A stretch of DNA of 47,532 bases from a virus: the IMG/VR virus record IMGVR_UViG_3300046789_000012; one strand, given 5' to 3'. The number at the start of each line of letters is the position of its first letter. Positions within the stretch are counted from its first letter, which is position 1. A program made the translations under genes and the position numbers. Below the pieces are notes generated by a model, which was not told where the DNA came from, did not search any database, and saw nothing but the letters and a program-made list of their open reading frames with translations. This document shows, one piece after another, positions 1 through 47,532 of the stretch.

Positions 1-127
1 GCACATTCCGAACGTCGACATACCGGGAAATCAGCCGAACGTTGTCGACGGCATATCGCTAGCCGTCGGCGATCGCGTCCTGGTTAAAGATCAGGTCACG
101 GTCACATACGCTAACAATATTTATTCC
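1..127. repeat. Terminal overlap copy A, identical to 47406..47532 (circular closure of the contig)
   Basis: Read directly: the 127 nt gcacattccgaacgtcgacatacc...gctaacaatatttattcc occur at both window ends. The repeat lies inside an ORF whose codon phase is kept across the junction. Confidence 0.95.
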
Positions 128-3073
128 GTGACCACGGTGGGCACGGGTTCGAATGGCACCTGGGCAAAGGCCGCAGACGCAGACGCGACCGGCGAGCTCG
201 TCACCGGCTCGACCGTCTACGTCGCCGAGGGCACGCAGGCCGGGCAGTCGTGGCAGCTGACGACGCTCGGCACAATCACGATCGGTACGACGGCGCAAAC
301 GTGGGCGAGGCAGACAACCCCGCTAGCGACTGTCACGAGCCCGGCAGTCGGCAACGTGGCCGCAGCCGTCGGCGTCGGCACCACCGCTGCGCGACAGGAC
401 CACACACACCTCGTGTCGAGCGGCACGCCCGTCGCGCTCACACTCGCCGGTTCGACCGCTGCCGGCAGCGCGACGACGCTCGCACTATCCGATCACGTGC
501 ACGCGCTGCCGGCGACTGCTACCGCGGTATCGCTCACAGTCGCCGGAGCTAACGCGCCAGGATCGGCCGTAACGCTGGCCAGATCCGACCACGTGCACGC
601 ACTGCCCGACGCGGCGAGTGCGGCATACGTCGACGCGCTGCCGATCAAGGTGGCGTGTCGCGTCGTCGCGACTGCTCCGATCACGCTGTCAGGCCTGCAG
701 ACCATCGACGGCATTCTGGTCAGTGCAACTAATCGTGTGCTCGTCATCGGTCAGGCGTCGTGGCAGACGAACGGAATATATCTGGCCGCCGCCGGCGCAT
801 GGGCACGATCCGCGGATGCTGACACGTCAGCCGAGCTGCCGCCGGGCATGCTTGTGCCAGTAGGTTCCGAGGGCACGACCTACCACGACACGCTGTGGCA
901 GATGCATGTCACGCCACCGGTCAGCCTCGGAAGCAGCGCTATGCCGTACGGCCTCGTTTCGAGCACGCTCGCAAGCGTGGCGAGTCCTAACGTGTCGGCG
1001 GCCGCCGCCGCCATCGGCAGCAGCATCACCAACGCCCGGCAGGATCACACGCACCAAGTCACGAGCGGCACGCCCGTTGCGCTCACGCTCGCCGGTTCGA
1101 CCGCGCCCGGCAGCGCTACGACGCTCGCACTATCCGACCACGTGCACGCGCTGCCGGCGACAGCTGCGCCCGCTGCGCTGACCGTCGGCGCCGCGAGCTC
1201 GGCAGGCGCAGCCGTCACGCTGCCGCGATCCGACCACGTGCACGCTATGCCCGGCGTCGCCACGCCGAGCACTGACGGATTTTTAAGTGCAGCCGACAAG
1301 ACACGGCTCGACGCGCTGCGCGCGCGCAGTTTCTTCGACGTCCGGCTAGCGACCGCGACCACGCTGCCGGCCTACACAGCGACGACGATATCGACCAATC
1401 GCCCGCGACTCACAGCGACAGCTAACGGCGCGCTATCGATCGACGGCGTCGCCGTTGTCGCCGGAGACCTGGTGCTCGTGCTGTTCGAGGCAGTCGCCAA
1501 CTGCGGCGTATACGAGGTCATTGTCGCGGGCACTGCGGGCACGCCCTATCAGCTCGATCTTGCCTACTCTGGCGCCTACACCGCAGCCGTCAGCGGCTCG
1601 CAAATGATCGTGCGCACCGGCACGGCTGGCTATGCGTACTGCAATCGACAGTTTCGACCCGGCTCGACCAGCAGCGGCCTCTATGTTGAGATCCCCGGCG
1701 CGCTCCAAGTCTGGCCGCGCGACACGACGCCGCCGACTACCATTTATCCAGGCTGGCTTTACGAGCTCGACCTGCTCGGCTCGTCAACGGTCAGCCTAAC
1801 GCTGGTTTCACCGTCTGGTTCCGAGCAGGTGTTGCGCGGCGTTCGGTTCGGCATCAATCACGGCGCGCCGATCACGACGCTCACCATCACGCCGAGCACG
1901 CCGAGCCGCATCGACTCGCCATACAGCTCTAACGGCCCAACCGGAGGCGTGCCGACAACGTCGACCACGTATTCGGCAATCGGCGGCTCGTCGACAACAT
2001 GGGTGTGCGGCCGAGGTTACACCTCATACAACCCCGACTCGCCCTACTGGAAAGTCGACACGGCCTATGGGCTAGCAGCCGAGTCCGTTACCGTCACCGG
2101 CGGACGCGTCGACATCATCGGCAGCGCACCCGTTGCAGGCTCGCTCCTGACCGGCCGCAACTCGGGGCAAGCCTGGTTTGTGCCGCCGACTGTCGACCCG
2201 AGCATAAACGGGTTTCGCCTCGCGCCCACGGCTGACGACTCCGTCGCCGCAGATGGCTCTTTCACGCTGCTCTACCTCGCGCCTGTCACAAGCGACCGCA
2301 TCTCACTGTATGACACCACCGTGTCAGACTGGCGCACCGTACGCGTCAACGGGTTTGGACAGGCCGTATCCGGCCGCACGACCGGGACGCCGTTTGACGT
2401 GTTTCTGCAGCTGTCGGCTGCGGCGCCGACCGATGGCACGGCCGCCGGCGTGACGATGGTGTTTCTCAACTGGACATCAGCCAGCGCCCGCGCGACCGCA
2501 ATCGCGCAGACAAACGGCGTGTGGGTCAAGTCCGGCGACCCGACACAGCGCTACCTCGGCACTGTCTACCCGCGCTCGGCAACGACCTATTCGATCGTTC
2601 GTTCTGGGTATACGACGACGACCTCAAAGTGCGACATCTGGAACAACGACAACCGCAGGTCAGAGATTTTTTGGCAAGAGACCGCCTGGACAGGCTCGCT
2701 CGCGACCTCGTCTGCAAATACCTGGTTCATGGCGACCACGGGCCATAAGTTCGAGTTCATCACCGGTCGCGCGATCACGCCGCTAGATGCGCAAATGAAC
2801 ATCGGCGTCAACAGTGCAGGCGTCGCTAACGCCGGCTACTGCGGAATCGCACTCAACTCGACGACGCCGGCGCATGGCGGCCGCGCAGCCACCACAGCCG
2901 GCGAAATCCTGAACGCGGAAACCTATCTCTATTACACGCCGCCGGTCGGTTACAACTTCCTCAACTTCATGCTGCTCGGCACTGCAACGAGCGTGCTTTT
3001 CTACACGACCGACGACCCCGCAGGCGCGATACCGATCTACTGGGCAGACGCGTTCACCCGCTATGAATACTAA
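128..3073 (+). CDS. Tail fibre protein, C-terminal 981 codons; continues the ORF opened at 43543. The GTG at 128 is an internal Val codon, not a start.
   Basis: The frame from 43543 reaches 47532 without a stop, and 47532 corresponds to base 127, so the next codon starts at 128. One ~100-aa repeat module is split by the junction. DHxH motifs lie at 398, 491, 587, 1043, 1136 and 1232. Stop at 3071..3073. Confidence 0.85.
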   Translation: MTTVGTGSNGTWAKAADADATGELVTGSTVYVAEGTQAGQSWQLTTLGTITIGTTAQTWARQTTPLATVTSPAVGNVAAAVGVGTTAARQDHTHLVSSGTPVALTLAGSTAAGSATTLALSDHVHALPATATAVSLTVAGANAPGSAVTLARSDHVHALPDAASAAYVDALPIKVACRVVATAPITLSGLQTIDGILVSATNRVLVIGQASWQTNGIYLAAAGAWARSADADTSAELPPGMLVPVGSEGTTYHDTLWQMHVTPPVSLGSSAMPYGLVSSTLASVASPNVSAAAAAIGSSITNARQDHTHQVTSGTPVALTLAGSTAPGSATTLALSDHVHALPATAAPAALTVGAASSAGAAVTLPRSDHVHAMPGVATPSTDGFLSAADKTRLDALRARSFFDVRLATATTLPAYTATTISTNRPRLTATANGALSIDGVAVVAGDLVLVLFEAVANCGVYEVIVAGTAGTPYQLDLAYSGAYTAAVSGSQMIVRTGTAGYAYCNRQFRPGSTSSGLYVEIPGALQVWPRDTTPPTTIYPGWLYELDLLGSSTVSLTLVSPSGSEQVLRGVRFGINHGAPITTLTITPSTPSRIDSPYSSNGPTGGVPTTSTTYSAIGGSSTTWVCGRGYTSYNPDSPYWKVDTAYGLAAESVTVTGGRVDIIGSAPVAGSLLTGRNSGQAWFVPPTVDPSINGFRLAPTADDSVAADGSFTLLYLAPVTSDRISLYDTTVSDWRTVRVNGFGQAVSGRTTGTPFDVFLQLSAAAPTDGTAAGVTMVFLNWTSASARATAIAQTNGVWVKSGDPTQRYLGTVYPRSATTYSIVRSGYTTTTSKCDIWNNDNRRSEIFWQETAWTGSLATSSANTWFMATTGHKFEFITGRAITPLDAQMNIGVNSAGVANAGYCGIALNSTTPAHGGRAATTAGEILNAETYLYYTPPVGYNFLNFMLLGTATSVLFYTTDDPAGAIPIYWADAFTRYEY

Positions 3074-3806
3074 CAGCGTCGCCGTCGGCATCATGACGAT
3101 CCCCGCTCGAGCCGAGCACTGCCGGCGACTCGTCGAGCGCATCGGCGGCGACTTGACCGTTCACGTCGACGTGAATCGTCGCGGCTGCTGGCCTGCCTGG
3201 AAGGCGACTTGGCTTGCGTGCGCAGCAAATCAGCCGCGCGCGACGCACATCGCGATCCTCGCCGACGACATCGCTGTGTGTGCCGACCTGCGCGCGACGC
3301 TCGAGGCGCTCGTCGCTGCACGGCCGCACTCGCCGATCGGCGGCTGGCTGCCGCGCGCCCAAGTAGAGCTCGCGCACGCGCAGGGCATACGCTGGGCAAG
3401 CACGCGCAGCCTACAGTTTGTGCAGCTGCTCGTGCTGCCGCGCGAGCTCGGCGACCGCGCCCTCGACTGGGTTTGCGATCGCGAGCACCTATTCGGCGAC
3501 CTCTGGGGCCCTTGGGACGACGAGCGGCTCAAAGCGTTCACGCGCGCAAACGACCTCGCGACCTACGTGCCCGTCCCGAACATTTGCGACCACCTCGGCG
3601 GCGATGGCACGATCCCGTCGAGTTTTGGGCATCGGTTCGCGCCCGAGTCCGCTCGAGCGCGCGTATGGCTCGGCGAGGCCGGCCTCGGCGCTGCCGTCGA
3701 CTGGTCCGACCTGCGTGCCGTCGGCGACCAGCCTGTTCACCCTTACCGCCTGCCGCGACTGTTGCTCACTGACTACAACAGCAATCCCGACGAGGTGCCG
3801 CCGTGA
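3063..3806 (+). CDS. Putative GT-A-fold glycosyltransferase-like protein (fibre-adjacent)
   Basis: 247 aa; starts 11 nt before the fibre stop. The N-terminal strand VAVGIMTIPAR and acidic motif HIAILADDIAVCADL resemble the DxD core of GT-A glycosyltransferases. Similarity is recalled only. Confidence 0.45.
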   Translation: MNTNSVAVGIMTIPARAEHCRRLVERIGGDLTVHVDVNRRGCWPAWKATWLACAANQPRATHIAILADDIAVCADLRATLEALVAARPHSPIGGWLPRAQVELAHAQGIRWASTRSLQFVQLLVLPRELGDRALDWVCDREHLFGDLWGPWDDERLKAFTRANDLATYVPVPNICDHLGGDGTIPSSFGHRFAPESARARVWLGEAGLGAAVDWSDLRAVGDQPVHPYRLPRLLLTDYNSNPDEVPP

Positions 3807-4906
3807 GCTGCTATGGCAATCCATCGACCATCGACCTAGGTGCCCGGTTCGCCGACCGACAGGTCGGCAGCACGCGCGAGCCTTACGTGTATCGCGTCGA
3901 ATGGTACCTGCGCCCGATCGACCTCGCGAACGCGATCGTCACGTTCACCATGGTCAACGCAGACACGGGCATCATCAAGATCCTGAAAGGCATCGGCGTC
4001 GGGCAGACCGACGGCACCGCGTTCTACCAACCCGTTGCAGCCGACGTCGACACGGCCGGAATCTATCGCTGTCAGTACACAGCGACCTACGGCGGCTCCG
4101 TCTACGTCTCGCCCTGGATTCAATCGCGCATCATTCGCAACGTCGAGACGCCGCCGCCCTTCCCGTCGCCGCCCTATCCCTATCCACCGCGCAGCGTGAG
4201 CCCATACCTCACGCCGCCGCGCTCCGCGCCAGTGTTCAACGACGAGTTTCGCAGCGGCGACCCGGCGCTCGAGCGTCGCGGGTTCCTCTGCTACTCGACG
4301 ACAACCGGGCAGGCGATGGCGCGCCTCGGCGACGTCACTGTCGGCGCGCCGAACATCGTCGGCAACTACTACAACAGCTCGATCGTCGACGGCCTGCTGC
4401 GCGTGCAGTCGCTGACAAGCATGCACGTCGTAAAACCAGTCACCGGCGCGCCGCTGCAGGTCGTCGCGCACCTCGGCGATCCTCGCATGAGCGTCGACCA
4501 CACGTGCATTCTGCAGGCCTGCGACTACGCCGGCGCAATCGATGCGATCAGCCAACGCGTGTTCACTGGGTACCAAGCCGGCAGCCAGACGCTCTCGGCG
4601 ATGCTCGCGAACGAAGACTATCAGCAGCAACGTGTCGCCGTGCCGCCGGCAGACAGCAGCGCATACGTGTTCATGCTCGACCTGCAGATCTCGGGACCGC
4701 CGGCGACGCCGGCCTACGACTGGCGCAACGCTGTGATCGAGCCGCTCACAGGCCGGCTCGTGTGGATCGACGAGGCCGGCCTCGACCTCGCACCAATCTC
4801 GCCTATCCGCGCAGGCCTCGAGCTCGTCACGGCGAACAAGCCGTATTCCTGGGTAGAGATCGGCTTTATTCGGGCCTACCCAGCTGGCAGCTGGTTCCCG
4901 CTGTAA
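3803..4906 (+). CDS. Putative tail-associated carbohydrate-binding / receptor-binding protein
   Basis: 367 aa; GTGA overlap with the upstream gene. Beta-rich N-domain (YRCQYTATYGGSVYVSPW), proline linker PPPFPSPPYPYPP, and a C-terminal ~220 aa starting FNDEFRSGD that looks like a lectin/jelly-roll domain. Confidence 0.5.
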   Translation: MSCYGNPSTIDLGARFADRQVGSTREPYVYRVEWYLRPIDLANAIVTFTMVNADTGIIKILKGIGVGQTDGTAFYQPVAADVDTAGIYRCQYTATYGGSVYVSPWIQSRIIRNVETPPPFPSPPYPYPPRSVSPYLTPPRSAPVFNDEFRSGDPALERRGFLCYSTTTGQAMARLGDVTVGAPNIVGNYYNSSIVDGLLRVQSLTSMHVVKPVTGAPLQVVAHLGDPRMSVDHTCILQACDYAGAIDAISQRVFTGYQAGSQTLSAMLANEDYQQQRVAVPPADSSAYVFMLDLQISGPPATPAYDWRNAVIEPLTGRLVWIDEAGLDLAPISPIRAGLELVTANKPYSWVEIGFIRAYPAGSWFPL

Positions 4907-4922
4907 ACCGCTCTAGAGCGCA

Positions 4923-4937
4923 GGCGATATAGGCTGC
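4923..4937 (+). repeat. 15-nt direct repeat GGCGATATAGGCTGC, copy 1
   Basis: Identical 15-mer at 5894..5908; the reverse complement resembles GCCTATATCG at 15720..15729. Confidence 0.9.
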
Positions 4938-5028
4938 AGTGTGGCACATATGCGCACACTCGAACACATGGCGCTGAGCCTAATGTGAGACCTAGACGCG
5001 CTCGCGCCGCTCGTCGCATGCTGCGGCG

Positions 5029-5262
5029 ATGCAGGAGCATCACACCACCTATCGCGAGGCCGACGGCGCACTGCGAGCGGCAGGCTACCGCTACGACCTG
5101 ATCGGCGGCATGTGGCGACACCCACGCGGCAAGACGGCGACGATCAAGCGCGCACAGCGCTCGAGCGCCGAGCCGCCGGCGTACGTCGTGAGCTACTGCC
5201 CTGCGACAGAGCTCGTCGCGATGCGCAGCTGCTCGAGCGCCTCGAGCGACGCGCAGCCGTAG
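5029..5262 (+). CDS. Hypothetical protein (77 aa)
   Basis: Third-codon-position G+C about 87 percent by hand count. No domain recognised. 70-nt convergent overlap with 5193..5462. Confidence 0.4.
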   Translation: MQEHHTTYREADGALRAAGYRYDLIGGMWRHPRGKTATIKRAQRSSAEPPAYVVSYCPATELVAMRSCSSASSDAQP

Positions 5263-5462
5263 TCGACAACGAACGCGCCGCCGCCTGACGCGATCGACCC
5301 TGCGGCGAGCGTCGGGCGCAGGCCTCGCGCTGGCAGCCGACCCAGCAGCAGCCAACGGCGCTGCAGCGTCCCGTCGCGCATCCTGCGGCACGGAAACGCG
5401 TCGACCTGCGCTGCGCGCCCGTGCGGCAGCACCACCTGCCAGACCATCGCCCTCGACTTCAC
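5193..5462 (-). CDS. Hypothetical protein (89 aa), downstream partner of the XRE regulator
   Basis: Third-position G+C about 88 percent by hand count. The ATG lies 8 nt after the stop of 5470..5793 on the same strand. Confidence 0.45.
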   Translation of the reverse strand: MKSRAMVWQVVLPHGRAAQVDAFPCRRMRDGTLQRRWLLLGRLPARGLRPTLAAGSIASGGGAFVVDYGCASLEALEQLRIATSSVAGQ

Positions 5463-5469
5463 AGCCGCC

Positions 5470-5793
5470 CTACCCTACCAGCGGCAGCGCGAGCTGCCCG
5501 TTTGCGGCCTCGACGACCGCCGGGCCTGTCTTGGCGAGCGGCCGCATCGGCAGCCGCTCGGCGCCCGTCGACAGGACGATCGACCACATGCGAGCGCGCA
5601 TGTGCTGGCTGGGAACGCGCACGCCCCGCTCATACATGCTCACTGTGTCGACCGAGCAGCCGACCAGCCGAGCAAAGTCGCCGAGCCGCATTCGACGTCC
5701 GCTCGGCAGCCGCTGCGCGAGACGCCATCGGCGCAGCTCGAGGCCCTCACCCTTCGCACCGCGACCCTCGAGCTCGTTAATCGACAGTTCCAT
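5470..5793 (-). CDS. XRE-family helix-turn-helix transcriptional regulator
   Basis: 107 aa from the ATG preceded by taggtgtgg (SD-like). LGDFARLVGCSVDTVSMYERGVRVPS is a classic HTH_3 motif. Confidence 0.75.
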   Translation of the reverse strand: MELSINELEGRGAKGEGLELRRWRLAQRLPSGRRMRLGDFARLVGCSVDTVSMYERGVRVPSQHMRARMWSIVLSTGAERLPMRPLAKTGPAVVEAANGQLALPLVG

Positions 5794-5893
5794 GGCCACA
5801 CCTAAACCCGTCTCACGCACTCGCCAGCTAGTGAGCGAGCGGTCTAGCCCACTCGCTCACTCGCCAGCCTAGCATGCCGCATACACCGCCGCC

Positions 5894-5908
5894 GGCGATA
5901 TAGGCTGC
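5894..5908 (+). repeat. 15-nt direct repeat GGCGATATAGGCTGC, copy 2
   Basis: Identical to 4923..4937. Confidence 0.9.
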
Positions 5909-5926
5909 CGCATACAGGCTCGGCGC

Positions 5927-6349
5927 TCACTGCACTTTGCGGCCGCCAGTGCGCAGGTAAGCCTGCACTGCATACGCCAGCTCGGCGGCAAGTGTGCGGC
6001 TGTTCCGATCGGCGAGCGCCTGCAGCTCGTCGCGCTGCTCGTCGCTGACGAGCGACTCGACGCCGCCGAGGAAAGCCTCGACCGACCTGCCGATCGTCGC
6101 GCTCAACTCCTGTCGCTGTTCGAAGCCGTAGCGCCGCAGCCGCTCGCCGAGCTCGCGCGGCAGGTAAGCCGTAAACCTGTCGAGCTCGTCGCCGCGCGTG
6201 CGATGCACGAGGCCGCGCGCCGAGCCTTTCGAACCGCGGTGTGCGGGCGCAGGCTTCGCCGCCGCCGTGCCCGGTATCAGCGTCTGAACCGACCGACCAC
6301 CCTCGCCACGCCCGCGCAGGGTTGCCTTGACCGCCTTAGTCGCACTCAT
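5927..6349 (-). CDS. Ribbon-helix-helix protein, probable centromere-binding partner of ParA (ParG-like)
   Basis: 140 aa; ATGA overlap with the parA stop. DRFTAYLPRELGERLRRYGFEQRQELSATIGRSVEAFL has a strand-helix-helix pattern. The longer ORF-track start (6451) would overlap parA by about 100 nt. Confidence 0.6.
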   Translation of the reverse strand: MSATKAVKATLRGRGEGGRSVQTLIPGTAAAKPAPAHRGSKGSARGLVHRTRGDELDRFTAYLPRELGERLRRYGFEQRQELSATIGRSVEAFLGGVESLVSDEQRDELQALADRNSRTLAAELAYAVQAYLRTGGRKVQ

Positions 6350-7080
6350 GCCCGTTTCCTCCTCTGTGGTTTCTCGACTGCAATGCCGCCGCTCGAGGCG
6401 CCCTCGAGCTCGCTCGCCAGCTGCCGCACCTCGGCGGCTGCCAACCCCCACGCGCAGAACGTCGTCACGCCGAGGCCTGCGGCTGTCGCGCGGCCGAAGT
6501 CTTCACGGTTGCCGAGGCGCGCCTCGAGCAGCGGCAGCTGCGCGCCGCCGAGCGCCTCGTCGGCGTCGCGCGACGCCACAGACAGGCCTTTGACCTTGTT
6601 ACGCAAGACCGAGGCGACTAGGCGGCGCCTCGACGCGCGCTCGCGCTGCACGAGCTCGAGCATCGGCACGATCCCCCATAGGTCGGCAGCGTGCGGGCCC
6701 GTCGGCACGACGACTTGGTCGGCGATCGACACGGCCGCTAGCTGCACGTCTTCGTTGCTCGGCGGCGTGTCGAGCAGGCAGAGGTCGAAACCCTCGGCGA
6801 GCGTCGGCACGACTCGACGGATCAAGTCGGCTTTCTGCTCGTCGCTGGTGCGACGCTGGTCGGCGCTGTCGAGATGCACCACGTGCAGCCGCTCGTCGTC
6901 GGCGACATTCTCGCGCCTAACGTCGTACCAGATCCGCAGCGTGCCCTGCGGATCGGCATCGACGGCGAGCACGGACAGCCCTCGCCGATGCCACTCGACG
7001 GCGAGCGAGATCGCCGTTGTCGACTTGCCGACGCCGCCCTTAGAGCCGACGACGGCGAGCACCCATGCCTTATTCCGCAT
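6346..7080 (-). CDS. parA: ParA/Soj-family partition ATPase (small, no N-terminal HTH)
   Basis: 244 aa; deviant Walker A GSKGGVGKSTTA near the N-terminus, plus DADPQG and LLDTPP motifs. Confidence 0.9.
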   Translation of the reverse strand: MRNKAWVLAVVGSKGGVGKSTTAISLAVEWHRRGLSVLAVDADPQGTLRIWYDVRRENVADDERLHVVHLDSADQRRTSDEQKADLIRRVVPTLAEGFDLCLLDTPPSNEDVQLAAVSIADQVVVPTGPHAADLWGIVPMLELVQRERASRRRLVASVLRNKVKGLSVASRDADEALGGAQLPLLEARLGNREDFGRATAAGLGVTTFCAWGLAAAEVRQLASELEGASSGGIAVEKPQRRKRA

Positions 7081-7135
7081 ACATCCTCGGATTCTCCGTG
7101 ACCGCCTGACACGCGTCAGAGCGCTAGAGCCTACG

Positions 7136-7145
7136 CGCTATAGCG
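7136..7145. promoter_or_regulatory. Perfect palindrome CGCTATAGCG (site 1 of 4), upstream of parA
   Basis: The same 10-mer recurs at 12292, 12597 and 29080, always in non-coding DNA. It contains a TATAGC -10-like hexamer on both strands. Confidence 0.5.
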
Positions 7146-7299
7146 TCCAGACGTCAAGTGAGCGAGCGCGCGAGCGGTCTAGCGGTTGAGTGCTCTAGGG
7201 CACAAGAGCACCGGTGCACTAGGCAACCGGCAGCCTACACACGTTTGTGTTCATGCTAATGTGTTGCGCCGATCGAGCGGCGAGTGTAGAGTCGGATTC

Positions 7300-7563
7300 A
7301 TGACAACGAACGCCGCCGACTGGTCCGCCGTAAAGCACGAAATACTCGACACTCTGCGCGCGACCGAATGGCCGCACGGGACCGTTTGCACGCATCCCGA
7401 GGTGGTAATCGAGCGCTATCGGACGACGCGCCGACCGGCAGGGCGAGGCGCCGAGGTTGTCGACATCATCACCGCCGCCCTCGCAGCGCGCGGCTATGCA
7501 GTGTCCAAGTCGCACGGAACACGCGCCGACGGCTGCCGCTTCGTGCGGCTGCGAGCGCACTAA
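7300..7563 (+). CDS. Hypothetical protein (87 aa)
   Basis: First ATG of the ORF with coding-like composition (MTTNAADWSAVKHEILD...), followed by a perfect hairpin. Confidence 0.5.
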   Translation: MTTNAADWSAVKHEILDTLRATEWPHGTVCTHPEVVIERYRTTRRPAGRGAEVVDIITAALAARGYAVSKSHGTRADGCRFVRLRAH

Positions 7564-7569
7564 AGCTTT

Positions 7570-7600
7570 CAGGCCTCGGCGCTACCAACGCCGAGGCCTG
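7570..7600 (+). terminator. GC-rich hairpin (12-bp perfect stem, 7-nt loop) without a T tract
   Basis: caggcctcggcg-ctaccaa-cgccgaggcctg read directly. No U-run follows, so it may be an RNA stability or processing element rather than an intrinsic terminator. Confidence 0.3.
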
Positions 7601-7626
7601 ATCGAACACAGGAAGGCAAAGTCACC

Positions 7627-7818
7627 ATGTTCACTACGGAATCTATCACGCTAGGCCGCTGGGCCCTACTTGTCGGCGCGCTGCTCGCGAGCGCCGCCCT
7701 CGAGGCGCACGCGCCCGAGCTCGCCGAGGCAGGGGAGGGCGGCCGCATCGAGGCCGACCTCGTCGCCATCGAGGGCGAGCGGCAGGCCGCGCTCGAGCTC
7801 GACCGGCTCGCTCGCTAA
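7627..7818 (+). CDS. Small secreted or membrane-anchored protein (63 aa)
   Basis: AGGAAGG SD-like sequence 8 nt upstream. Hydrophobic segment LGRWALLVGALLASAALEA. Confidence 0.55.
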   Translation: MFTTESITLGRWALLVGALLASAALEAHAPELAEAGEGGRIEADLVAIEGERQAALELDRLAR

Positions 7819-7878
7819 CCCACTAGGCAGCCGCCGCCGAGCTGTCGGCGGCGGCTCGCCGCTAACGGACACACCACC

Positions 7879-8229
7879 ATGCCGAAACCGAAACGCAAAC
7901 CAGCCGACCGCATTCGCGCGCTGCTCGACGAGGGCGTCGCGCCTGACGAAGTGTGCCGAACGCTGCGCGTAACGCGCGCCGCCGTGCGCAGCGCCGACCA
8001 GCATCGGCAGCCCAAGGGCAGGCCCGTCGAGAAATGCTCGCGCCGCCTGACGCTCTACGTCGACGCCGAGACGCTCGATTGGCTGCGCGCCGAGGCCGAC
8101 CGCACGGGATACACGCCCGGCGAGCTCGTCGACGGTATGCGCCTCGCCATACAAGCCGCCGACCGCGGCGACGATCCCATTCTCGCAGCACACGTCACCA
8201 CCCACGCTACGAAGGACACAGCCTCATGA
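7879..8229 (+). CDS. DNA-binding protein (N-terminal HTH-like plus C-terminal RHH-like segment)
   Basis: 116 aa; RIRALLDEGVAPDEVCRTLRVTRAAV and LTLYVDAETLDWLRAEADRTGYTPGELV. Confidence 0.65.
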   Translation: MPKPKRKPADRIRALLDEGVAPDEVCRTLRVTRAAVRSADQHRQPKGRPVEKCSRRLTLYVDAETLDWLRAEADRTGYTPGELVDGMRLAIQAADRGDDPILAAHVTTHATKDTAS

Positions 8230-8594
8230 CCGACCACACGATCGCGCCGCTAGAATGCCCACACTGCGGAAAGCCGAACGTTCTGCCGCTGACACACACG
8301 CGCCTGCGCGAGCGCGTGCTCGAGGTCGCTGCCAAGATCGCGCCGACGCTGCCCGACGATCACGTCGTCGCCGCGATCGGCAGCGAGCAGGCCGCGCTGC
8401 GTGCCGACGCTGCCGCAGGCCGCAGCGCGCGTAACTACGTCGGCTGGCTGCTCGAGGCGCTCGACGGCATCTGCTACGACTGCTCGCCGACAACGGCCCG
8501 ACTCAAGTCGATCGAGGACTCGCTGCCGGCGCTCGCCGACGCTGCGCACGCCGAGCTCGCTCGGGCCCTGTCGAACCGGCCGTATCCGCGTTAG
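8226..8594 (+). CDS. Hypothetical protein with paired-Cys motifs (122 aa)
   Basis: ATGA overlap with the upstream gene; CPHCG ... CYDC. Confidence 0.6.
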   Translation: MTDHTIAPLECPHCGKPNVLPLTHTRLRERVLEVAAKIAPTLPDDHVVAAIGSEQAALRADAAAGRSARNYVGWLLEALDGICYDCSPTTARLKSIEDSLPALADAAHAELARALSNRPYPR

Positions 8595-8617
8595 GATGGC
8601 CCTGGTTCCGATATCTC

Positions 8618-8658
8618 GAGGGCCCGATCGCCGCCACGCACCGGCCGATCGGGCCCTC
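8618..8658. other. 13-bp perfect inverted repeat GAGGGCCCGATCG / CGATCGGGCCCTC with 15-nt spacer
   Basis: Read directly, 24 nt after the stop at 8594, in the gap between convergent operons. Confidence 0.7.
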
Positions 8659-8698
8659 TGCCTCTTCAACCGTTAGCGCACTCGTTCACTCGCACACG

Positions 8699-8741
8699 CG
8701 CTCGCTCGCGCGCGAGAGGGCTAGTGAGTGAGCGGTTTTTT
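8699..8741 (+). terminator. Candidate intrinsic terminator (9-bp stem with one G-U pair, then T6)
   Basis: cgctcgctc (8699..8707) pairs with gagtgagcg (8726..8734), followed by gTTTTTT (8736..8741). The T run overlaps the stop codon of the convergent minus-strand gene. Confidence 0.4.
8712..8735 (-). repeat. 24-nt repeat CCGCTCACTC(A/G)CTAGCCCTCTCGC, inverted copy
   Basis: The reverse complement of 8712..8735 matches 29168..29191 at 23 of 24 positions. Confidence 0.85.
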
Positions 8742-9027
8742 ACACTCGTTCCACGTCGACTAGAACGATCGACATCACGCAAAAGCCCTCGGGCACGCCG
8801 AACACATTCCCGCGCAGCACATACGTCACGAGTGCGCGCGCCTCGTCGCCGGTGTACGCCTGCGAGTCGGGCGACCACTCTCGCAGGCGTAGTCCGTCGC
8901 CGACCTGAAAGCCCCGATCGTCCCGCCGATACTCGAACCGCTTGAGCTCGCGCCGAATGTGCTCGAACGGTTCTGGCCAGCATCGCAGCTCGTGCAGCGT
9001 GCACGGCTTCGCTTTGTTCGCTGTCAC
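8740..9027 (-). CDS. ASCH-like / DUF3850-like small protein
   Basis: 95 aa; GTGA overlap with the recombinase stop. LHELRCWPEPFEHIRRELKRFEYRRDDRGFQVGDGLRLREW fits the remembered DUF3850 pattern. Confidence 0.65.
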   Translation of the reverse strand: MTANKAKPCTLHELRCWPEPFEHIRRELKRFEYRRDDRGFQVGDGLRLREWSPDSQAYTGDEARALVTYVLRGNVFGVPEGFCVMSIVLVDVERV

Positions 9028-9980
9028 AGGCCGATCCCTTTGCTCGCGTTGTGCTCGTCGAGCAGCCGAGCGTCGCGCACGTACCTGTCGACCATCTCGC
9101 GGCCGCGCCATCGCCCTTGCTGCATGATCGCCCTGTCTGTCTTGCCAGCTGCAGCCGCCGACGTCGCGAGGCCGGAGCGCAGCGAGTGTCCCGAGTAGCG
9201 AGCGGCGTCGAGGCCGACGCGCTCGACGCTGCGCTTCACGACCTCGGCGATCGCTGCGCCTCGCAGGCCTGCGTCGAGCACTCGACCGCCGCGCGACATG
9301 CGCCGCAGCAGACGGCCGCGCTTGAGCTTCGAGAGCACAAGCCACGCCTCGAGCGCCCGCACCGGGCACGTCTGCCGGTTGCGCCCTCGAGCGACGCCGA
9401 CGCGATGGCCTTTGCCTTGCTGGTCGGTCTTACTGCGACGGATCAGCACGACGAGGCCGCCCTTTGTACCCTCGACGTCGCGCACCTCGAGCGCTGCGAG
9501 CTCCGACCGGCGCAGCGCGCCGCTCATGCCGAGCGTCAAGATCACGCGATCACGCACGCCGATCGGCGAGTCGGGCAGGGCAGCGCAGACGCTTCGTAGC
9601 TCGGCGGCAGTGAGCGGCGCGACCTGCCGCTGCGGCTGACCGTGCGTGCGGCGCACGCCTTCCCACAGGCGCTTTATCCGTGGATCGCTCGTCGGCGTCG
9701 CGTGCGTGCTGTTCACGTGCACCCACGCGATCGCCGACAGCGCGACCGATAGCGTACTGATGCTGACCTGGTGCGCGCGCTCCGTCAGCCACAGCGCGAG
9801 CGTCTCGGCAGGGCAGGGCAGCGGCTCGAGCTCGCGCGCCTCGCACCACGCTTTGAAGAGTCGCCACTGCCGAGCGTACTCGGCGAGCGTCCGCTTCGAA
9901 CGCGAGGCCGCTTCGTACTGCCTCGCGCGCTGCGCGAACAGCGCGAGCTGTGCAGGATGGGCCCGTGTGATCGCGGTCAT
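9024..9980 (-). CDS. Cre-like tyrosine recombinase
   Basis: 318 aa; RVILTLGMSGALRRSELAAL (Arg I region), YSGHSLRSGLATSAA (H-x-x-R), IMQQGRWRGREMVDRYV (W ... Y nucleophile). Co-linear with remembered P1 Cre blocks. No lambda-Int-type arm-binding N-domain. Confidence 0.9.
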   Translation of the reverse strand: MTAITRAHPAQLALFAQRARQYEAASRSKRTLAEYARQWRLFKAWCEARELEPLPCPAETLALWLTERAHQVSISTLSVALSAIAWVHVNSTHATPTSDPRIKRLWEGVRRTHGQPQRQVAPLTAAELRSVCAALPDSPIGVRDRVILTLGMSGALRRSELAALEVRDVEGTKGGLVVLIRRSKTDQQGKGHRVGVARGRNRQTCPVRALEAWLVLSKLKRGRLLRRMSRGGRVLDAGLRGAAIAEVVKRSVERVGLDAARYSGHSLRSGLATSAAAAGKTDRAIMQQGRWRGREMVDRYVRDARLLDEHNASKGIGL

Positions 9981-10438
9981 ACGTCAACCCCTGGGTTATC
10001 TAGCAGGACTTCCCATTGTCGCCGGCAGTCATCGTCCGGCGAAAGCTGTCGGCGCATCACCATCTCAAGCAGCGCTTCTATGCGATGCACGGCGCGAATG
10101 TCGTCGCGTGCGTAAAAATCGATCGCAATCGGCGGCGACAGCAGCGAGCGCGCAGGTACAGCCTCGTCAGGCTCGAGCTCGACGCATGGATCGACCGCGA
10201 AGATCGCAAGCTCGTGACTGCAGTGGCCTACAGCTGCCGGCATGCCCTCGACGGCGCGAAGATGCACGAGGCTAAGCACCCACTGAGACCACACAGGATG
10301 TGCGAACGGGCAGCGCAGCAGCCACAAGCCGATCTGCGCTCGCGCCTCTGGTGGCATCTCGAGGCGCCATGCTTCCCATGCATGCCGCGGACTACGGACG
10401 GCAGCGGGCAAGCTGAACCCAAAATCACACGGCCTCAT
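9977..10438 (-). CDS. Hypothetical protein (153 aa), first gene of the recombinase operon
   Basis: ATGA overlap with the recombinase start. No domain recognised. Confidence 0.6.
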   Translation of the reverse strand: MRPCDFGFSLPAAVRSPRHAWEAWRLEMPPEARAQIGLWLLRCPFAHPVWSQWVLSLVHLRAVEGMPAAVGHCSHELAIFAVDPCVELEPDEAVPARSLLSPPIAIDFYARDDIRAVHRIEALLEMVMRRQLSPDDDCRRQWEVLLDNPGVDV

Positions 10439-10487
10439 GACGCCGATCCTAGCGATTACCGGCGCTAAATGAAACTAGCGCGGCCTA

Positions 10488-10496
10488 TGGTAGAAT
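10488..10496 (+). promoter_or_regulatory. Extended -10 promoter element TGgTAGAAT
   Basis: tatggTAGAATgggcggcATG: the hexamer lies 7 nt upstream of ATG 10504, which implies a leaderless or near-leaderless mRNA. Confidence 0.4.
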
Positions 10497-10503
10497 GGGC
10501 GGC

Positions 10504-10713
10504 ATGGCCAAGACTGACTATCAGCCGTCAGCGGGACCGCCGGGCCCCTGGTGCGCGCCGCACGACTCGTGCCCGCACTGCGGTCGCATCTGGTCGCCGA
10601 CCTTTCTCGCGAGCCCGGACTTCCGCGGCTCCGCTTGCGACGTCGGCGAATGCGTCTGCGGCGCCTGCGAGGTCGGCGACTACTGCGTAAGGCACGACCC
10701 GTCGCTCGAATAG
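10504..10713 (+). CDS. Small Cys-rich (zinc-binding-like) protein
   Basis: 69 aa (72 aa if ATG 10495 is used); CAPHDSCPHCG ... CDVGECVCGACEVGDYC. Confidence 0.5.
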   Translation: MAKTDYQPSAGPPGPWCAPHDSCPHCGRIWSPTFLASPDFRGSACDVGECVCGACEVGDYCVRHDPSLE

Positions 10714-10728
10714 GGTTAGGCTGCGCCA

Positions 10729-11121
10729 ATGCCCGACGACCTCGAGGAATCTTTCGGCTGCCGACTGCGCCGCCTGCGCCTGCTCGCCGGCCTCGACGCG
10801 AGCCTGCTCGCGCACGCCGTCGGCGTCGAGCTCGAAGTGTTGGAGACTTGGGAACGCGACGAGGCCGAGCCGATCGTGCGGCAAGTTCTAGCGCTCGCCG
10901 CCGCCCTGCGCTGCACGGCATTCGCGCTGCTCGTGCCGACCGAGCGGCCTCCGCACAACGCCGAGCTGCTCGAGTTTCTCGAGACCGACCTCGGGCAGGC
11001 GGCAGCGCGGCACGGCATCGTGCCCGCACTGCAGTCGCTGCAGACCGAGCAGCCGCCGACTGTTGGCCTATACACGCAGCTTACGCGCCTGCTGCTGGGT
11101 GGCGCAGCGTTCGACGCCTAA
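10729..11121 (+). CDS. XRE-family HTH regulator
   Basis: 130 aa; FGCRLRRLRLLAGLDASLLAHAVGVELEVLETWERDEAEP. Confidence 0.65.
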   Translation: MPDDLEESFGCRLRRLRLLAGLDASLLAHAVGVELEVLETWERDEAEPIVRQVLALAAALRCTAFALLVPTERPPHNAELLEFLETDLGQAAARHGIVPALQSLQTEQPPTVGLYTQLTRLLLGGAAFDA

Positions 11122-11134
11122 CTCGCGCGCGCCC

Positions 11135-11479
11135 TCAATCTCCTCTGCGCTCGCCCCTACGCCGCTCGAGCGCCTGCACGTCGCGCAGCGCCATGTCGCC
11201 GCACCACTTGTCTATGCCATCCGGCGCGACGCCTGCCGCATGCGCCTCGCCGAGCAGCTCGTCGGCGACCAGATCGCTCAGTAAGGCGCGCATCAAATCG
11301 CGCTCGGGCAGCGTCGTCACCATCTCGTAACCGTGCACGGTCAGGTCGCGCGAGTGCACGATCAGCGTAAACCCGACGTCTGCGAACGTCGCATCGCGGC
11401 TGATCAGCTCGCGCGCGAACGTGCTGATCGCATCCCGCAGCAGCTGCTGCCGAGTCCGGTGATCGCCCTGGTCGCTCAT
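11135..11479 (-). CDS. Hypothetical protein (114 aa)
   Basis: Coding-like composition; ATGA overlap with the upstream gene 11476..11763. Confidence 0.55.
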   Translation of the reverse strand: MSDQGDHRTRQQLLRDAISTFARELISRDATFADVGFTLIVHSRDLTVHGYEMVTTLPERDLMRALLSDLVADELLGEAHAAGVAPDGIDKWCGDMALRDVQALERRRGERRGD

Positions 11480-11763
11480 ACCGCGCCCTCGTCGCTCGGC
11501 TCAACCTCGGCGATCCCGAGCACTCTGCGCAGGTCGGCGGCTCTCACTTGCATCATTGCGACCGCGTCTGTCACTGCGCGGTAAACGTCATCGCCAAGCA
11601 GGCCGACCCGGTTGCGCGCGCAAGTCATCATGCGGAACGTCACGAGCTTCTCGAGCGTTGCGACATGCCGCTCGAGCTCGGCGACCCGCTCGCGCGCAAT
11701 GGCCTCGAACGTAGGCGGCTCGATCGGCACGACCTCGGCGACGACCTCTAACTCGTCAGGCAT
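11476..11763 (-). CDS. Hypothetical protein (95 aa)
   Basis: Helical, acidic N-terminus; translationally coupled to 11135..11479. Confidence 0.55.
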   Translation of the reverse strand: MPDELEVVAEVVPIEPPTFEAIARERVAELERHVATLEKLVTFRMMTCARNRVGLLGDDVYRAVTDAVAMMQVRAADLRRVLGIAEVEPSDEGAV

Positions 11764-11911
11764 AGGCGACAGCCTACAGGCCTACACCGGCGACGTACAG
11801 CGCCACGCACGCGCCCGCAGGACGCCCGCAGACAGACGAGGCAGGACGTCGGCGGCTCTGAACCTTTCCCGGCCCTCTCGCGCCAACGTCGCGCACGCGA
11901 TGGCGTCGCCG

Positions 11912-12268
11912 CTATAGCTTCGACGCGCTAGCGGCCGCCTGCCGCCGCTCTCGGCGCTCGCGATGCCAGCCGAGCCAAGCTGGGTCCAGCTGCCACACGC
12001 AGACAACGCGAACGCCATCGCCATCACGTCGACCGCGACTGCGAAAGTCTGGGAAGCGTTGAATCGCCCAACTTTCCGCCGCCCATTGGCCGGGAAAACA
12101 GGCCTCGTGTCGACCTTCGACCTCGACTCCGTCGGCGAACGCACGCAGGCCAAACATGTCCCGCACGACGCGCGCCCTCGAATACAGCACGAGCATCAGC
12201 CGCTCTGCTTCGACGGCTCGCCACTGGCGCACGAGCACCTCGACACTGTCGATTACGGGATACGACAT
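11912..12268 (-). CDS. Hypothetical protein (118 aa)
   Basis: Start taken at ATG 12268 (MSYPVIDSVE). The ORF-track start at 12403 would read through the palindromes and the TTGACA element. Confidence 0.5.
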   Translation of the reverse strand: MSYPVIDSVEVLVRQWRAVEAERLMLVLYSRARVVRDMFGLRAFADGVEVEGRHEACFPGQWAAESWAIQRFPDFRSRGRRDGDGVRVVCVWQLDPAWLGWHRERRERRQAAASASKL

Positions 12269-12291
12269 TCCCGAACGCCTACCACTGCCGG

Positions 12292-12311
12292 CGCTATAGC
12301 GTCTAGACGCT
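12292..12311. promoter_or_regulatory. Overlapping palindromes CGCTATAGCG (site 2 of 4) and AGCGTCTAGACGCT
   Basis: Read directly, 24 nt upstream of the minus-strand ATG at 12268. The 19-mer gcgctatagcgtc(t/c)agacg also occurs at 7135. Confidence 0.5.
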
Positions 12312-12332
12312 AGCTCTGCGCGTTGCTTTTTT

Positions 12333-12338
12333 CTTGAC
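12333..12338 (+). promoter_or_regulatory. TTGACA -35-like hexamer after a T6 run, pointing into the origin region
   Basis: gcttttttcTTGACAgg; no convincing -10 at 16-18 nt. A second candidate, TTGCGC-16-GAGAAT, lies at 12369..12396. Confidence 0.25.
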
Positions 12339-12430
12339 AGGTGTCCGGCCGACGGCTGTACGCTCGCGCTTGCGCGGTATCCAGAAACCGAGAGAATACG
12401 CATCTAGCTCTTAGACGCCGCATCAGAGCG

Positions 12431-12503
12431 AGATCCCGGAAATTCTCGATCCTTTCTGCAGATCCGCAGCTCAACAGAGCTGCGGAGCTCTGCAGAGCAA
12501 GAT
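12431..12503. repeat. GATC cluster (4 sites in 73 bp) in the locally AT-richest stretch, with an internal hairpin
   Basis: GATC at 12431, 12447, 12460 and 12500. ccgcagct-caacag-agctgcgg hairpin at 12463..12484. GATCTTAAG is also present at the second origin. Confidence 0.7.
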
Positions 12504-12527
12504 CTTAAGTGTTAAGCGCCGATACCC

Positions 12528-12584
12528 CCTGTCTGGAAGGGTCTTTGCCCTGTCTGGAAGGGTCCTCGGGTCTGTCTGGAAGGG
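12528..12584 (+). repeat. Three iterons CTGTCTGGAAGGGT (12528, 12549, 12571) at 21-22-bp phasing
   Basis: Three exact 14-nt copies read directly. The spacing is about two helical turns, as in plasmid iteron origins. Confidence 0.85.
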
Positions 12585-12596
12585 TGTCACCACACG

Positions 12597-12606
12597 GCGC
12601 TATAGC
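12597..12606. promoter_or_regulatory. Palindrome CGCTATAGCG (site 3 of 4), between the iterons and the DnaA box
   Basis: Exact 10-mer. Confidence 0.5.
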
Positions 12607-12615
12607 GTGGGTAAG

Positions 12616-12624
12616 CTGTGGATA
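12616..12624 (-). promoter_or_regulatory. Consensus DnaA box (TGTGGATAA, complement of TTATCCACA)
   Basis: Exact 9-mer. The 13-mer gctgtggataacc is repeated at 29133..29145. Confidence 0.7.
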
Positions 12625-12694
12625 ACCAACCAACAGGTAGGGAGTGCAGGCGCAGGCGTTTCGGCCGTCCGAGATCCGTCGGCGATCGCGTCGA

Positions 12695-13510
12695 TCAGCT
12701 CGACGACGAGACGACGTCGCCGGAAAAGCTGACGGGCAGCGCGCCGCTGCTCTGCAGCTCGGCGACTGCCGACTTCACGCGCCGCCGCACTTGGTCGCGC
12801 GGCTGTCCAGGCGCAACGCGCAGCCGAATCGCTTCGAGCGTCACAGAGGGCGCGGCTGCGAGGCACAGCTGCAGCCACTGCGCGAGCGGCCGATTGCCGA
12901 TCGTGTGCCGCTTCGACTCGGCGACGCTGACCGTCCCGAGCGCCATCATGTCGAGCATGACGTCGTTTACCCACAGCGTGACAGTCGAGTCGACCGCCGA
13001 GGCTCCGAGCAACACGCCGCCCAACGTCGTACGGCGACGCCCCTCGCGAAACCACACAGTAGTTGCAGTGAGGTCTAGCAAGAGCGACCAAAGCCCGTCC
13101 AAGTGCAGCGCGCCGCCCTTGCGACGCAAGCGCCGGTTGACCTCGTCAAGGCTAACCGTCACTCGCGCATCGGGCCCGCTGTCGCTCAGATAGCCGAGTG
13201 CGACCATCAACACGTCTGCATGCGCCTGCGTCAACACGCGCCCGTGCAGCTGATAAACGCGCTCTGCTCCATCCACGTCGACCGACCGCTCGCGCGCACG
13301 AGCTGTGCCGACGTGCGACGCAGTGAACACGTTTGCGCGAATCAGCTCGAGCGGCATCTGCAGGGTACCCGATCGGCAGCGTGGCACGCGATCGAGCGGC
13401 GCGCGAGTGAGTGCGAGTGCGCTTTCCGTAAGAGACTTGAGCTTATCGCCGGGATCTGCTTTATTCGTCATCGAATCACTGCGCTGTCTGGCAAAGGCAA
13501 GCCGATTCAT
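12695..13510 (-). CDS. Plasmid-type replication initiator (TrfA/RepA-like)
   Basis: 271 aa. The blocks LELIRANVFTAS, HGRVLTQAHADVLMVALGYL and LHLDGLWSLLLDLTATTVWF are co-linear with remembered TrfA-type initiator blocks. The gene abuts the iterons and DnaA box. Confidence 0.65.
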   Translation of the reverse strand: MNRLAFARQRSDSMTNKADPGDKLKSLTESALALTRAPLDRVPRCRSGTLQMPLELIRANVFTASHVGTARARERSVDVDGAERVYQLHGRVLTQAHADVLMVALGYLSDSGPDARVTVSLDEVNRRLRRKGGALHLDGLWSLLLDLTATTVWFREGRRRTTLGGVLLGASAVDSTVTLWVNDVMLDMMALGTVSVAESKRHTIGNRPLAQWLQLCLAAAPSVTLEAIRLRVAPGQPRDQVRRRVKSAVAELQSSGALPVSFSGDVVSSSS

Positions 13511-13618
13511 GACGCCTCGCTGCTCTAACAGTGGGGCGTCTCGCTATGGCGATCAGGCCATAACGTTGCAACTAGAGCGCGCCGAGCACCTCGGGCGCAA
13601 CAAAAATGCAAGCCGACC

Positions 13619-14326
13619 TCACACTTTACGCGCGGCAACTCGACGGCCCTGCGCGTTTCGGCGAGGTCGGCGAGGTGCGCTCGGCGCGACGCTGCGATCG
13701 GCTTCGCTCACTGCGCGCAGGTAACCGGCGACGTCAAAGCGCGTGAAGCTGACGGCCCACACCCACGGGTTACGCTCCCATTGCTCGGGCGCTTCGTGCG
13801 CTGCGTTCCATGCCTTCGCGAACGCCGCTCGGCGAGCAGGGCACTCGGCGATGCACGAGCTGTATTCCGTGTCGTGCGCAGGGCAGCTGACGCCCTCCGC
13901 GGCGTAGTCGCGCGCGCAAGCATCCTGCAGCCGCTGGCAGCGTACGTCGTAGACACGCAGCCACAGGCGCGAGGCCTTCCGCGGCAGCAGCAGCGGCGAC
14001 AGCCACTGCCGGCCGATCACGACCTCGGCTGCCGCGTCCGCTTCGTAAACGATGCGACGCTGCGCTCGAGCGCCCTCGACCTGCCATCGCTCGCGCACCC
14101 ATAGCCAGTCGTCGACGGCGCCGAACGGGCAGCCGAGCAGCACAGGCCGCGCGCCCTCGCGCCCGCACACTGCGCGCAAGTCGCCGAGTCCGTCGCGCAC
14201 CCAACCCTCGACGACGGCGTCGACAGGCGCTCGCACGACGCGCCGCAGTTGCCATTGCTCGAGCTGTGCGACTCGCCGGGCCTGCGCCCTCGACAACACG
14301 ACCGACCTGCACGCGCGCGACGACAC
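13619..14326 (-). CDS. ASCH-like prophage protein
   Basis: 235 aa. WVRERW ... YEAD ... LPRKASRLWLRVYDVRCQRLQD ... AEG resembles a widespread prophage family with a W-x-P-x-x-M-P-R-W-A-S-R ... RLQDI pattern. Memory-based. Confidence 0.6.
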   Translation of the reverse strand: MSSRACRSVVLSRAQARRVAQLEQWQLRRVVRAPVDAVVEGWVRDGLGDLRAVCGREGARPVLLGCPFGAVDDWLWVRERWQVEGARAQRRIVYEADAAAEVVIGRQWLSPLLLPRKASRLWLRVYDVRCQRLQDACARDYAAEGVSCPAHDTEYSSCIAECPARRAAFAKAWNAAHEAPEQWERNPWVWAVSFTRFDVAGYLRAVSEADRSVAPSAPRRPRRNAQGRRVAARKV

Positions 14327-14567
14327 GCGCCGACACTACCCTCGAGCTGTCCAGCACACTAGCTCGCTCGAGCGCTAGCGCGCGAGATAGCTAGCACACG
14401 CTCGAGCCTAGGCGCTAGTGTGCGCAACTCTGCGACTTTGCTTACACTTAGCCGCAACTAGTAGACCCCCACAATTCTGTAAGTCTTAGCTGAAACGCGT
14501 TCTCACTGATGCGAAGTCTATGCGAGTGTGAATCACTCGCACTCGCAGGAGTGCGGATAGGGGTGGC

Positions 14568-15122
14568 ATGCAAGGTCGCGACGACTCAAACGACCCGCTA
14601 ACTATCGAGACTGCAGAGGCTCTCGATCTGCTGCGTGAAACCGCAGCTGACCTCTGCAGGCCAACAGGCGACGAGCCGTCGCTGCGCCTGCTCGCTCTAG
14701 CGCAAGCGATCGGCGTGCCCGGCGCCCTCTGGTCGCACGAGGTCGCCGACTGGCCAGCCGAGCGCCTCGCCGGCGCCATCGCCGTCTATCTCCAAGAAGT
14801 TTACGAATGGCCTTACTCGCGCGCCGCCCTCGAGCGCGCGGCGATGCAGGCTAGCGGCTATCCCGAGCCGACACGTCGACCCGCGCTCAGGCTGGTTTGC
14901 GGCGGCGGCGAGTCGCAGCGCGCCCGGCGTCGCGAAGCTTATCGGCTGTCAATCGGCCTCCGTGAGCTTCGACATGCGTACGCGCATCAATCAGGCGCTG
15001 CGCTGTCGTTTGACGAGCACCGCTGCCGGCATGTGGTGCTTTCGTGGTGGAGCTCAGTCGAGATGGCGCACGACTATCAGGCGCGGTTAGCGACGTATTG
15101 GGCCTTTCTTCGCAGTTCGTGA
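14568..15122 (+). CDS. Hypothetical protein (184 aa)
   Basis: SD-like aggggtgg upstream. Third-position G+C about 70 percent in its last 240 nt, higher than the opposing frame there. Confidence 0.5.
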   Translation: MQGRDDSNDPLTIETAEALDLLRETAADLCRPTGDEPSLRLLALAQAIGVPGALWSHEVADWPAERLAGAIAVYLQEVYEWPYSRAALERAAMQASGYPEPTRRPALRLVCGGGESQRARRREAYRLSIGLRELRHAYAHQSGAALSFDEHRCRHVVLSWWSSVEMAHDYQARLATYWAFLRSS

Positions 15123-15552
15123 CGTACTCCGTCAGCCACTCGAGCGTTGCAGGCTTCTGTCGACCGCGTATCGCGCGCTCGACCGACTCGATCAGCGTCT
15201 GACTCGCCTCGCGATCGGCCAAGAACGCCCGCACCTCGGCGACGCCGAGCACTGTCGGCGCTTCGAGCTCGGCGAGCGCAGCCGCGCGACCCTCGGTGCC
15301 GAATAGTAAAAGCTCAATGTCCGCATCGAGCAGCAGCGACGCTCGAACGAACAGCGGGATCGTTGGCATCGACCGCTCACGATCCCAATCGTCGAGCGTC
15401 GAGCCTGACACGCCGAGCAGCGCCGCAAAGCGTATGCGCGACAGGCCCTTAGCTGCGCGCAGCGACCATAGTCGCCGCTGCACACTCGTTTCCGCGTAGG
15501 GACTGACGCCCGACTCGGGCGCTGGCTTCATCGGGACCTTGCGATAGCTCAT
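14887..15552 (-). CDS. CI-like repressor (XRE HTH N-domain, low-complexity tail)
   Basis: 221 aa; LWSLRAAKGLSRIRFAALLGVSGSTLDDWDRERSMPT. Divergent from a Cro-like gene. By hand count, third-position G+C is about 76 percent for 15125..15552 and only about 54 percent for 14887..15124. Confidence 0.7.
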   Translation of the reverse strand: MSYRKVPMKPAPESGVSPYAETSVQRRLWSLRAAKGLSRIRFAALLGVSGSTLDDWDRERSMPTIPLFVRASLLLDADIELLLFGTEGRAAALAELEAPTVLGVAEVRAFLADREASQTLIESVERAIRGRQKPATLEWLTEYVTNCEERPNTSLTAPDSRAPSRLSSTTKAPHAGSGARQTTAQRLIDARTHVEAHGGRLTADKLRDAGRAATRRRRKPA

Positions 15553-15660
15553 GCCTCGGGACCTCGGTAGCGTGTCCAGGCTATAGCGCCAACCCTATAC
15601 CGTCCGGCACGGTTTTTCTATGACGCAATTTCTCTCATACCTCGGCGCCTAAGTGTCGCA

Positions 15661-15680
15661 TGTGCTCTGATGTGCGCTGA
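15661..15680 (+). repeat. Tandem decamers TGTGCTCTGA / TGTGCGCTGA in the CI/Cro intergenic region
   Basis: Read directly. A third GTGCTGA lies at 15692. These are candidate operator half-sites. Confidence 0.4.
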
Positions 15681-15719
15681 CAGCCTGCGCAGTGCTGAAG
15701 CTTGCCCACATAGGCAGTA

Positions 15720-15729
15720 GCCTATATCG
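15720..15729 (+). promoter_or_regulatory. GCCTATATCG element (-10-like TATATC) 9 nt upstream of the Cro-like ATG
   Basis: No SD lies between it and ATG 15738, suggesting a leaderless transcript. Related CTATAGCG (15581) and CCTATACCG (15593) lie nearer the CI-like gene. Confidence 0.4.
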
Positions 15730-15737
15730 TCCCGTCC

Positions 15738-16010
15738 ATGAACCTGCGGGCGTGGGTAAAACAGGAAGGCACAGGCGCCATAACGCGCCTGCAGTATCGA
15801 TCAGGACTCAGCTATACGGCCGTTCACCGCGCCGTCAGCGGAAAGTCGCGACCGACGTACGAGAGCGCTAACGCGCTCGCTGCGGCGACCGACGGCGCAG
15901 TCACTGTCGACGAGATATTTAGGAGCGCGCGCAGGGTGAAGCGAAAGGCGCCTCGAGCTCGAGCAGCGCGCCGCCGCGCGCAGAGACTCGCCGCAGTCGT
16001 CGCCGCCTGA
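15738..16010 (+). CDS. Cro/YdaS-like small HTH regulator
   Basis: 90 aa; GAITRLQYRSGLSYTAVHRAVSG ... ATDGAVTVDEI, with a basic tail. First gene of the rightward early operon. Confidence 0.7.
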   Translation: MNLRAWVKQEGTGAITRLQYRSGLSYTAVHRAVSGKSRPTYESANALAAATDGAVTVDEIFRSARRVKRKAPRARAARRRAQRLAAVVAA

Positions 16011-16081
16011 AACCCGCGGCCGCAGCAGCGCACGCCCATTCGCGCGCCGCTGCGCCGCCGACAACGTCGTGCAGGAGGCCC

Positions 16082-17071
16082 ATGGGTACGCCGACACCTC
16101 GCCGCAGTCAACGACGCTCGATCAAGCTGCCGGACCTCTATTGGTCCGCCGACTCGCCGCTCGACGGCGTCGCTCGCGTTGTCTGGACTCAGTGCTTGTT
16201 TCTGGCACGCCCGCAGCGTGACAGTCACGCGGACAGTCACGCGCCGCCGCAGCGTGACCGTCACGCCTTAGAGCGCGACAGTCACGCGCTCGAGCGCTGG
16301 CCAGCAGCGCCGCTCGTCGACGAGAGCCTGCGCTCGCTCACGCTCGCCGACATCGCGCGCGCAGTGCAGCTCGACAGGCACCTCGTCACGCGTGCGATGC
16401 AGCAGCTCGAGCGCCTCGGCGAGGTCGCGCGAAAGCCCGACGGAACGTGGGTAGTCCTGCGCTACGGCCTGACGCAGGAGAGGCCAGACGCCGAGCGCAA
16501 GCGACGCCAGCGGGCCCGTAAAAAGCGTGACAGTCACGCGGACAGTCACGCCGATTTACCCCGTGACAGTCACGCCGCCGAGCGGGACAGTCACGCGAGT
16601 TTTCCCGCGCGCGCGCTCTTAAGATCTGAGAGATCAGAAGATCTAACAGATCTTAATACCACTACCTCACCTCTTAACTCTGACCGCGTGCACGCGCGCG
16701 AGCCTGCAGTCGAGGCGCAGCGCTGGCTAAACGAGATTCTGACAACCGCGGCTGCGACGTTCGCGCCGCCGGCGCTCGGCACCAAATGGGAGCGGCATTA
16801 TCGCTGGATAGGGCAGCGCCCGCAGCGCGAGCTCGAGCAGGTCGGCGCGCTGCTGTGCGACGCGCTGCGCAGCCGCGCCCTGCGGGCCCGGTACCTCACG
16901 CCGCAGCACCTTATGTCCTACTGGCCGCAATACGCCGCCGGCGTGCTGCCGAACGCGCCTCGCCTCGCCGCGGTCGCAGCAGTCACGCCTGCCGAGCTCG
17001 AGCAGACGGCGCTCGAGCTCGAGGCCGAGGCCGACAACAACCCGGCCTGGCTTCAAGAGGCCGCGCCATGA
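16082..17071 (+). CDS. Replication initiator (lambda O-like role) with winged-helix domain and intragenic origin
   Basis: 329 aa; AGGAGG just upstream. LTLADIARAVQLDRHLVTRAMQQLERLGEVARKPDGTWVV is wHTH-like. The gene contains 8 iterons and an AT-rich GATC island and is followed by a helicase-loader gene. Confidence 0.7.
   Translation: MGTPTPRRSQRRSIKLPDLYWSADSPLDGVARVVWTQCLFLARPQRDSHADSHAPPQRDRHALERDSHALERWPAAPLVDESLRSLTLADIARAVQLDRHLVTRAMQQLERLGEVARKPDGTWVVLRYGLTQERPDAERKRRQRARKKRDSHADSHADLPRDSHAAERDSHASFPARALLRSERSEDLTDLNTTTSPLNSDRVHAREPAVEAQRWLNEILTTAAATFAPPALGTKWERHYRWIGQRPQRELEQVGALLCDALRSRALRARYLTPQHLMSYWPQYAAGVLPNAPRLAAVAAVTPAELEQTALELEAEADNNPAWLQEAAP
16220..16287 (+). repeat. Iteron cluster A: 4 x GACAGTCACGC (16220, 16232, 16256 with one mismatch, 16277)
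   Basis: Read directly. The core cgtgacAgtcacg is dyad-symmetric. Translated in frame as RDSHA-type peptides. Confidence 0.85.
16529..16596 (+). repeat. Iteron cluster B: 4 x GACAGTCACGC (16529, 16541, 16564, 16586)
   Basis: Same internal spacing pattern (12 / 23 / 22 nt) as cluster A; starts exactly 309 nt (103 codons) after it. Confidence 0.85.
16617..16660. repeat. AT-rich island with 4 GATC sites in 30 bp (candidate DNA-unwinding element)
   Basis: cttaAGATCTgagAGATCAgaAGATCTaacAGATCTtaatacc, with GATC at 16623, 16632, 16640 and 16649. Strikingly AT-rich for this genome. Confidence 0.75.
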
Positions 17072-17721
17072 CACACGGTATGGCGCGCATTCAGGACCTG
17101 CTAAAGCGCCTGCAGCAGCAGGTCACAAGCACCGAACACGCAGCCGTGCTCGAGCACGACGCCGACCGCGCACGGCAGCAGGCTCGGCGCGACGCCCTGC
17201 TCGCGCTGCCGACGCCGCTCGACGACGAGATGCTGCGCGCCATCGAGCACGACACGCTCGAGCAGACTGTCGCGCTCGTCGCTGTGCGGCGCTTTCTCGC
17301 GCTGCGTAGCTCGCGCACGATCCTCGTGCTGCACGGCGCTACAGGCACGGGCAAGAGCGTTGCCGCGGCCGACGCTGCAGCGCGCCGAGCGCATGCGCGC
17401 TGGGCCTATCCGCGCGACCTCGTCGAGGCCTATCACAGCCGGTATTCCGAGGCGCTCGTGCGGCGGCACGCGCTCGAGCAGTGCCCGCTGCTCGTGATCG
17501 ACAGCCTCGGCATCGAGCAGGCCGACACGACGATCATGCTCGACGCCCTGGTCGGACTGCTGCCCGTTCGCGTGCGACGCCGAACCATCATCACCACACC
17601 GCTATCGCAAGCCGCGTTCCTGCGTCGCTACGCGTTCGCGCCGCTGCTGAGTCTGCTCGCGGCCTCGGCGTTCCACGTCTCGCTAAAGGCGCTGCCAACC
17701 AAAGGACCGGACCAGCCGTGA
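17068..17721 (+). CDS. DnaC/IstB-like AAA+ helicase loader
   Basis: 217 aa; ATGA overlap with the initiator gene. Walker A LHGATGTGKS and Walker B LLVIDSLG. Confidence 0.8.
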   Translation: MTHGMARIQDLLKRLQQQVTSTEHAAVLEHDADRARQQARRDALLALPTPLDDEMLRAIEHDTLEQTVALVAVRRFLALRSSRTILVLHGATGTGKSVAAADAAARRAHARWAYPRDLVEAYHSRYSEALVRRHALEQCPLLVIDSLGIEQADTTIMLDALVGLLPVRVRRRTIITTPLSQAAFLRRYAFAPLLSLLAASAFHVSLKALPTKGPDQP

Positions 17722-18503
17722 ACGACTACAAGCACTGCACCTATCGCCGAAAGGACGGCTCGCGCTGTCGAGGCCTCGTGATGCAGGGCAGGTCGCACTG
17801 CTACTCGCACAGCGCTCGCGCCGAGCCTGTCGGCGAGCGCCGCTCGACCATTCGCGCGACTCGCGCCGACGAGCAGCACGCGCGAGACTTCCGCCGCCTG
17901 CGCGACGAGATCGGCAGCGCCTCGCCCGACGCCTCACGCACGAGCGAGGACCTCGTGCGCGCGCTCGACGACCTGCGTGCGGCGCACGCCCGTATCGCCG
18001 AGCTCGAGCAGGCACAGACGCCGCAGACGTCGCAGGCGCGAAACGCCATCGCCGAGGCGCAGACACGCCGCCATCAGGCCGAGCTCGCAGCGCTGCAGGA
18101 CCAGCTGCGAAAGGCCGACGACGACCGCCGGCAGCTTGCCGAGCGCCTCGACGAGCTCGAGCGCGCCCTCGACGAGGCGCACGCCGCCGCTCAGACGCAG
18201 GCCGACCTCGAGGGCAGGCTCGCCGACCTGCAGCACACACACGCAGCTTTCGACGCCGACCTCGCTGCGAGCGTCCAGTTGCTGCACGAGCGCGCAAGCG
18301 ACATCCTGCTCGCCGGCGAGCTGCCCGCGGCCGACGCTCGGCTAGTCGCCGAGGCCTCGACGCACCTCGCCGACAGCGTGATCACCTTCGCGCGCGAGCG
18401 GCGCCTCGCCGAGCAGGCGCAGCGACCTCGACGAGCCGCTGCTCGAGCAGGCCGCAAGACAGCCAACGGCGACGCCCGAGCGCCTGACAAGGCCGGGCAC
18501 TGA
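17718..18503 (+). CDS. Coiled-coil protein with N-terminal Cys/His knuckle (paralog of 19449..20030)
   Basis: 261 aa; GTGA overlap. CTYRRKDGSRCRGLVMQGRSHCYSH followed by a long Ala/Glu/Leu/Arg heptad-like region. Confidence 0.6.
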   Translation: MNDYKHCTYRRKDGSRCRGLVMQGRSHCYSHSARAEPVGERRSTIRATRADEQHARDFRRLRDEIGSASPDASRTSEDLVRALDDLRAAHARIAELEQAQTPQTSQARNAIAEAQTRRHQAELAALQDQLRKADDDRRQLAERLDELERALDEAHAAAQTQADLEGRLADLQHTHAAFDADLAASVQLLHERASDILLAGELPAADARLVAEASTHLADSVITFARERRLAEQAQRPRRAAARAGRKTANGDARAPDKAGH

Positions 18504-18784
18504 TGGCCAAGCCACGCGCGCCCGCTGTGCAGGCCGAGCTCGTCGAGCAGGCCGCCGACCGGCCTAAGACGCTCGCGCAGCAGCGTAACCTATGCCCGCG
18601 CTGCTTCCTGCGCGGCAAGCTCGCAGCGCTCGTCGTCGGGCACTCCTGCCCATGCCTCGACGCCGTCTGCGAGCGCTGCGATCGCCCGCTCTCTGTGACT
18701 GTCGTCGCCGTCGACGCGAGAGGCTCACACAGCGAGCGATCGCCCTGCGGCTGCTTCTATGCGCCCGCGACAAGGAAACTATGA
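18503..18784 (+). CDS. Small Cys-rich protein (93 aa)
   Basis: CPRCF ... CPCLDAVCERC ... CGC; 1-nt overlap with the upstream stop. Confidence 0.5.
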   Translation: MAKPRAPAVQAELVEQAADRPKTLAQQRNLCPRCFLRGKLAALVVGHSCPCLDAVCERCDRPLSVTVVAVDARGSHSERSPCGCFYAPATRKL

Positions 18785-19452
18785 ACAAGCCCACACCGCC
18801 GACGCCGACGCGCGCCGCTCGCCCTTGGCGAGTGCTGCGATGGAAACGCAAACGGCAGTCACTGTCGACCGCGACGATCACGCCGCTGGACGCCGTGCTG
18901 CTCGCCGTCGACTCGGCGCGCCGCTCAGGCTGGGCCCTGTACTCGCGAGGGCATCTCGTGAGGTACGGCGAATGCAACTCGCGCACGCCGCTCGAGCGCG
19001 CCGAGGTCGTTAGCGACGCCCTGCGCCACGCAGGCGCCCTCGAGCTGCCCGTCGGTCTAGTTCTCGAGGTGCCGTATGGAGGCCCGCTCAAGACGCTTCT
19101 ATCGCTCGCCGAGACTGCCGCGCTGTGGCGTGACACGTGGATCGGCTACGAGCAGCACCCTCGACGCGTGATCGACGTGCTCGCGACCGAATGGCGCGAG
19201 CGGCTTTTCGGCGTCGGCAGCATGCCGCGCGACGCCGCTCGGCGGCTCGAGCAGCTCACGGCGCAGCGCATCGTCGCGACCTCGACGCTGCGGCACGCGC
19301 CCGAGCTCGGCGGCGACAGCGTCGCGGCGATCTGCCTCGGCTACGTCGCGCGCTCGAGCGCAGCCCTGCAGACGGCCCTGCCCTGCGCCCTCGTCGACCT
19401 GCGGAAGAATCCGCGCGCCCGCCTAACCGTGAACATGAAAGGCAAGCCGTGA
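18781..19452 (+). CDS. RuvC-like Holliday junction resolvase
   Basis: 223 aa; ATGA overlap. Acidic catalytic-type motifs LLAVDSARRSGWAL, LVLEVPYGG and GGDSVAAICLGY in the RuvC order. Confidence 0.75.
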   Translation: MNKPTPPTPTRAARPWRVLRWKRKRQSLSTATITPLDAVLLAVDSARRSGWALYSRGHLVRYGECNSRTPLERAEVVSDALRHAGALELPVGLVLEVPYGGPLKTLLSLAETAALWRDTWIGYEQHPRRVIDVLATEWRERLFGVGSMPRDAARRLEQLTAQRIVATSTLRHAPELGGDSVAAICLGYVARSSAALQTALPCALVDLRKNPRARLTVNMKGKP

Positions 19453-20030
19453 AGGACGCACCGCCGCAGCGCGGCCGCAGGCGCACGAAATACTGCGGCG
19501 CGCCGACGAGCAAAGGCACTAAATGCCGCTTCGTGCTCTACGCCGACGGCGGCCGCTGCCCGCGACACGACCCGGCCGCGCAGCGGCAGCGCGCGCTCGA
19601 GCTCGTCGAGTTCGAGCAAAAGGCAAAGGCGCTCGCGATCGAGAAAGCTGCGGCGATCGCCGCCGACCTGCCGCGCCTGCTCGAGGCTAAGCGCGAGCTC
19701 GTGCTGCTGGACGATCGCATTCGCTCGGCGAGGCGCGCGCTCGACACGCTCACTACCACCGCCGCCGAGCTCGAGCGCTGGGTCAAAGAGACCGAGGCGC
19801 GCGCGACGACCACCGTCGACGAGCTGCTGCAGCGCGCGAACGTCTACCTGCGGGCCCATAGCGCCGACATGACGCCCGAGCTCTGCGACCTCGTGCTGCG
19901 CTGCGCCGACGCCATCGCGACGCAGGCGCGCGAGCTGCGTCAGACCAAGTTTGGACCACCGCTCATCGACCAAATCAACGGCGCGCGCAGCGTCGCCGAG
20001 CGAGTCGCAGCCTACCGCCGCATGACGTGA
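19449..20030 (+). CDS. Coiled-coil protein with N-terminal Cys/His knuckle (paralog of 17718..18503)
   Basis: 193 aa; GTGA overlap. CGAPTSKGTKCRFVLYADGGRCPRH followed by a helical region. Confidence 0.6.
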   Translation: MKDAPPQRGRRRTKYCGAPTSKGTKCRFVLYADGGRCPRHDPAAQRQRALELVEFEQKAKALAIEKAAAIAADLPRLLEAKRELVLLDDRIRSARRALDTLTTTAAELERWVKETEARATTTVDELLQRANVYLRAHSADMTPELCDLVLRCADAIATQARELRQTKFGPPLIDQINGARSVAERVAAYRRMT

Positions 20031-20045
20031 CGCCCTCGAACAACC

Positions 20046-20387
20046 ATGCACGCCACGAAGCCGATCCCCGCCACACCGACACACTGCCGCCGCTGCAGCG
20101 CCGAGCTGCCGCTGCTGCGTCGGTATGGGGGATTGTGCAGCGCGTGCATCGTGACGCACGCGCCGCCGAGGCTCGAGGACCCGACCCGGCGCAAATGGGT
20201 GATCATCGATCGGCGCACGGTCAAGCGACCTAACGGCGAGACCGACACGCGCCTGCGCGTCAAGTGTGCGTGCGGCTACGTCCGGACAATGGCCATCGCG
20301 GAATGGCGTAACAGCCGCTCGCTGCAGTGCAACCGATGCAGGATGCGCGACGAGCATCGGCTGCGGAAAGGCGCCGATGCCTGGTAA
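20046..20387 (+). CDS. Zinc-ribbon-like protein (113 aa)
   Basis: CRRC ... CSAC ... CAC ... CNRC. No H-N-H signature seen. Confidence 0.55.
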   Translation: MHATKPIPATPTHCRRCSAELPLLRRYGGLCSACIVTHAPPRLEDPTRRKWVIIDRRTVKRPNGETDTRLRVKCACGYVRTMAIAEWRNSRSLQCNRCRMRDEHRLRKGADAW

Positions 20388-20931
20388 GCCCACGAAGAAG
20401 AAGAAGGCCGCGAAGAAGAAGGCCGCACCGGTTCCCGGACACTCGCGCGCGCGTAGGGCCGACAATGACGTCTGGAAACCTCGCGCCGACGTCGCTGCCC
20501 TCGGCGGCAGGCCGACGCTCTACAGCGACGCCCTCGGCGACCGCATCTGCATGTGGATCGCCGCAGGCATGCCGATCGCTGCGTCGTGCGCGCACGAGGG
20601 CATAGGCCGCGCGACGTTCTACGACTGGCGCTCGCGAGGCGCCCTCGGCGTCGAGCCTTTCGCGACGTTCCTGCGCGCAGTCGAGGTCGCGCTCGCGCGC
20701 TCCGAGGTCGCCGTGATGCAGAGTGTCGTCGCCGCCGCGCGCGAGGACTGGAAGGCCGGCGCATGGTGGCTAGAGCGCAGATTCCCGAAACGCTACGGAC
20801 AGCGGCAGCAGCTCAAGATCGAGAAAGCGCCCGCGGAAATGACCGACGCCGAGCTCGACGCGGCGATCGCTCAACACGGCTACGTGCGTGCAGCCTCACT
20901 CACCGACGACGAACCGGAGCCGAAGTCATGA
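20377..20931 (+). CDS. terS: Terminase small subunit (HTH type)
   Basis: 184 aa; Lys-rich N-terminus. GRPTLYSDALGDRICMWIAAGMPIAASCAHEGIGRATFYDWRS and WKAGAWWLERRFPKRYG match the remembered small-terminase pattern. Lies upstream of terL. Confidence 0.7.
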   Translation: MPGKPTKKKKAAKKKAAPVPGHSRARRADNDVWKPRADVAALGGRPTLYSDALGDRICMWIAAGMPIAASCAHEGIGRATFYDWRSRGALGVEPFATFLRAVEVALARSEVAVMQSVVAAAREDWKAGAWWLERRFPKRYGQRQQLKIEKAPAEMTDAELDAAIAQHGYVRAASLTDDEPEPKS

Positions 20932-21125
20932 GAATCCGCCGGCGACCAAGCTTTGACTGTTACTTGTGTCATGGGTGGGGTGAGTTCGATTGCATGTGTG
21001 ATCAACCGCAGCCGCACGTGCACGCCTGCGGCAACTGTGCCGAGGGCGAACGACTCCACGCCGTCTACGAACGCCTAAAGACCGAGAAAGCGACCAATGG
21101 CCCGACCACCAACACCACCGACTAA
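20928..21125 (+). CDS. Small Cys-rich protein (65 aa)
   Basis: ATGA overlap; CYLCHGWGEFDCMC ... CGNC. Confidence 0.5.
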   Translation: MRIRRRPSFDCYLCHGWGEFDCMCDQPQPHVHACGNCAEGERLHAVYERLKTEKATNGPTTNTTD

Positions 21126-22380
21126 CTGGGCATCCACCGGCAGCAAAATCACGCCTAGCGCAGGCAAAGTCGCCGCAGGATGGACAGTCAACGAACGGCC
21201 GCCGGCCGAATGGATCAACTATCTCGACAACAACCGCGATGCCTGGCTGACGTTCCTAAACGACTGCACGCGAGGGCAGCCGATCGTCGACCTGCTGCTC
21301 AACTTCGCGAACACGGACATGTTCGCGCCGCTGATCGACGTCACGAACGCGCCGCCGGCGAGCGGCTATCGTCTCGTGCAACGCGTAGTGGTGACAGGCT
21401 CGCAGCACGTGAATGTGTATGCAGGCAACACTGCGCGACGCTTCGTGTTCAGCTACAACGCCACGTGGGGCGGCTCGAGCTGGATCTGCGAGAATGCCTC
21501 GCAGCCTGCGGTCGCCTTCGCGCTGCTCGGCGACGGATCGCAGAACACATTCGAGCTGCTTTGGCATGCCGCCACCGGCGCCACGTGGCCTGACTCGGCT
21601 TGGGGGCGCGGCAACGCGCTCGTTAACAGCTTCAGCGCTGTCGCAGGATCGTTCACCAACCTCACGGTTACGCAAGATCTCACGGTGCAGCGAGACATCT
21701 TGCTCACGCGCGACCTCACCGTCGGTAGGGGCGTCACCGTGACAGAGGACGTTCATTGCAAGAACGTAGTTGTTACCGCAGCGATCACGGCGCCTGACGT
21801 GACAGTCACAGGCGACCTCACCACGGGGCCCGTACACGTCAACTCGGCGCACTTGTACCTCGACACAGACGTCGACATCGTGCACTCACCGCCTGCTGCC
21901 GCGCAGCCGTATCGCTGGGTGTGCCAAGACCTCGGCAACCCTGCGCGCTGGCCGAGCGCAGGCTCGGTCACATACGACGGCAACTATGGATCGTGGCACA
22001 CGACGCCGGCAGGCGGCGCAGTACAGCTCGAGTTCCCGCTGCATATCCACCGTGGCACGTTGCGGATCACGGCCTATGCCGTCTGGCAGTGCGCCGTGCT
22101 TGGAGCCGTGAATAAGCTGCGGCTGTACCGATGGCCTCGCGAGTTTATCCTCGGCGGCACGCTGCTCGCGCTGCCCTCGGCTGCCGTGCAGATCGGAACC
22201 ACGCTCACCCAAGCAATCGCCACTCCGAGCGGCTGCGTGTGCGACTCGGCGACGTTTGACTACGACTTCGACCCGACGCTCGAGCGATACGCGTTCGTCG
22301 TCGAACTGCTCGACGGGACCGCTAACTATCTCTACTCCGTGCGCCTCGGCTTCGCCGACCCTGGGCCTCGCAATGGCTGA
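21097..22380 (+). CDS. Fibre/spike-like structural protein lying between terS and terL
   Basis: 427 aa. The N-terminus NWASTGSKITPSAGKVAAGWTVNERPPAEWINYLDNN resembles conserved tail-fibre N-termini (recalled). Repetitive DLTVQRD / DLTVGRG / DVTVTGD stretch. Confidence 0.55.
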   Translation: MARPPTPPTNWASTGSKITPSAGKVAAGWTVNERPPAEWINYLDNNRDAWLTFLNDCTRGQPIVDLLLNFANTDMFAPLIDVTNAPPASGYRLVQRVVVTGSQHVNVYAGNTARRFVFSYNATWGGSSWICENASQPAVAFALLGDGSQNTFELLWHAATGATWPDSAWGRGNALVNSFSAVAGSFTNLTVTQDLTVQRDILLTRDLTVGRGVTVTEDVHCKNVVVTAAITAPDVTVTGDLTTGPVHVNSAHLYLDTDVDIVHSPPAAAQPYRWVCQDLGNPARWPSAGSVTYDGNYGSWHTTPAGGAVQLEFPLHIHRGTLRITAYAVWQCAVLGAVNKLRLYRWPREFILGGTLLALPSAAVQIGTTLTQAIATPSGCVCDSATFDYDFDPTLERYAFVVELLDGTANYLYSVRLGFADPGPRNG

Positions 22381-22585
22381 CGGCGAGCAGACAAACGAAC
22401 AGCGTTTCGCTCGCTGCCGAGAGATCATCGCGCGGCAGCGCGCGAACCTCGTCGAGCGGGACGGCTGCACGGCCGCAGATACGCGCTGGGCCGAGCTGAC
22501 GACAGAGTTTGCCGCGCTGCAACTTGAGTTTGATCGACTGTTAGGTGCCACTCGCGAAGAACAAGCTTCACGCCCTGATCGCTGA
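22373..22585 (+). CDS. Hypothetical helical protein (70 aa)
   Basis: ATG 22373 overlaps the fibre-like gene stop by 8 nt (22373..22380). Overlaps the terL start by 41 nt. Confidence 0.45.
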   Translation: MADGEQTNEQRFARCREIIARQRANLVERDGCTAADTRWAELTTEFAALQLEFDRLLGATREEQASRPDR

Positions 22586-24011
22586 GAAAGCGCGCAGGGC
22601 CTCTCGGCTCGAGCGACGACCTGCCACGCTGCACGCGTACATTCGCGACGCCTGGCAGTACGTCGTGCCAAACGCGCCATTCGTCGACAACTGGCATGTG
22701 GGAGCGCTCGCCGAGCATCTCGAGGCGCAGTCACGCGGGCAGCTCGCGCGCCTCGTGATCAACGTGCCGCCGGGATCGTCCAAGTCGACGACCGTATGCG
22801 TGATGTGGCCGACCTGGGAATGGTCCTGGAAACCGGGCACGCAATGGCAATTTGGCGCTTACGCCGAGACGCTCGCTGTACGTGACTCGCTGCGCTGCCG
22901 CAGCTTGTTCGAGGGCGAATGGTACCGCGATCTATTCGGCGACGTCTGGCAGCCGCAGCGCGGCCGATGGCTGGCAAATTGGCTGCAGAACGACAAAGGA
23001 GGAATCAGGCAGGCGATCAGCGTCGGCGGCTCGCCGACAGGGTTTCACGCGCACAGACAAATTGTGGACGATCCAATCAAGCCGCTCGAGGCGCACTCGC
23101 CGACCGCGCTCGAGCGCTGCGATCGATGGTGGTTCGAAACGATGGCCTCTCGCGTGCTGCCCGGTAACAACACGCGCACGATCATAATGCAGCGCCTCGT
23201 CGACCGCGACCTCGCTGCGAAAGCTGCCGAGCAGGGCTACGCCGTGCTTTCGATGCCGATGCGTTACTACAGCGCGGCCGCTCGACCTGCGACGCCGCTC
23301 GGCTGGGTAGACCCGCGCACGCAAGAGGGCGAGTTGCTGTGTGAGGCGCGCTGGAACGATGCCGAAGTCGACCGGCGCAAGGCCGAATTTGGGCCCGACG
23401 GCTGGGCCGCGCAGGACCAACAAGACCCGGTCCCAGCAGGCGGCGCGATCTACCGCGAAGAGTGGATGCATCAGTATTACAAGGTGCCGCCGCGCCTCGA
23501 GGGCGCACTCGTCGTCATCACGTTTGACTGCGCCTTCAAGTCGCACGAGACAGCGAGTTATGTCGCCGGGCAGGTCTGGGCCTACAAGCCGCCCAACTTC
23601 TATTTGCTCGCTGAGGTGCGCGAACACCTTGATTTCATCGGCACGATCGCGGCCGTGAAGTCGCTTCATGCTCAGTTTCCCGAGGCGAACGCGATCCTCG
23701 TCGAGGACAAAGCGAACGGGCCCGCAGTGATCGAGGTACTCAAGCACGAGATCCCCGGCATCATTCCGATACTGCCCGACGGCAGCAAGATCGCTCGAGC
23801 GTACGCAACGCAACCGGTGTTTGCAGGCGGTAACGTCTGGCTACCTGACCCCTCGCTCGCGCCCTGGATTCTCGATTGGGTTATCGAACACAAGCGATTC
23901 CCTCGGGGCGTCGCAAACGACCGCGTAGACGCGCAGACGCAGGCGATCCGCTGGTGCTTGGCAGGCGGCCTGTCTGAGTACATGCAAGGCCTCGACGCCC
24001 TCGACCTCTAG
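22545..24011 (+). CDS. terL: Terminase large subunit
   Basis: 488 aa; GTG start right after an in-frame TAG. Walker A VINVPPGSSKST and nuclease-domain motif ILVEDKANGPAVIE. Confidence 0.9.
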   Translation: MPLAKNKLHALIAEKARRASRLERRPATLHAYIRDAWQYVVPNAPFVDNWHVGALAEHLEAQSRGQLARLVINVPPGSSKSTTVCVMWPTWEWSWKPGTQWQFGAYAETLAVRDSLRCRSLFEGEWYRDLFGDVWQPQRGRWLANWLQNDKGGIRQAISVGGSPTGFHAHRQIVDDPIKPLEAHSPTALERCDRWWFETMASRVLPGNNTRTIIMQRLVDRDLAAKAAEQGYAVLSMPMRYYSAAARPATPLGWVDPRTQEGELLCEARWNDAEVDRRKAEFGPDGWAAQDQQDPVPAGGAIYREEWMHQYYKVPPRLEGALVVITFDCAFKSHETASYVAGQVWAYKPPNFYLLAEVREHLDFIGTIAAVKSLHAQFPEANAILVEDKANGPAVIEVLKHEIPGIIPILPDGSKIARAYATQPVFAGGNVWLPDPSLAPWILDWVIEHKRFPRGVANDRVDAQTQAIRWCLAGGLSEYMQGLDALDL

Positions 24012-24031
24012 CCACTGGACAGGCGCCCGGC

Positions 24032-24268
24032 GTGACTATATGTGCGCGAATGGCCAAAGAGCACAAAGAGCAGATCGCGCAATTCTTCGAGTTTGCGCAC
24101 CTGCCCGCCGAGCTCGCCGAGGTGAGCCGTCCATTCGGCGAGCTCGCGCAGCAAATCATCGCGACGTTGCCTCGCAACGCCGAGCGCACTGTCGCGCTGC
24201 GCAAGCTGCTCGAGGCAAAGGACGCAGCCGTACGCGCCAAGCTCTCGCGCGACCTGCAGGAGCTCTAG
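24032..24268 (+). CDS. Small all-helical protein between terL and portal (possible nucleotide-sponge-like family)
   Basis: 78 aa (72 aa from ATG 24050); FFEFAHLPAELAEV ... LPRNAERTVALRKLLEAKDAAVRA. Confidence 0.6.
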   Translation: MTICARMAKEHKEQIAQFFEFAHLPAELAEVSRPFGELAQQIIATLPRNAERTVALRKLLEAKDAAVRAKLSRDLQEL

Positions 24269-24271
24269 CCC

Positions 24272-25732
24272 ATGGCCATCGAGCTACGCCTCGACAGTTG
24301 GGAGAACGCGCTAACCGGCCTCGGAACGCTCCGCGACAAGCTGCGCGCGCACGTTCCGCGCATGTCGTCGCAGCTGCCCGACAGCGCGCTCGAGGCGCTG
24401 CACACCGACGACGACATCTGCGCGAGGATAATCGAGCAGCTGCCCGGCGACGCCCTGCGCGCTGGTTTCTCGATTGCACTGCCGGCAGACTCCATCGCCG
24501 ACGCCTCGAGCACGGGAAAGAAGATCGACAAAGCACTCGCCACGCTCGGCGCCGAGTCGGCGCTGCGCGAGGCCTGGGTTTGGGGGCGTCTCTATGGTTT
24601 CGGCGCTGTCTTGCTCGGCGTCGACGACGGCCTGCCGCTCGACCAGCCGCTCGACATCGACCTCGTGCGCTCGCTCTCACACCTGACCGTGCTTAGACGC
24701 CCGCAGCTGCAGCAAGAGTCGTATTACGACGACATCTCACAGCCGAACTACGGCAAAGTCGAGACGTACCGCATCACGACCGCGGTACTGCCGCGAGGCT
24801 CGCAGAACCGGCAGGCGTACAAGGACAAGGCGACGCGCGACTTCGTCGTGCACGAGTCGCGCCTGCTTGCGTTTCGAGGCGCGCCTACGTCGCGATGGGG
24901 CGTGCAATCGGCGAGCGAATGGGACGACTCGATACTGCAGCGCGTCTATCAAGCCGTGCAGGCCTCGTCGTCGTCGTGGATGAGCGCCGCTCACCTCATG
25001 ACTGACGCGAGTCAGGGCGTACTGAAGATCACGAACCTAATGCAGCTGCTGACGGCGTCCGGCGAGGAAAAGCTGCGGCAGCGGATCAGGCTGATGGACC
25101 TAGGCCGCAGCGTCTGCCGCTCGCTGCTGATCGACGAGCGAGAAACGTTCGAGCGCACGCCGACGCCGTTCGCCGGCGTGCCCGAGCTGCTCGATCGCTT
25201 CATGATGCGTGTAGCGTCGGCGGCCGAAACGCCCGTGACGATCTTGTTTGGGAGGTCGCCGGCAGGCATGAACGCGACCGGCGATGCCGACATTCGCGCC
25301 TGGTACGACAAAGTCGGGACCGAGCGCGCTAAGCGCCTCACGCCGCAGATCGACAAGCTGGTGCGCGTGCTCACTGCGACGGACAAGGGCCCAACGAAAG
25401 GCGCTGTGATCGACGAGCTCGAGGTCGTCTATCCGCCGCTGTGGCAGCCGACATCGAAAGAACGCGCCGAGACACTCAAGATCACGGCAGACGCCCTCGC
25501 GACGCTCAAGAACGCGGGCATCATCCTGCCGGAAGAGGGCGCACTAAAGCTCGCGCACTGCGGCGAGTTTGACGAGCTCGACGTCGAGGCGCGCGAGGTC
25601 GCGCTGCGGCACGAGCTCGAGCGCCTCGCCGATCCCGAGCCTGAACCCGAGCCGAATCCGCCGGCGCTGCCGCCGCCGACGCCGCCGCCTGGCGCGCCGC
25701 CTGCACCGCCGCCGCCTAGATACGACGCATGA
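24272..25732 (+). CDS. Portal protein (DUF1073-like)
   Basis: 486 aa. The N-terminus LDSWENALTGLGTLRDK is typical of this portal family (recalled). Position after terL. Pro-rich C-terminal tail. Confidence 0.85.
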   Translation: MAIELRLDSWENALTGLGTLRDKLRAHVPRMSSQLPDSALEALHTDDDICARIIEQLPGDALRAGFSIALPADSIADASSTGKKIDKALATLGAESALREAWVWGRLYGFGAVLLGVDDGLPLDQPLDIDLVRSLSHLTVLRRPQLQQESYYDDISQPNYGKVETYRITTAVLPRGSQNRQAYKDKATRDFVVHESRLLAFRGAPTSRWGVQSASEWDDSILQRVYQAVQASSSSWMSAAHLMTDASQGVLKITNLMQLLTASGEEKLRQRIRLMDLGRSVCRSLLIDERETFERTPTPFAGVPELLDRFMMRVASAAETPVTILFGRSPAGMNATGDADIRAWYDKVGTERAKRLTPQIDKLVRVLTATDKGPTKGAVIDELEVVYPPLWQPTSKERAETLKITADALATLKNAGIILPEEGALKLAHCGEFDELDVEAREVALRHELERLADPEPEPEPNPPALPPPTPPPGAPPAPPPPRYDA

Positions 25733-28374
25733 CGCAGGCCGCCCTCGCCGCTCGCAGGCGCTTCGTGCGCGCCGCCGAAACGCGGCGAGCGCGCGTCGAC
25801 AGGCTCGACGCCGTGATCGCGCCCGTCGCGCTGCGGCCTGCCGAGTTTCCGCGCCTGCCGCTCGTCGGCTACCTCGCGACGCTGCTCGGCGTCGGTAAGC
25901 GCGTGCGTGAGACGATCGAGCACCACGTGCTACCCGAGCTGCCCGGCCTGGTCGCCGCTCGAGCGGCTGCGCCTCGGCGCGATGCCGCTTCGACGCCCGC
26001 ATCGGCGCGAGTCGCGGTCGTAGGTGGCCCTCGAGCAGGCAAGACGACGCTCGCCCTCGGCATCGCATGGAAGCTCGGCGGCCTGACCGTGCGGCACGCT
26101 GACGACCTGATCGGTCTCGGCTGGTCGGACGCAAGCGCGCTGCTCGCGCAGGAGATGCTAGCGAGTCATGGCGGCATCTTCGAGGGCGTCGCTGTCGTGC
26201 GGGGCCTGCGCAAGGCGCTCGCGATCAGCGCTCGAGCGCCTGTCGACGCGCTTGTGATCTTGCCCGACGCGCACGAGCCCCTCACGCCCGAGCAGCGCGC
26301 CATGTGGTCGGCGCAGGGCACGATCCTCGCTGGCATCCTGCCCGAGCTCGAGCGTCGCGGCGTGCGCATCGTGACGCCGCTCGCAGCAAACGCCCTCGAC
26401 TACGTGCACGCGAACGTGCAACCCGCAGCAGTACAGCGCAGCGACGCCGCCGACTCGACGCTCGCAGATGCATTCGCACGCGCTCGAGCGGCGCTGACCT
26501 ACGACATTCGCGCCGACATCGTGCGCGCAGGCCTGCGGACACTCGACTACGGCCGCGCCGAGCTCGAGCGGCAGATCGCCGCCGCGTTCCGCGTGCCGAC
26601 CTACACGCTGCAACCCGAGCAGCTGCAGCGCCGAGACGCCGCCTACGACCCGATCGCGACGATCAACCCGTTCGACCTCGGCGCAGGCGTCGGCGAGCAC
26701 CTCGACAAGTTCGTGCGCGCGCAGACCAAGCGCGTACGCGACATGACAGACGCGACCTACAGCGCCGCGCAGGCCTCTGTGCGGCACGGCCTCGAGCAAG
26801 GCCTGCGACCTGACGCCCTCGCTGCGCAGCTGATGCAGACCGTCGACGGCATCACGCAGACGCAAGCTGTCGTCATCGCGAACGACGCCGTCGGCAAGTT
26901 TCACGCGGAGACGACCAAGGTCCGTCAAGAGGCCCTCGGCATCGAGGAATACGACTGGCACACCGCCGGCGACGTAAAGGTCAGGCCTGGGCACCGCGCC
27001 CTCGAGGGCACGCGGCAGCGCTGGGATAAACCGCCTGTCGTCAATCCCAAGACAGGCAAGCGCGCGCATCCTGGTTTCGACACGCACTACTACGCCTGCC
27101 GCTGCGTCGCGCTGCCGGTCATCGATCCGGCAACGATCAGGATGCCGCCGGAGAGTCCAGACGCGCGACCGACGCGACCTCGGCGACCGCAGCAGGCTAC
27201 CCTGCCCGGCCTGCCGCCGAGGCCGCAGCCGCCGCCGATCCGCACCTCGCTACCGCCTGCGCCCGGTTCGCCGCCGGCTGCGCCGCCGAGCTCGCCGCGC
27301 TCGAGGGCGGCCGAGGCCGTCGGACTGCCCGCACCTCGCGCGCAGCCGCAGCCTGCGCCCGCACCTGCGCCGCAGCCGACCTCGGGACGCCCGTTGTCGC
27401 CGCCCTCGCCATCGCCCTACACGATCACAACGGCGACGCAGCCGCCTACCTCGGGCCCGATCGTCGAGCTCACCGTGCGCATTCCGCGGCCGCCGCCTGA
27501 CGTGCCGAGCTCGAGGCCTGCGCGCATCCCAGACCGACAGCGCATCGCCGACGACCTCACGCGCGCCGCAGAGGACATCGGCCTAGCCACCGCCAAGGGC
27601 CCGATCGAGGGCGGCCTACTGCGCAACCCCGTGCAGGGCATGCTCGACGACCTCGGCTATCAGCGCGTAGGACGCGCAGCGACGGCGACCTCGAACGCGA
27701 TCCGCACCTTCGAGCCGACCGCCGCCGACGCTGCGAGCGGCATCGTCGCGACTCGCAACGAGCACACAGGCACGCTGCGCCTCGCCGTCGACACGGCCGT
27801 CGAGCTCACGCACGCAGCCGAGGCGCTCTCACTGCGGCACGCGCCGACCGACGACGAGCTGCGAGCGCTACACACGCTCGTGCACGAAGAGTCGCACGCG
27901 TTCGGTCCTGCGCTCGAGTTTCGCGGCACCTCGAGCACGCGCTTTCTGCTGAACGAACTAACAACCGAGATTGCCGCGCGCGACGTAACAGCCGAGCTCG
28001 CAGGCTTGCCGACGCACCTGCGCGATCGGCATCCGCTCGCGATGCCAGCTTTCCGCGGCAAGCCTGGCGACCTGCGCGGCAGCTTCTCAGTCGTGCGCTC
28101 GAGGCCGTTTGACAGCACGATCGCCGCGACACAACATGCCCTGCGTGACGTCACACAGTGGAGCCCTGGACAGGTTACCGACGCCCTCGTCGAGGCATCG
28201 CATGCGTGGAAACGCACCGCCATCACGTTCACGGACGAGCAGCAGGCGCGCACCTACTTCGCGAGCCTCGTGCCCGACCTCGACGAGGCGCAGCGCGCAG
28301 CGTTCGCCGACCTGCTCGCCGACCGCGACCTGCTGCTCGAGCGGCATCACTACGACCTATTCGCCAAGCGCTAG
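25729..28374 (+). CDS. Multi-domain minor head protein: P-loop NTPase-like + MuF/SPP1 gp7 domain + Pro-rich linker + HExxH domain
   Basis: 881 aa; ATGA overlap with portal. GGPRAGKTT (26023..26049); DWHTAGDVKVRPGHRALEG ... YYACRCVALP (about 26953..27120); proline-rich 27130..27560; LVHEESHAF (HExxH at 27883..27897). Confidence 0.85.
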   Translation: MTQAALAARRRFVRAAETRRARVDRLDAVIAPVALRPAEFPRLPLVGYLATLLGVGKRVRETIEHHVLPELPGLVAARAAAPRRDAASTPASARVAVVGGPRAGKTTLALGIAWKLGGLTVRHADDLIGLGWSDASALLAQEMLASHGGIFEGVAVVRGLRKALAISARAPVDALVILPDAHEPLTPEQRAMWSAQGTILAGILPELERRGVRIVTPLAANALDYVHANVQPAAVQRSDAADSTLADAFARARAALTYDIRADIVRAGLRTLDYGRAELERQIAAAFRVPTYTLQPEQLQRRDAAYDPIATINPFDLGAGVGEHLDKFVRAQTKRVRDMTDATYSAAQASVRHGLEQGLRPDALAAQLMQTVDGITQTQAVVIANDAVGKFHAETTKVRQEALGIEEYDWHTAGDVKVRPGHRALEGTRQRWDKPPVVNPKTGKRAHPGFDTHYYACRCVALPVIDPATIRMPPESPDARPTRPRRPQQATLPGLPPRPQPPPIRTSLPPAPGSPPAAPPSSPRSRAAEAVGLPAPRAQPQPAPAPAPQPTSGRPLSPPSPSPYTITTATQPPTSGPIVELTVRIPRPPPDVPSSRPARIPDRQRIADDLTRAAEDIGLATAKGPIEGGLLRNPVQGMLDDLGYQRVGRAATATSNAIRTFEPTAADAASGIVATRNEHTGTLRLAVDTAVELTHAAEALSLRHAPTDDELRALHTLVHEESHAFGPALEFRGTSSTRFLLNELTTEIAARDVTAELAGLPTHLRDRHPLAMPAFRGKPGDLRGSFSVVRSRPFDSTIAATQHALRDVTQWSPGQVTDALVEASHAWKRTAITFTDEQQARTYFASLVPDLDEAQRAAFADLLADRDLLLERHHYDLFAKR

Positions 28375-28383
28375 GGGCCTGCA

Positions 28384-28650
28384 GTGGCAGACTTGAGCAC
28401 GGCACAGCGCCTCGCCGACTCGCTCTACCCCTGGAGCTACGACGGCGCGCTGCGCGTTGTGCGCGCGTACCTCGCCGAGCCGCAGCACGGCGACGCATCG
28501 CCGGAGCTCGTCTATGAGCTTGTGACAGGCTCGACCATGACCGAAGACGAGCTGCAGCGGTTCCCTGTCGAGGTGCAGCGGCTGCGCGTCGAGCACTTCG
28601 CAGCGCTCGCGCAGCCGCTGCCGCGCTGGCAGGCCTGGCCGATCATCTAG
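28384..28650 (+). CDS. Hypothetical protein (88 aa) directly after the MuF fusion gene
   Basis: GTG start 9 nt after the MuF stop. No domain recognised. Confidence 0.5.
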   Translation: MADLSTAQRLADSLYPWSYDGALRVVRAYLAEPQHGDASPELVYELVTGSTMTEDELQRFPVEVQRLRVEHFAALAQPLPRWQAWPII

Positions 28651-29054
28651 CTTTGCTCGTCGAGCGGCGTGTATGTGACCCGCGTGTACACCTGGCCAGC
28701 GGGCCCGCGCGCGGCCGCCTGCAGCTCGCAGACGCATCGGCAGCGCCGACACACCTCGAGCCGCACGCCGCCGTCGGCGCCCTCGAATCGCCAATCGTGC
28801 GCGCCCTGCCACGGCCAACACGGCGGCGGCTGCGCCGGCAGCTCGACGAAAGCTCGACCGCTCTCGCCGCTCGACTCGCACAGCGCCGAGACCTCGAGCA
28901 GCTGCGTCGAGCGGCAGCGCCTCGCATGCGCCTCGACGTCGACGCGCGCGAGCGCCATCGCTAGCGCGAGCTCGGCTGCGTTGCCGCCGCTGCCCGCTTC
29001 GAGCTCGACGACCGTGTAAGGCTCGTCGCCTTCGCTGAGTATCCAATGCGCCAT
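28647..29054 (-). CDS. Reverse-oriented moron: Cys-rich hypothetical protein (135 aa)
   Basis: ATG 29054 is preceded by AGGAGG at 9 nt and by a TTGACG-18-TATAGC promoter. C-terminal CWPWQGAHDW ... CRRCRCVCE. Confidence 0.65.
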   Translation of the reverse strand: MAHWILSEGDEPYTVVELEAGSGGNAAELALAMALARVDVEAHARRCRSTQLLEVSALCESSGESGRAFVELPAQPPPCWPWQGAHDWRFEGADGGVRLEVCRRCRCVCELQAAARGPAGQVYTRVTYTPLDEQS

Positions 29055-29080
29055 GAGACACAACCTCCTATGCACTCGAC

Positions 29081-29110
29081 GCTATAGCGCCGAGCACAGC
29101 GTCGCGTCAA
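29081..29110 (-). promoter_or_regulatory. Sigma-70-like promoter for the moron: TTGACG (29110..29105), 18-nt spacer, TATAGC (29086..29081)
   Basis: Minus strand reads gttcgTTGACGcgacgctgtgctcggcgcTATAGCgtcgagtgcatAGGAGGttgtgtctcATG. The -10 lies inside palindrome CGCTATAGCG (29080..29089, site 4 of 4). Confidence 0.6.
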
Positions 29111-29134
29111 CGAACGTGTGCCGCTTGTAGGCGC

Positions 29135-29156
29135 TGTGGATAACCGTTGTGGATCG
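29135..29156 (-). promoter_or_regulatory. Consensus DnaA box TGTGGATAA (29135..29143) plus degenerate TGTGGATCG (29148..29156)
   Basis: The exact 9-mer and identical 13-nt context gctgtggataacc match 12614..12626. Located in the non-coding gap of the structural module. Confidence 0.55.
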
Positions 29157-29167
29157 AGCCGCTAAAC

Positions 29168-29191
29168 CCGCTCACTCGCTAGCCCTCTCGC
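29168..29191 (+). repeat. 24-nt repeat CCGCTCACTCGCTAGCCCTCTCGC, direct copy
   Basis: Matches the reverse complement of 8712..8735 at 23/24. The overlapping 21-mer CTAGCCCTCTCGCTCACTCGC (29179..29199) matches 5844..5864 at 20/21. Confidence 0.85.
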
Positions 29192-29340
29192 TCACTCGCG
29201 CACGAGCGAGCTAGACCACTGAACGCCAGCCGCCGCCCAATCGCGCCCGCGCTTGAGCCGCAGGCCGAATACCGAGGGAAACCCGGCCTGAAACGGGCCT
29301 GACTTCCGGTTTTTTGACCTCGAATGAGGCGCCAACCTTT

Positions 29341-29385
29341 AGAGCACTCGCGCCCTAGCTCGCTCGGCGGCGAGTGCTCTTGACA
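29341..29385 (+). promoter_or_regulatory. 11-bp perfect inverted repeat AGAGCACTCGC / GCGAGTGCTCT abutting a TTGACA hexamer, upstream of the head-gene operon
   Basis: Arms at 29341..29351 and 29370..29380; TTGACA at 29380..29385. The next + gene starts at 29396-29414. Confidence 0.45.
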
Positions 29386-29395
29386 GCTGTACAGC

Positions 29396-30649
29396 GTGAC
29401 TGTAGTGGCCGCCGTGCAGGTCACGAGATACGACGCTGCTCGGCTCGGCAACACTCGGCGCACGCCGCAGGGGTTTCTGCGAGCGCCTGCGCGCGTCACG
29501 AGGACCGGTGTGCTCGTCTACAAGCGCGCCGACGGCAGCGTCGTGCGCGAGCTCAGGCGACCCGAGGAAGTGTTCCGCGCCGAGTCGATTGCGACGCTCG
29601 CCGACGCGCCAGTGACCGACCTGCACCCTCGCGAGATGGTGTCGCCGGCGAACGTGCAGACGCTCTCCGTCGGGCACGTGTCGGGCACGAGCGCGCGCGC
29701 AGACGCCGGCCGCTTCGTCGAGGCCGACCTCGTGATCACTGACGCCCGCATGATCAAGGCCATCGAGGCCGGCAGCCGGCGCGAGGTCAGCTGCGGCTAC
29801 AGCTGCAAACTCGTCAACAAGCCGGGCACCTACAACGGCGAAAAGTACGACGCCGAGCAAGTCGACATCACATACAACCATGTCGGCTTAGGGCCTCAAA
29901 AATGGGGCCGCGCTGGTTCCGAGGTCGCGCTGCGCCTCGACGGAAGCGCCGACGATCACTCGCTGCACGACGACGCTGCACACGCAGTGCTGCGCGACGA
30001 CGACCGCGACGACGACGACAACAAAGGACGCCCTATGGAACTGGTAATGATCCGGCTCGACGGACTCGAGGCGCAGGTCACGCCGCCGGCCGCTCAGATC
30101 GTGCAGCGCACGCTCGAGCAGCGCGACAGCAAGATCGCCGAACAGGCGGCCGCCCTCGCGCAGCTGCAAACACGCTTCGACGCCGTGCGCGGCGAGGCCG
30201 ACGCAGCGAAGGCAAAGCTCGCCGAGGCGAGCGACCCGGAACGCTTCGAGGCCGCCGTGCGCGACCGACTCGCGCTGCTCGAGCGAGTGCGTCCCGTGCT
30301 CGGCGCCGAGTCAAAGCTCGACGGCCTGTCGCCGCGCGAGATCAAACTAAAGGCGCTCGCCAAGCTCAAGCCTGGTCAGGCGTTCGATAAAGAGTCAGAC
30401 GCCTACGTCGACGCGCGCCTCGACGGCGCCCTCGAGCTCGTCGCCGACAAGCGCTCGAGCAACAGCGGCGGCGGCAACAGCGCCGACGACCTGCGCCGCA
30501 GCCTGCACGGCAACCGCTCGCAGCAGACGGCCGCCCTCGACGTGCGCGCAATCCTCGCCGGTAACCAGCGCACCGACGCCGCCGACGCCAAGCCGCCGAC
30601 GTTCGAGCCGCCTGCGTGGCGCACAAAGCTCGCCGCTTCGCGCGAGTAG
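29396..30649 (+). CDS. Prohead scaffold/protease-like protein (DUF2213-like)
   Basis: 417 aa; QGFLRAPARVTRTGVLVY, REVSCGYSC and ITYNHVGLGP match the remembered DUF2213 pattern. Acidic stretch, then a coiled-coil C-half. The start could instead be GTG 29405 or 29414. Confidence 0.75.
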   Translation: MTVVAAVQVTRYDAARLGNTRRTPQGFLRAPARVTRTGVLVYKRADGSVVRELRRPEEVFRAESIATLADAPVTDLHPREMVSPANVQTLSVGHVSGTSARADAGRFVEADLVITDARMIKAIEAGSRREVSCGYSCKLVNKPGTYNGEKYDAEQVDITYNHVGLGPQKWGRAGSEVALRLDGSADDHSLHDDAAHAVLRDDDRDDDDNKGRPMELVMIRLDGLEAQVTPPAAQIVQRTLEQRDSKIAEQAAALAQLQTRFDAVRGEADAAKAKLAEASDPERFEAAVRDRLALLERVRPVLGAESKLDGLSPREIKLKALAKLKPGQAFDKESDAYVDARLDGALELVADKRSSNSGGGNSADDLRRSLHGNRSQQTAALDVRAILAGNQRTDAADAKPPTFEPPAWRTKLAASRE

Positions 30650-30707
30650 GCCGACCCACACCCGGACATCGAACAGCCAACCCAAGCGAACGACAGGCGA
30701 CACAACC

Positions 30708-31193
30708 ATGCAACTCACCTATTCAGCGACGACGCCGATCGGCGTGCACGGTCAAAAGATCGAGGCATGGCCCTCGGCAATCGACACAGGCCTCGCCTCG
30801 GGCACTGTGATCCCCGTCGGCATCGTCGTCGTATACGACACCGCCGCAGGCCGCGACCCGGCATCCGTCCGACAGCCTGCACTTACCACCGAGGTAACAG
30901 TGCTGACCGGCGTCGCTGGTTTCGCGCTGTGGGACCCGACCTATCCCGAGCCGCCCTATCGAGTCGGCTCATCGCTGCCCGTGATGCGCAAGGGCCGTTT
31001 TGCTGTCGTAGGCGAGACCGCCCTCGCCGTGCACACGAATCCGTTCGTCCGCTTCGGACTAGTCGGCGCTGGCACGATCCTCGGCGCTCTCCGCAGTGAC
31101 TCCGACGCAGGCAACGCCGTTGCCGCGCCTTACCTCACAGTCGTCGTAGGCGCAGCCGCAGGCGGCGTCGCGGTCGTCGAGATCAACCTCTGA
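30708..31193 (+). CDS. Head-associated beta-rich protein (possible decoration/cement protein)
   Basis: 161 aa; Gly/Val/Ala-rich. Lies between the scaffold and major capsid genes. Confidence 0.55.
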   Translation: MQLTYSATTPIGVHGQKIEAWPSAIDTGLASGTVIPVGIVVVYDTAAGRDPASVRQPALTTEVTVLTGVAGFALWDPTYPEPPYRVGSSLPVMRKGRFAVVGETALAVHTNPFVRFGLVGAGTILGALRSDSDAGNAVAAPYLTVVVGAAAGGVAVVEINL

Positions 31194-31239
31194 CAGTCAA
31201 CCCTAGCGCGCTCGCCCCGCTCGGAAAGCACACGCCATT

Positions 31240-32325
31240 ATGCCCGGTACCTCACTCGTCAGCACGCACACGCTAGACAGGCTCGACGCCAACCTGCTCG
31301 AGCTGCAACTCGCGCAGATCGGCCAACGACTCGACGAGGACGCATTCGCTAACGTCGTGCTCGCGATGGCGCACACGCGCGCGCAGCTCTACGGAATCGA
31401 GCGCCTCGACGCGAACGAGACTGCTTTGTTCGGGAGAGATCTCGAATACATCTCGGCGCGCCTGCGCGAGATTCACCGCCCACAGCTCAAATGGAGGCAG
31501 TTCGTGCCCGTCACGTCAGAGGCGCCCGCAGGCGCTGAAACGTGGTCCTATAAGATGTGGGACGCGCTCGGGATGGCCGAAATTGTGGCCAACTACGCCG
31601 ACGACATTCGCCGTGTCGGCGTGACCGCGCAGAAGTTCACCTACGACATCGCGACCTGGGCCCTCGGCTACGACTACACAGTCTTAGACATCGAGCGCGC
31701 TTCGATGGCAGGGGTGAACTATCAGAACCAGCAGGCCGACGCCGTGCGTCGCGGCTTCGAGCTGCGTTTCGAACGCATCGCCTCACTCGGGCAAACAGGC
31801 ACGAACATCAAGGGCCTGTTGAATCACCCTAACGTGCCCGTGATCGCGGCGACGACTGTCGGCGCTGGGTCTGCGTGGGGCGCTGGCACCAAGACGCCCG
31901 ACGACGTTTTGAAGGACATGATCGCCGCCGAGGACTCGATCGTGACTGCGACGCAGGGCGTCGAGTCGCCTGATACGCTGCTGCTTCCGCTCGCGAAATT
32001 CCGATACATCCAAAACACGCCCGTCTACACCGGCGCTGGCAGCGACCCGGAAGACACGATCCTTAGCGTGTACCTGCGCCGCAGCGCCTACGTGACTAAC
32101 GTCGACTGGTGGCTGCCGCTCGCGACCGCAAACTCGGCAGGCACAGGCGCTCGCGCGCTCTGGTATCGGCGTGACCCGCGGTACGTCCACTTCGAGCTGA
32201 CCATGCCGCCGCGCGAGCTGCCGCCGCAGACAAAGAACCTCGCGCTGTCCGTCGAGTCGTGGACTCGCGCAGGCGGCGTCTGCTGGGAGTACCCGCTTTC
32301 GGCTGTCTACATGGACGGAATCTAG
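31240..32325 (+). CDS. Major capsid protein (DUF2184-like, HK97-fold class)
   Basis: 361 aa. Position after the scaffold, size, and sequence reminiscent of DUF2184 capsid proteins that accompany DUF1073 portals (recalled). Confidence 0.8.
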   Translation: MPGTSLVSTHTLDRLDANLLELQLAQIGQRLDEDAFANVVLAMAHTRAQLYGIERLDANETALFGRDLEYISARLREIHRPQLKWRQFVPVTSEAPAGAETWSYKMWDALGMAEIVANYADDIRRVGVTAQKFTYDIATWALGYDYTVLDIERASMAGVNYQNQQADAVRRGFELRFERIASLGQTGTNIKGLLNHPNVPVIAATTVGAGSAWGAGTKTPDDVLKDMIAAEDSIVTATQGVESPDTLLLPLAKFRYIQNTPVYTGAGSDPEDTILSVYLRRSAYVTNVDWWLPLATANSAGTGARALWYRRDPRYVHFELTMPPRELPPQTKNLALSVESWTRAGGVCWEYPLSAVYMDGI

Positions 32326-32373
32326 CAACTCGAGCTCGAGCTGCCCGCCAACAACTAACGCACGAGAGATCAC

Positions 32374-32739
32374 ATGCCCGACGCAACAGTCACGAACGGC
32401 ACAGCGCGCATTCTGTGGGTGCAGTCGCCGACCAACCTCATCAAGTTTCCGCCGCTCGTGACCGTGATCGTCCTGCCCGAGGACGTCGAGCCCGTCGGCT
32501 ACGCGCTCGTCGGCGCCTTCGCTCCGTTCGTAGCCGACGGCACCGTGACCTACTCGCTGCCGACGTTCGAGGACCATCGCAGCGACCCGCCGCCGCCCGA
32601 CGTCTGCCCGCCTACGCTCGCACTGCCTAGCGTTCCGACGACGCCGAGCACGCTGCCGACGCTGCCGCAGACCGACCAGCAGCCAACCGATCCGCCGCCG
32701 TCGGCTACCGGCCGAACGCCGAGAGGAACGACGAGGTAA
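32374..32739 (+). CDS. Hypothetical head-module protein with Pro/Thr-rich C-terminus
   Basis: 121 aa; the C-terminal half is PPPPDVCPPTLALPSVPTTPSTLPTLPQTDQQPTDPPP. Confidence 0.55.
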   Translation: MPDATVTNGTARILWVQSPTNLIKFPPLVTVIVLPEDVEPVGYALVGAFAPFVADGTVTYSLPTFEDHRSDPPPPDVCPPTLALPSVPTTPSTLPTLPQTDQQPTDPPPSATGRTPRGTTR

Positions 32740-32748
32740 GCGCCGCCG

Positions 32749-33081
32749 ATGGCTGTCACCGTCTCACAGTTCTACGTGGAGTTTCCCGAGTTTGCTCGAG
32801 TGAAGCACGAGCTAGTCGCGGCGAAGCTCGCCGACGCCGAGGCGCGTGTCGCGCTCGACATCTCGGGCGCGAATCCCGTAGTGCAGCCTGACGGCTCGTG
32901 CATCGACCCGGCGCGCGACATGTTCGTGAAGTACCTACTCGCCTCGCTGCTCGTGCTCACGCCGAGCGGCGAGTTTGCGCGGCTCGATCCGAAGAAAGAA
33001 CCCGACGGCGCGCGCAGCATCTACGAGCGCACATTCAATCAGTTGCAGGCGTCCTACAACATCTTGGCGATCGCGCTGTGA
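32749..33081 (+). CDS. Head-tail connector protein (DUF4054-like)
   Basis: 110 aa; the N-terminus VSQFYVEFPEFARV is typical of that family (recalled). Confidence 0.6.
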   Translation: MAVTVSQFYVEFPEFARVKHELVAAKLADAEARVALDISGANPVVQPDGSCIDPARDMFVKYLLASLLVLTPSGEFARLDPKKEPDGARSIYERTFNQLQASYNILAIAL

Positions 33082-33560
33082 CTGTCACCGACAAAGACAT
33101 GGGATGGCAGGCCCTCGGCGAGGCCGTCGCCGAGCTCGGCGACAGCGACTCGTTTGTGCTCGTCGGCATCCAAGGCAACGAGGCGACTGCCACGCACGGC
33201 GCCGACGAGATCACGAACGTTGGCCTAGGCACGATCCACGAGTTTGGCCTCGGCGTGCCGCGCCGCTCGTTCATCCGTGATGCCATCGACGCGCACCAAG
33301 ACGAGCTCGCCGAGTTTATGGGTGTGCTCGGGCAGCGTGTGCTGCTCGGCGAAAGTCATCCGAGCGGACCAATGTCCGAGACGCAGGCGCTAGGCCTCAT
33401 CGGTCAGCAAGCCGTGAAGCTCATTCAGCAGCGCATCACGGCGCACATACCGCCGCCGCTCGCCGAGATCACGAAGAAAATAAAGGGCAGCGACGTGCCG
33501 CTCGTCCGGTTCGGCACGCTGCGCAAGAGCATCACATACCGAGTCGGAGGCGCCACCTAA
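33078..33560 (+). CDS. Head closure / tail-attachment protein (HK97 gp10-like)
   Basis: 160 aa; GTGA overlap. IHEFGLGVPRRSFIRDAID resembles the gp10-family core (recalled). Confidence 0.6.
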   Translation: MTVTDKDMGWQALGEAVAELGDSDSFVLVGIQGNEATATHGADEITNVGLGTIHEFGLGVPRRSFIRDAIDAHQDELAEFMGVLGQRVLLGESHPSGPMSETQALGLIGQQAVKLIQQRITAHIPPPLAEITKKIKGSDVPLVRFGTLRKSITYRVGGAT

Positions 33561-34180
33561 TGGACTGGCAGGCCTTCGCTGATGGCATGAAGACGTGGAT
33601 CGCGCGCACGACCGCGATACAGCTAGACGACGTCTACTGGGAGGGCGAGCCACTCGGGATGCTCGGCTATCCGCAGGCGCGCCTAAACCTGCTGGGCAGC
33701 CCTGGCTACGGCATCAGCGACGTTGCGCTCAACAGTGACGAGGTGCGCCTCGTGCCGCAGGGGCCCGGTCAGGACGCGCTAGTACGCATCGTCGGCAACC
33801 GCGCTGTGACGCTGCAGGCCATCGTCAACACGCGCGACGGAACACCGTGGGGGCGTGCTTTTCGCTACCTCGAGCGCATTCGAAACGCGCTCTACCTGCC
33901 GAGCACACAGACGCTTTTCTCCGACCTCGGCATCGGCCTCGACGGGCCCGGCGTATTCATCGACCTCAATTACATGTGGGACTTTCGCAAGGAGTCGTCG
34001 GCGAGCCTCGAGCTACGTCTGCTCTACGCCTACGACACCATGTGTGAGTGCGGCGCTGACGACATGCCCGCGGAAACCATCGGCACGATCGAGCATGTGC
34101 GCGTCAGCGGCACTGTCGGCGCGCCTTTCAACTTCGACAGTCAACTGATCACAGTGCCCGAGCGGCAGATCGACAAATAA
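33560..34180 (+). CDS. Neck / tail completion protein (hypothetical)
   Basis: 206 aa; 1-nt overlap with the upstream stop. Position just before the sheath gene. Confidence 0.55.
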   Translation: MDWQAFADGMKTWIARTTAIQLDDVYWEGEPLGMLGYPQARLNLLGSPGYGISDVALNSDEVRLVPQGPGQDALVRIVGNRAVTLQAIVNTRDGTPWGRAFRYLERIRNALYLPSTQTLFSDLGIGLDGPGVFIDLNYMWDFRKESSASLELRLLYAYDTMCECGADDMPAETIGTIEHVRVSGTVGAPFNFDSQLITVPERQIDK

Positions 34181-34192
34181 AGGCCTTACCCC

Positions 34193-35512
34193 ATGGCAGG
34201 ATCAGAGATCGAGGTTATCGAGCACACAGTCACAGTCGCCGACGCGACCGTGACGAAATTTGGTTTCGGCGTGCCGCTCATCGCCGTCAATCACAACTAT
34301 TGGCCGGAGCGCGTCAAGACGTTCGCCAACGCCGCCGACCTGACCAAGGCGCCCTACAACGTGCCGCAGACGTCGGCGCTCTACATCGCCGCCCGGCAGC
34401 TCAAGAGTCAGCAGCCCTCGCCGCCGACGTTCAAAGTCGGGCGCATGACGGCGGCATTCACGCAGTCGTTCAAGCTCACGCCTGCGACGCCATCGGCTGC
34501 CGGCGAACACTACACAGTCACGATCGACGCGACGAAAGTCGACGTCGTGCTGTCGCCGCCGTCGAGCTCGGCTGACGTCGTGACCGCGCTCGTCACCGCC
34601 ATCAATGCGATCGTCGACGTCACTGCGACAGGCACGACCGACGTCAACGTCGTAAGCGACACCGCGAACGCAGTGCACTCGATCAGCGGCCTGTCGGCAA
34701 ACATCACCTTTGCAGACACCACGCCCGCAGCGACGCCAGCAGCTGCGGTCGGGACCGACCTGGCTGCGATCAGGGCCTTTGACGGCGACTGGTATGCCCT
34801 CGTGATGCTCGTGCCCGGCGCTGCGTCAGTGCAAGAGGCCGCTGCGTGGGTAGAGCCCGAGCGCGCGCTCTACTTCTCGGCAACGGCCGCGAACGATGTG
34901 CCATCGTCGCTGACGACCGACATCGCGACCACGCTGCAGGGCCTCGGCTACACGCGCTCTAGCATCTGGTGGCATCCGAATCAGAGCGAGTACCTCGACG
35001 CGTCTGTCGTCGGCGCGATGCTGCCCAAGCTGCCGGGCCCGATTACGTTCGCAAACAAGGGCCTCGCCGCTGTGACAATGGCGAACCCTGACACCTCGCA
35101 GCGGGCAGCGCTCAAGACCAAGCACGCAAATTGTTACATCAACATCAAGGGCCTCGGCTTCACGCTGTGGGGGTGGGCAGCGAGCGGCAGATACCTCGAC
35201 GTCACTGTCGCGATCGACTGGTTCGACGTGCAGATCGAAGACCGAATCGTCGCGCTGCTGCGCAACAACGATGTGGTGCCCTACACAACTGCGGGCATCG
35301 AGCTCGTGCGGTCCGAGATATTCGCGCAGATCCTCGAGGGCATCGCACTCGGGATAATCGACGGCGCGCAGCCGTTCAGCGCGACCGCGCCCGCGCTCGC
35401 AACGATCGACCCGAACCTCAAGACGCAGCGCATCCTGCCCGATATGAAATACAGCTATGTGCTGTCCGGCGCGATCCACAAGGTTCGCGTAGTCGGCACT
35501 GTCCAGGTCTAA
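34193..35512 (+). CDS. Tail sheath protein (DUF3383-like)
   Basis: 439 aa. ITFANKGLAAV ... KHANCYINIKGLGFTLWGWAASGRYLDVTVAIDWFDVQIEDRIV fits the remembered sheath family. Followed by tube, chaperone and tape-measure genes. Confidence 0.8.
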   Translation: MAGSEIEVIEHTVTVADATVTKFGFGVPLIAVNHNYWPERVKTFANAADLTKAPYNVPQTSALYIAARQLKSQQPSPPTFKVGRMTAAFTQSFKLTPATPSAAGEHYTVTIDATKVDVVLSPPSSSADVVTALVTAINAIVDVTATGTTDVNVVSDTANAVHSISGLSANITFADTTPAATPAAAVGTDLAAIRAFDGDWYALVMLVPGAASVQEAAAWVEPERALYFSATAANDVPSSLTTDIATTLQGLGYTRSSIWWHPNQSEYLDASVVGAMLPKLPGPITFANKGLAAVTMANPDTSQRAALKTKHANCYINIKGLGFTLWGWAASGRYLDVTVAIDWFDVQIEDRIVALLRNNDVVPYTTAGIELVRSEIFAQILEGIALGIIDGAQPFSATAPALATIDPNLKTQRILPDMKYSYVLSGAIHKVRVVGTVQV

Positions 35513-35542
35513 CCCAGCGCAGCCGAGAGGACACAACAGGTC

Positions 35543-35980
35543 ATGGGCTTCAAATCCTGGAACATCAACGAGCTATCGATATCGCTAAACGCGATCCCGC
35601 TGTCGACAGGCGGCTACGCCGAGGATGAAGTGCTAGCGATCGACTGGACCGAAGATTGGTTCACGAAATACGTAGGCGCCGACGGCGAGGTCACGCGCAC
35701 GCGCACAAACAATTTCAGCGCTACAGCTACCCTCAAGTACGCGCAGACCGCCGACGCCAATACGACGCTAAGCGCGCAGCTCGCGAAGGACATCGCGACA
35801 CTGAACGGCGCTGCCGCCGGCGTATTCACGGTGAAAGACTCAGGCGGCGGCCTCGTCATCACGAGCCCGCGGGCATGGATCATCGCGCCGCCGCAGATCC
35901 GACTCGGTAAAACCGTTCAAGTTTTCGAATGGAAAATCGACCTCGCCGACGCGCGCACGAGCACGTTCGGAGGTCGCTAA
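35543..35980 (+). CDS. Tail tube protein (DUF3277-like)
   Basis: 145 aa; located directly after the sheath gene. Confidence 0.75.
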   Translation: MGFKSWNINELSISLNAIPLSTGGYAEDEVLAIDWTEDWFTKYVGADGEVTRTRTNNFSATATLKYAQTADANTTLSAQLAKDIATLNGAAAGVFTVKDSGGGLVITSPRAWIIAPPQIRLGKTVQVFEWKIDLADARTSTFGGR

Positions 35981-35983
35981 ACT

Positions 35984-36514
35984 ATGAGCCGAACCGTAAG
36001 AGAAAAGCAGATCGGCGAGTATCGCTACCTAGTGACGCTGCTCGGCGCGAAGGCCGGCCGATCGATGCTCGTGCGCCTGACCAAGCTGCTCGGGCCTGCG
36101 ACGGCATCGTTTCTCGAGGGCGTGCTGCACGCCAAGGGAGGTCTGACGGCATCGCTCGCCCTCGGCGCGAGCGACGCCATACGCGAGGTAACGCAGCGCC
36201 TCAGCGAGGCAGACCTCGTCATCATCAGCGACGAGCTCGCGCGCTTTACCGCTGTCGTCATCGACGCCGAGCATCAGCCGCAGCTTGACAAGATCTTTGA
36301 CGACCACTTTGCCGGCAGATACGGCGAGATGCTCGCCTGGCTAGCGTTCGCCCTCGAGGCTAATTTCACGAGTTTTTTCGACGGCGCGCGCAGCGGCTCG
36401 ACGCCGCTCGCGCAGCGCCTGCAGAGCCTGATCGCGTTACTGTCACAATCCCCAAGCACATCGACTGGGACATCTGGCGAATCGTCGCCAGCGACCGCAT
36501 CAGCGCAAGCCTGA
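35984..36514 (+). CDS. Tail assembly chaperone (G-like, zero-frame product)
   Basis: 176 aa; immediately upstream of the tape measure gene. Contains the slippery heptamer T TTT TTC. Confidence 0.75.
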   Translation: MSRTVREKQIGEYRYLVTLLGAKAGRSMLVRLTKLLGPATASFLEGVLHAKGGLTASLALGASDAIREVTQRLSEADLVIISDELARFTAVVIDAEHQPQLDKIFDDHFAGRYGEMLAWLAFALEANFTSFFDGARSGSTPLAQRLQSLIALLSQSPSTSTGTSGESSPATASAQA

Positions 36515-36630
36515 CCGAGGTTTGCGAGGAATGGACCCTAGACGACCTATACGACGCTCACGACGTGCTCGACCTATACGACGAGCTCGAGCGCCAGCAG
36601 GCACGACTCGCAAAGGAGCGTAACAGTTGA
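35984..36630 (+). CDS. Tail assembly chaperone, -1 frameshift fusion product (GT-like); shift at 36373..36379
   Basis: The -1 frame is open from 36364 to the TGA at 36628..36630. It encodes a protein-like tail, ...IPKHIDWDIWRIVASDRISASLTEVCEEWTLDDLYDAHDVLDLYDELERQQARLAKERNS. Confidence 0.65.
36373..36379 (+). other. Slippery heptanucleotide T TTT TTC (X XXY YYZ) for -1 programmed frameshifting
   Basis: Zero-frame codons agT TTT TTC read directly; a hairpin starts 8 nt downstream. Confidence 0.65.
36388..36413 (+). other. Stimulatory hairpin candidate downstream of the slippery site
   Basis: gcgcagcggc-tcgac-gccgct(c)gcgc: a 10-bp GC-rich stem with a 1-nt bulge, 8-nt spacer from the heptamer. 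Confidence 0.5.
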
Positions 36631-38384
36631 GTGCCGTAGTCCTACGTGAGCTCGTCGCAAAGCTTGGCCTCACTGTCGACGAGGGCGCATTCGAGCGCGC
36701 CGACCAAGGCCTAAAGAAGGTCAAGAAAGGCCTCGAGGAAGTCGACCGCAAGACGCGCGACGCGAGCGGCCGCTTCGTGCGTGGCGCGCAGGACCAAGCC
36801 GCGGCAGTCGAGGCGCAGGCGACCAAGCAGGCGGCGTCAGCTCGCCGGCGAGCGAAGGACGGGCCCTCAGCTGCTGATACTTTTCAGCAGTACCTAGGCG
36901 GCGCAGCGGTGTTCGCTGCCCTAAAGGGCATGACCGAGCTCGCGTCGAGCGCAAACGAGACGGAGAACGTACTAAAGGAGCTATTCGGCGCGCCCGGCGT
37001 CGAGCAGGTGAAAGGCTGGTCAGACGTGACCAGCGTCGCGCTCAACCGCAGCAAGTATCAGCTGCGCGAGGCCGCAGGCACATTCGGCGCGCTGCTGACG
37101 CCAGTCACGAGCAACACCGCAGAAGTACGCAACATGTCCGAGGCGCTTAGCGTGCTCGCGATCGACCTCGCCAGCTTCTACAACACGAGCGACGAGGAGG
37201 CGATGCTCGCGCTGCGATCGGGCATCATCGGTCAGTCAGAGCCGCTGCTTAAGTACGCCGTGAACGTGCAGGAGGCGACGCTAAAGGAGTACGCGCGCAC
37301 GCAGGGCATCACTAAGTCAGTCGAGAAAATGACCAACGCAGAAAAGACACTGCTGCGTTACAAAAGCATTCTCGAGCAGTCGACTAAGGCGACCGGCGAC
37401 GCCACGCGCACCGCCGGCGAATACGCGAACATGCTGCGAGGTGTGCACGCTCGCGTGACCGAGCTCGCGACGGACCTCGGCAAGAAACTACTGCCGCCGC
37501 TTAAAGCGCTGTTCGCTTGGGCTAACCCCATGATCACGGCATTCGGCAAGCTCGCCGAATCCTCCTACATCTTCGAAGGCCTGCTCGGCGCGCTGGGCCT
37601 AACGATCCTGCGAGTGTTCGGCGGCAAACTCTGGGCCCTCACGACGTTTGGGTTAAAGCTCGGGCTAATCGGCGCCGCCCTCGACGACATCATCAACTTT
37701 GCCAACGGCGCCGACAGCGGCATCGGTCGCCTGCTAAACGCCCTCGGCGGCGAGGGCACTAGCACCAAATGGCTTGAGGCTATCTCGCAGGCGCTGCGCG
37801 ACATGACGCGCGACTGGGAAAAGTTTGTCGCCGCCGTGCGAACGTTCAGCATCCCCGATAAATGGGATGCGTTTCTAGACAAGCTGCACACCGCGCAGGG
37901 CTACTTCGACGCGATCGCGCGCGCCATCACTAAAGCCATGATGGGTCGCGAACGCGGCAACCTGATCACGAAGGAGCAATACAACCGTTATGGCAAAGGC
38001 AACTTCTCGCGCCTCGACGCCCTCAGCGACGACGAGCGCGCAGAGGCCGAAAGAGCCGTAGACGCGTACAACGCCCGCATGCGGTTCGACGCAGCCGAGG
38101 CGCTGCGCAAGGCCAGCGAACGAGCCTCGTTTGACGCGAGTTTCGCTGCGCCTGCGCCCGGCGATCCCGACCTCGCACTCGGGCTAGCAGGCGACCAGCT
38201 GTCGGCGCCCGTCGACTCAGGCCCGAACATGTCCGTGCAGTTCGGCGACACGACGATCAACATGTCACTGCCGCCGGGCGCTAACCCGATCGACGTGCAG
38301 CGCGCGACGCAGCGCGGCGTCGACATCGCCAACCGGCAGGCGCTCGACGCCGTGCGCCAGGCCGCCGGAAAGGTCCGACGCTGA
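36627..38384 (+). CDS. Tape measure protein
   Basis: 585 aa; TTG start overlapping the frameshift-product stop. Helical and Ala/Leu/Gly-rich, with a hydrophobic central segment. Position after the chaperone. Confidence 0.8.
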   Translation: MSAVVLRELVAKLGLTVDEGAFERADQGLKKVKKGLEEVDRKTRDASGRFVRGAQDQAAAVEAQATKQAASARRRAKDGPSAADTFQQYLGGAAVFAALKGMTELASSANETENVLKELFGAPGVEQVKGWSDVTSVALNRSKYQLREAAGTFGALLTPVTSNTAEVRNMSEALSVLAIDLASFYNTSDEEAMLALRSGIIGQSEPLLKYAVNVQEATLKEYARTQGITKSVEKMTNAEKTLLRYKSILEQSTKATGDATRTAGEYANMLRGVHARVTELATDLGKKLLPPLKALFAWANPMITAFGKLAESSYIFEGLLGALGLTILRVFGGKLWALTTFGLKLGLIGAALDDIINFANGADSGIGRLLNALGGEGTSTKWLEAISQALRDMTRDWEKFVAAVRTFSIPDKWDAFLDKLHTAQGYFDAIARAITKAMMGRERGNLITKEQYNRYGKGNFSRLDALSDDERAEAERAVDAYNARMRFDAAEALRKASERASFDASFAAPAPGDPDLALGLAGDQLSAPVDSGPNMSVQFGDTTINMSLPPGANPIDVQRATQRGVDIANRQALDAVRQAAGKVRR

Positions 38385-39256
38385 TGCCAGACCAGCCGCC
38401 ACCGTGGACAAACGTCAGCCACCTACAGATCAACAAGCTGTGGATCGACTGCAGCGTGCGCGAGCAACACGTGCTCGGCGCGCAGTGCTCGCAGTTTGCC
38501 GTCGAGGAAGGGCCCGACATCAGCGATCACGTTCGCGATACGCCCGACGGCCTGCGCATAGAAGGCATCATCACGAACACGCCGATCGGCACGCGACCGG
38601 CCTACGACGGAGATCCCGGCCTCGTGCAGCGGTCGCTGCCGCTCACCACCGCCGACGGGCAGCCGCTCGAATTTAACCAGTTCGTAGGCTATCAGTCGCA
38701 CCAACTCGAGGGCCCGCCGAACGCTGGGTATTTCAGCCTGGTTCCGATCATCGGCGCGACGACGCTGCCGTTCACGAACTACAACGACCTACCCAAGAAA
38801 AAGCTGAACATGCTCGTCGCCGAGTATGAGTTCAAGCCGCTCGGCGTCGCCGGCTACTCGTGGCAGTACATCGCCGAAACTAACCGCGTGAAGTTCGCGC
38901 ACGACACGCTGCGCGCGACGTTCAAGGCACGGCAGCCGATCACGGTCATTACCGGCCTGCACGTCTACGAGAAAGTGATTCTCACAGAGCTCAACATCCA
39001 ACGCGACGCCAGCAGCGGGCCTAACGCGCTCATGTTCACGGCATCGGGGCAAGTGATCCGCATCGTCAAGTCGACGACAGGGCAGCCTGTCCCGTCGCAG
39101 GATCGCGCGACGCCGGCAGTATCTAAAGGCGCGCAGAACGCTGTGCCGACCAAGCCCGGCGAGGTACCAGAAAGCACGAAACACAAGGGCAGCGTCATCA
39201 CGCAGGCACTCGACGGCGCTGCAAACTGGTTCAACCAAGCGCCGCCGGAGCCTTGA
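38384..39256 (+). CDS. Tail/baseplate protein (hypothetical)
   Basis: 290 aa; 1-nt overlap with the TMP stop. Located between the TMP and baseplate hub genes. Confidence 0.55.
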   Translation: MPDQPPPWTNVSHLQINKLWIDCSVREQHVLGAQCSQFAVEEGPDISDHVRDTPDGLRIEGIITNTPIGTRPAYDGDPGLVQRSLPLTTADGQPLEFNQFVGYQSHQLEGPPNAGYFSLVPIIGATTLPFTNYNDLPKKKLNMLVAEYEFKPLGVAGYSWQYIAETNRVKFAHDTLRATFKARQPITVITGLHVYEKVILTELNIQRDASSGPNALMFTASGQVIRIVKSTTGQPVPSQDRATPAVSKGAQNAVPTKPGEVPESTKHKGSVITQALDGAANWFNQAPPEP

Positions 39257-39257
39257 T

Positions 39258-39584
39258 ATGGCATCAGTGCGAATACCTACGACGCCGACTGTCGACTCGT
39301 CGCTGCGCGTGCAGCTCGACAGCACGAGCTACGGCATGCGCATCGTCTGGTCGCAGCGTGGCGAGTGCTTTCACCTGCACATCGCCGACAGCGTCGGCAA
39401 CCCGCTGATCTCAGGCCTGCGCATGGTCACGCTGTATCCGCTGCTGTACCGCTTCCACTACATCGCCGGCCTGCCCGTCGGCGAGCTCTGGTTCATCGAC
39501 ACGCGCGACGCAGAGGGCAAGCCGACGCTCGCCGAGATGGGTGATCGCTATCGGCTCTATTACCTCACAGACGGGACCTGGTAA
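39258..39584 (+). CDS. Small baseplate-module protein (hypothetical)
   Basis: 108 aa; tight spacing within the baseplate operon. Confidence 0.55.
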   Translation: MASVRIPTTPTVDSSLRVQLDSTSYGMRIVWSQRGECFHLHIADSVGNPLISGLRMVTLYPLLYRFHYIAGLPVGELWFIDTRDAEGKPTLAEMGDRYRLYYLTDGTW

Positions 39585-39587
39585 CCC

Positions 39588-40439
39588 GTGGCACTGCCGC
39601 CGAGCGCCGACATCGAGCTATTCGACCGCCGCTACTCGCTGCAGATCGAGGACATCGCGGTCGCAGGACTCAATGTCACTTTCACGGTCAAGCGATCGCT
39701 ATCCGCGAAGGTTCCAGGGCGCTGTGAGGTCGCGGTATACAACCTATCCAGCGACACGCGTAAACACCTGCACGCGATGCGCAACGTGTTCGTTTCGCTC
39801 GAGGCAGGCTATGCCAGCGGGACGAGCGTTATCTTCCGCGGCGAGCTCGTCGAGTCCTGGAGCACGCGCGAGGGCACAGAATGGGTAACGACGATCACGA
39901 GCGACGACGGAGGGCAGAAGCGCAGGACCAAGCGCGTTCAGAAGAACTATCTGAACGGGACGAGCCTGCAAACCATCATCCGCGACCTCGCCGCAGCGCT
40001 CGAGGTCGGACTCGGCAACACTGACGCGATCGCGCCGCTCGCGAAGTTTTGGAAGACCAAGCAGGCCGCAGTCGTCAAAGGCTTCACAGCGAGCGGCGAT
40101 GCCGTCTCGCAGCTCGACCGAGTCGCTCGCTCGTGCGGCTTGTCGTGGAGCATCCAGGGCGGACAGCTGCAATTTCTCGTCATCGGCTCGGCTACCGTCG
40201 ACCCGCCTGTACTGCTCACACCCGACACCGGACTCATCGAGTCGCCGGAGCTCGGAAAGGATCAGATCGTCAAGTGCCGTACGCTCATGATCCCCGGCCT
40301 CTATCCCGGCCGCACTGTCGAGCTCGCGACTCGCTACACGCAAGGCCTGTACAGGATCGAGACCGCCACGCATCAAGGCGAGTCGGACTCTGTGCACACG
40401 TGGCACGTCGAGCTCGAGCTAACAGGCGTCAAGCGCTAG
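39588..40439 (+). CDS. Baseplate hub-like protein (gpD/XkdQ-like)
   Basis: 283 aa; CEVAVYNLSSDTRKHL ... VSLEAGYASGTSVIFRGELV resembles the hub-family N-domain (recalled). Confidence 0.6.
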   Translation: MALPPSADIELFDRRYSLQIEDIAVAGLNVTFTVKRSLSAKVPGRCEVAVYNLSSDTRKHLHAMRNVFVSLEAGYASGTSVIFRGELVESWSTREGTEWVTTITSDDGGQKRRTKRVQKNYLNGTSLQTIIRDLAAALEVGLGNTDAIAPLAKFWKTKQAAVVKGFTASGDAVSQLDRVARSCGLSWSIQGGQLQFLVIGSATVDPPVLLTPDTGLIESPELGKDQIVKCRTLMIPGLYPGRTVELATRYTQGLYRIETATHQGESDSVHTWHVELELTGVKR

Positions 40440-40474
40440 GTTGACGCCCGAGCGGCCTGCCTGTACGTGCCGAC

Positions 40475-41236
40475 ATGTCCAGCGCTACACCGGACCTCGC
40501 CGACCTCTTGCGGCTGATCACCGAGTCGGCGATCGGCGACCTGCGCGTATGCATGCCTGGGCAGGTCAGCGCCATCTATGCCGACAGTGCGAACCGCGGG
40601 CAGTACGTCGACGTACGACCCTCGCTGCGTGTCGTGCTGCCGACTGACGAGGACTCAGAGACGCCCGAGCCGTTCGTCGAGGAAGAGTTGCCAGTTATCC
40701 CGCGCGTGCCCGTAGCGTTCCCGCAGGGCGGCGGATTCTCGATCAGCTGGCCGCTCGCCGTCGGCGACTTCGTGACGCTCGTGTTCGCCGACAGAAACCT
40801 CGACCTATGGCTCGCCACGGCCGCCAAGGCCTCGCAGGCGACGAGCTCGACCGGCGACCTAGGTACGCATCCCCTCGACGGCGCGATCGCCCTGCCGCTC
40901 GGGCCTGCCCCGCAGGCGAACCTGCTCGTCACGCCCTCGGCGACCGAGCTCGTTATCGGGCACGAGGGCGGCCTCGGCATCCGCATCGGCTCGACCATCA
41001 TCGCCCTAGGCGGTGCCGGCCTCACTGACTGGATCGCCCTCGCGAGCCTCGTCAACGATCGGCTGACCGCGATATCGGGCAACTTCACGACGCTCAAGAA
41101 CGCAGTCACAGCAGCGCTAACGACCATCGACGCCAGCGCTGCGGGCACGACGACCGTTGCCACGTTCACAGGCTCGACGTCAGGCGTCCCGAGCAGCTAT
41201 CCGAGCGTCGCCTCGAGCGTCATCAAGGCCAAGTAG
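40475..41236 (+). CDS. Baseplate central spike protein (gpV / Gp138-N-like)
   Basis: 253 aa; MPGQVSAIY ... VDVRPS ... LPVIPRVPVAFPQGGGFSISWPLAVGDFVTLVFADRNLDLW is the typical spike OB-fold pattern (recalled). Confidence 0.7.
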   Translation: MSSATPDLADLLRLITESAIGDLRVCMPGQVSAIYADSANRGQYVDVRPSLRVVLPTDEDSETPEPFVEEELPVIPRVPVAFPQGGGFSISWPLAVGDFVTLVFADRNLDLWLATAAKASQATSSTGDLGTHPLDGAIALPLGPAPQANLLVTPSATELVIGHEGGLGIRIGSTIIALGGAGLTDWIALASLVNDRLTAISGNFTTLKNAVTAALTTIDASAAGTTTVATFTGSTSGVPSSYPSVASSVIKAK

Positions 41237-41310
41237 GGCCAACCGTTAGACCGCTCGCTCGCTCGAGCACTAGCCAACTCACGCACTAGAGCGCTTGCGC
41301 ACTCGGCGGT

Positions 41311-41763
41311 GTGACTGTATTTGCGGGCGTGACTGACCTCGCGCTCGACCCGCTCGACGGCGACCTCGTGATCGAGGCCGGCGACTTCGCGCTTATCCGA
41401 GGCGCCGACGCCATCGCGCAGGATGCGAACCTACGTGTCGCGCTTTTCCAGGGCGAATGGCCGCTCGATCTGCGAGTCGGCATCGACTACCGGTCGCTAT
41501 TCTTCGACGTGAGGCCGCCCGACACTGTCGTGCGCGCTGTCTATGATCAGGTGTTGCGCGAGACTGCAGGCGTGCAGGCCGTGACACGGCTCGCGATCGA
41601 CTACGACCGCGCAACACGCACGCTCACTGTTCAGGCGACCGTGCAGGCCGCCGACGGCAGCGTCGTGCCGATCTACCGCGACGTACTGCTCGACCCGACG
41701 CTCGACCCGACGCCGGCCTCGAGCTCGGCGACCCGCACGTTCACAACTGCAGGTGGTGCATGA
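41311..41763 (+). CDS. Baseplate wedge protein (gpW/gp25-like)
   Basis: 150 aa; GTG start. Located before the J-like gene with an ATGA overlap at its end. Confidence 0.55.
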   Translation: MTVFAGVTDLALDPLDGDLVIEAGDFALIRGADAIAQDANLRVALFQGEWPLDLRVGIDYRSLFFDVRPPDTVVRAVYDQVLRETAGVQAVTRLAIDYDRATRTLTVQATVQAADGSVVPIYRDVLLDPTLDPTPASSSATRTFTTAGGA

Positions 41764-42947
41764 CTGCCGGGCTTACGCCGATCGGCTTCACCGCGAAGAC
41801 AGTCGCCGAGATCATCGCCGAGCTACAGCAGGCGCAGCGCTCGACCATCGACGGCACGCTTAATACCTCGAGCACAGGCGTCCTAGCGAACCTGAACATG
41901 TCGTTTGCCATGCAGCTAGCGGCTGTCTGGGAGCTACTCGCCGAGATCTACGACGCGCACGACCCGGCGACAGCCGAGGGCGTAGCGCTCGATCACAACG
42001 GCGCGCTGCTCGGCATTCCTCGGCTGCCGGCGAGCAAAGCGATCGTGCAGCTGCGCCTCGAGCTCGCAGCGCTGACCATGGTTCCGACGGGCAGCGTCGT
42101 CAGCGACCCGCTGCGCCCTACTGTCCGCTTCGTGACGACCGCGGACAGCCTGACGAGTGCCATCGGCGGCTATGTGTACGTCGCCGCCGCAGCCGAGACT
42201 GCAGGGCAGCTCATCGCGCCCGCTGAGACGCTGACCAAGATCGAATCGCCAGTCAGCGGCTGGACGAGCGTCACTAACCCCGCTGCAGCAATTCCAGGCA
42301 CAGACGTCGAGACCGACGAGGCCTATCGGCTGCGGCAGCAGCAGCTACGCGCCTCGACGGAAGGCTCGACGCTGCTCGGCATCATCGCCGACGTTCGGCG
42401 GCTGCCCGGCGTCGTCACAGCGGCTGGATACGAGAACGTGACCGACACTGTCGACGCGAACGGCCTGCCGCCGCACAGCTTCGAGATCATCGCGAGCGGC
42501 GGCACTGACAGCGTTATCGCGGCGACCATCTGGGCCAACAAACCCGCTGGCATCGAGACCTATGGATCGACGTCAGTGTCAGTCACAGACAGCGAGGGCG
42601 TCGCGCACACCGTTCGATTCTCGCGACCGACTCTCAAGGTAATCAATGTCAACTACCGCGCGACCGTCACCTCGAACTACGTGCCGCAGGCCATTCGCTC
42701 GGCGCTGCAGATCGCCAGCATCGACCCGGCGTCGCCGATGCACTTCGCGATCGGGCAACCGGTCTACCTCGTGCGCATGCTCAAGGTGGCAGACGACCAA
42801 GCGATCGGCGTAGTCAACGTTTCGCTCGACGCGACCATCGCACCGGCGCTGCCGGCAGACGCTGTGCCGACCGCGCCTGACAACACGCTCACCATGGGAC
42901 CTCGCGACCTGCCGACGCTCATCGGCGCCAACTGGGTAGGACCATGA
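41760..42947 (+). CDS. Baseplate J-like protein
   Basis: 395 aa. N-terminus FTAKTVAEIIAELQQAQRSTIDGTLNTSSTGVLANL ... GVALDHNGALLGIPRLPASKA is typical of Baseplate_J (recalled). Confidence 0.8.
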   Translation: MTAGLTPIGFTAKTVAEIIAELQQAQRSTIDGTLNTSSTGVLANLNMSFAMQLAAVWELLAEIYDAHDPATAEGVALDHNGALLGIPRLPASKAIVQLRLELAALTMVPTGSVVSDPLRPTVRFVTTADSLTSAIGGYVYVAAAAETAGQLIAPAETLTKIESPVSGWTSVTNPAAAIPGTDVETDEAYRLRQQQLRASTEGSTLLGIIADVRRLPGVVTAAGYENVTDTVDANGLPPHSFEIIASGGTDSVIAATIWANKPAGIETYGSTSVSVTDSEGVAHTVRFSRPTLKVINVNYRATVTSNYVPQAIRSALQIASIDPASPMHFAIGQPVYLVRMLKVADDQAIGVVNVSLDATIAPALPADAVPTAPDNTLTMGPRDLPTLIGANWVGP

Positions 42948-43546
42948 CGCTCGCGCAGAACACGCTCGTCGTGCAGCAGGGCCTCGCCCTGCCGATCTAT
43001 GACGTGCGGCGCCCGCGCTTCAACGCGCTCTTGCAGAGCTACCTCGTGCAGATTCAAGAGCTCGAGGACGCCGCTTGGAGCGTCTACATAGGCACTATGC
43101 TGCCCGCGGCTGCGGGCGATGCACTGGACATGCTCGGCGAGCTCGTCGGGCAGCCGAGAGGCGGTCGCACCGACGCTGTGTATAAGCAGTGGATCGCCGC
43201 GCGCGTGCGCCTCGGCGGCTCGAGCGGCCGACCGCCTGACCTGATCGGCATCCTGCGCGCAGTGCTGCCGACCACCGTTACGATCGTGCTGATCGAATAC
43301 TTTCCCGGCGACATCGTGATCGACCTGCTCGGCATCGTCGACGCGCAGACTGCCCTGCAGCTCGCCGAGATCGTGCAGGAAGCAAAGGCCGCAGGCGTAC
43401 GCGTGGGCCTCGTGTCGAGCATCTCAGAGCCCGGCGAGGCCTTCACGCTCGGCGGCGCAGCAGTCACGCCCGATATCGACGTCAATCGAGGTTTCGCCAA
43501 CGTCGCGCAGACGAGCGGCGGCAAGCTCGCAGGGGTTAGCTCATGA
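42944..43546 (+). CDS. Baseplate/tail protein I-like (DUF2612-like)
   Basis: 200 aa; ATGA overlaps on both sides. DALDMLGELVGQPRGGRTDAVYKQWIAARV. Confidence 0.6.
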   Translation: MTLAQNTLVVQQGLALPIYDVRRPRFNALLQSYLVQIQELEDAAWSVYIGTMLPAAAGDALDMLGELVGQPRGGRTDAVYKQWIAARVRLGGSSGRPPDLIGILRAVLPTTVTIVLIEYFPGDIVIDLLGIVDAQTALQLAEIVQEAKAAGVRVGLVSSISEPGEAFTLGGAAVTPDIDVNRGFANVAQTSGGKLAGVSS

Positions 43547-46500
43547 GCATCACACTCACGTTCAACCAGCCAGGCGCTGGCATTCCCGCAGGCTCCGTCG
43601 ACCGCGGCCGCACCGACATCAAGAGCACAGGCGCGATCGGAGACACGCGCGCCTACCCTGTCACGATCACGATCGGCAACATCCCGGCGACCGCGACTGT
43701 CGACGTGCTGCTGCTCGACGAGCCGCCTGAGAGTAATCCGCTGCTGACCGAGCTCGCGCCCGAGACGTGGCAGCTAGACTTCGACACAGGCTGCTGGGGT
43801 CCGTTCCGCGTGCGTGTGACCGCGACGATCAACGACGCCGTTGTCGGCTCGGTTACGCGCCGCATCTCCATTCGCTCGCCCGGCTACCACATCGACTATC
43901 CGGCGCTCGCCGAGAGGTACGATCCCAACGCGACCGCCGTGCCGACTGTGCCGAGCGTCGAGTTGACCGAGATGAATGAGGGCAGCACGAACCGCCCTCT
44001 CGTCGACTTCCACCGGCAGCTACTCGAGGCGATCGAGGGCACGAGCGGCGGCGGCGGCGGCGTGATTCCCGACGGCAGCATCACAGAGGACAAGCTCGCG
44101 CCCGAGCTATCCGACAACCTGCTACGCGCTGACGGCACGATCCCGTTTACGCAGGACCAAGACGCCGCAGGGCACACCGTCGGCAACCTCGGCACGCCGA
44201 CGCTCGCCGGCGACGCCGTGCCGCTCTGGTACGTGCAGACGTCCTTCGCGCTGTCAGGCATACACATGCCGTGCAGGCTCGTCGCGACGACGCCAGTCAC
44301 GGCCTCGAACACGCAGGTCATCGACGGAAAATCGACTGTCAACGGGCAGCGCATCCTCCTTACCGCACAGGCCTCGCCGATAGATAACGGCCTGTACGTG
44401 GCAAACGACGCCGGCGCATGGCTGCGCGCGCCCGACGCAGACACTAGCGCCGAGCTGATGCCTGGCCTGATCATATTTGCGACCGACGGCACAGCCTACG
44501 CCGAGACCGGCTGGATACTGGCGAGCGACGCACCGATCGCGATCGGTACGTCGCCGCTCACCTTCGCGCGCTTCACCGGCGCAGCGCAGGTCGTCGCAGG
44601 CGCTGGCCTCACGAAGAACGGCGACACACTCGACGTCGTCGCGCACGCCGACGGCTCGATCGTTGTCGCCGCCGACAGCGTGCAGGTCGGCGTGCTTGCG
44701 TCCGACGCACAGCACGGCGCTCGAGCAGGCGGCACGCAGCATGCAGCCGCGACGACGGCTGTCGCCGGGTTCCAATCGGCGGCCGACAAGCTCAAGCTCG
44801 ACGGCGTCGCCACTGGCGCAGCCGCACTCGCGAGCTCGGCGCCTGCGAGCGTCGGCACGGCGAACGCTGTCGGCGCAGGCACGACTGCGGCTCGCTCCGA
44901 TCACGTGCACGCGCACGGCGCACAGGCCGACGGCACGCTGCACGCTGCTGCGACGACGACTGTCGCCGGGTTCCAATCGGCGGCCGACAAGCTCAAGCTC
45001 GACGGCGTCGCCACTGGCGCAGCCGCACTCACGAGCTCGGCGCCTGCCGCCGTCGCGTTTACCGGCGCTGTCGGCGTCGGCACAACAGCGGCACGAAGCG
45101 ATCACGTGCACGCGCACGGCGCACAGACCGACGGCACGCTGCACGCCGCTGCGACGACGACTGTCGCCGGGTTCCAATCGGCGGCCGACAAGCTCAAGCT
45201 CGACGGCGTCGCGACCAGTGCGGCCGCACTCTCCGCCAACGCGCCGACACAAATCACTGTCACGACCGCCGCTGTCGGCGTCGAGACGGCCGCAGCCAAA
45301 GGAGACCATACGCACAGCGTGTCTATCGGCGCGCCGTCAGCGCTCGCCGTCGGCGGCGCGCAGAACACAGGCTCGGCGACCTCGCTGCCGCGCAGCGACC
45401 ATCAGCACGCGATGCCAGACGTCGCGACGACGAGCGTCGCCGGATTCTTATCCGCATCGGACAAGACGCGGCTCGACGGCATGGCCACAGGCGCAGCCGC
45501 ACTCACGAGCACCGCGCCCGTTGCTGTCGACAATGCGGCCGCAGTCTTAGGCGTCGGCACAACGGCTGCGAGGCATGACCACAAGCACACGGTCAGCATC
45601 GGCACGCCCGTCGCGCTCGCTGTCGGCGGCGCGAGCGGGCAAGGCTCGGCAACGACGCTCACGCGCAGCGATCACACGCACGGCCTGCCCTCGCTCGTGA
45701 CGACGAGCGTCGACGGCTTCATGGCGGCCGCGGACAAGCTCAAGCTCGACGGCGTCGAGGCAGGTGCGCAGGTCACATCGTTTGCACGCGTGCAGACTGC
45801 GCTAGCGGCCGCGACCGGCTCGGTCAGCTTCAACGCGCAGCGAATAACCAGCGTCGCAGACCCGTCGGCGACGCAGGACGTCGTCACGCGCGGCTACCTC
45901 GAGACACTCGCCGGAACCTTCGACGCCAAGCCCTCGTGCAGGCTCGTCACGACGACTAACATCACGCTGTCAGGCCTAACCGCGATCGACGGCATCACGC
46001 CGAGCGGCTCTGACAGAATCCTCGTTACCGGGCAGACGACAGCGAGCGCGAACGGACTGTATACGGCAGCCGTCGGCGCCTGGGCCCGCGCGACCGACGC
46101 CGACACCTCGGCGAAAGTTTCCGCCGGCCTCACTGTGCGCGTCAATGAGGGCACGCTAGGCGCAGACACGCTCTGGATTCTCACGACCAACGACCCGATC
46201 ACGCTGGGTACGACGGGCCTCGTGTTCGCGCAGGCGCCGAGCACGGCAGACAAGACCAAGATCGACGGCATCGAGGCAGGCGCGCAGGTCGTCACGTTCG
46301 CGCGCGTGCAGACTGCGCTCGGCGTCGCGAGCTCGGCGGTCAGCTTCAACTCGCAGAAAATCACGAACGTACTCGATCCGACCTCTAATCAAGAGGTCGC
46401 GACGAAGGCCTACGTCGACGCGATCGCGCAAGGTTTGGACGTCAAGACATCCGTGCGCCTCGTCGCGACGACCAACGTCGCGACGCTGTCAGGCTCGCAG

Positions 46501-47532
46501 ACCATCGACGGAATCGCGACAGCGCCCGCCGACCGCGTGTTATTGACCTCGCAGACAAGCGCGGCCGCAAACGGAATCTATCTAACCGCCGCCGGCTCAT
46601 GGGCCCGCGCAGCCGACGCTGACAGCTCTGCTGACGTCACCGCGGGCATGTACACGTTTGTCGTCGCCGGCGCAGCCAACGCAGACAGCGGCTGGGCACT
46701 CATCACGCCCGACCCGATCGTGCTCGGCACAACGCCGCTCACTTTCACGCAGGTCACCGGCGCAGGGCAGATCACCGCCGGCGCTGGCCTAACCAAGACC
46801 GGCAACACACTCGACGTCGTCGCGCATGCCGACGGCTCGATCGTCGTCGCTGCTGACAGCGTTCAGCTCGGCGTGATCGCGACCGACGCGCAGCACGGCG
46901 CTCGAGCAGGCGGCACGACGCACGCAGCGGTTATCGCCGCCGGCGCTTCCGGTTTCATGACCGGCGTCGACAAAACCAAGCTCGACGGCGTCGCTACAGG
47001 CGCAGCCGCCGTCGGCAGCACGACGCCGATAGCTGCAGACGTAACCGCGGCCGCTGCCGGCTCGGCTACCACAGCCGCGCGCTCAGACCATCGGCACCAA
47101 GTCACCGCCGGATCGCCTGTTGCTCTCACGCTCGCCGCAGCGACTGCTGACGGCACGAGCACCTCACTCGCTCGAGCCGACCACGTGCACGCGCTGCCGG
47201 CGAGCTCGACCACGCCGACCGCGCTTACCGTAGGCGGCGCAGGCTCGGCAGGTAGCTCGACATCGATATCAAAAGCCGACCACGTGCACGCGATGCCAGC
47301 GACTGCGACGACCGGCGCAGACGGCTTCATGGCGTCCGGCGACAAGTCGCGGCTCGACGCGCTCGTCGCCACCTACAAGACAGCCGTCCGAGTCGCATCC
47401 ACCGGGCACATTCCGAACGTCGACATACCGGGAAATCAGCCGAACGTTGTCGACGGCATATCGCTAGCCGTCGGCGATCGCGTCCTGGTTAAAGATCAGG
47501 TCACGGTCACATACGCTAACAATATTTATTCC
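43543..47532 (+). CDS. Tail fibre protein, N-terminal 1,330 codons (open at the window end; continues at 128)
   Basis: ATGA overlap with the upstream gene. Hand translation of frame 1 from 43543 to 47532 showed no stop. Contains repeated beta modules, GF(M/Q/L)SAxDKxKLDG motifs and DHxH motifs. Not listed in the ORF track because it lacks a stop inside the window. Confidence 0.85.
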   Translation, partial: MSITLTFNQPGAGIPAGSVDRGRTDIKSTGAIGDTRAYPVTITIGNIPATATVDVLLLDEPPESNPLLTELAPETWQLDFDTGCWGPFRVRVTATINDAVVGSVTRRISIRSPGYHIDYPALAERYDPNATAVPTVPSVELTEMNEGSTNRPLVDFHRQLLEAIEGTSGGGGGVIPDGSITEDKLAPELSDNLLRADGTIPFTQDQDAAGHTVGNLGTPTLAGDAVPLWYVQTSFALSGIHMPCRLVATTPVTASNTQVIDGKSTVNGQRILLTAQASPIDNGLYVANDAGAWLRAPDADTSAELMPGLIIFATDGTAYAETGWILASDAPIAIGTSPLTFARFTGAAQVVAGAGLTKNGDTLDVVAHADGSIVVAADSVQVGVLASDAQHGARAGGTQHAAATTAVAGFQSAADKLKLDGVATGAAALASSAPASVGTANAVGAGTTAARSDHVHAHGAQADGTLHAAATTTVAGFQSAADKLKLDGVATGAAALTSSAPAAVAFTGAVGVGTTAARSDHVHAHGAQTDGTLHAAATTTVAGFQSAADKLKLDGVATSAAALSANAPTQITVTTAAVGVETAAAKGDHTHSVSIGAPSALAVGGAQNTGSATSLPRSDHQHAMPDVATTSVAGFLSASDKTRLDGMATGAAALTSTAPVAVDNAAAVLGVGTTAARHDHKHTVSIGTPVALAVGGASGQGSATTLTRSDHTHGLPSLVTTSVDGFMAAADKLKLDGVEAGAQVTSFARVQTALAAATGSVSFNAQRITSVADPSATQDVVTRGYLETLAGTFDAKPSCRLVTTTNITLSGLTAIDGITPSGSDRILVTGQTTASANGLYTAAVGAWARATDADTSAKVSAGLTVRVNEGTLGADTLWILTTNDPITLGTTGLVFAQAPSTADKTKIDGIEAGAQVVTFARVQTALGVASSAVSFNSQKITNVLDPTSNQEVATKAYVDAIAQGLDVKTSVRLVATTNVATLSGSQTIDGIATAPADRVLLTSQTSAAANGIYLTAAGSWARAADADSSADVTAGMYTFVVAGAANADSGWALITPDPIVLGTTPLTFTQVTGAGQITAGAGLTKTGNTLDVVAHADGSIVVAADSVQLGVIATDAQHGARAGGTTHAAVIAAGASGFMTGVDKTKLDGVATGAAAVGSTTPIAADVTAAAAGSATTAARSDHRHQVTAGSPVALTLAAATADGTSTSLARADHVHALPASSTTPTALTVGGAGSAGSSTSISKADHVHAMPATATTGADGFMASGDKSRLDALVATYKTAVRVASTGHIPNVDIPGNQPNVVDGISLAVGDRVLVKDQVTVTYANNIYS
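44740..45342 (+). repeat. Three in-frame tandem 201-bp repeats (67-aa units) inside the fibre gene
   Basis: Unit starts at 44740, 44941 and 45142. Long stretches are identical (gtcgccgggttccaatcggcggccgacaagctcaagctcgacggcgtcgc at 44761, 44962 and 45163). The third unit diverges in its second half. Confidence 0.9.
47406..47532. repeat. Terminal overlap copy B, identical to 1..127
   Basis: Same 127-nt string as the window start. Confidence 0.95.

Follow-up and report, generated by a model that had tools for sequence, protein, structure and literature searches.

In the phage-plasmid P1, the prophage is a plasmid and the tyrosine recombinase Cre resolves plasmid multimers or circularises the incoming DNA. 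Simple recombinases devoid of arm-binding domains are nonetheless able to serve as integrases and, among plasmids, incompatibility between co-resident replicons selects for the allelic replacement of Rep and its iterons. The soil phage considered here (IMG/VR record IMGVR_UViG_3300046789_000012; the window is the whole stretch of 47,532 nucleotides analysed) follows the same organisational logic as P1, i.e. a plasmid replicon, a par locus, a Cre-like recombinase and a lytic replicon, but with unrelated gene families. It is a complete contractile-tailed temperate phage with a plasmid-type origin, a partition system and a Cre-like recombinase and, because these are carried together, a low-copy plasmid state is the most likely one for the lysogen. 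Judging from sequence, the prophage is probably not integrated but kept as a circular low-copy plasmid, as the initial annotation had suggested from four plasmid-style modules, all of which do exist.

By direct comparison, bases 1..127 of the window are exactly those of 47406..47532, and this 127-nt terminal overlap shows the assembly to be a circle whose unit is 47,405 bp long, in line with the 47.4-kb circle first described; assemblies of the same phage from other samples (47,504, 47,276, 47,258 and 47,011 bp) have different start points. The virion genes lie in one block:

20377..43546 (+): virion module, a contractile-tail (myovirus) set from terminase to Baseplate_J

This module encodes the small and large terminases, the portal (PF06381), a MuF-like protein, a DUF2213 protein, a cement protein, the major capsid protein (PF09950), the sheath (DUF3383), the tube, a Dit-like protein and Baseplate_J, and the DUF1073/DUF2184/DUF3383-type virion initially reported thus corresponds to the portal, capsid protein and sheath, respectively. 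A giant fibre gene comes next, spanning the window junction to end at 3073 (1,847 aa according to gene callers). For the relatives discussed below, Pfam families of virion genes were taken from precomputed lists.

The plasmid-type origin and its surroundings comprise the following features:

12380..12520 (no strand): A+T-richer spacer, candidate DNA-unwinding region
12527..12586 (no strand): three direct iterons CCCTGTCTGGAAGGGT(C), starting at 12527, 12548 and 12570 (spacing of 21 and 22 bp)
12617-12625 (-): perfect DnaA box, TTATCCACA
12695..13510 (-): rep, encoding a divergent double winged-helix initiator of the TrfA family (271 aa)
13619..14326 (-): conserved phrog_874 gene (E 2.5e-32), immediately 5' of rep with the same orientation and present in all relatives

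As Rep has no direct family match in Pfam, PHROG or NCBIfam, its likeness to TrfA is invisible to a simple scan. A profile built from five close Rep homologues finds 122 proteins, 68 of which bring in Pfam TrfA (44), RPA (18), Rep3_N (6) and RepC (6), and P0012, P0014 and P0015 score above the TrfA gathering score. In addition, the best 25 Foldseek matches of the Rep AF2 model (pLDDT 87.8) against the PDB are all RctB domains 2-3 or RepE54. Transitive profile homology and predicted fold therefore place Rep in the TrfA clan, which bears out the TrfA/RepA-like initiator named at the outset; an alternative start at 13357 would give a protein of 220 aa. Two of the iterons are exact 17-mers, the third matching at 82%, and a degenerate second DnaA box (TTACCCACG, 12606-12614) lies two bases from the perfect one. 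While the three phased iterons and the consensus DnaA box of the initial annotation are real, the GATC cluster it placed at this origin is at chance level, since at least four GATC within 80 nt occur somewhere in 98% of random placements (the genome-wide frequency is 6.7 per kb). The spacer has a GC content of 0.52-0.55 vs. 0.66 genome-wide, includes a hairpin (12456-12495) and lies in a region 69% identical over 565 nt to that of lineage L043. A TTGACA at 12334 is directed at this spacer; relatives conserve the TTGACA...TGTACGCT element, which a simple promoter scan does not call here.

The second replicon adjoins a pair of divergent regulatory genes:

14887..15552 (-): candidate CI-like HTH repressor (weak matches to HTH_31, HTH_3 and Phage_CI_repr, E 1e-4 to 4e-3)
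15738..16010 (+): Cro-like small regulator, opening the rightward early operon (weak match to the phrog_35 transcriptional repressor, E 3e-4)
16082..17071 (+): O-like winged-helix initiator with intragenic origin (weak match to the O-like phrog_391, E 1.7e-4)
17080..17721 (+): AAA+ helicase loader of the DnaC/IstB type (DnaC-like phrog_50, E 2.7e-10; NCBIfam IstB, E 2e-7, and DnaI, E 1.7e-4)

The initiator, with a MarR-type wHTH at residues 84-121, resembles lambda O in its mode. Its gene holds seven exact copies of GACAGTCACG, about eight when one variant is counted, in two clusters (16215-16299 and 16524-16608), and these GTGACAGTCAC-type iterons are coded as RDSHA repeats using the rare codon AGT; a conserved AT-rich tract (16610-16680; GC 0.46-0.54) with four GATC sites follows the clusters. 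Relatives whose O-like protein is just 41% identical keep the identical 10-mer as well as the two-cluster layout. The loader, unlike lambda P, is of the DnaC/IstB type, and an identity as lambda P was rejected on the grounds that the matches are to phrog_50, IstB and DnaI, with none to lambda P. From the lambda O/P-like pair initially proposed, the O-like initiator and its intragenic iterons are thus retained, with weak O homology, and lambda P is not. As for the CI/Cro-type switch claimed beside this replicon, the divergent pair does adjoin it and its arrangement is conserved in all relatives, with family matches that are weak (E 1e-4 for the CI-like candidate against PHROG repressor families).

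The partition locus is found on the other side of the variable region:

5821..5926 (no strand): intergenic region 3' of the par operon, candidate centromere or recombination site
5927..6349 (-): ParA partner (140 aa), candidate centromere-binding protein
6346..7080 (-): small, type Ib-like ParA partition ATPase (244 aa)
7081..7299 (no strand): promoter/operator region of the par operon, with GCTATAGC (7137) and the palindrome GTGCACCGGTGC (7205-7220)

ParA, correctly recognised from the start as a small partition ATPase, matches NF041546 ParA_partition (NCBIfam, E 2e-44) and phrog_164 (E 9e-39), in addition to AAA_31, CbiA and MipZ, exhibits the deviant Walker A motif GSKGGVGKST and has Soj, McdA and ParF as its nearest solved sequences. 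There is a 4-nt overlap between the partner gene and the parA stop, and in all relatives the partner is conserved at 38-40% identity, always downstream of ParA. Its product combines a basic, disordered N-terminus, in which the motif KGSARGLVHR is invariant, with C-terminal segments that are RHH-like, and its candidacy as centromere-binding protein comes from position, conservation and a sub-threshold RHH_5 match (E 2e-4 to 4e-4, 20-21 bits vs. a cut-off of 26 bits); the small partner gene is thus confirmed but calling it a ribbon-helix-helix protein was overconfident. The single-sequence AF2 model of the partner (pLDDT 54.6) is not usable. Downstream of the operon, 5821..5926 carries TGCCGCATACA twice (5875 and 5906) and a 12-6-12 palindrome, GTGAGCGAGCGG-tctagc-CCACTCGCTCAC (5831-5860), which make it a candidate centromere or recombination site, and a third copy of the repeat, CCGCATACA, overlaps the parA start codon (7074-7082). 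In relatives, two to three GCACCGG repeats (three in L001) precede parA, and such repeats recur 3' of the partner gene.

Some nine related lineages of 45-47 kb from independent metagenomes exhibit a common backbone, ordered as DnaC-like, O-like and Cro on one side of the divergent switch and, on the other, CI, the phrog_874 gene, Rep with its DnaA box and three iterons, the variable region, ParA and its partner. Wherever the origin region of a relative is complete, rep is followed by three iterons repeating every 21-22 bp (the L010 contig stops inside the second iteron), and in seven of the nine lineages the rep stop and the iterons are separated by a perfect DnaA box. The recombinase belongs to a three-gene operon of the variable region:

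8740..9027 (-): DUF3850 gene (E 6e-25)
9024..9980 (-): Cre-like tyrosine recombinase, 318 aa (PF00589, E 2e-12)
9977..10438 (-): remaining gene of the operon

At E<=1e-3, PDB sequence matches to this recombinase are solely 17 P1 Cre/Tre chains (E 1.6e-9). Residues 31-303 align to Cre 44-327, with identical residues at Cre R173, E176, K201, H289, R292, W315 and Y324; the Cre-type Trp (W315) is among the catalytic residues kept. An arm-binding domain does not fit within 318 aa, in agreement with the Cre-like enzyme lacking one that had been announced. By analogy with P1 Cre, the plasmid-prophage enzyme that is its closest solved relative, multimer resolution or circularisation of incoming DNA is its most likely role; no lox-like site was identified.

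As the family of this recombinase occurs in chromosomal prophage-like regions, integration is possible for this genome. The Cre-like enzyme would then be a chromosomal integrase, as simple recombinases can be, and the par and TrfA-like modules would be transient or auxiliary, e.g. for replication before integration or for positioning of the phage DNA. Homologues 42-50% identical do lie on large chromosomal contigs, the Collibacillus one inside a prophage-like region, and source annotations label the enzyme 'integrase'. This explanation is nevertheless rather unlikely: the gene sits in a variable accessory region, is found in some related lineages only and is on the opposite strand in L058, and sister lineages sharing the CI/Cro, rep and par backbone do without it, which makes it an optional accessory gene. 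Neither precomputed Pfam assignments nor an HMM of the Cre-like family revealed an integrase-family gene in the covered DNA of L001, L003/L004 and L007+L038, where the variable region carries other genes instead, including a ParE toxin gene with a small gene next to it; for L007, the best covered, coverage is about 90% of a 46.45-kb genome, the remaining 10% or so being portal/MuF and tail-fibre DNA by synteny. Besides, no tRNA gene, Rfam match or attP-like feature able to mark an attachment site was found in the genome. In 31 look-ups, exact Rep (13 contigs) and exact recombinase (18 contigs) had only phage genes as neighbours on contigs that never exceed 47.5 kb, and no contig with a tape-measure homologue at >=33% identity is longer than 51.9 kb. 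Phage-chromosome joins, which the initial annotation had named as evidence against a plasmid prophage, and host flanks were both absent, at the contig level, from the contigs with these genes (all up to about 52 kb). In a metagenome, free virions or replicating phage DNA would likewise give rise to circular contigs of about 47 kb that lack host flanks.

The same genome-sized, host-free contigs, resembling virion DNA, together with the weak repressor assignment and the lack of a known lysogen, could suit a virulent or only pseudolysogenic phage with no stable plasmid state. Both initiators would be lytic, serving early and late stages or different hosts, and ParA would position replicating DNA or counter competitors. 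Such a phage is rather improbable considering that the iteron initiator and host DnaA box, the ParA operon and the ParE toxin gene of relatives are all hallmarks of vertical inheritance, and that the divergent CI/Cro-like pair is kept in all lineages. Moreover, four clearly different iteron families, with internal variants, each track their Rep allele. The phrog_874 gene is 45-98% identical across lineages and the neighbouring Rep 28-82%; the former reaches 84-98% where Rep is at 28-65%, e.g. 98% vs. 31% for L003 and L058. Rep and its iterons are thus exchanged as a cassette between near-identical backbones, the pattern expected from diversification driven by incompatibility between co-resident plasmids, and hard to account for by a purely lytic origin because the iteron of the O-like origin is identical across all lineages. 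Finally, an assembly chimera, or a co-integrate formed recently between an unrelated phage and a small plasmid (rep, par, recombinase), is hardly credible, for even though the plasmid-like genes are grouped in a single 8-kb arc with high variability between rep and parA, independent JGI, ENA and Logan assemblies and the diverged lineages all agree in gene order, GC content and codon usage are even throughout the genome, and every lineage has rep at the boundary of the immunity and accessory regions and par adjoining the tail-fibre genes.

By megablast, no close described phage or plasmid was found, and the best capsid-protein match among described phages and plasmids is just 31% identical, which upholds the initial view of an undescribed phage-plasmid lineage. 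Among 185,579 species-representative genomes, the best terminase match has 43% identity and there is no relative of Rep; no isolate in this set therefore has the element as a plasmid.

Returning to the plasmid prophage, we infer from these arrangements which replicon would serve which state. In the lysogen, the CI-like repressor would silence the rightward operon, from the Cro-like regulator through the O-like initiator and the DnaC-like loader to the late genes, while the TrfA-family initiator would bind the three iterons just 3' of its own gene and, with host DnaA at the adjoining box, open the A+T-richer spacer for theta replication, with iteron handcuffing setting the copy number. Segregation of the copies would fall to the type-Ib ParA with its small partner, via the short repeats flanking the par operon, and the Cre-like recombinase, where present, would most likely resolve multimers or circularise incoming DNA. 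Upon induction, the O-like initiator would bind the palindromic iterons within its own gene and melt the adjacent AT-rich tract, and the DnaC-like loader would bring in the host helicase for lytic replication. Plasmid lysogeny is probable and, computationally, well supported because the backbone is kept, some lineages are recombinase-free, Rep and iterons are exchanged and contigs are not joined to a chromosome; this soil phage is an undescribed lineage within a known kind of element, the phage-plasmids.

A temperate myovirus kept as a low-copy circular plasmid is probably the best explanation of the window. A TrfA-type initiator (Rep), acting with its iterons and the host DnaA, would constitute the maintenance replicon, ParA and its partner would take charge of segregation, a Cre-like enzyme would provide optional multimer resolution or cyclisation, and a replicon made of O-like and DnaC-like genes, under the Cro-side operon, would carry out lytic replication. 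The plasmid state, the attribution of each replicon to a state and the role of the recombinase are what we infer from the following features, for which genes were called by a codon log-odds model trained on long ORFs.

Main features of the window
5927..6349 (-), partner of ParA
6346..7080 (-), ParA
9024..9980 (-), Cre-like tyrosine recombinase
12527-12586, three direct iterons (start spacing 21/22 bp), 3' of the DnaA boxes
12617-12625, perfect DnaA box, 3' of the rep stop, with a degenerate second box adjoining
12695..13510 (-), TrfA-like Rep
14887..15552 (-), CI-like HTH protein
15738..16010 (+), Cro-like protein
16082..17071 (+), O-like protein
16215..16299 and 16524..16608, iteron clusters inside the O-like gene, flanking the segment coding for the winged helix
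17080..17721 (+), DnaC-like loader
20.4-43.5 kb, contractile-tail virion arc, packaging genes: small terminase (Sf6 type), large terminase (Terminase_6C), portal (PF06381)
20.4-43.5 kb, same arc, head genes: MuF-like protein, DUF2213, cement protein, major capsid protein (PF09950)
20.4-43.5 kb, same arc, tail genes: DUF3383 sheath, tube, Dit-like protein, Baseplate_J

The 127 bases at each end of the window are identical, hence a circular assembly with a unit of 47,405 bp, and the GC content is about 66% over the whole genome. The tailed-phage structural and packaging module is complete, fibre genes being also present, and the finding of the PF06381, PF09950 and DUF3383 families bears out the initial annotation, which had announced a full contractile-tail virion with DUF1073/DUF2184/DUF3383-type proteins; the virion is a member of the DUF2184/DUF3383 myovirus group. 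The capsid protein (DUF2184 family) reaches at most 31% identity to any deposited phage, megablast of positions 5000-21000 against deposited phages and plasmids returned zero matches, and a literature search on phage-plasmids with TrfA yielded no description of such a lineage. A 53.8-kb Rhodoplanes plasmid, whose capsid protein is 29% identical, was considered as a relative and rejected as an unrelated siphovirus-type element. Besides, a giant tail-fibre gene (about 44935..47532, then 128..3073) crosses the assembly junction, with a predicted product of 1,764 to 2,111 aa in near-identical genomes of the window phage and of 1,801 to 2,037 aa for relatives, a variation that suggests a length-variable host-range determinant. 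Neither endolysin nor holin was recognised in the part of the ORFs that was scanned, which leaves aside small ORFs at 18.5-20.4 kb and 43.5-44.9 kb and on the minus strand at 45.9-47.4 kb, and the tRNA scan and Rfam search of the window gave neither tRNA gene nor Rfam element.

Regarding the plasmid-type replicon, a TrfA/RepA-like initiator had been claimed, and it is by an indirect route that this holds. Searched directly against Pfam, PHROGs and NCBIfam, Rep matched nothing (TrfA, RPA and Rep3_N being absent at E<=0.01), and its six nearest homologues (P0006-P0011), scanned singly against the TrfA Pfam model PF07042, gave no match. Close homologues form just five clusters in 5.8 billion proteins, all on phage-sized contigs (32-47.5 kb), and a profile built from these five retrieved 122 proteins; among the matches aligned, 44 of 68 hit TrfA, 18 RPA, six Rep3_N and six RepC in Pfam. 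Three of the homologues (P0012, P0014 and P0015) match the Rep profile with E values of 1e-12 to 1e-15 and score 42-66 bits on PF07042, for a cut-off of 22. The AlphaFold (AF2) model computed from the 68-sequence alignment (pLDDT 87.8, pTM 0.84) has a predicted double winged-helix fold, for which the best 25 matches in the PDB are all RctB domains 2-3 or RepE54 (TM about 0.4-0.6); when the 68-sequence profile was searched against PDB sequences, only chance chaperonin matches came up. From this profile homology to TrfA-passing proteins and this predicted fold, the window initiator belongs to the TrfA clan, though it fails the Pfam TrfA model directly. The iterons and the DnaA box announced beside Rep are in place, in the order DnaA boxes, iterons and an A+T-richer spacer with a hairpin after the rep stop. 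As for the GATC cluster (12431-12503) also put forward at this origin, it was rejected as an origin signal, since such a cluster is no more than expected by chance in a placement simulation. A scan of 11800-16200 for the sigma-70 consensus called no promoter.

Upstream of rep, on the same strand and in every case 5' of it, lies a gene for a Cys/His-rich phrog_874 protein (13619..14326); remote homologues of this protein occur on contigs of greater size, 54-109 kb (L066, L073 and L077). The stretch at 14327..14567, between this phrog_874-rep operon and an ORF at 14568..15122 (+) oriented opposite to it, has the lowest GC in the genome (0.49 in 120 nt) and is rich in CTAG, and divergent promoters are probably located there. 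That ORF runs into the 3' end of the CI-like ORF, whose extent is uncertain (221 aa in the window vs. 130-157 aa in most relatives).

Partition is ascribed to an operon whose first product, a ParA of 244 aa, carries a deviant Walker A motif (GSKGGVGKST, with KGGVGKS from residue 14), is devoid of an N-terminal HTH domain and matches the 203 positions of the ParA_partition model end to end (E 2e-44), in full agreement with the small ParA ATPase expected. The ribbon-helix-helix (RHH) partner foreseen by the initial annotation stands as a conserved gene, encoding 140 aa, overlapping the parA stop, located downstream of ParA in every lineage and having an invariant basic N-terminal motif; the RHH assignment itself stays below threshold, RHH_5 being matched at E 2e-4, under the cut-off, and in the window protein alone. 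The single-sequence AF2 model of this partner is unusable (pLDDT 54.6). Candidate centromere repeats are found as three copies of TGTATGCGG at the par locus of the window, and as two to three GCACCGG repeats 5' of parA, with more 3' of the partner gene, in relatives. Taken by its sequence features, the partition system would be of type Ib-like organisation.

The second replicon stands directly 3' of the Cro-like gene, which diverges from the CI-like HTH gene; these two would make up the CI/Cro-type switch that the initial annotation placed beside this replicon. The O-like protein contains a MarR-type winged helix and has a weak homology to phrog_391 'O-like' (E 1.7e-4), seen for the window protein only (one of five clade members), with no match to Pfam Phage_rep_O or to PDB sequences. 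Its gene holds seven exact copies of GACAGTCACG, about eight with one variant, distributed in the two clusters, several copies forming the palindrome GTGACAGTCAC; 3' of these iterons comes an AT-rich tract that contains four GATC sites. The iterons overlap peptide repeats (RDSHA/DSHG) situated on either side of the winged-helix segment. They employ AGT, a codon rare in this genome, whose GC3 is about 0.83, and this rare codon in the RDSHA repeats indicates that the constraint acts on the DNA. Relatives with an O-like protein just 41% identical keep the 10-mer iteron unchanged, its arrangement in two clusters and the AT-rich tract. The adjacent loader matches the DnaC-like, IstB and DnaI AAA+ families and has no match to lambda P. 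In other words, the lambda O/P-like pair with intragenic iterons initially described retains its iteron origin inside the initiator gene and a weak O homology, the P part giving way to a loader of DnaC/IstB type.

The recombinase was described as a Cre-like tyrosine recombinase without an arm-binding domain, and its sequence bears this out. With 318 aa and a two-domain architecture lacking the arm-binding domain, it has P1 Cre and engineered derivatives as only solved sequence relatives (E 1.6e-9), aligns to Cre over nearly its full length and conserves the full catalytic set (R173, E176, K201, H289, R292, W315 and Y324). A search for lox-like sites (11-nt arms, 6-8-nt spacer) retrieved nothing adjoining the recombinase gene; it found a 12-6-12 palindrome at 5831-5860, just 3' of the par operon. 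Motifs containing CTAG (GTGAGCGAGCGG / CCGCTCACTC) are present in intergenic positions at 5831..5860, 7157..7185, 8680..8735 and 29169..29200, the first making up the 12-6-12 palindrome and the third lying directly after the recombinase operon and staying beside the recombinase gene in L046 and L051 (without DUF3850); the motif AGTGAGYGAGCG, at up to two mismatches, shows no enrichment (38 found vs. 33 expected). A perfect 13-nt inverted repeat (GAGGGCCCGATCG ... CGATCGGGCCCTC, 15-nt spacer, 8618..8658) is located between convergent genes; of two changes to it in the variant L046, one is compensatory and the other disruptive. Considered as a recombination site, it was set aside as probably a bidirectional terminator.

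About nine related lineages of 45-47 kb, plus partial contigs, were recovered by exact-protein look-ups and one JGI metagenome scan, IMG/VR providing only one partial relative. Across these lineages, par and rep are universal. An HMM from 120 members of the recombinase family finds matches in the window lineage, L043/L044/L061, L056, L063 and L058 (on the opposite strand in the latter) and none in L001, L003/L004 and L007+L038, for which the precomputed Pfam lists contain no integrase, serine recombinase or transposase either; for the integrase-less L007, this covers 41.7 of 46.45 kb, the remainder being, by synteny, portal/MuF and fibre genes. From this distribution, the recombinase is optional within the clade. 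An integrative phage, in which a tyrosine recombinase of this kind would insert the genome into a chromosome, is an unlikely alternative. The initial annotation had advised looking for joins to a chromosome, and of the 13 contigs with the exact Rep and the 18 with the exact recombinase, none shows a host junction, exceeds 47.5 kb or has non-phage neighbours; contigs bearing tape-measure homologues down to 33% identity do not go beyond 51.9 kb. Scans of species-representative genomes returned no relative with the Rep alignment and distant relatives only with the terminase alignment (<=43% identity), which at such identities gave neither host nor integration evidence. Slightly less credible still is a phage without a stable plasmid state. 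That the window is a chimera of unconnected parts is very improbable, the relatives having a common order (DnaC-like <- O-like <- Cro / CI -> phrog_874 -> Rep -> origin -> variable region of 3-7 kb -> ParA -> partner -> HTH gene -> fibre genes).

What lies in this variable region, from rep to parA, differs from one lineage to the next (sites at 12167-12717 in L003, 12722-14165 in L007, and 6910-7584 plus 9812-10495 in L043). The cargo of relatives comprises a ParE toxin gene next to a small gene, Uma2-family endonuclease genes, a T5orf172/MUG113 gene and a QueC-like gene; that of the window, two HTH genes, DUF3850 and several unknown genes. In recombinase-less lineages, the variable region is occupied by the ParE toxin gene with its small adjacent gene, or by Uma2 or T5orf172 genes.

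Within the temperate phage-plasmid reading, the exchange of Rep and iterons among relatives is the most interesting observation beyond the phage-plasmid identity itself. After rep, exactly three direct repeats with a period of 21-22 bp are found in every lineage with a complete origin region, and a perfect DnaA box in seven of nine lineages. The iteron sequence varies with the Rep allele, at least four clearly distinct sequences being present.

Iteron types in the clade
Window type, ACCCTTCCAGACAG
L003 type, GACCGTTCCAGACATGG
L056 type, GGCCCCCTCCAAGCACACACGC
L058/L063 type, CGAGGGACGGACGACGAACG

In six lineages (L003, L007, L056, L058, L061 and L063), the flanking phrog_874 gene is 84-98% identical and Rep 28-65%; between L003 and L058, the figures are 98% for the phrog_874 gene and 31% for Rep. 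Such values argue that Rep and the region of about 250 nt 3' of it are swapped as a cassette between near-identical backbones, and this replacement is the mark that selection for new incompatibility specificities would leave. The opposite behaviour to that of the plasmid-type Rep origin is seen in the O-type origin, which is conserved. Taken all together, the chances are about even that these genomes form an undescribed clade of 45-47-kb myovirus phage-plasmids from environmental metagenomes, at about 66% GC, with two origins, namely an O-type lytic one invariant across the clade and a TrfA-type plasmid one with its Rep-iteron cassette repeatedly swapped between near-identical backbones, that is an incompatibility-group diversification inside a phage lineage, with a Cre-like resolvase and a toxin gene as interchangeable stability add-ons.

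Other repeated motifs were encountered along the window. The 8-bp palindrome GCTATAGC occurs in six copies for 0.42 expected (7137, 11911, 12293, 12599, 15580 and 29081), five of which are intergenic and promoter-like (5' of parA, flanking the origin, 5' of the CI-like gene and 5' of 28647..29075 (-)), the copy at 11911 being at the 3' end of the gene 11912..12268 (-). At 29081, it makes TTGACG-N17-CTATAGC on the minus strand, an arrangement kept in L038 and L040, and the palindrome may serve as a promoter element of -10 type or as an operator. Mid virion module (29131..29143) is another perfect DnaA box, within a 13-mer (GCTGTGGATAACC) in common with the plasmid-type origin (12615-12627). The oppositely oriented gene 28647..29075 (-) has no match in any known family, and the box is located about 25 nt 5' of its promoter-like element; the box is kept in L040 and not in L038.

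Phage P1 (about 94 kb) is a plasmid prophage with RepA/oriR iterons and DnaA boxes, ParAB/parS, Cre/loxP and a separate lytic RepL/oriL. Like P1, the window is a myovirus in which a plasmid replicon with iterons and a DnaA box stands together with a partition operon of ParA type and, next to the immunity/early region, another replicon. Unlike P1, it is 47 kb long and, outside the recombinase, bears no sequence relation to it (nothing by megablast, different capsid family): its Rep, a member of the TrfA clan, has its three iterons on the downstream side, its ParA is a small type Ib protein whereas P1 ParA is a large type Ia one with an N-terminal HTH, its presumed lytic replicon is of lambda-O-plus-DnaC type rather than RepL, and its recombinase is optional in the clade, with no lox site found in the search. 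It would thus follow P1 logic, yet with the recombinase alone related to a P1 protein.

Regarding the initiator, the window resembles the RK2/RP4 TrfA-oriV system by profile homology to proteins passing the Pfam TrfA threshold, RepE of F and RctB of Vibrio chromosome 2 by its predicted double winged-helix fold (RepE54, RctB domains 2-3), and the TrfA/RPA/Rep_3 clan at large (including pi of R6K) by direct iterons at a two-helical-turn period beside DnaA boxes and an A+T-richer stretch; it differs from this clan by a protein without match to those models, by three iterons only and by its phage genome. As in lambda O/ori-lambda, the second origin is inside the initiator gene, with binding-site repeats and then an AT-rich tract, and the O-like gene stands between the Cro-like gene, directly 5' of it, and a gene for a helicase loader; unlike in lambda, the phrog_391 match is weak, two iteron clusters encoding RDSHA flank the wHTH segment, and the loader is a DnaC/IstB AAA+ protein. 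Partition recalls ParF/ParG of TP228 and delta/omega of pSM19035, by a small Walker-type ParA without N-terminal DNA-binding domain, a small downstream partner with a disordered basic N-terminus and RHH-like segments, and short repeats flanking the operon; unlike in these type Ib systems, the RHH match is sub-threshold, and the window (TGTATGCGG) and relatives (GCACCGG) do not have the same repeat motif. Some cluster A mycobacteriophages, e.g. RedRock, carry parABS in place of the integrase. The clade would likewise be temperate with partition in the stead of integration, and has a recombinase in some members and not in others, but here the recombinase is an add-on to universal par and rep rather than an alternative at one locus. 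Pfeifer et al. reportedly published, in 2021, a catalogue of phage-plasmid groups (N15, SSU5, pMT1-like); the virion families of the window differ from those of these groups and of cluster A mycobacteriophages, and the absence of a protelomerase indicates that it is not a linear plasmid of the N15 type.

Phage-plasmids are well-established, and it is the lineage that is new here, not the kind of system. Knowledge of them comes mainly from enterobacteria and from a small number of other cultured hosts. The clade would extend the P1-style solution, in which a plasmid replicon, partition and a Cre-type recombinase go together with a lytic replicon of its own, to an environmental lineage that is uncultured, high in GC and made of unrelated gene families. 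Lineages with and without the recombinase would offer a clean test of the contribution of a Cre-like enzyme to plasmid-prophage stability. Beyond that, at least four clearly distinct Rep-iteron specificities on near-identical backbones would amount to a natural experiment in initiator-iteron recognition, and the same set bears on incompatibility as a force shaping phage genomes.

Follow-up and report, generated by a model that had tools for sequence, protein, structure and literature searches.

The region at positions 12290-12690 of the viral DNA analyzed here (a stretch of 47,532 nucleotides, referred to below as the window) is very probably a theta origin resembling oriV, and the adjacent minus-strand gene (12695-13471) its dedicated, strongly diverged initiator of the TrfA superfamily. 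An earlier note on this DNA had proposed a theta origin of the iteron type next to a winged-helix initiator resembling TrfA/RepA, and homology, predicted fold and conservation of the module all agree with this core claim. Every feature that it named was found, with the coordinates shifted in each case one base to the right. The note had described the arrangement as canonical, as in P1, RK2 and pSC101; the layout fits RK2 oriV but not P1 or pSC101. Because the mechanism of the origin is canonical, current understanding is not overturned.

Searches of the origin region against GenBank phages by blastn gave no match. The initiator likewise had no tblastn match among PLSDB plasmids or GenBank phages, and therefore has no characterized close relative. 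A literature search for TrfA or iterons in phage-plasmids yielded no directly relevant paper among those covered.

The probable initiator gene and its predicted protein

Read from the start conserved among relatives, the gene at 12695-13471 (minus strand) encodes 258 aa and is annotated as a divergent Rep of the TrfA superfamily. The 271-aa minus-strand ORF reported previously (12695-13510) is present, and an in-frame ATG at 13510 would extend the protein to that length, but relatives begin at Met14, so that the conserved gene is the shorter one. Direct family searches of the protein against Pfam, PHROG and NCBIfam returned zero matches, hmmscan gave no match to Pfam TrfA (PF07042) even at E≤10 with either the 271-aa or the 258-aa protein, and sequence and profile searches against the PDB produced only noise. 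Because direct family search finds nothing, the resemblance of the conserved blocks to TrfA, which the earlier note had asserted, is recoverable with profiles only. A profile search of the 271-aa protein had been proposed as a check, and it was through a profile of relatives, not by a direct match, that homology to TrfA was found. Specifically, a profile of the five relatives of the initiator retrieved 122 proteins in a search of 1.8 billion sequences and reached bona fide TrfA proteins at E values of 1e-12 to 1e-15. The family profile matched the proteins P0012 (E 9.8e-15) and P0015 (E 2.7e-12), both of which exceed the PF07042 gathering score over their full length, with 53 and 66 bits, respectively. 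The profile matches and the query's own family together made an aligned set of 125 sequences; when this set was scanned with Pfam, TrfA was matched by 86 sequences, RPA by 54, RepC by 24 and Rep3_N by 15. Finally, hhalign of the initiator family against bona fide TrfA proteins gave a probability of 99.3% (E 3.7e-20) over 224 columns.

The alignment and an AF2 model suggest that the initiator consists of an N-terminal DNA-binding region with an MPxxxxRxxxF motif, followed by WH1 and WH2. In the N-terminal region, hhalign aligned the segment MPLELIRANVFTA to the TrfA-type motif vPNELsRSALFAA, and M39-P40...F49 were invariant or nearly so across the initiator family. The corresponding peptide of RK2 TrfA, AMPNDTARSALFTTR, crosslinks to iteron DNA, and the P151S substitution abolishes binding, the proline being essential (PMC8034659). 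The MPN..RSALF-type motif ahead of WH1 would make a TrfA-like DNA-binding element here, a match by alignment only.

Modeling with the 125-sequence alignment gave a pLDDT of 90 and a pTM of 0.87, and superseded a poor model (pLDDT 55) obtained with a 5-sequence alignment. Tandem winged helices are predicted, with WH1 at residues ~82-168 and WH2 at ~185-256. The best Foldseek matches in the PDB were 5tbf RctB (E 5e-5) and 7soz RepE54 (TMq 0.54, TMt 0.61), and the match to RepE54 and RctB domains 2-3 spans ~250 columns. The top 20 PDB matches were iteron-binding initiators only (RctB, RepE54 and the WH1 domain of MSBI1.176); pPS10 RepA ranked further down. The structural resemblance to winged-helix initiators by which the earlier proposal was to be judged is found in this predicted fold.

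A co-oriented gene lies upstream of the initiator (13619-14326, minus strand; 235 aa, phrog_874, E 2.5e-32, unknown function). Its homologue stands directly upstream of the initiator in all close relatives, and the initiator operon probably begins with it. When the promoter of the initiator gene was searched for an iteron-like inverted repeat, none that is conserved was found. An iteron-like 14-mer does occur upstream of the gene, at 13485-13498, but it is not conserved, and an autoregulatory iteron-like operator was rejected.

Iterons, DnaA boxes and the low-GC stretch

Exact repeat search identified three iterons at 12527-12586 (minus strand), with the gene-strand core ACCCTTCCAGACAG. As had been reported, the 14-mer CTGTCTGGAAGGGT occurs in three exact copies, which start at 12529, 12550 and 12572 and are thus spaced by 21 and 22 bp; these are the only exact copies in 47.5 kb, where the next-best copy has at least 3 mismatches. 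The repeat unit extends to 17 nt (12527-12543, 12548-12564 and 12570-12586). That there are only three counts somewhat against an origin, as five are required in RK2, although about three serve in pSC101 and IncQ.

We compared this arrangement with that of 30 related loci, i.e., those relatives whose downstream flank is 250 bp or longer, with protein identities of 24-98%. In ~28 of them, 3-9 direct repeats with a period of 21-23 bp were found just downstream of the gene, and the matched segment and the start of the array are separated by 90-300 bp. One further relative, L012, has four repeats just upstream of the initiator gene. Comparable arrays away from the expected place numbered only four in ~130 kb. 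The sequence of the iterons differs by locus, all copies together (CCCTTCCAGACAG in the window, CCGTTCCAGACAT in L006 and CCGTTCCAACCAT in L009), and at least 12 unrelated iteron types adjoin more distant initiator homologues, homogeneous within each locus and lineage-specific. This homogeneity, as read from the repeats, is concerted evolution. The iterons are presumed to be the binding sites of the initiator, a pairing based on the co-occurrence of gene and array and on the concerted change of the repeats.

The perfect DnaA box claimed for this region, TGTGGATAA, is present at 12617-12625 (TTATCCACA, minus strand), with 31 bp separating it from the closest 17-nt iteron. Another perfect box occurs at 29135, and the degenerate form TTWTNCACA is found three times versus 0.32 expected. 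Most related loci have a DnaA box beside the array, and its place is kept even where its orientation is flipped: a perfect box stands at the same place, in either orientation, in L001, L003, L006, L013-L018, L019, L020 and L022. The perfect 9-mer is absent from L009, L023 and several distant loci. A possible second, degenerate box, TTACCCACG (12606-12614, minus strand; 7/9 positions), is tentatively placed 11 bp from the first, where it overlaps a palindrome; close relatives show TTATCCCCG or TTATCAACG at the same offset. The strongest evidence for reading this region as an origin comes from comparison with relatives, across which the module of gene, iterons and DnaA box is kept.

Next to the iterons, a low-GC stretch at 12380-12526 is the candidate DNA-unwinding element. 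It holds the blocks GGATCTCGCTCTG and TAAGAGCTAGA, four GATC sites and the only two copies of TCTGCAGA in the window (at 12455 and 12489); in L019, L022 and L023, 2-4 copies of (A)TCTGCAGA accompany the GGATCTCGCTCTG/TAAGAGCTAGA blocks at the corresponding place. The description of this DNA as locally the AT-richest holds in part, since 12378-12577 (54% GC vs a window mean of 66%) is the second-lowest-GC 200-mer of the window and the lowest lies at 14416. Because the GC content is still 54%, melting at this stretch is something that we infer.

The four GATC sites exist as a cluster (12432, 12448, 12461 and 12501), but they are not conserved in relatives. One GATC is retained in the close relatives L001, L003, L006 and L017, and in roughly half of the aligned origins the best-conserved of the sites has become GAATC. 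The tetramer is frequent across the window (320 sites, one per 148 bp, vs 229 expected), and four or more within 73 bp occur at only three places. Since the cluster is not conserved, the P1-like Dam/SeqA idea is without comparative support, and methylation control of the P1 oriR type was ruled out as a conserved feature. A hairpin within the low-GC stretch (12464-12485), reported with an 8-bp stem, actually has a 9-bp stem (CCGCAGCTC / GAGCTGCGG); it is absent from the aligned relatives and is classed as strain-specific.

Between the iterons and the DnaA box stands the operator-like palindrome GCGCTATAGCG (12597-12607). The form described previously, CGCTATAGCG, is present there at 12598-12607 but is not specific to the origin: GCGCTATAGCG has four exact copies dispersed genome-wide, this one included, and CGCTATAGCG is a genome-wide operator-like motif and not an origin element. 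Relatives read GCTMTAGC at this place. A second copy of GCGCTATAGCG overlaps another palindrome, AGCGTCTAGACGCT, at the origin's outer edge (12291-12311), where relatives hold two copies of CCGGCGCTCTAGCTCGCGCGC; the next gene on the minus strand probably has its operator/promoter region here. A zone of convergent-gene termination, involving a plus-strand ORF at 11963-12313, was considered here and rejected in favor of the minus-strand frame 11912-12403. In comparison with the 98%-identical strain L016, the minus-strand frame has 99.4% amino acid identity and the plus-strand ORF 95.7%, and therefore the genes around the origin are all co-directional.

The GC-rich block and the promoter-like element

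The non-coding sequence with the strongest conservation at this locus is a GC-rich block, TGTACGCTCGCGCTTGCGCGGT (12357-12378), located across the low-GC stretch from the iterons. It is nearly invariant in nine aligned origins, whose proteins go down to ~30% identity, and its core, GCGCGAGCGTAC, occurs as a single copy in each of 16 loci. Overlapping this block is a promoter-like element, TTGACA - 19 nt - TACGCT (12334-12364, plus strand), which faces the iterons and is antisense to the initiator operon. The T6-TTGACA element that had been described as pointing into the region is found as such, with T6 at 12327-12332 and TTGACA at 12334-12339. Both TTGACA and TACGCT are kept in nine relatives with a free spacer sequence, and the -10 place of L015 reads TAAAAT. 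A strict sigma-70 promoter scan of the region called no site; it passes over TTGACA-TACGCT because the spacer is 19 nt. A terminator scan of the region gave one weak terminator-like site. A structured sRNA or ctRNA was ruled out by an Rfam search of the region, which returned a chance match only and no family, and by RNAalifold of the nine origins, in which the covariation term was unfavorable and no fold was supported. A small ORF at the promoter-like region is disfavored by indels there whose lengths are not divisible by three.

We consider it rather unlikely, though conceivable, that this clade represents an unrecognized TrfA-like phage-plasmid replicon type whose firing depends on transcription from an in-origin promoter at 12334-12364. 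A transcript running through the unwinding element into the iterons might then open the element, as in lambda-style transcriptional activation, or alternatively might prime the leading strand. The GC-rich block at 12357-12378 would then be the -10 and start region of the promoter, and the origin would be a hybrid of the Rep/DnaA-type and transcription-activated kinds.

For the oriV-like origin that we favor, the steps may be drawn by analogy with RK2 (PMC4980987, PMC8034659). Initiator monomers would bind the three iterons, which are presented to them phased two helical turns apart, via the N-terminal DNA-binding region, WH1 and WH2, and host DnaA would occupy the adjacent box or boxes. The initiator and DnaA would then bend the DNA and open the low-GC stretch at 12380-12526 with its TCTGCAGA repeats, which would permit loading of the host DnaB helicase and then the replisome.

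Probable phage-plasmid context and relation to known replicons

The carrier is the complete circular 47.4-kb genome of a soil tailed phage, a 127-bp terminal overlap indicating that the contig is circular. A gene for a ParA-type partition ATPase (6346-7080, minus strand; Pfam AAA_31, 1.7e-20, also CbiA, MipZ and ParA) is syntenic with ParA of the relatives. Downstream of it lies a small ParB-like or ribbon-helix-helix gene (5927-6349, minus strand) with a weak RHH_5 match; by tblastn, its product matches the gene next after parA in L003. In relatives, a ParE toxin-antitoxin is located between the initiator gene and parA. The genome also contains a Phage_integrase-family tyrosine recombinase gene (9024-9980), packaging genes (large terminase and Sf6-type small terminase, with a portal seen in relatives), a CI/Cro-like switch and a separate lambda-like module of Cro, O-like and DnaC-like genes. 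Repeats inside the O-like gene, GACAGTCACGC, are unlike the iterons and mark a second origin-like structure (16215-16656). Structural and packaging genes, a plasmid initiator and a partition system are found together on one replicon, as in the phage-plasmid definition that we applied (PMC11652158). Because of the circular contig, the phage genes, ParA, the ParB-like gene, the recombinase and the O/DnaC module, the element looks like a P1-style phage-plasmid.

Since the iteron replicon sits in a complete phage genome with partition genes, a switch and a separate O/DnaC module, its role is most likely low-copy maintenance of a plasmid prophage, as in P1, and the O/P-like module would drive lytic replication; this division of labor is drawn from the P1 analogy and gene neighborhood only. 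Consistent with extrachromosomal maintenance, the contig is circular, a scan of 185,579 genomes found no relative and no integrated copy, and no tRNA or attP-type feature was seen. Given the tyrosine recombinase, the element could integrate instead.

A related possibility, to which we give little credence, is that the TrfA-like gene and iterons are the lytic or sole origin of an integrating temperate phage, with the recombinase as its integrase. The Phage_integrase-family gene would fit this, and ordinary phages do carry Rep-like initiators (a BFVD match reads 'COG5527 ... uncultured Caudovirales phage'). Against it, ParA and the ParB-like gene lie on the same strand ~5 kb away, the relatives have ParE toxin-antitoxin genes and no integrase in the 20-kb regions examined from them, and the complete Cro, O-like and DnaC-like early module is already a lytic replicon; the scan for integrated relatives and the lack of a tRNA/attP-type feature point the same way. 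We also judged it quite improbable that the repeats form a copy-control or incompatibility array of the P1 incA or F incC type, which titrates or handcuffs the initiator while the true origin lies elsewhere, e.g., inside the O-like gene at 16215-16656. Like incA and incC, the array is downstream of the initiator gene, and the window does contain that second origin-like structure. However, the array generally occurs together with a DnaA box and a low-GC stretch, itself conserved, and this combination marks an origin, not a pure titration site; the genome has no second array of the same repeat, and the repeats of the O-like gene differ in sequence from the iterons. Although most winged-helix proteins are regulators, and the region has operator-like palindromes and a promoter-like element, it is extremely improbable that the protein is a winged-helix transcription regulator with the repeats as its operator and the DnaA box and low GC incidental, because its full-length homology is to TrfA, RPA and RepC initiators and not to regulators, initiators are its only structural matches, and operators are not built from direct repeats of 22-bp period beside a DnaA box of conserved position.

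Taken as an iteron origin with its own initiator, the locus resembles RK2/RP4 (IncP-1) in the protein superfamily, TrfA, and in an iteron period of ~22 bp, as in RK2 oriV. A GC-rich segment is part of the RK2 minimal oriV. Also shared are a three-part initiator with an N-terminal DNA-binding motif and WH1-WH2 (PMC8034659) and the order of DnaA box(es), iterons and candidate unwinding element (PMC4980987, Fig. 1B), with the GC-rich block beyond. The protein here has 258 aa and is too diverged for detection by Pfam TrfA, whereas TrfA-44 has 382 aa; there are three iterons versus five plus three in RK2 and one or two DnaA boxes versus four. Moreover, this origin is directly downstream of the initiator gene and not kilobases away, its candidate unwinding element, at 54% GC, is AT-rich in relative terms only, the promoter-like element that points into the origin is conserved, and the carrier is a tailed phage instead of a conjugative plasmid.

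As in P1 (repA-oriR, parAB, cre/lox, lytic oriL/repL), the element is a tailed-phage genome that combines a tyrosine recombinase and a partition operon with a plasmid replicon of the iteron/DnaA type, and it also has a distinct module, presumably for lytic replication, and an operator motif in dispersed copies. It differs in its TrfA-like initiator, the sole Rep_3 signal being Rep3_N in 15/125 distant relatives, in having iterons downstream of the initiator gene where those of P1 are upstream, and in GATC repeats that are not conserved and give no evidence for Dam control. No sequence relation of this region to P1 or to any GenBank phage was detectable.

The oriV of IncQ (RSF1010) is similar in that ~3.5 iterons repeat every 22 bp, with GC-rich and AT-rich segments after them, but its replication is DnaA-independent and requires its own RepA helicase and a RepB primase with ssi sites. 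In contrast, the DnaA box is conserved here, and genes for a RepA helicase or RepB primase were not seen near this origin. The initiators are also alike: Pfam RepC is matched by 24/125 relatives, and TrfA-like proteins are closest to RepC (PMC8034659). F RepE, pPS10 RepA, R6K pi and Vibrio RctB share the predicted tandem winged-helix fold, but identities are 10-16% with no match at the sequence level, and the protein here has an extra TrfA-type N-terminal region.

Altogether, a protein family left 'hypothetical' by Pfam, PHROG and NCBIfam gains a firm functional assignment, as does a non-coding module of 400 bp that is conserved in a lineage of soil phages with genomes of 38-47 kb, and the elements stand out as probable phage-plasmids of soil bacteria with high GC content. 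Soil phage-plasmids are poorly charted because their detection depends on known rep genes (PMC11652158), and a profile from the initiator-family alignment would allow such elements to be recognized. The 12 or more natural initiator-iteron pairs on one scaffold are, in addition, a data set for how iterons are read by TrfA-type proteins.

A TrfA-like initiator and its probable operon

The 271-aa minus-strand protein gave no direct match in Pfam, PHROGs or NCBIfam, and searches against PDB sequences, PLSDB plasmids and GenBank phages likewise returned no match. Related proteins begin at Met14 of the window protein, and its upstream ATG is CTG in the related locus L003; therefore, the conserved gene is 12695-13471, encoding 258 aa. 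A profile built from five sequences was searched against 1.84 billion representatives and recovered 122 proteins at a cut-off of E<=1e-3. When 125 aligned sequences were scanned individually, 86 matched Pfam TrfA, and other matches were to RPA (54), RepC (24) and Rep3_N (15). The family profile matched P0012 (1e-14) and P0015 (3e-12), two proteins that pass the TrfA gathering score and cover the whole model. Furthermore, hhalign comparison of the five-member family with three TrfA proteins gave 99.3% probability (E 3.7e-20, 224 columns) and placed the invariant MPLELIRANVFTA of the family onto the TrfA-type motif PNELsRSALFAA. Previous studies showed that the corresponding peptide of RK2 TrfA, AMPNDTARSALFTTR, crosslinks to iteron DNA and that a proline change within it abolishes binding (PMC8034659).

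AlphaFold2 with the 125-sequence alignment produced a model (pLDDT 90, pTM 0.87) in which two winged-helix domains come after an N-terminal region. Its best PDB structure matches were exclusively iteron-binding initiators, i.e., RctB domains 2-3, RepE54 on iteron DNA, the MSBI1.176 WH1 domain and pPS10 RepA, and the named match in a viral structure library was a "plasmid replication initiation" protein of an uncultured tailed phage. Together, the profile, hhalign and structure matches identify the initiator as a far-diverged member of the TrfA superfamily; because it fails the Pfam model itself, we classify it as TrfA-like and not as Pfam-defined TrfA.

Several candidate regulatory features were seen around this gene. 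An iteron-like site (13485-13498; gene strand CCTTTGCCAGACAG, compared with CCCTTCCAGACAG in the iterons) is found shortly before the conserved start codon; relatives lack it, which makes an autoregulatory role doubtful. Between the initiator gene and the directly upstream phrog_874 gene (13619..14326, minus strand), two conserved inverted repeats occur at 13520-13600 on the minus strand (9900-9965 in L003), the first TATGGC..GCCATA (ATGGCC..GGCCAT in relatives) and the second GACGCC..GGCGTC, with an 8-bp stem in relatives; these could be an attenuator or operator. Upstream of both genes, 14327-14480 contains six CTAG in 100 bp, within palindromes such as GCGCTAGCGC, CTAG being rarer than expected in the window overall (87 vs about 146), and both the lowest-GC 100-mer and 200-mer of the window. 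This region is probably the promoter/operator of the phrog_874/initiator operon.

Iterons, DnaA box and layout of the probable origin

An earlier note, made from the sequence alone, had proposed an iteron origin beside a TrfA/RepA-like gene, and homology, fold and comparative evidence showed this reading to be essentially right. Reading of 12200-13700 and pattern searches confirmed that every listed feature exists, shifted by one base. The three exact repeats, CTGTCTGGAAGGGT, are at 12529, 12550 and 12572, and no further copy with fewer than 3 mismatches was found in the window; the iteron unit extends to 17 nt, with spacing of 21 and 22 bp. The perfect DnaA box, TGTGGATAA, occupies 12617-12625, and relaxed DnaA consensus sites number 3 in the window, vs 0.32 expected. 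Its only other perfect DnaA box (29135-29143) is in a large intergenic gap, 29076-29395, 55 bp from a GCGCTATAGCG palindrome, and a TTGACA at 29382 stands just ahead of a gene starting at 29396.

Alignment of the DNA 3' of the initiator gene in close relatives showed that the DnaA box and the three iterons keep constant positions. The iteron sequence varies between loci (CCCTTCCAGACAG in the window, CCCTTCCAGACAT in L001, CCGTTCCAGACAT in L006 and CCGTTCCAACCAT in L009), and all three copies within a locus change together. A metagenome scan with an 11-sequence alignment added 33 loci (protein identity 24-98%). Using a script that chained k-mers spaced 15-40 bp apart, we found arrays of 3-9 repeats (period 21-23 bp) downstream in 28 of the 30 loci that have >=250 bp of flank on that side; these arrays start 90-300 bp beyond the matched segment. 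L012, a viral contig, has four repeats close to the gene on its upstream side. Only four arrays were found in other positions across about 130 kb, two of them collagen-like coding repeats. The repeats fall into at least 12 unrelated sequence types, a pattern that would be expected if a DNA-binding protein co-evolved with its sites. Most loci have a perfect DnaA box beside the array; the box of L019, L020 and L022 occupies the same place in inverted orientation, which speaks for selection to keep it rather than inheritance alone.

In a clade at about 30% protein identity (L017, L019, L020, L022 and L023), compared in the orientation of the gene, the entire layout is retained, with nine elements in order: the stop codon; a hairpin, which is a clear intrinsic terminator in distant relatives; the DnaA box; three iterons; ATGTATCGGCGCTT; a low-GC stretch in which (A)TCTGCAGA recurs and which also holds the blocks GGATCTCGCTCTG and TAAGAGCTAGA; a GC-rich block that hardly varies, ACCGCGCACGCGCGAGCGTACA; GTGTCAAGCAAA; and palindromes centred on CTAG. 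In RK2 oriV, too, the AT-rich region is followed by a segment rich in GC. The order of DnaA boxes, iterons and unwinding element is likewise that of the RK2 minimal oriV (PMC4980987, Fig. 1B). The only two TCTGCAGA copies in the window are inside the low-GC stretch. The terminator of this clade, between initiator gene and DnaA box, is strong, and its conserved loop, CGACGGATCG, is found in the window as well, past the stop codon (minus strand, 12671-12680); the window is without the strong stem of the distant relatives.

Other parts of the earlier reading held only partly. The DNA called locally AT-richest is low in GC (12378-12577), but it is the second-lowest 200-mer, at 54% GC. The hairpin is present at 12464-12485, but its stem is 9 bp rather than 8, and relatives do not have it. 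The four clustered GATC sites exist (12432, 12448, 12461 and 12501) but are not conserved: GATC is down to one site in L001, L003, L006 and L017, and at the most conserved position roughly half of the origins have GAATC. Thus, a P1-like Dam/SeqA-type control is without comparative support. GATC is commoner than expected in the window (320, one per 148 bp, vs 229 +/- 14 in dinucleotide-preserving shuffles), and four sites fall within 73 bp at only three places, two coinciding with the two origin-like regions and the third at 34147-34207.

A promoter-like element facing the origin

The TTGACA noted as pointing into the origin is present on the plus strand at 12334-12339. This hexamer and TACGCT (12359-12364) are both conserved in nine origins, while the 19 nt that separate them are free to vary in sequence; in L015 the -10 place is occupied by TAAAAT. 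Such conservation is the signature of a promoter as judged from the alignment, and the putative promoter (12334-12364) points at the iterons and is antisense to the initiator operon. A strict sigma-70 scan did not call this element because its spacer is long. Rfam searches of the region found no family, no RNA fold with covariation support was detected at the origin, and indels disrupt any reading frame there. The element could act in transcriptional activation of the origin, as a primer or in antisense control, and it is the one feature that could prove unusual.

Comparison with L016, a 98%-identical strain, favours the minus-strand frame 11912-12403, where aa identity is 99.4%, over the overlapping plus-strand ORF (95.7%); therefore, the neighbouring gene is co-directional with the initiator gene, and the origin is not a convergent terminator zone. 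Its start is likely the internal Met at 12268, since 12340-12400 is conserved non-coding DNA.

Type of element and proposed mode of replication

The window (66% GC) begins and ends with an exact 127-bp direct repeat (1-127 and 47406-47532), and this identity indicates that the genome, of 47,405 bp, is circular or complete; the repeat itself could reflect either genuine terminal redundancy or an overlap left by assembly. The genome encodes a large terminase whose best known relative, in Aeromonas phage vB_AsaM-56, is 39.5% identical, an Sf6-type small terminase, a CI-like repressor, a Cro-like gene, an O-like initiator, a DnaC-like loader, a tyrosine recombinase (9024-9980), and a ParA ATPase accompanied by a small partner gene. 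Only four proteins are closely related to the 271-aa ORF, all on 32-46-kb metagenomic contigs whose synteny matches the window, including terminase, portal, ParA and ParE toxin. Phage genes, partition genes and synteny thus place the element within the phage-plasmid definition (PMC11652158), a known element type, here from an uncultured high-GC soil lineage. A DUF3850 (ASCH-like) gene (8740-9027) is directly downstream of the recombinase gene and overlaps it by 4 bp. No recombinase occurs in the regions fetched from L003 and L006, where ParE toxin-antitoxin genes, with MUG113 in L003 and Uma2 in L006, lie between the initiator gene and parA. Gene content at 8740-9980 therefore marks a variable cargo region.

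A second origin-like structure, at 16082-17721, shares the ori-in-O layout of lambda. Its O-like gene contains about eight GACAGTCACGC copies in two clusters (16215-16299 and 16524-16608), followed by an AT-rich palindrome, TTAAGATCTGAGAGATC/GATCTAACAGATCTTAA, with four GATC (16619-16656), which is the lowest-GC 60-mer of the window, and then by the DnaC-like loader gene. The structure as a whole is probably the lytic replicon. The 11-bp palindrome GCGCTATAGCG has four exact copies (7135-7145, 12291-12301, 12597-12607 and 29080-29090), always intergenic: upstream of parA, on both origin flanks and in the 29.1-kb gap. Near copies are at 14693-14703 and at 15579-15589 in the CI/Cro gap, and relatives carry GCTMTAGC at equivalent places. 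Dispersal through the genome rules out an origin-specific element, and GCGCTATAGCG looks like the operator of a global regulator.

For the TrfA-type origin, we observed initiator homology and fold, phased repeats, a DnaA box and a low-GC stretch, together with joint conservation, concerted evolution of the repeats and plasmid-type neighbours. In the proposed mechanism, the initiator would bind the iterons and cooperate with host DnaA, and 12380-12526 would be opened and helicase loaded, as in RK2. Three other readings, i.e., an array serving purely for copy control, a lytic-only origin of an integrating phage and repeats acting as a transcriptional operator, are less likely, because the array is always coupled to a DnaA box and a low-GC stretch, a full partition system is present and the protein has homology to initiators only. 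By analogy with P1, this replicon would serve plasmid-prophage maintenance and the O-like/DnaC-like module lytic growth.

Altogether, the replicon reveals no new mechanism; it is a strongly diverged member of the known TrfA-type iteron replicons, within phage-plasmids, and its worth lies in annotation, in phage-plasmid detection and in a natural series of initiator-iteron pairs.

Follow-up and report, generated by a model that had tools for sequence, protein, structure and literature searches.

Origins of replication located inside the gene for their own initiator are well known, the usual examples being the O gene of phage lambda, gene 38 of phage SPP1, repL of phage P1 and rep of plasmid pSK41. 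To our knowledge, each of these four carries a single array of sites, placed after the part of the gene that codes for the DNA-binding domain. Iteron arrays on either side of an initiator gene are familiar from the P1 plasmid replicon, in which incC and incA flank repA and are used for control.

The lambda origin occupies a part of the initiator ORF whose peptide is not needed for DNA binding; it consists of four imperfect inverted-repeat iterons with some 40 bp of AT-rich DNA directly after them, and the product of the next gene, P, delivers the host helicase DnaB (PMC3349717, PMC7466680). Among lambdoid and Stx relatives the number of iterons varies, and with it the length of the protein (PMC3349717, PMC7466680). 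Phage SPP1 has oriL, with repeats and an AT-rich unwinding element, inside gene 38, which encodes the replisome organizer G38P; the loader is gp39, from the next gene, and the helicase is gp40 (PMC6316719, PMC5737612).

A different arrangement is seen in split chromosomal origins, such as oriC1-dnaA-oriC2 of H. pylori and the DnaA-box clusters around dnaA of B. subtilis, in which clusters of sites are parted by initiator-coding DNA, the unwinding element lies beside the downstream cluster only, and the initiator is proposed to act by looping one cluster to the other (PMC3479198). In pSK41, a plasmid of the RepA_N type, the iteron-containing ori is central in rep, between the wHTH N-terminal and the C-terminal domains, and its peptide is dispensable (PMC5703833). 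Phage P1 has two replication modules, and its lytic origin, oriL, is inside repL and includes an essential AT-rich stretch (PMC9948254). Recoding with synonymous codons has been applied both to repL of P1 (PMC9948254) and to the iterons of Stx phages (PMC7466680).

The subject of this work is a stretch of DNA of 47,532 nucleotides from a soil-type phage (IMG/VR virus record IMGVR_UViG_3300046789_000012), referred to below as the window. A lambda-like origin inside an initiator gene had been predicted there from the nucleotide sequence alone, and this original prediction was followed up by computational analysis.

Results

Iteron clusters and AT-rich island in the initiator gene

The features of the module are as follows.
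16082..17071, + strand: replication initiator gene (329 aa), which holds both iteron clusters and the island
16217..16287, unstranded: iteron cluster A, encoding aa 46-69 (RDSHADSHAPPQRDRHALERDSHA)
Parts of cluster A: dyad 16217-16229; half-site 16232-16242; dyad 16253-16265 (centre C); dyad with one mismatch 16274-16286
16307..16477, + strand: segment between the clusters that codes for the winged-helix core, aa 76-132 (AF2 and Pfam MarR_2)
16526..16596, unstranded: iteron cluster B, encoding aa 149-172
Parts of cluster B: dyad 16526-16538; half-site 16541-16551; dyad 16562-16574; dyad with one mismatch 16583-16595
16616..16680, unstranded: AT-rich GATC island, the proposed DNA-unwinding element (lowest G+C and stability, GC3, inverted repeat)
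17068..17721, + strand: AAA+ DnaC/IstB/DnaI-like helicase-loader gene (217 aa), with an ATGA overlap with the initiator gene

The motif GACAGTCACGC was found in exact form at 16220, 16232, 16277, 16529, 16541, 16565 and 16586, against 0.12 copies expected by chance (none of 100 shuffles reached seven), and a single-mismatch copy, GACCGTCACGC, at 16256 completes the eight sites that had been predicted. Most of them had been placed in a dyad: six of the eight indeed lie in the 13-nt dyad CGTGAC-N-GTCACG, which is perfect at 16217, 16253, 16526 and 16562 and has one mismatch at 16274 and 16583, and the remaining two copies, at 16232 and 16541, are half-sites. In the whole window, eight dyads with no more than one mismatch were counted, against 0.36 expected.

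The sites form two clusters, A and B, with the predicted common spacing (12/24/21 nt from start to start, identical in both) and an offset of exactly 309 nt. A unit of 28 nt (16215-16242 and 16524-16551) is 100% identical in the two clusters, and the spacers between sites differ whereas the sites themselves have not diverged. As had been read, all sites are in frame in the ORF 16082..17071 and are translated as RDSHA-like peptides of the 329-aa protein (aa 46-69 and 149-172). The prediction of a symmetric pair around the coding region of the DNA-binding domain holds in part: the two clusters do flank the winged-helix core, but they are direct duplicates and not a mirror-symmetric pair, and cluster A lies within the coding region of the N-terminal domain, after the conserved N-terminal helix, rather than simply before the domain.

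Genome-wide, clusters of GTCAC/GTGAC comprise A, B and two groups of three pentamers only, and A and B alone are strongly enriched. The three-pentamer groups, at 95-155 (95-135) and 34580-34640, are within chance expectation and were rejected as further clusters. Near-dyads at 21798 and 31503 were likewise set aside as compatible with chance.

The island begins about 20 nt downstream of cluster B and adjoins B only. The 40-mer from 16619 has the lowest G+C content (30%) of the approximately 47.4-kb genome as well as its lowest nearest-neighbour stability (z = 5.1), and GC3 falls to 0.20 over codons 179-198 compared with 0.77 for the initiator gene. Four GATC sites (16623, 16632, 16640 and 16649) are spaced by 8-9 nt, and an inverted repeat is formed by TTAAGATCTGAGAGATC and GATCTAACAGATCTTAA (16619-16635 and 16640-16656). 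Both the AT-richest stretch of the window, expected 20 nt after cluster B, and its four GATC sites were thus recovered. GATC is over-represented in the genome as a whole.

The predicted initiator protein and helicase loader

The 329-aa protein is a predicted member of the phage replisome-organizer/O-like initiator superfamily, in agreement with its original identification as a winged-helix initiator. It matches phrog_391 (replication initiation O-like) with E 1.7e-4, and its best fold matches in BFVD are replisome organizer and replication initiation proteins (E down to 2.4e-5). Pfam Phage_rep_org_N (PF09681), not matched by the window protein itself, is matched by 7 of 30 HMM-linked relatives (best E 5.2e-7); phrog_391 is matched by two of the 30 and phrog_345 by one, and relatives also match PHROG families annotated as replisome organizer. 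No Pfam O-family match was obtained for the window protein, which reached none of the curated thresholds of Pfam and NCBIfam. A sub-threshold MarR-type wHTH match was found at aa 84-121 (Pfam MarR_2, aa 86-121). Matches to PDB folds were weak (E about 0.04-0.07, for a model of pLDDT 64), with RepA_N N-terminal-domain structures on top, and the family profile retrieved nothing significant from PDB sequences (best E 0.029, a 66-aa wHTH); nor was the hhalign comparison of the family with SPP1 G38P significant (E 0.084).

The order of domains is a conserved N-terminal helix, the winged-helix core and a C-terminal helical domain. In the AF2 model (overall pLDDT 64) the wHTH is confident at aa 76-132 (E76-79, H88-95, H99-111, E115-117, E123-125; pLDDT 80-87) and helices occupy aa 200-290, so that the replisome-organizer-type architecture of wHTH, flexible linker and C-terminal helical domain is present. 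The cluster A peptide is predicted to be disordered (pLDDT below 50 over aa 46-73) and the cluster B peptide falls in the linker between the two domains, which is also predicted to be disordered (aa 156-204). As shown by this analysis, the iteron arrays sit where the ORF is predicted to encode disordered, sequence-tolerant linkers.

The following ORF, 17068..17721, gave E values of 2.6e-10 with phrog_50 (DnaC-like helicase loader), 1.9e-7 with NCBIfam IstB and 1.8e-4 with DnaI, matches that stay short of the curated NCBIfam cut-offs. The DnaC-like gene foreseen immediately after the initiator gene was recovered, together with the ATGA overlap, through which the two genes are probably translationally coupled. 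The order of initiator and loader genes is kept in all close relatives. In lineage L021 a DnaB helicase gene follows the initiator gene instead.

Distribution of the layout among relatives

Conservation of the layout was scored over eight lineages, including clades 1-3, L019, L020, L021 and L023. The C-side cluster (B) is present in all eight, and cluster A in six, L019 and L023 lacking it. A pair of clusters on either side of the wHTH coding region, at a distance of 294-370 nt, is likewise found in 6/8. Cluster B is accompanied by a purine-rich GATC tract in seven lineages (clades 1 and 2, L019, L020, L021 and L023 among them), the exception being clade 3, in which no AT-rich island follows cluster B.

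Distant relatives carry arrays with GTCAC/GTGAC or GACAGTC cores in other arrangements and frames: CGTGAC-AA-GTCACG in L020, GTGACGGTCACGGTGACG in L021 and GCGTCAC-N-GTGACGC in L019, with encoded peptides such as VTSH, RHGD and DGHGD. The arrays travel with the initiator family through very divergent phages and always occupy the same places in the ORF. The comparisons point to a split layout common to a family of uncultured high-G+C phages.

No similarity to the module, at the DNA or protein level, was detected among 50,697 deposited phage genomes, and no relatives were detected among 185,579 GTDB species genomes, which therefore offer no host clue and no integrated copy. The terminase has distant matches only, uninformative on the host. 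The distant relatives P0013, P0017 and P0033 were not recovered by scanning IMG/VR, and their DNA was obtained by exact look-up instead.

Comparison with described origins

As in lambda (PMC3349717, PMC7466680), arrays of four sites lie inside the initiator ORF, where the encoded peptide is probably dispensable for DNA binding, with AT-rich DNA next to them and a gene predicted to deliver host DnaB immediately downstream. Several features that mark a lambda-type origin are present: repeated dyad-symmetric sites within the initiator ORF (eight sites, six in dyads, with binding by the initiator predicted), an adjoining AT-rich region of the unwinding type whose role is predicted, and a downstream helicase-delivery gene that is sub-threshold against NCBIfam cut-offs and not of the lambda-P type. 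Lambda, however, has one array of 18-19-bp iterons downstream of the DNA-binding-domain coding region, whereas here two arrays of 13-bp dyads and half-sites stand around the wHTH core. The window protein also falls below the threshold of every lambda-O model (only phrog_391 is approached, E 1.7e-4), and the loader is of the AAA+ DnaC/IstB type.

SPP1 resembles the locus in having repeats and an AT-rich unwinding element within the initiator gene and a loader gene next to it (PMC6316719, PMC5737612), and in its replisome-organizer-type initiator, a likeness drawn through the Phage_rep_org_N and PHROG matches of relatives. In a repeat scan of SPP1 gene 38, both its repeats and its G+C minimum lay downstream of the segment that codes for the wHTH. 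SPP1 differs in having one in-gene array, the second array bound by G38P being oriR, about 13 kb away, whereas both arrays are here within the gene, 309 nt apart; moreover, no helicase gene is beside the module in the window phage.

With split oriC the locus shares two separated site clusters with coding DNA between them, for the same (predicted) initiator, and the island beside the downstream cluster only. In the chromosomal cases, though, the clusters are intergenic, surround the whole of dnaA and serve DnaA, whereas here they are within the ORF and surround the DNA-binding-domain segment only, and looping would be carried over by analogy. The ori of pSK41 is comparably placed within rep, but it is that of a Firmicutes plasmid with a single central array, no dedicated loader gene and no sequence-level family match. 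P1 is similar in its pair of replication modules, the second of which is of the plasmid type with Rep and iterons (oriR-repA), just as the window encodes a RepE/RctB-like protein accompanied by three iterons of 21-22 nt. The P1 proteins are non-homologous to those of the window, and its two arrays are intergenic and belong to the plasmid replicon.

Discussion

The proposed origin and the role of cluster A

Taken at the level of sequence, the region 16217-16680 probably acts in cis as the origin of a replication module of the lambda/SPP1 type, inside its own initiator gene, in a bipartite variant with cluster B and the island as the core and cluster A as an accessory part. The sites, the adjoining AT-rich island and the loader gene were all found, which favours the lambda-like origin of the original prediction. 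The dyads would be iterons bound by dimers of the encoded winged-helix protein, a binding suggested by co-occurrence only, and the core origin would be cluster B together with the island that follows it after some 20 nt, which is AT-rich and purine-rich and contains the GATC sites. Oligomers of the initiator on B would strain the DNA so that the island opens as the unwinding element; the C-terminal helical domain would then recruit the product of the next gene, the AAA+ DnaC-like loader, which would deliver the host helicase DnaB to the opened region.

Cluster A, 309 nt upstream, would be the accessory half. An initiator bridge between arrays A and B could form a loop of the spacer of about 240 bp that codes for the wHTH, as in split oriC; such a loop may lend stability to the initiation complex or, when initiator is abundant, hold back both initiation and transcription of the initiator's own gene. 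The two lineages that do without cluster A, L019 and L023, argue that A is accessory and not essential to the mechanism of the family.

A possible, if less probable, alternative is that the origin consists of cluster B and the island only and that A is a negative-control or autoregulatory locus, acting, with initiator bound to it, by titration, by handcuffing or looping with B in cis, or by blocking RNA polymerase in the initiator's own gene, in the manner of incA as opposed to incC in the P1 plasmid replicon and of the control iterons of F and R6K. The presence of B with its tract in seven of the eight lineages, the lack of A in L019 and L023 and an AT-rich island that adjoins B only would all suit such a role, yet A matches B in its kinds of sites and in their 12/24/21 spacing, and its conservation at the DNA level is equally tight. 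For P1, F, R6K and bipartite oriC, negative control through looping or handcuffing of separate site clusters has been discussed, but both halves of the split origin are needed for initiation in H. pylori (PMC3479198). The extra distal iterons of Stx phages are bound weakly and yet affect replication (PMC7466680). A positive and a negative role for A are not distinguished by anything in the sequence.

The module near 12.5 kb and other possible binders

The original prediction referred to another origin near 12.5 kb, which is plausible: the segment 12.5-13.5 kb encodes the RepE/RctB-like protein (271 aa) and carries the three 21-22-nt iterons, a plausible plasmid-type Rep-plus-iteron module that could serve as an origin in some phases of the life cycle. 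The motif AGATCTTAA, said to be common to both modules, does occur at 12500 (+), 16619 (-) and 16648 (+). The three matches obtained with up to one mismatch are nevertheless not significant (1.75 expected), and in relatives the motif is found in the initiator gene only and not at the module of the 12.5-kb type; it was therefore not taken as a link between the modules.

It is improbable that the dyads are bound by another protein, of host or phage, and serve another role, such as control of early-operon transcription or a recombination or packaging signal, with replication starting from the module near 12.5 kb or elsewhere. The putative recognition helix differs by clade (DRHLVTRA, PRHQVQHA, TSRQTKRA) and the dyad is unchanged, as would be expected for a conserved external binder; the arrays, however, travel with the initiator gene family at constant places in the ORF. 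The Rep-like protein with its own iterons at 12.5-13.5 kb and the genome-wide excess of GATC would also fit, but the succession of sites, AT-rich tract and loader gene is the canonical layout of an origin (PMC3349717, PMC5737612), and no other strongly enriched cluster occurs in the genome. A function as repressor operators was ruled out by the absence of dyads from the cI/cro-type intergenic control region. No sigma-70-like promoter was detected in 15400-17300, which leaves the reading as an intragenic promoter or operator without support, and no Rfam family was detected in 12000-17500.

Conservation of the sites as DNA

That the sites of the proposed bipartite origin are conserved as DNA, beyond what the protein requires, could be checked by aligning related loci, as the original prediction had suggested; scrambled synonymous codons, which would have indicated constraint on the peptide, were not found. 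In 14 related loci from three clades (26-73% aa identity) the Ser codon of the motif is AGT in 86/86 cases (background 3.8%) and the Arg codon is CGT in 40 of 46 (background 8%), with GAC in 71/71 and CAC in 86/86. In distant pairs, 90-100% of motif codons are identical, compared with 50-65% of codons at conserved residues elsewhere (Fisher p as low as 2e-4). In clade 3, the most distant clade, the same dyad is read in a different frame in cluster A, as GTG ACT GTC ACG, giving VTVT instead of RDSHA. Because synonymous positions are frozen and the clade 3 dyad stands in another frame, the constraint is on the DNA and not on the protein, and the analysis shows, from the aligned sequences, that the 13-bp dyads and half-sites are under selection as DNA.

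Selection on the amino acids themselves, with His/Asp-rich peptide repeats of the RDSHA type serving for instance as flexible or metal-binding linkers and the DNA repeats left over from a recent duplication or gene conversion, is highly improbable and already contradicted by the comparative data. In its favour, clades 1 and 2 conserve the peptides RDSHxDSHA and ERDSHA, and the identical 28-nt unit could reflect conversion. Against it, AGT and CGT are kept against a strong opposite codon bias with other synonymous sites diverged, the clade 3 dyad encodes VTVT, unrelated peptides arise from the same GTCAC core in several frames among distant relatives, even within one gene, the inter-site spacers have diverged and the sites have not, and the peptides are predicted to be disordered.

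Implications

An origin within an initiator gene is of a known kind; what appears to be new here is an in-gene array split to either side of the DNA-binding-domain coding region and kept across deep divergence. Tentatively, and as an unlikely extension of the proposal, initiator oligomers on A and B may loop out the DNA for their own DNA-binding domain, so that firing would be coupled in cis to shut-off of initiator transcription in a self-limiting switch, and the plasmid-type Rep-iteron replicon may be a separate origin, for maintenance as opposed to lytic growth, as in P1, in a widespread uncultured high-G+C family that has kept GTCAC arrays through several frames and peptides.

The locus is an unusually clean case of overlapping codes, in which the array of binding sites is kept and the peptide changes with the frame, and in-gene origins could be found computationally through frozen rare codons and frame-independent conservation of motifs. 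The idea of a bipartite origin, with looping between site clusters, would be extended from chromosomes and plasmids to in-gene origins of phages. For a phage group without a cultured member the locus provides a candidate origin, which may be of use in replicons and vectors and in reading coverage peaks in metagenomes.

Iteron clusters and AT-rich island in the putative initiator gene

The open reading frame at 16082..17071 (+), encoding the 329-aa candidate replication initiator, was found to carry seven exact copies of GACAGTCACGC, at 16220, 16232, 16277, 16529, 16541, 16565 and 16586, against 0.12 expected, and an eighth site, GACCGTCACGC, at 16256. The dyad CGTGAC-N-GTCACG contains six of the eight sites (four perfect, two with one mismatch), and the remaining two are half-sites that each follow a full dyad by 12 nt; allowing up to one mismatch, the window has 8 dyads against 0.36 expected. 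The sites form an N-side cluster A (16217..16287) and a C-side cluster B (16526..16596), both with start-to-start spacings of 12, 24 and 21 nt. The offset from A to B is exactly 309 nt, and a 28-nt unit is identical between them while the inter-site spacers differ. No other cluster of GTCAC/GTGAC pentamers in the genome is strongly enriched. No copies occur in the cI/cro-type control region, and neither a sigma-70-like promoter nor an Rfam family was found in the region. Isolated near-perfect dyads, CGTGACAGTCACA and CGTGCCCGTCACG, lie inside structural-region ORFs at 21798-21810 and 31503-31515 and are within what chance could give (about 0.36 expected overall). On the minus strand at 16525-16539, the opening dyad of cluster B and the TTTTT behind it score like a terminator hairpin (6 pairs, 3-nt loop), which could halt antisense transcripts running into the gene or arise incidentally from the AAAAAG codons that come before.

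Twenty nucleotides past cluster B lies an AT-rich island, TTAAGATCTGAGAGATCAGAAGATCTAACAGATCTTAATA. Within it are a 17-nt inverted repeat and four GATC sites at intervals of 8–9 nt. No other 40-mer in the genome has so low a G+C content (30%) or so low a stability (z = 5.1), and the island's codon usage is atypical, with GC3 of 0.20 over codons 179-198 compared with 0.77 for the gene. The repeat sites, clusters, spacing and offset of the original prediction, which had placed a second origin inside the initiator gene, were all present, as was the AT-rich GATC stretch that it described. GATC is over-represented in the whole window (320 matches against 229 expected; 0 of 100 shuffles reach 320), so there is no GATC avoidance by host or phage. 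The second least stable 40-mer is at 85-135 (47490-47532 and onwards) and contains GTCACGGTCAC, with GTGAC 25 nt after it and a GATC; finding three pentamers over such a 60-nt span is within chance expectation, and by analogy with SPP1 oriR this could be a weak secondary initiator site.

Conservation of the arrays at the DNA level

Homology searches gave nine metagenomic proteins and ten IMG/VR loci, whose DNA was fetched, forming three clades with about 64–73%, 40–44% and 26–30% aa identity to the window protein. Two clusters of the dyad or half-site occupy equivalent gene positions in all 15 loci examined. Clades 1 and 2 translate the motif as (R)DSH(A), with AGT as the Ser codon in 86/86 cases (in the window's genes AGT makes up 3.8% of the codons for Ser) and CGT as the preceding Arg codon in 40/46 (background 8%). 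Between distant pairs, codon identity is 90–100% in the motif versus 50–65% for other conserved amino acids. In clade 3, cluster A is GTG ACT GTC ACG, encoding V-T-V-T, the same dyad in another reading frame.

A full HMM search extended the family to 182 relatives, and DNA was obtained for five deeply divergent ones, all with dense in-gene arrays of the GTCAC/GTGAC core or the inner GACAGTC.

Arrays in deeply divergent relatives
L019: GCGTCAC-N-GTGACGC
L020: CGTGAC-AA-GTCACG
L021: GTGACGGTCACGGTGACG
L022: GTGACG at 12-18-nt intervals
L023: TGACAGTC

These arrays occupy several frames, even inside one gene, and the peptides that they specify are unrelated (VTSH, RHGD, DGHGD, ERHGDASRDG). Because the codons are frozen, the frame shifts and the same core yields unrelated peptides, the array is selected as DNA, with the encoded peptide as a passenger. 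The opposite outcome named in the original prediction, a conserved peptide with scrambled synonymous codons, was not observed, and the alignment of relatives that it proposed revealed conservation beyond what the protein requires.

Cluster B was present in 8/8 lineages examined and cluster A in 6/8, L019 and L023 being without it, and the inter-cluster distance of 294–370 nt is set by the length of the winged-helix (wHTH) coding segment. A low-G+C, purine-rich tract, usually with GATC, follows cluster B within about 20–30 nt in 7/8 lineages, its G+C falling only to 0.47 in L021 and L022. In clade 3 (L003, L005, L015, L016, L017) cluster B consists of AGTCACGC half-sites repeated at 12-nt steps (gene nt 520-600), no AT-rich tract was found in the gene, and the lowest-G+C stretches are in the control region, 380–540 nt upstream; in this clade the unwinding element may have shifted position or may not be needed.

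Putative initiator protein and gene neighbourhood

The window protein gave only sub-threshold matches, to a MarR-type wHTH (aa 84-121) and to phrog_391 'replication initiation O-like' (E 1.7e-4). Its AlphaFold model (mean pLDDT 64) is confident for three parts: an N-terminal helix (aa 29-41), the winged-helix core (aa 76-132) and, C-terminally, a helical domain (aa 200-290). Disorder (pLDDT <50) is predicted for the stretches that cluster A (within aa 46-73) and cluster B plus the island (within aa 156-204) encode. Fold matches in BFVD were to phage 'replication initiation and membrane attachment', 'replisome organizer' and DnaD-like proteins (E down to 2.4e-5), with a weaker PDB match to the RepA_N plasmid-initiator N-terminal domain (E 0.04–0.07). 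Pfam Phage_rep_org_N was matched by 7/30 family members (best E 5.2e-7), and PHROG replisome-organizer, replication-initiation or DnaD-like families by many of the 30.

The ORF at 17068..17721 (+) begins in an ATGA overlap with the initiator ORF and, as originally proposed, is DnaC-like, matching phrog_50 (E 2.6e-10) and the IstB and DnaI models. In L021 (439-2633) a DnaB-family helicase gene directly follows the initiator gene in place of this loader, which shows that partners for helicase delivery are shuffled around one and the same putative origin-containing gene. Since initiator-family matches are joined to a following loader-like (in L021, DnaB) gene, the module is assigned to the lambda O-P / SPP1 38-39-40 kind, as a putative cassette of initiator and helicase-delivery genes.

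Genome setting and a probable second replication module

The window ends overlap exactly by 127 nt (1-127 = 47406-47532) and it is therefore a complete, circularly assembled phage genome of about 47.4 kb, with terminase and tail genes and the following features.

9024-9980, minus: tyrosine recombinase (phrog_1 integrase, E 3.5e-16)
12527-12586: three direct repeats CCCTGTCTGGAAGGGTC, 21-22-nt period, ~110 nt past the stop of the 271-aa ORF
12695..13510, minus: 271-aa ORF, Rep-like by a low-confidence model (pLDDT 55)
14887-15552, minus: CI-like gene
15738-16010: Cro-like gene

The 271-aa product has no family match, and the best fold matches to its model are initiators of iteron plasmids (RctB domains 2-3, E 1.8e-4; RepE54, E 3e-4 to 6e-4; Rep WH1 domain). 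Relatives carry two or three 22-nt tandem repeats of different sequence in the equivalent place.

Repeats in relatives
L007: 2191-2256
L009: 2003-2068
L012: 1299-1354
L013: 2197-2240

This is what would be expected of a Rep protein that co-varies with its cognate iterons, and it suggests that relationship here. The 'other origin' predicted near 12.5 kb thus coincides with a candidate Rep-plus-iteron module, possibly a plasmid-prophage origin. Because the Rep-like model is accompanied by repeats kept at the same place in relatives, the phage probably carries two replication modules, as does P1. Given the plasmid-type Rep module, and since no initiator relatives were found among 185,579 GTDB genomes, the tyrosine recombinase might be a dimer resolvase of the Cre/Xer type instead of an integrase.

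Proposed origin and comparison with known systems

The analysis shows the site arrays and AT-rich tract to be functional DNA, placed where an initiator-family gene codes for linkers; the gene that follows is helicase-loader-like. The encoded wHTH protein would bind the dyads as dimers, its oligomers on cluster B would open the adjacent island, and the C-terminal domain would recruit the loader and host DnaB helicase. In H. pylori oriC1-dnaA-oriC2, the unwinding element adjoins the downstream half only and DnaA loops the halves together (PMC3479198). The island likewise adjoins downstream cluster B, and by this analogy we favour cluster A as the accessory half of a bipartite origin, in which the initiator would bridge A and B and loop out about 240 bp. 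Cluster A may stimulate initiation or limit it; less probably, it is mainly a control locus that restrains initiation through looping or handcuffing, or through a block to transcription within the initiator gene itself. Against the origin model as a whole stand the putative recognition helix, which varies between clades although the dyad does not, and the missing tract of clade 3. The in-gene origin interpretation is supported as far as sequence analysis goes.

In lambda, the origin (bases 39034-39160, gene O) comprises four 18-bp iterons and a 38-bp AT-rich region, and Stx phages have six iterons, adding 13 residues to O (PMC3349717, PMC7466680). SPP1 oriL in gene 38 has repeats ('AB boxes') and an unwinding element, with loader and helicase genes adjoining (PMC6316719, PMC5737612); the pSK41 origin is central in rep, its encoded peptide being dispensable (PMC5703833); and P1 oriL is inside repL, its AT-rich stretch essential (PMC9948254). 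All four share the in-gene principle with the window but have a single in-gene array after the DNA-binding part, whereas here two arrays bracket it; in our scan of SPP1 gene 38, repeats and the lowest G+C were confined to the part that follows the wHTH-coding segment. The open-access text searched gave no account of a gene with two arrays on either side of the segment that codes for its DNA-binding domain. With the principle shared and the bracketing arrays not found described, the layout is counted as a variant of a known origin type: an in-gene origin is known in principle, and the split layout is apparently new, in an uncharacterised protein family.

What the first reader, a model, noticed from the sequence alone, without database searches (positions are those of the whole stretch)
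25729..28374. 881-aa polyvalent head protein: P-loop NTPase-like + MuF domain + 140-aa proline-rich linker + C-terminal HExxH (zincin-like) domain
Four elements are seen in one ORF coupled to the portal gene. There is a Walker-A-like GGPRAGKTT (26023..26049) in a ~150-aa N-terminal segment. The MuF/SPP1-gp7 hallmark W-x-T-x-G-D-x-x-V-R-x-x-H ... C-R-C lies at about 26953..27120. A proline-rich low-complexity spacer runs from 27130 to 27560. The C-terminal ~270 aa contains LVHEESHAF (27883..27897), with NELTTE about 20 residues later as a possible third zinc ligand. MuF-family minor head proteins are packaged in the capsid. Many are fused to effector or toxin domains, described in the literature as polyvalent proteins and MuF polymorphic toxins, that are thought to be ejected into the host with the DNA. 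My inference is that this protein delivers a kinase/NTPase-like and a metallopeptidase-like activity at infection. The small gene right after it (28384..28650) could be a cognate inhibitor or immunity factor, which is pure speculation. I do not recall this N-terminal P-loop plus C-terminal zincin combination as a described architecture.
Basis: partly seen in the sequence, partly recalled or inferred. Interest (0 to 1): 0.7.

Follow-up and report, generated by a model that had tools for sequence, protein, structure and literature searches.

The report
Phage head protein carrying swappable enzymes

Summary
ORF 25729..28374 (881 aa) is real, overlaps the portal stop codon, and contains every motif at the stated coordinates.

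- **MuF core:** passes the curated Pfam and NCBIfam cut-offs.
- **N-terminal module:** a genuine P-loop kinase-fold domain. Foldseek matches shikimate, adenylate and thymidylate kinases (E about 2e-4, probability 1.0). It is a clean ~150-aa insertion into the MuF N-terminal helices and is absent from related MuF proteins.
- **C-terminal ~240 aa:** belong to a rare family with no match in Pfam, PHROGs, NCBIfam, PADLOC, PDB sequences or 50,697 GenBank phages. HExxH plus a thermolysin-like ExxxE about 20 residues later is conserved in 15 of 18 members. The AlphaFold model is confident (pLDDT 87), but Foldseek gives no significant zincin match, so the zincin fold is probable, not shown.
- **Cargo swapping:** close relatives keep P-loop, MuF and proline linker but carry a DGRHR domain or a third, unrelated domain instead.
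- **Partner gene:** homologues of 28384..28650 follow the HExxH type in 8 independent contexts and are absent from all swapped variants. This supports a cognate partner but not its role.

Delivery into the host and catalysis are untested. Novelty: new variant of a known kind. Interest: moderate.

The parts
24272..25732 (+). Portal gene. Its stop overlaps the ATG of the MuF gene.
   Evidence: PF06381 E 7.6e-80; PHROG 146
25729..28374 (+). 881-aa polyvalent MuF-type minor head protein (whole ORF).
   Evidence: the same single-ORF architecture is seen in L001, P0002-P0005, P0007 and P0013
25729..25968 (+). N-terminal MuF helices (aa 1-80). These align with the N-termini of MuF relatives that lack the P-loop.
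   Evidence: AF2 helices 3-29, 42-66, 68-80; alignment
25975..25986 (+). RRDA motif in the disordered linker just upstream of the P-loop insert (aa 83-86).
   Evidence: pLDDT <50 at aa 82-89; motif conserved at this position
26002..26418 (+). Inserted P-loop kinase-fold domain (aa 92-230).
   Evidence: AF2 pLDDT 85-94; Foldseek hits to shikimate/adenylate/thymidylate kinase and Fap7, E 2.4e-4, prob 1.0, TMt about 0.5; PDB profile hits to adenylate kinases and a putative kinase
26023..26049 (+). Walker A motif, GGPRAGKTT.
   Evidence: G99, P101, G104, K105, T107 invariant
26095..26106 (+). HADD motif after strand 2 (H123 and D125 invariant). It occupies the position of the acceptor-binding Asp motif of P-loop kinases; that correspondence is inferred.
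26179..26214 (+). FEGV (Walker-B-like E152) followed by the R158 / LRK160-162 motif.
26437..26448 (+). RSDA motif in the disordered linker just downstream of the P-loop insert (aa 237-240).
   Evidence: pLDDT <50 at aa 233-240
26596..27141 (+). MuF / SPP1-gp7 head-morphogenesis core (aa 290-471; Pfam match aa 349-461).
   Evidence: PF04233 E 1.2e-11; PHROG 324 E 3.3e-30; TIGR01641
27130..27561 (+). Proline-rich linker (aa 468-611, 30.6% Pro). It contains a conserved ELTVRIPRP element at 27466..27492.
27646..28371 (+). C-terminal HExxH/ExxxE domain (aa 640-881), a new MuF-associated family.
   Evidence: exhaustive HMMER search, 16 hits; alignment; AF2 pLDDT 87.2, pTM 0.87
27883..27897 (+). HEESH (H719, E720, H723), at the C-terminal end of predicted helix 69-83 of the model.
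27952..27969 (+). NELTTE (E743, E747) on the next helix. This is an ExxxE arrangement that parallels the thermolysin NExxSD motif.
   Evidence: the thermolysin comparison comes from general knowledge, not a tool result
28384..28650 (+). 88-aa partner gene. It co-occurs strictly with the HExxH-type C-terminus.
   Evidence: no match to any known family

Best explanation
This is a polyvalent minor head protein of a temperate, contractile-tailed phage.

The MuF/SPP1-gp7 core, whose gene overlaps the portal stop codon (suggesting translational coupling), is the conserved scaffold. By homology it recruits the protein to the portal of the procapsid.

Two accessory modules have been grafted onto that scaffold:
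1. A ~140-aa P-loop kinase-fold domain, inserted between the first and second helical segments of the MuF N-terminus and bounded by disordered linkers.
2. A ~240-aa domain at the end of a ~140-aa proline-rich tether. It carries a gluzincin-type motif set: HExxH on one helix and ExxxE on the next, with 20 residues between the second His and the Glu.

The C-terminal module behaves as an exchangeable cassette. Close relatives with the same scaffold carry other C-terminal domains. The HExxH cassette always travels with a small downstream gene, a homologue of 28384..28650, which overlaps or closely abuts it.

Most likely the protein is packaged in a few copies through the MuF-portal interaction and leaves the capsid with the DNA. 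It would then bring a phosphotransferase/NTPase and a metal-dependent hydrolase into the newly infected cell. The small protein would act as the cognate regulator of the HExxH domain in the producing cell, as an inhibitor/immunity factor or as a chaperone.

Shown here: the domain identities, the insertion, the cassette swapping and the partner linkage. Inferred: packaging, ejection, catalysis, targets and the partner's role.
For: - **MuF core and position:** MuF core above curated cut-offs and directly after the portal. The head module is homologous to Pbunavirus Pa193/E217 (PF09979, PF22758, PF09950). In Pa193 the unassigned products gp20 and gp21, encoded near the capsid and neck genes, were found in virions by LC-MS (PMC11456595).
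- **P-loop domain:** AF2 pLDDT 85-94, and Foldseek hits to P-loop kinases with prob 1.0 and E 2.4e-4. Catalytic-type residues are invariant. It is a clean insertion that is absent from P0010, P0012 and P0017; P0012's contig (L020) carries the same head-module type, so it is accessory and not needed for assembly.
- **C-terminal family:** HExxH, ExxxE and R are conserved. The confident model places the two motifs on consecutive helices after a three-stranded sheet, which is the layout Iyer et al. give for polyvalent-protein metallopeptidases (PMC5512222). The best TM-scores in the PDB search are all gluzincins of families M4, M1 and M9.
- **Cassette swapping:** L002-L010 and L027-L034 keep P-loop, MuF and linker but end in a DGRHR domain. 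L031 ends in a third domain.
- **Partner linkage:** homologues lie directly downstream in L001, L011, L012-14, L015, L017, L018 and L020 (hmmsearch E 1e-24 to 1e-41 with an HMM that included L018 and L020; with the HMM built without them they scored 3e-8 and 9e-6). None is found in any swapped locus.
- **Temperate lifestyle:** a tyrosine integrase and an HTH regulator are present, matching the reported restriction of MuF toxins to temperate phages (PMC5576092).
Against: - No significant structural match of the C-terminal model to any solved or viral predicted zincin (best E 0.24).
- No sequence-profile match to Pfam (which is expected to include the polyvalent-protein metallopeptidase models) or to the PDB.
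- hhalign against the N4 vRNAP metallopeptidase region aligned only the HExxH helix, with probability 8.9%.
- Two members have lost zinc-binding histidines (P0002 has HEEMK, P0003 has REHAF). P0003's contig (L011) still carries the partner gene; P0002's was not examined. So catalysis is not universally required.
- The window's own copy deviates from the family consensus (NE instead of EE; RPFD instead of RxYD).
- No substrate can be named for either enzyme-like domain.
- Nothing here shows that the protein is in virions or is ejected.
Confidence: 0.6

Rival explanations
1. The HExxH domain is a cis-acting or in-capsid processing peptidase. It would cut the polyvalent protein itself, for example in the proline linker or at the RxDA linkers, to release the modules. 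It would not be an effector acting on host proteins. The small partner would hold it inactive until assembly.
For: - Iyer et al. propose exactly this role for metallopeptidase domains of polyvalent proteins, citing P1 DdrB processing (PMC5512222).
- The domain co-occurs with other cargo in single proteins: P0016 has HExxH plus a DGRHR domain, and P0014 has two HExxH copies.
- Conserved RxDA motifs sit in disordered linkers on both sides of the P-loop insert.
Against: - Relatives with the same P-loop, MuF and linker, and the same RxDA sites, lack the HExxH domain entirely. Processing at those sites cannot depend on it.
- Members with degenerate HExxH persist.
Confidence: 0.2
2. It is a MuF polymorphic toxin in the sense of Jamet et al. 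The C-terminal domain would be a growth-inhibiting toxin used against competitors of the lysogen, and 28384..28650 would be its immunity protein.
For: - The C-terminus is variable on a conserved MuF N-terminus.
- A small ORF (<150 aa) lies immediately downstream.
- The phage is temperate.
These are all features listed in PMC5576092 and all are met here.
Against: - The swapped DGRHR and third-type variants have no detectable downstream small ORF before the conserved minus-strand gene. That is atypical if all the cargoes were self-toxic.
- Toxicity is untested.
- An inserted N-terminal enzyme is not part of the polymorphic-toxin layout.
Confidence: 0.3
3. The extra modules are structural or assembly parts, not effectors. 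The HExxH domain would be a catalytically irrelevant docking platform that brings the small protein into the head. The P-loop domain would be an assembly or packaging NTPase.
For: - Two family members lack the zinc histidines. The one whose contig was examined (P0003, L011) still has the partner gene.
- Standalone P-loop homologues sit inside packaging/head modules. In L037 the gene is directly upstream of a Mu-type portal and an S78 prohead protease.
Against: - Both modules are dispensable in relatives with the same head module.
- Conserved polar residues look catalytic: the HExxH Glu, E747, R751 and K828 in the C-terminal domain, and K105, D125, E152 and R158 in the P-loop domain.
Confidence: 0.1

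Closest known systems
MuF polymorphic toxins of temperate phages (Jamet et al. 2017, PMC5576092)
   Same: A MuF domain next to the portal, a variable C-terminal extension, a small ORF immediately downstream and a temperate phage. Metallopeptidase domains make up 20% of the described MuF toxin domains.
   Different: The C-terminal domain matches none of the known toxin or Pfam families. It is unrelated to the C-terminus of Mu F, which I used as a proxy for their Ct_MAD domain. An additional enzyme-fold domain is inserted inside the MuF N-terminus. The group was described mainly in Firmicutes and in known Proteobacterial phages, whereas this one is seen only in metagenomic contigs.
Polyvalent proteins with zincin-like metallopeptidase (MPTase) domains (Iyer et al. 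2017, PMC5512222), e.g. P1 DdrB and N4 vRNAP
   Same: Several enzyme-type domains in one virion-associated polypeptide. MuF, MPTase and ParB-type domains are hubs of that network. The sheet, then HExxH helix, then Glu helix layout is shared. MuF fused to a zeta-toxin-like P-loop kinase is mentioned in that paper.
   Different: No profile-level link to their MPTase clades (Pfam negative; N4 hhalign probability 8.9%). An extra helix lies between the sheet and the HExxH helix. The kinase-fold domain is not zeta-like by Pfam, and it is an internal insert rather than a terminal fusion. A dedicated small partner gene is not a described feature.
Thermolysin-type gluzincins (MEROPS M4; also M1, M9)
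   Same: HExxH followed 20 residues later by N-E-x-x-[ST]-[DE] on the next helix (thermolysin has HELTH ... NEAISD; this is from general knowledge). These families give the best TM-scores in the PDB fold search.
   Different: TM only 0.26-0.34, RMSD about 10 A, E 0.5-2.7, which is not significant. The domain is much smaller (~240 aa). No sequence-profile match.
P-loop kinases of the NMP-kinase / shikimate-kinase / Fap7 class
   Same: GxPxxGK[ST]T Walker A, an Asp motif after strand 2, an acidic residue at the end of strand 3, and the five-strand topology. Foldseek probability 1.0. PDB profile hits to adenylate kinases.
   Different: Only ~140 aa with minimal NMP-binding and LID regions. No Pfam family reaches its threshold (AAA_18 E 2.5e-5 in the standalone homologue P0001, below the cut-off). 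The substrate is unknown.
SPP1 gp7 / Mu gpF minor head proteins
   Same: The Pfam/TIGRFAM core domain, the position after the portal, and the N-terminal helical region.
   Different: About twice the size, with three additional segments (P-loop insert, proline tether, HExxH domain).

Membership tests
MuF / SPP1 gp7 minor head protein (PF04233, TIGR01641) | Profile match above the curated cut-off | tested here: met
   PF04233 45.8 bits against 29.6; TIGR01641 51.9 against 39.65; PHROG 324 E 3.3e-30
MuF / SPP1 gp7 minor head protein (PF04233, TIGR01641) | Gene located in the packaging/head module next to the portal | tested here: met
   Order is terminase, portal, this gene, scaffold-like DUF2213, cement, major capsid
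MuF / SPP1 gp7 minor head protein (PF04233, TIGR01641) | Present in virions, bound to the portal | not testable with these tools
   Indirect only: Pa193, with a homologous head module, has its unassigned gp20/gp21 products in virions by LC-MS (PMC11456595)
MuF polymorphic toxin (Jamet 2017) | C-terminal extension that varies between relatives sharing the N-terminal MuF region | tested here: met
   Three unrelated C-termini on the same P-loop-MuF-linker scaffold
MuF polymorphic toxin (Jamet 2017) | Small ORF (<150 aa) immediately downstream, cognate to the C-terminal domain | tested here: met
   The 88-aa gene is present; homologues follow the HExxH type in 8 contexts and none follows the swapped types
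MuF polymorphic toxin (Jamet 2017) | Encoded by a temperate phage | tested here: met
   Tyrosine integrase 9024..9980 (-), PF00589 E 2.3e-12; HTH protein 14887..15552 (-)
MuF polymorphic toxin (Jamet 2017) | C-terminal domain is toxic and is neutralised by the downstream protein | not testable with these tools
   Needs expression experiments
Zincin / gluzincin metallopeptidase | HExxH on a helix | tested here: met
   HEESH at aa 719-723, at the end of model helix 69-83; conserved in 15 of 18 members
Zincin / gluzincin metallopeptidase | Third ligand Glu on the following helix | tested here: met
   E743/E747 on model helix 97-118. E747 is invariant. E743 is Glu in most members, with Asp or Asn in the two that have a degenerate HExxH.
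Zincin / gluzincin metallopeptidase | Fold similarity to solved zincins | tested here: inconclusive
   No hit with E <= 0.001. M4/M1/M9 enzymes appear at E 0.5-2.7 with TM 0.26-0.34. BFVD gives nothing significant.
Zincin / gluzincin metallopeptidase | Zinc binding and peptidase activity | not testable with these tools
   Biochemistry needed
Polyvalent-protein MPTase clades (Iyer 2017; Pfam MPTase-PolyVal) | Profile-level homology | tested here: not met
   No Pfam family for any of the 16 members at E <= 10. hhalign to the N4 vRNAP MPTase region gives probability 8.9% over the HExxH helix only.
P-loop kinase fold (NMPK / shikimate kinase-like) | Walker A motif plus the kinase-type alpha/beta fold | tested here: met
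   Walker A residues invariant. Foldseek probability 1.0, E 2.4e-4 to shikimate, adenylate and thymidylate kinases and Fap7.
Zeta-toxin-like kinase (the P-loop kinase previously reported fused to MuF) | Match to the Zeta_toxin profile | tested here: not met
   No Pfam hit for the window domain at E <= 10. Homologues hit only the generic families AAA_18, AAA_33 and SKI, all below threshold.

The most novel reading that the evidence does not exclude
The HExxH domain plus its 55-100-aa partner would be a new two-component enzyme/regulator cassette: a novel gluzincin family with a dedicated inhibitor or immunity protein. Temperate phages would plug it onto the MuF delivery scaffold.

The P-loop kinase-fold insert would be a second cargo, excised inside the capsid at the conserved RxDA linkers that flank it, and injected as a free enzyme that modifies a host nucleotide or macromolecule. 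That would make this a dual-payload, protease-released injection device.
Probability: 0.2. Interest if true: 0.7.

Novelty: new variant of a known kind. Interest (0 to 1): 0.5.

Why it matters
MuF-type head proteins are thought to be a general vehicle by which phages deliver enzymes into the cell with their DNA. Very few of the cargoes have been tested.

This locus offers a compact natural experiment. One scaffold carries three interchangeable C-terminal cargoes. There is also an unusual internal P-loop kinase-fold insert.

It gives clear constructs for testing four things: whether the cargo is packaged, whether it is released by cleavage, what it targets, and whether the partner is an inhibitor. 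It would also add two uncharacterised families (the HExxH domain and its partner), and a third, weakly kinase-like P-loop family, to the catalogue of phage effector modules.

Tried and rejected
1. **Word-index homology searches.** The C-terminus found nothing and the N-terminus found one protein. The database evidently lacks the IMG/VR relatives. The exhaustive HMMER run was needed.
2. **Known-family searches.** Pfam, PHROGs, NCBIfam, PADLOC and PDB sequence searches of the C-terminal domain, its family members and the small partner were all negative. The repeated PDB hit to staphylococcal protein A is a short helix-motif match at the extreme C-terminus, with per-domain E-values above 40. I disregarded it.
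3. **GenBank phages.** tblastn of the C-terminal domain (the window's own copy and a consensus-like member) against 50,697 phages found no match even at E <= 1.
4. **GTDB genomes.** Two scans found no relatives, so the host stays unknown.
5. **Is the domain Ct_MAD of Jamet et al.?** The Ct_MAD HMM (251 positions) was too costly to rebuild. The Mu F C-terminus, used as a proxy, is unrelated (probability 0.1). This rejects identity only indirectly.
6. **Relatives' DGRHR C-terminus as ParB.** No Pfam or PDB support. It stays a motif-level resemblance.
7. **L031's third cargo as an ADP-ribosyltransferase.** It shows an R / SxS / ExE pattern only, with no Pfam hit.
8. **HExxH domain as the essential prohead protease.** Rejected, because relatives with the same head module lack the domain.
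9. **RxDA as the prohead-protease site.** The motif is enriched in head proteins (12 observed against 2.0 expected). However, the portal C-terminal instance is not conserved, and the capsid instance lies in a generally conserved stretch. Left unexplained.

Full report
**1. The observation**

The ORF 25729..28374 (+) is 881 aa and starts with an ATG that overlaps the stop codon of the portal gene (24272..25732; PF06381, E 7.6e-80). The local gene order is:
- large terminase (22545..24011)
- a small ORF
- portal
- this gene
- an 88-aa gene (28384..28650)
- a conserved minus-strand 142-aa ORF (28647..29075)
- a DUF2213/Pa193_gp24-type protein (29396..30649)
- cement protein (30708..31193)
- major capsid protein (31240..32325)

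Tail sheath, tape measure and baseplate genes follow. A tyrosine integrase (9024..9980, minus strand, PF00589 E 2.3e-12) and an HTH protein (14887..15552, minus strand) mark the phage as temperate.

The spacer at aa 468-611 is 30.6% proline, against 5.4% elsewhere.

**2. MuF core**

PF04233 matches aa 349-461 (45.8 bits, cut-off 29.6). TIGR01641 also matches above its cut-off. PHROG 324 ("head morphogenesis") covers aa 290-471. In 50,697 GenBank phages only this region (aa ~223-473) finds relatives.

**3. Relatives**

IMG/VR holds one full-length relative (L001, 77% identity) and nine contigs at about 49% identity that match only aa ~38-526. Translating those ORFs shows the same N-terminal P-loop region, MuF core and proline-rich linker. 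The C-terminus is different: ~105 aa containing LTDGRHRMAAARAAG.

An exhaustive HMMER search with aa 600-881 against 1.84 billion representatives found 16 proteins (5 at E <= 1e-10). In nearly all of them the match lies at the C-terminal end of MuF-type proteins. One match is in a Mu-type portal fusion and two are in short standalone proteins.

A metagenome scan with the P-loop alignment found:
- the window's own locus (L025)
- more DGRHR-type proteins
- one protein (L031) with a third, unrelated C-terminal domain
- standalone 125-231-aa P-loop proteins

. No relative exists in the species-representative genomes.

**4. N-terminal module**

Eight homologues share these invariant residues: G99, P101, G104, K105, T107 (Walker A), H123, D125, G131-W-S, E152-G-V, R158 and L160-R-K.

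- The AlphaFold model (8 sequences) gives pLDDT 85-94 for aa 94-230, with a five-strand alpha/beta topology. It is flanked by disordered segments at aa 82-89 and 233-240.
- Foldseek against the PDB returns shikimate kinase, adenylate kinase, thymidylate kinase and Fap7/hCINAP at E 2.4e-4 and above, probability 1.0, target TM about 0.5.
- A profile search of PDB sequences points the same way: adenylate kinases and a "putative kinase" (2rhm) that matches across most of the domain.
- No Pfam family passes its threshold. The standalone homologues hit AAA_18, AAA_33 and SKI below their cut-offs, and Zeta_toxin is not hit.

Aligning the window protein with MuF relatives that lack the domain (P0010, P0012, P0017) shows that the ~150 aa are a clean insertion between the first N-terminal helices and the next helical segment. 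The locus checked for a P-loop-less relative (L020, P0012) has the same portal/DUF2213/cement/capsid module, so the insert is not needed for assembly.

The region is not ordinary MuF helices.

**5. C-terminal module**

The 17-sequence alignment shows these conserved elements:
- hhHE(E)xHGxG
- hhEExxTExxAR, about 20 residues later
- HPLALP
- RxYD
- a conserved Lys

. In the curated alignment the HExxH Glu, E747 and R751 are invariant, and H719, T746 and K828 are nearly so. HExxH is intact in 15 of 18 members when L001 is counted. P0002 (80% identical to the window) has HEEMK and P0003 has REHAF.

The window's N742-E743-L-T-T-E747 places E743 twenty residues after H723, followed by an acidic residue four positions on. 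From general knowledge, this is the spacing and ExxxD/E arrangement of thermolysin (HELTH ... NEAISD).

The AlphaFold model built on 16 sequences is confident (pLDDT 87.2, pTM 0.87). Its elements, in model numbering, are:
- three strands (21-25, 35-38, 43-47)
- a helix (48-62)
- the HExxH helix (69-83)
- the Glu helix (97-118)
- five further helices

. This resembles the sheet, HExxH helix, Glu helix core that Iyer et al. describe for polyvalent-protein metallopeptidases (PMC5512222), with one extra helix.

Foldseek, however, finds nothing significant in the PDB or BFVD. The best E-value is 0.24. The highest TM-scores (0.26-0.34) belong to M4, M1 and M9 gluzincins at E 0.5-2.7.

Other negative or weak comparisons:
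- Pfam is negative at E <= 10 for every member.
- PDB sequence profiles are negative.
- GenBank phages give no match at E <= 1.
- hhalign to the N4 vRNAP metallopeptidase region aligns only the HExxH helix, probability 8.9%.
- The Mu F C-terminus, used as a proxy for Ct_MAD, is unrelated.

A metal-dependent hydrolase is the most likely reading, but the zincin fold is not demonstrated.

**6. The small downstream gene**

Within the window's phage group the 88-aa gene is present in L001 (85% identity). It is absent from all nine DGRHR-type loci, where the MuF gene is followed directly by the conserved minus-strand ORF.

Contigs encoding more distant HExxH-type proteins all have a homologous small ORF immediately downstream, often overlapping the stop codon:
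- L011 (P0003)
- L012-14 (P0004)
- L015 (P0005)
- L017 (P0013)
- L018 (P0006; different terminase and capsid genes, and its portal-position gene has no Pfam hit)
- L020 (P0012)

Pairwise identity is 27-49%. hmmsearch E-values are 1e-24 to 1e-41 with an HMM that included L018 and L020; with the HMM built without those two, they scored 3e-8 and 9e-6.

Three further contexts (L021, L023, L024) have 54-55-aa ORFs there that share only a short "LQDDP"-type motif with the N-terminal half of the family. The L031 type has no such ORF. The partner family matches nothing known.

So the C-terminal domain and the small gene form one cassette. What the partner does is not shown. It is also kept by the histidine-less member whose contig was examined (P0003, L011), which argues that it is not only a catalytic inhibitor.

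**7. How it most likely works**

- Shown: a conserved MuF scaffold carrying two dispensable, enzyme-like add-ons, with the C-terminal one exchangeable and paired with a partner gene.
- From established knowledge of MuF/SPP1 gp7 and the two comparative studies (PMC5576092, PMC5512222): such proteins are incorporated into procapsids through the portal, and their fused domains are thought to enter the host with the DNA.
- Inferred here: the P-loop domain is a phosphotransferase or NTPase, and the HExxH domain is a metal-dependent hydrolase, both acting early in infection. The proline tether allows an extended state. The partner regulates the HExxH domain in the producer cell.

The main alternatives are Iyer's self-processing peptidase role, a competitor-killing toxin/immunity pair (Jamet), or non-catalytic structural roles. 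The fact that relatives with the same scaffold and linkers do without the HExxH domain argues against an essential morphogenetic or self-processing role.

**8. Comparison and novelty**

The theme is known. Metallopeptidases are 20% of described MuF toxin domains. MuF, MPTase and ParB-type domains are hubs of polyvalent proteins. A zeta-toxin-like P-loop kinase fused to MuF has been noted.

What is new here:
- the HExxH family itself
- its obligate small partner
- the kinase-fold domain being an internal insert of a family that is not zeta-like
- the direct view of three cargo types on one scaffold

I rate it a new variant of a known kind, of moderate interest.

Noticed in passing
window 25975..25986, 26437..26448, 26629..26640; also 29396..30649, 31240..32325: The tetrapeptide R-x-D-A occurs 5 times in the MuF protein (0.9 expected). 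The instances at aa 83 and 237 sit in the disordered linkers that flank the P-loop insert; the other three are at aa 25, 301 and 360 (the last inside the MuF region). P-loop-less relatives have a single RxDA at the same site. Across portal, MuF, DUF2213 and the major capsid protein there are 12 instances against 2.0 expected. Other window proteins show 7 against roughly 4 expected. It may be a protease or docking site. The portal instance is not conserved, and the capsid instance (RLDANE, aa 55-60) lies in a generally conserved stretch.
   Followed up: partly
window 28647..29075 (-): A Cys-rich 142-aa ORF on the minus strand sits inside the otherwise plus-strand head module. It is conserved (52-74% identity) in all related loci regardless of cargo type. 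No Pfam, PHROG or PADLOC match.
   Followed up: partly
L036:807-1334, L037:4863-5525, L038:701-1396; P0001: Standalone homologues of the P-loop domain (125-231 aa) exist. Several end in a shared tail, ...SRW(S/N)..PGRGFG. In L037 the gene lies directly upstream of a Mu-type portal (PF06074, E 6e-62) and an S78 prohead protease, so this kinase-fold family is associated with head modules even when it is not fused to MuF.
   Followed up: partly
L031:4803-7253: A close relative carries a third C-terminal cargo on the same P-loop-MuF-linker scaffold. Its sequence shows an R (LFRG) ... SxS (SSWSAS) ... ExE (EIEFAL) pattern reminiscent of ADP-ribosyltransferases. Pfam finds nothing, and there is no small downstream ORF.
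   Followed up: partly
L002-L010, L027-L034 (C-terminal ~105 aa of the MuF ORFs); P0016 aa ~450-520: The alternative cargo has an invariant DGRHR...A..R..G motif resembling ParB/sulfiredoxin-type domains, but no Pfam or PDB profile hit. P0016 combines this domain with the HExxH domain in one MuF protein.
   Followed up: partly
window 27466..27492: A short conserved non-proline element, (I/V)ELTVRIPRP, lies inside the proline-rich linker just before the HExxH domain. It is shared by L001, P0002, P0003 and P0004. Its function is unknown.
   Followed up: no
window 9024..9980 (-), 14887..15552 (-): A tyrosine integrase and an HTH (repressor-like) gene are present, so the window looks like a complete or near-complete temperate myovirus-type genome. 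A near-identical 47,258-bp metagenomic contig exists (L025, Ga0137433_1000090).
   Followed up: partly
window 28225..28330 (aa ~833-866): The last helices of the C-terminal domain (vP.Lt.eQR.aF...L.D) repeatedly hit the staphylococcal protein A three-helix repeat in PDB sequence searches. The summed E-value is 4e-5 because of the five repeats, but each repeat alone is not significant. This is probably a chance helix motif.
   Followed up: no
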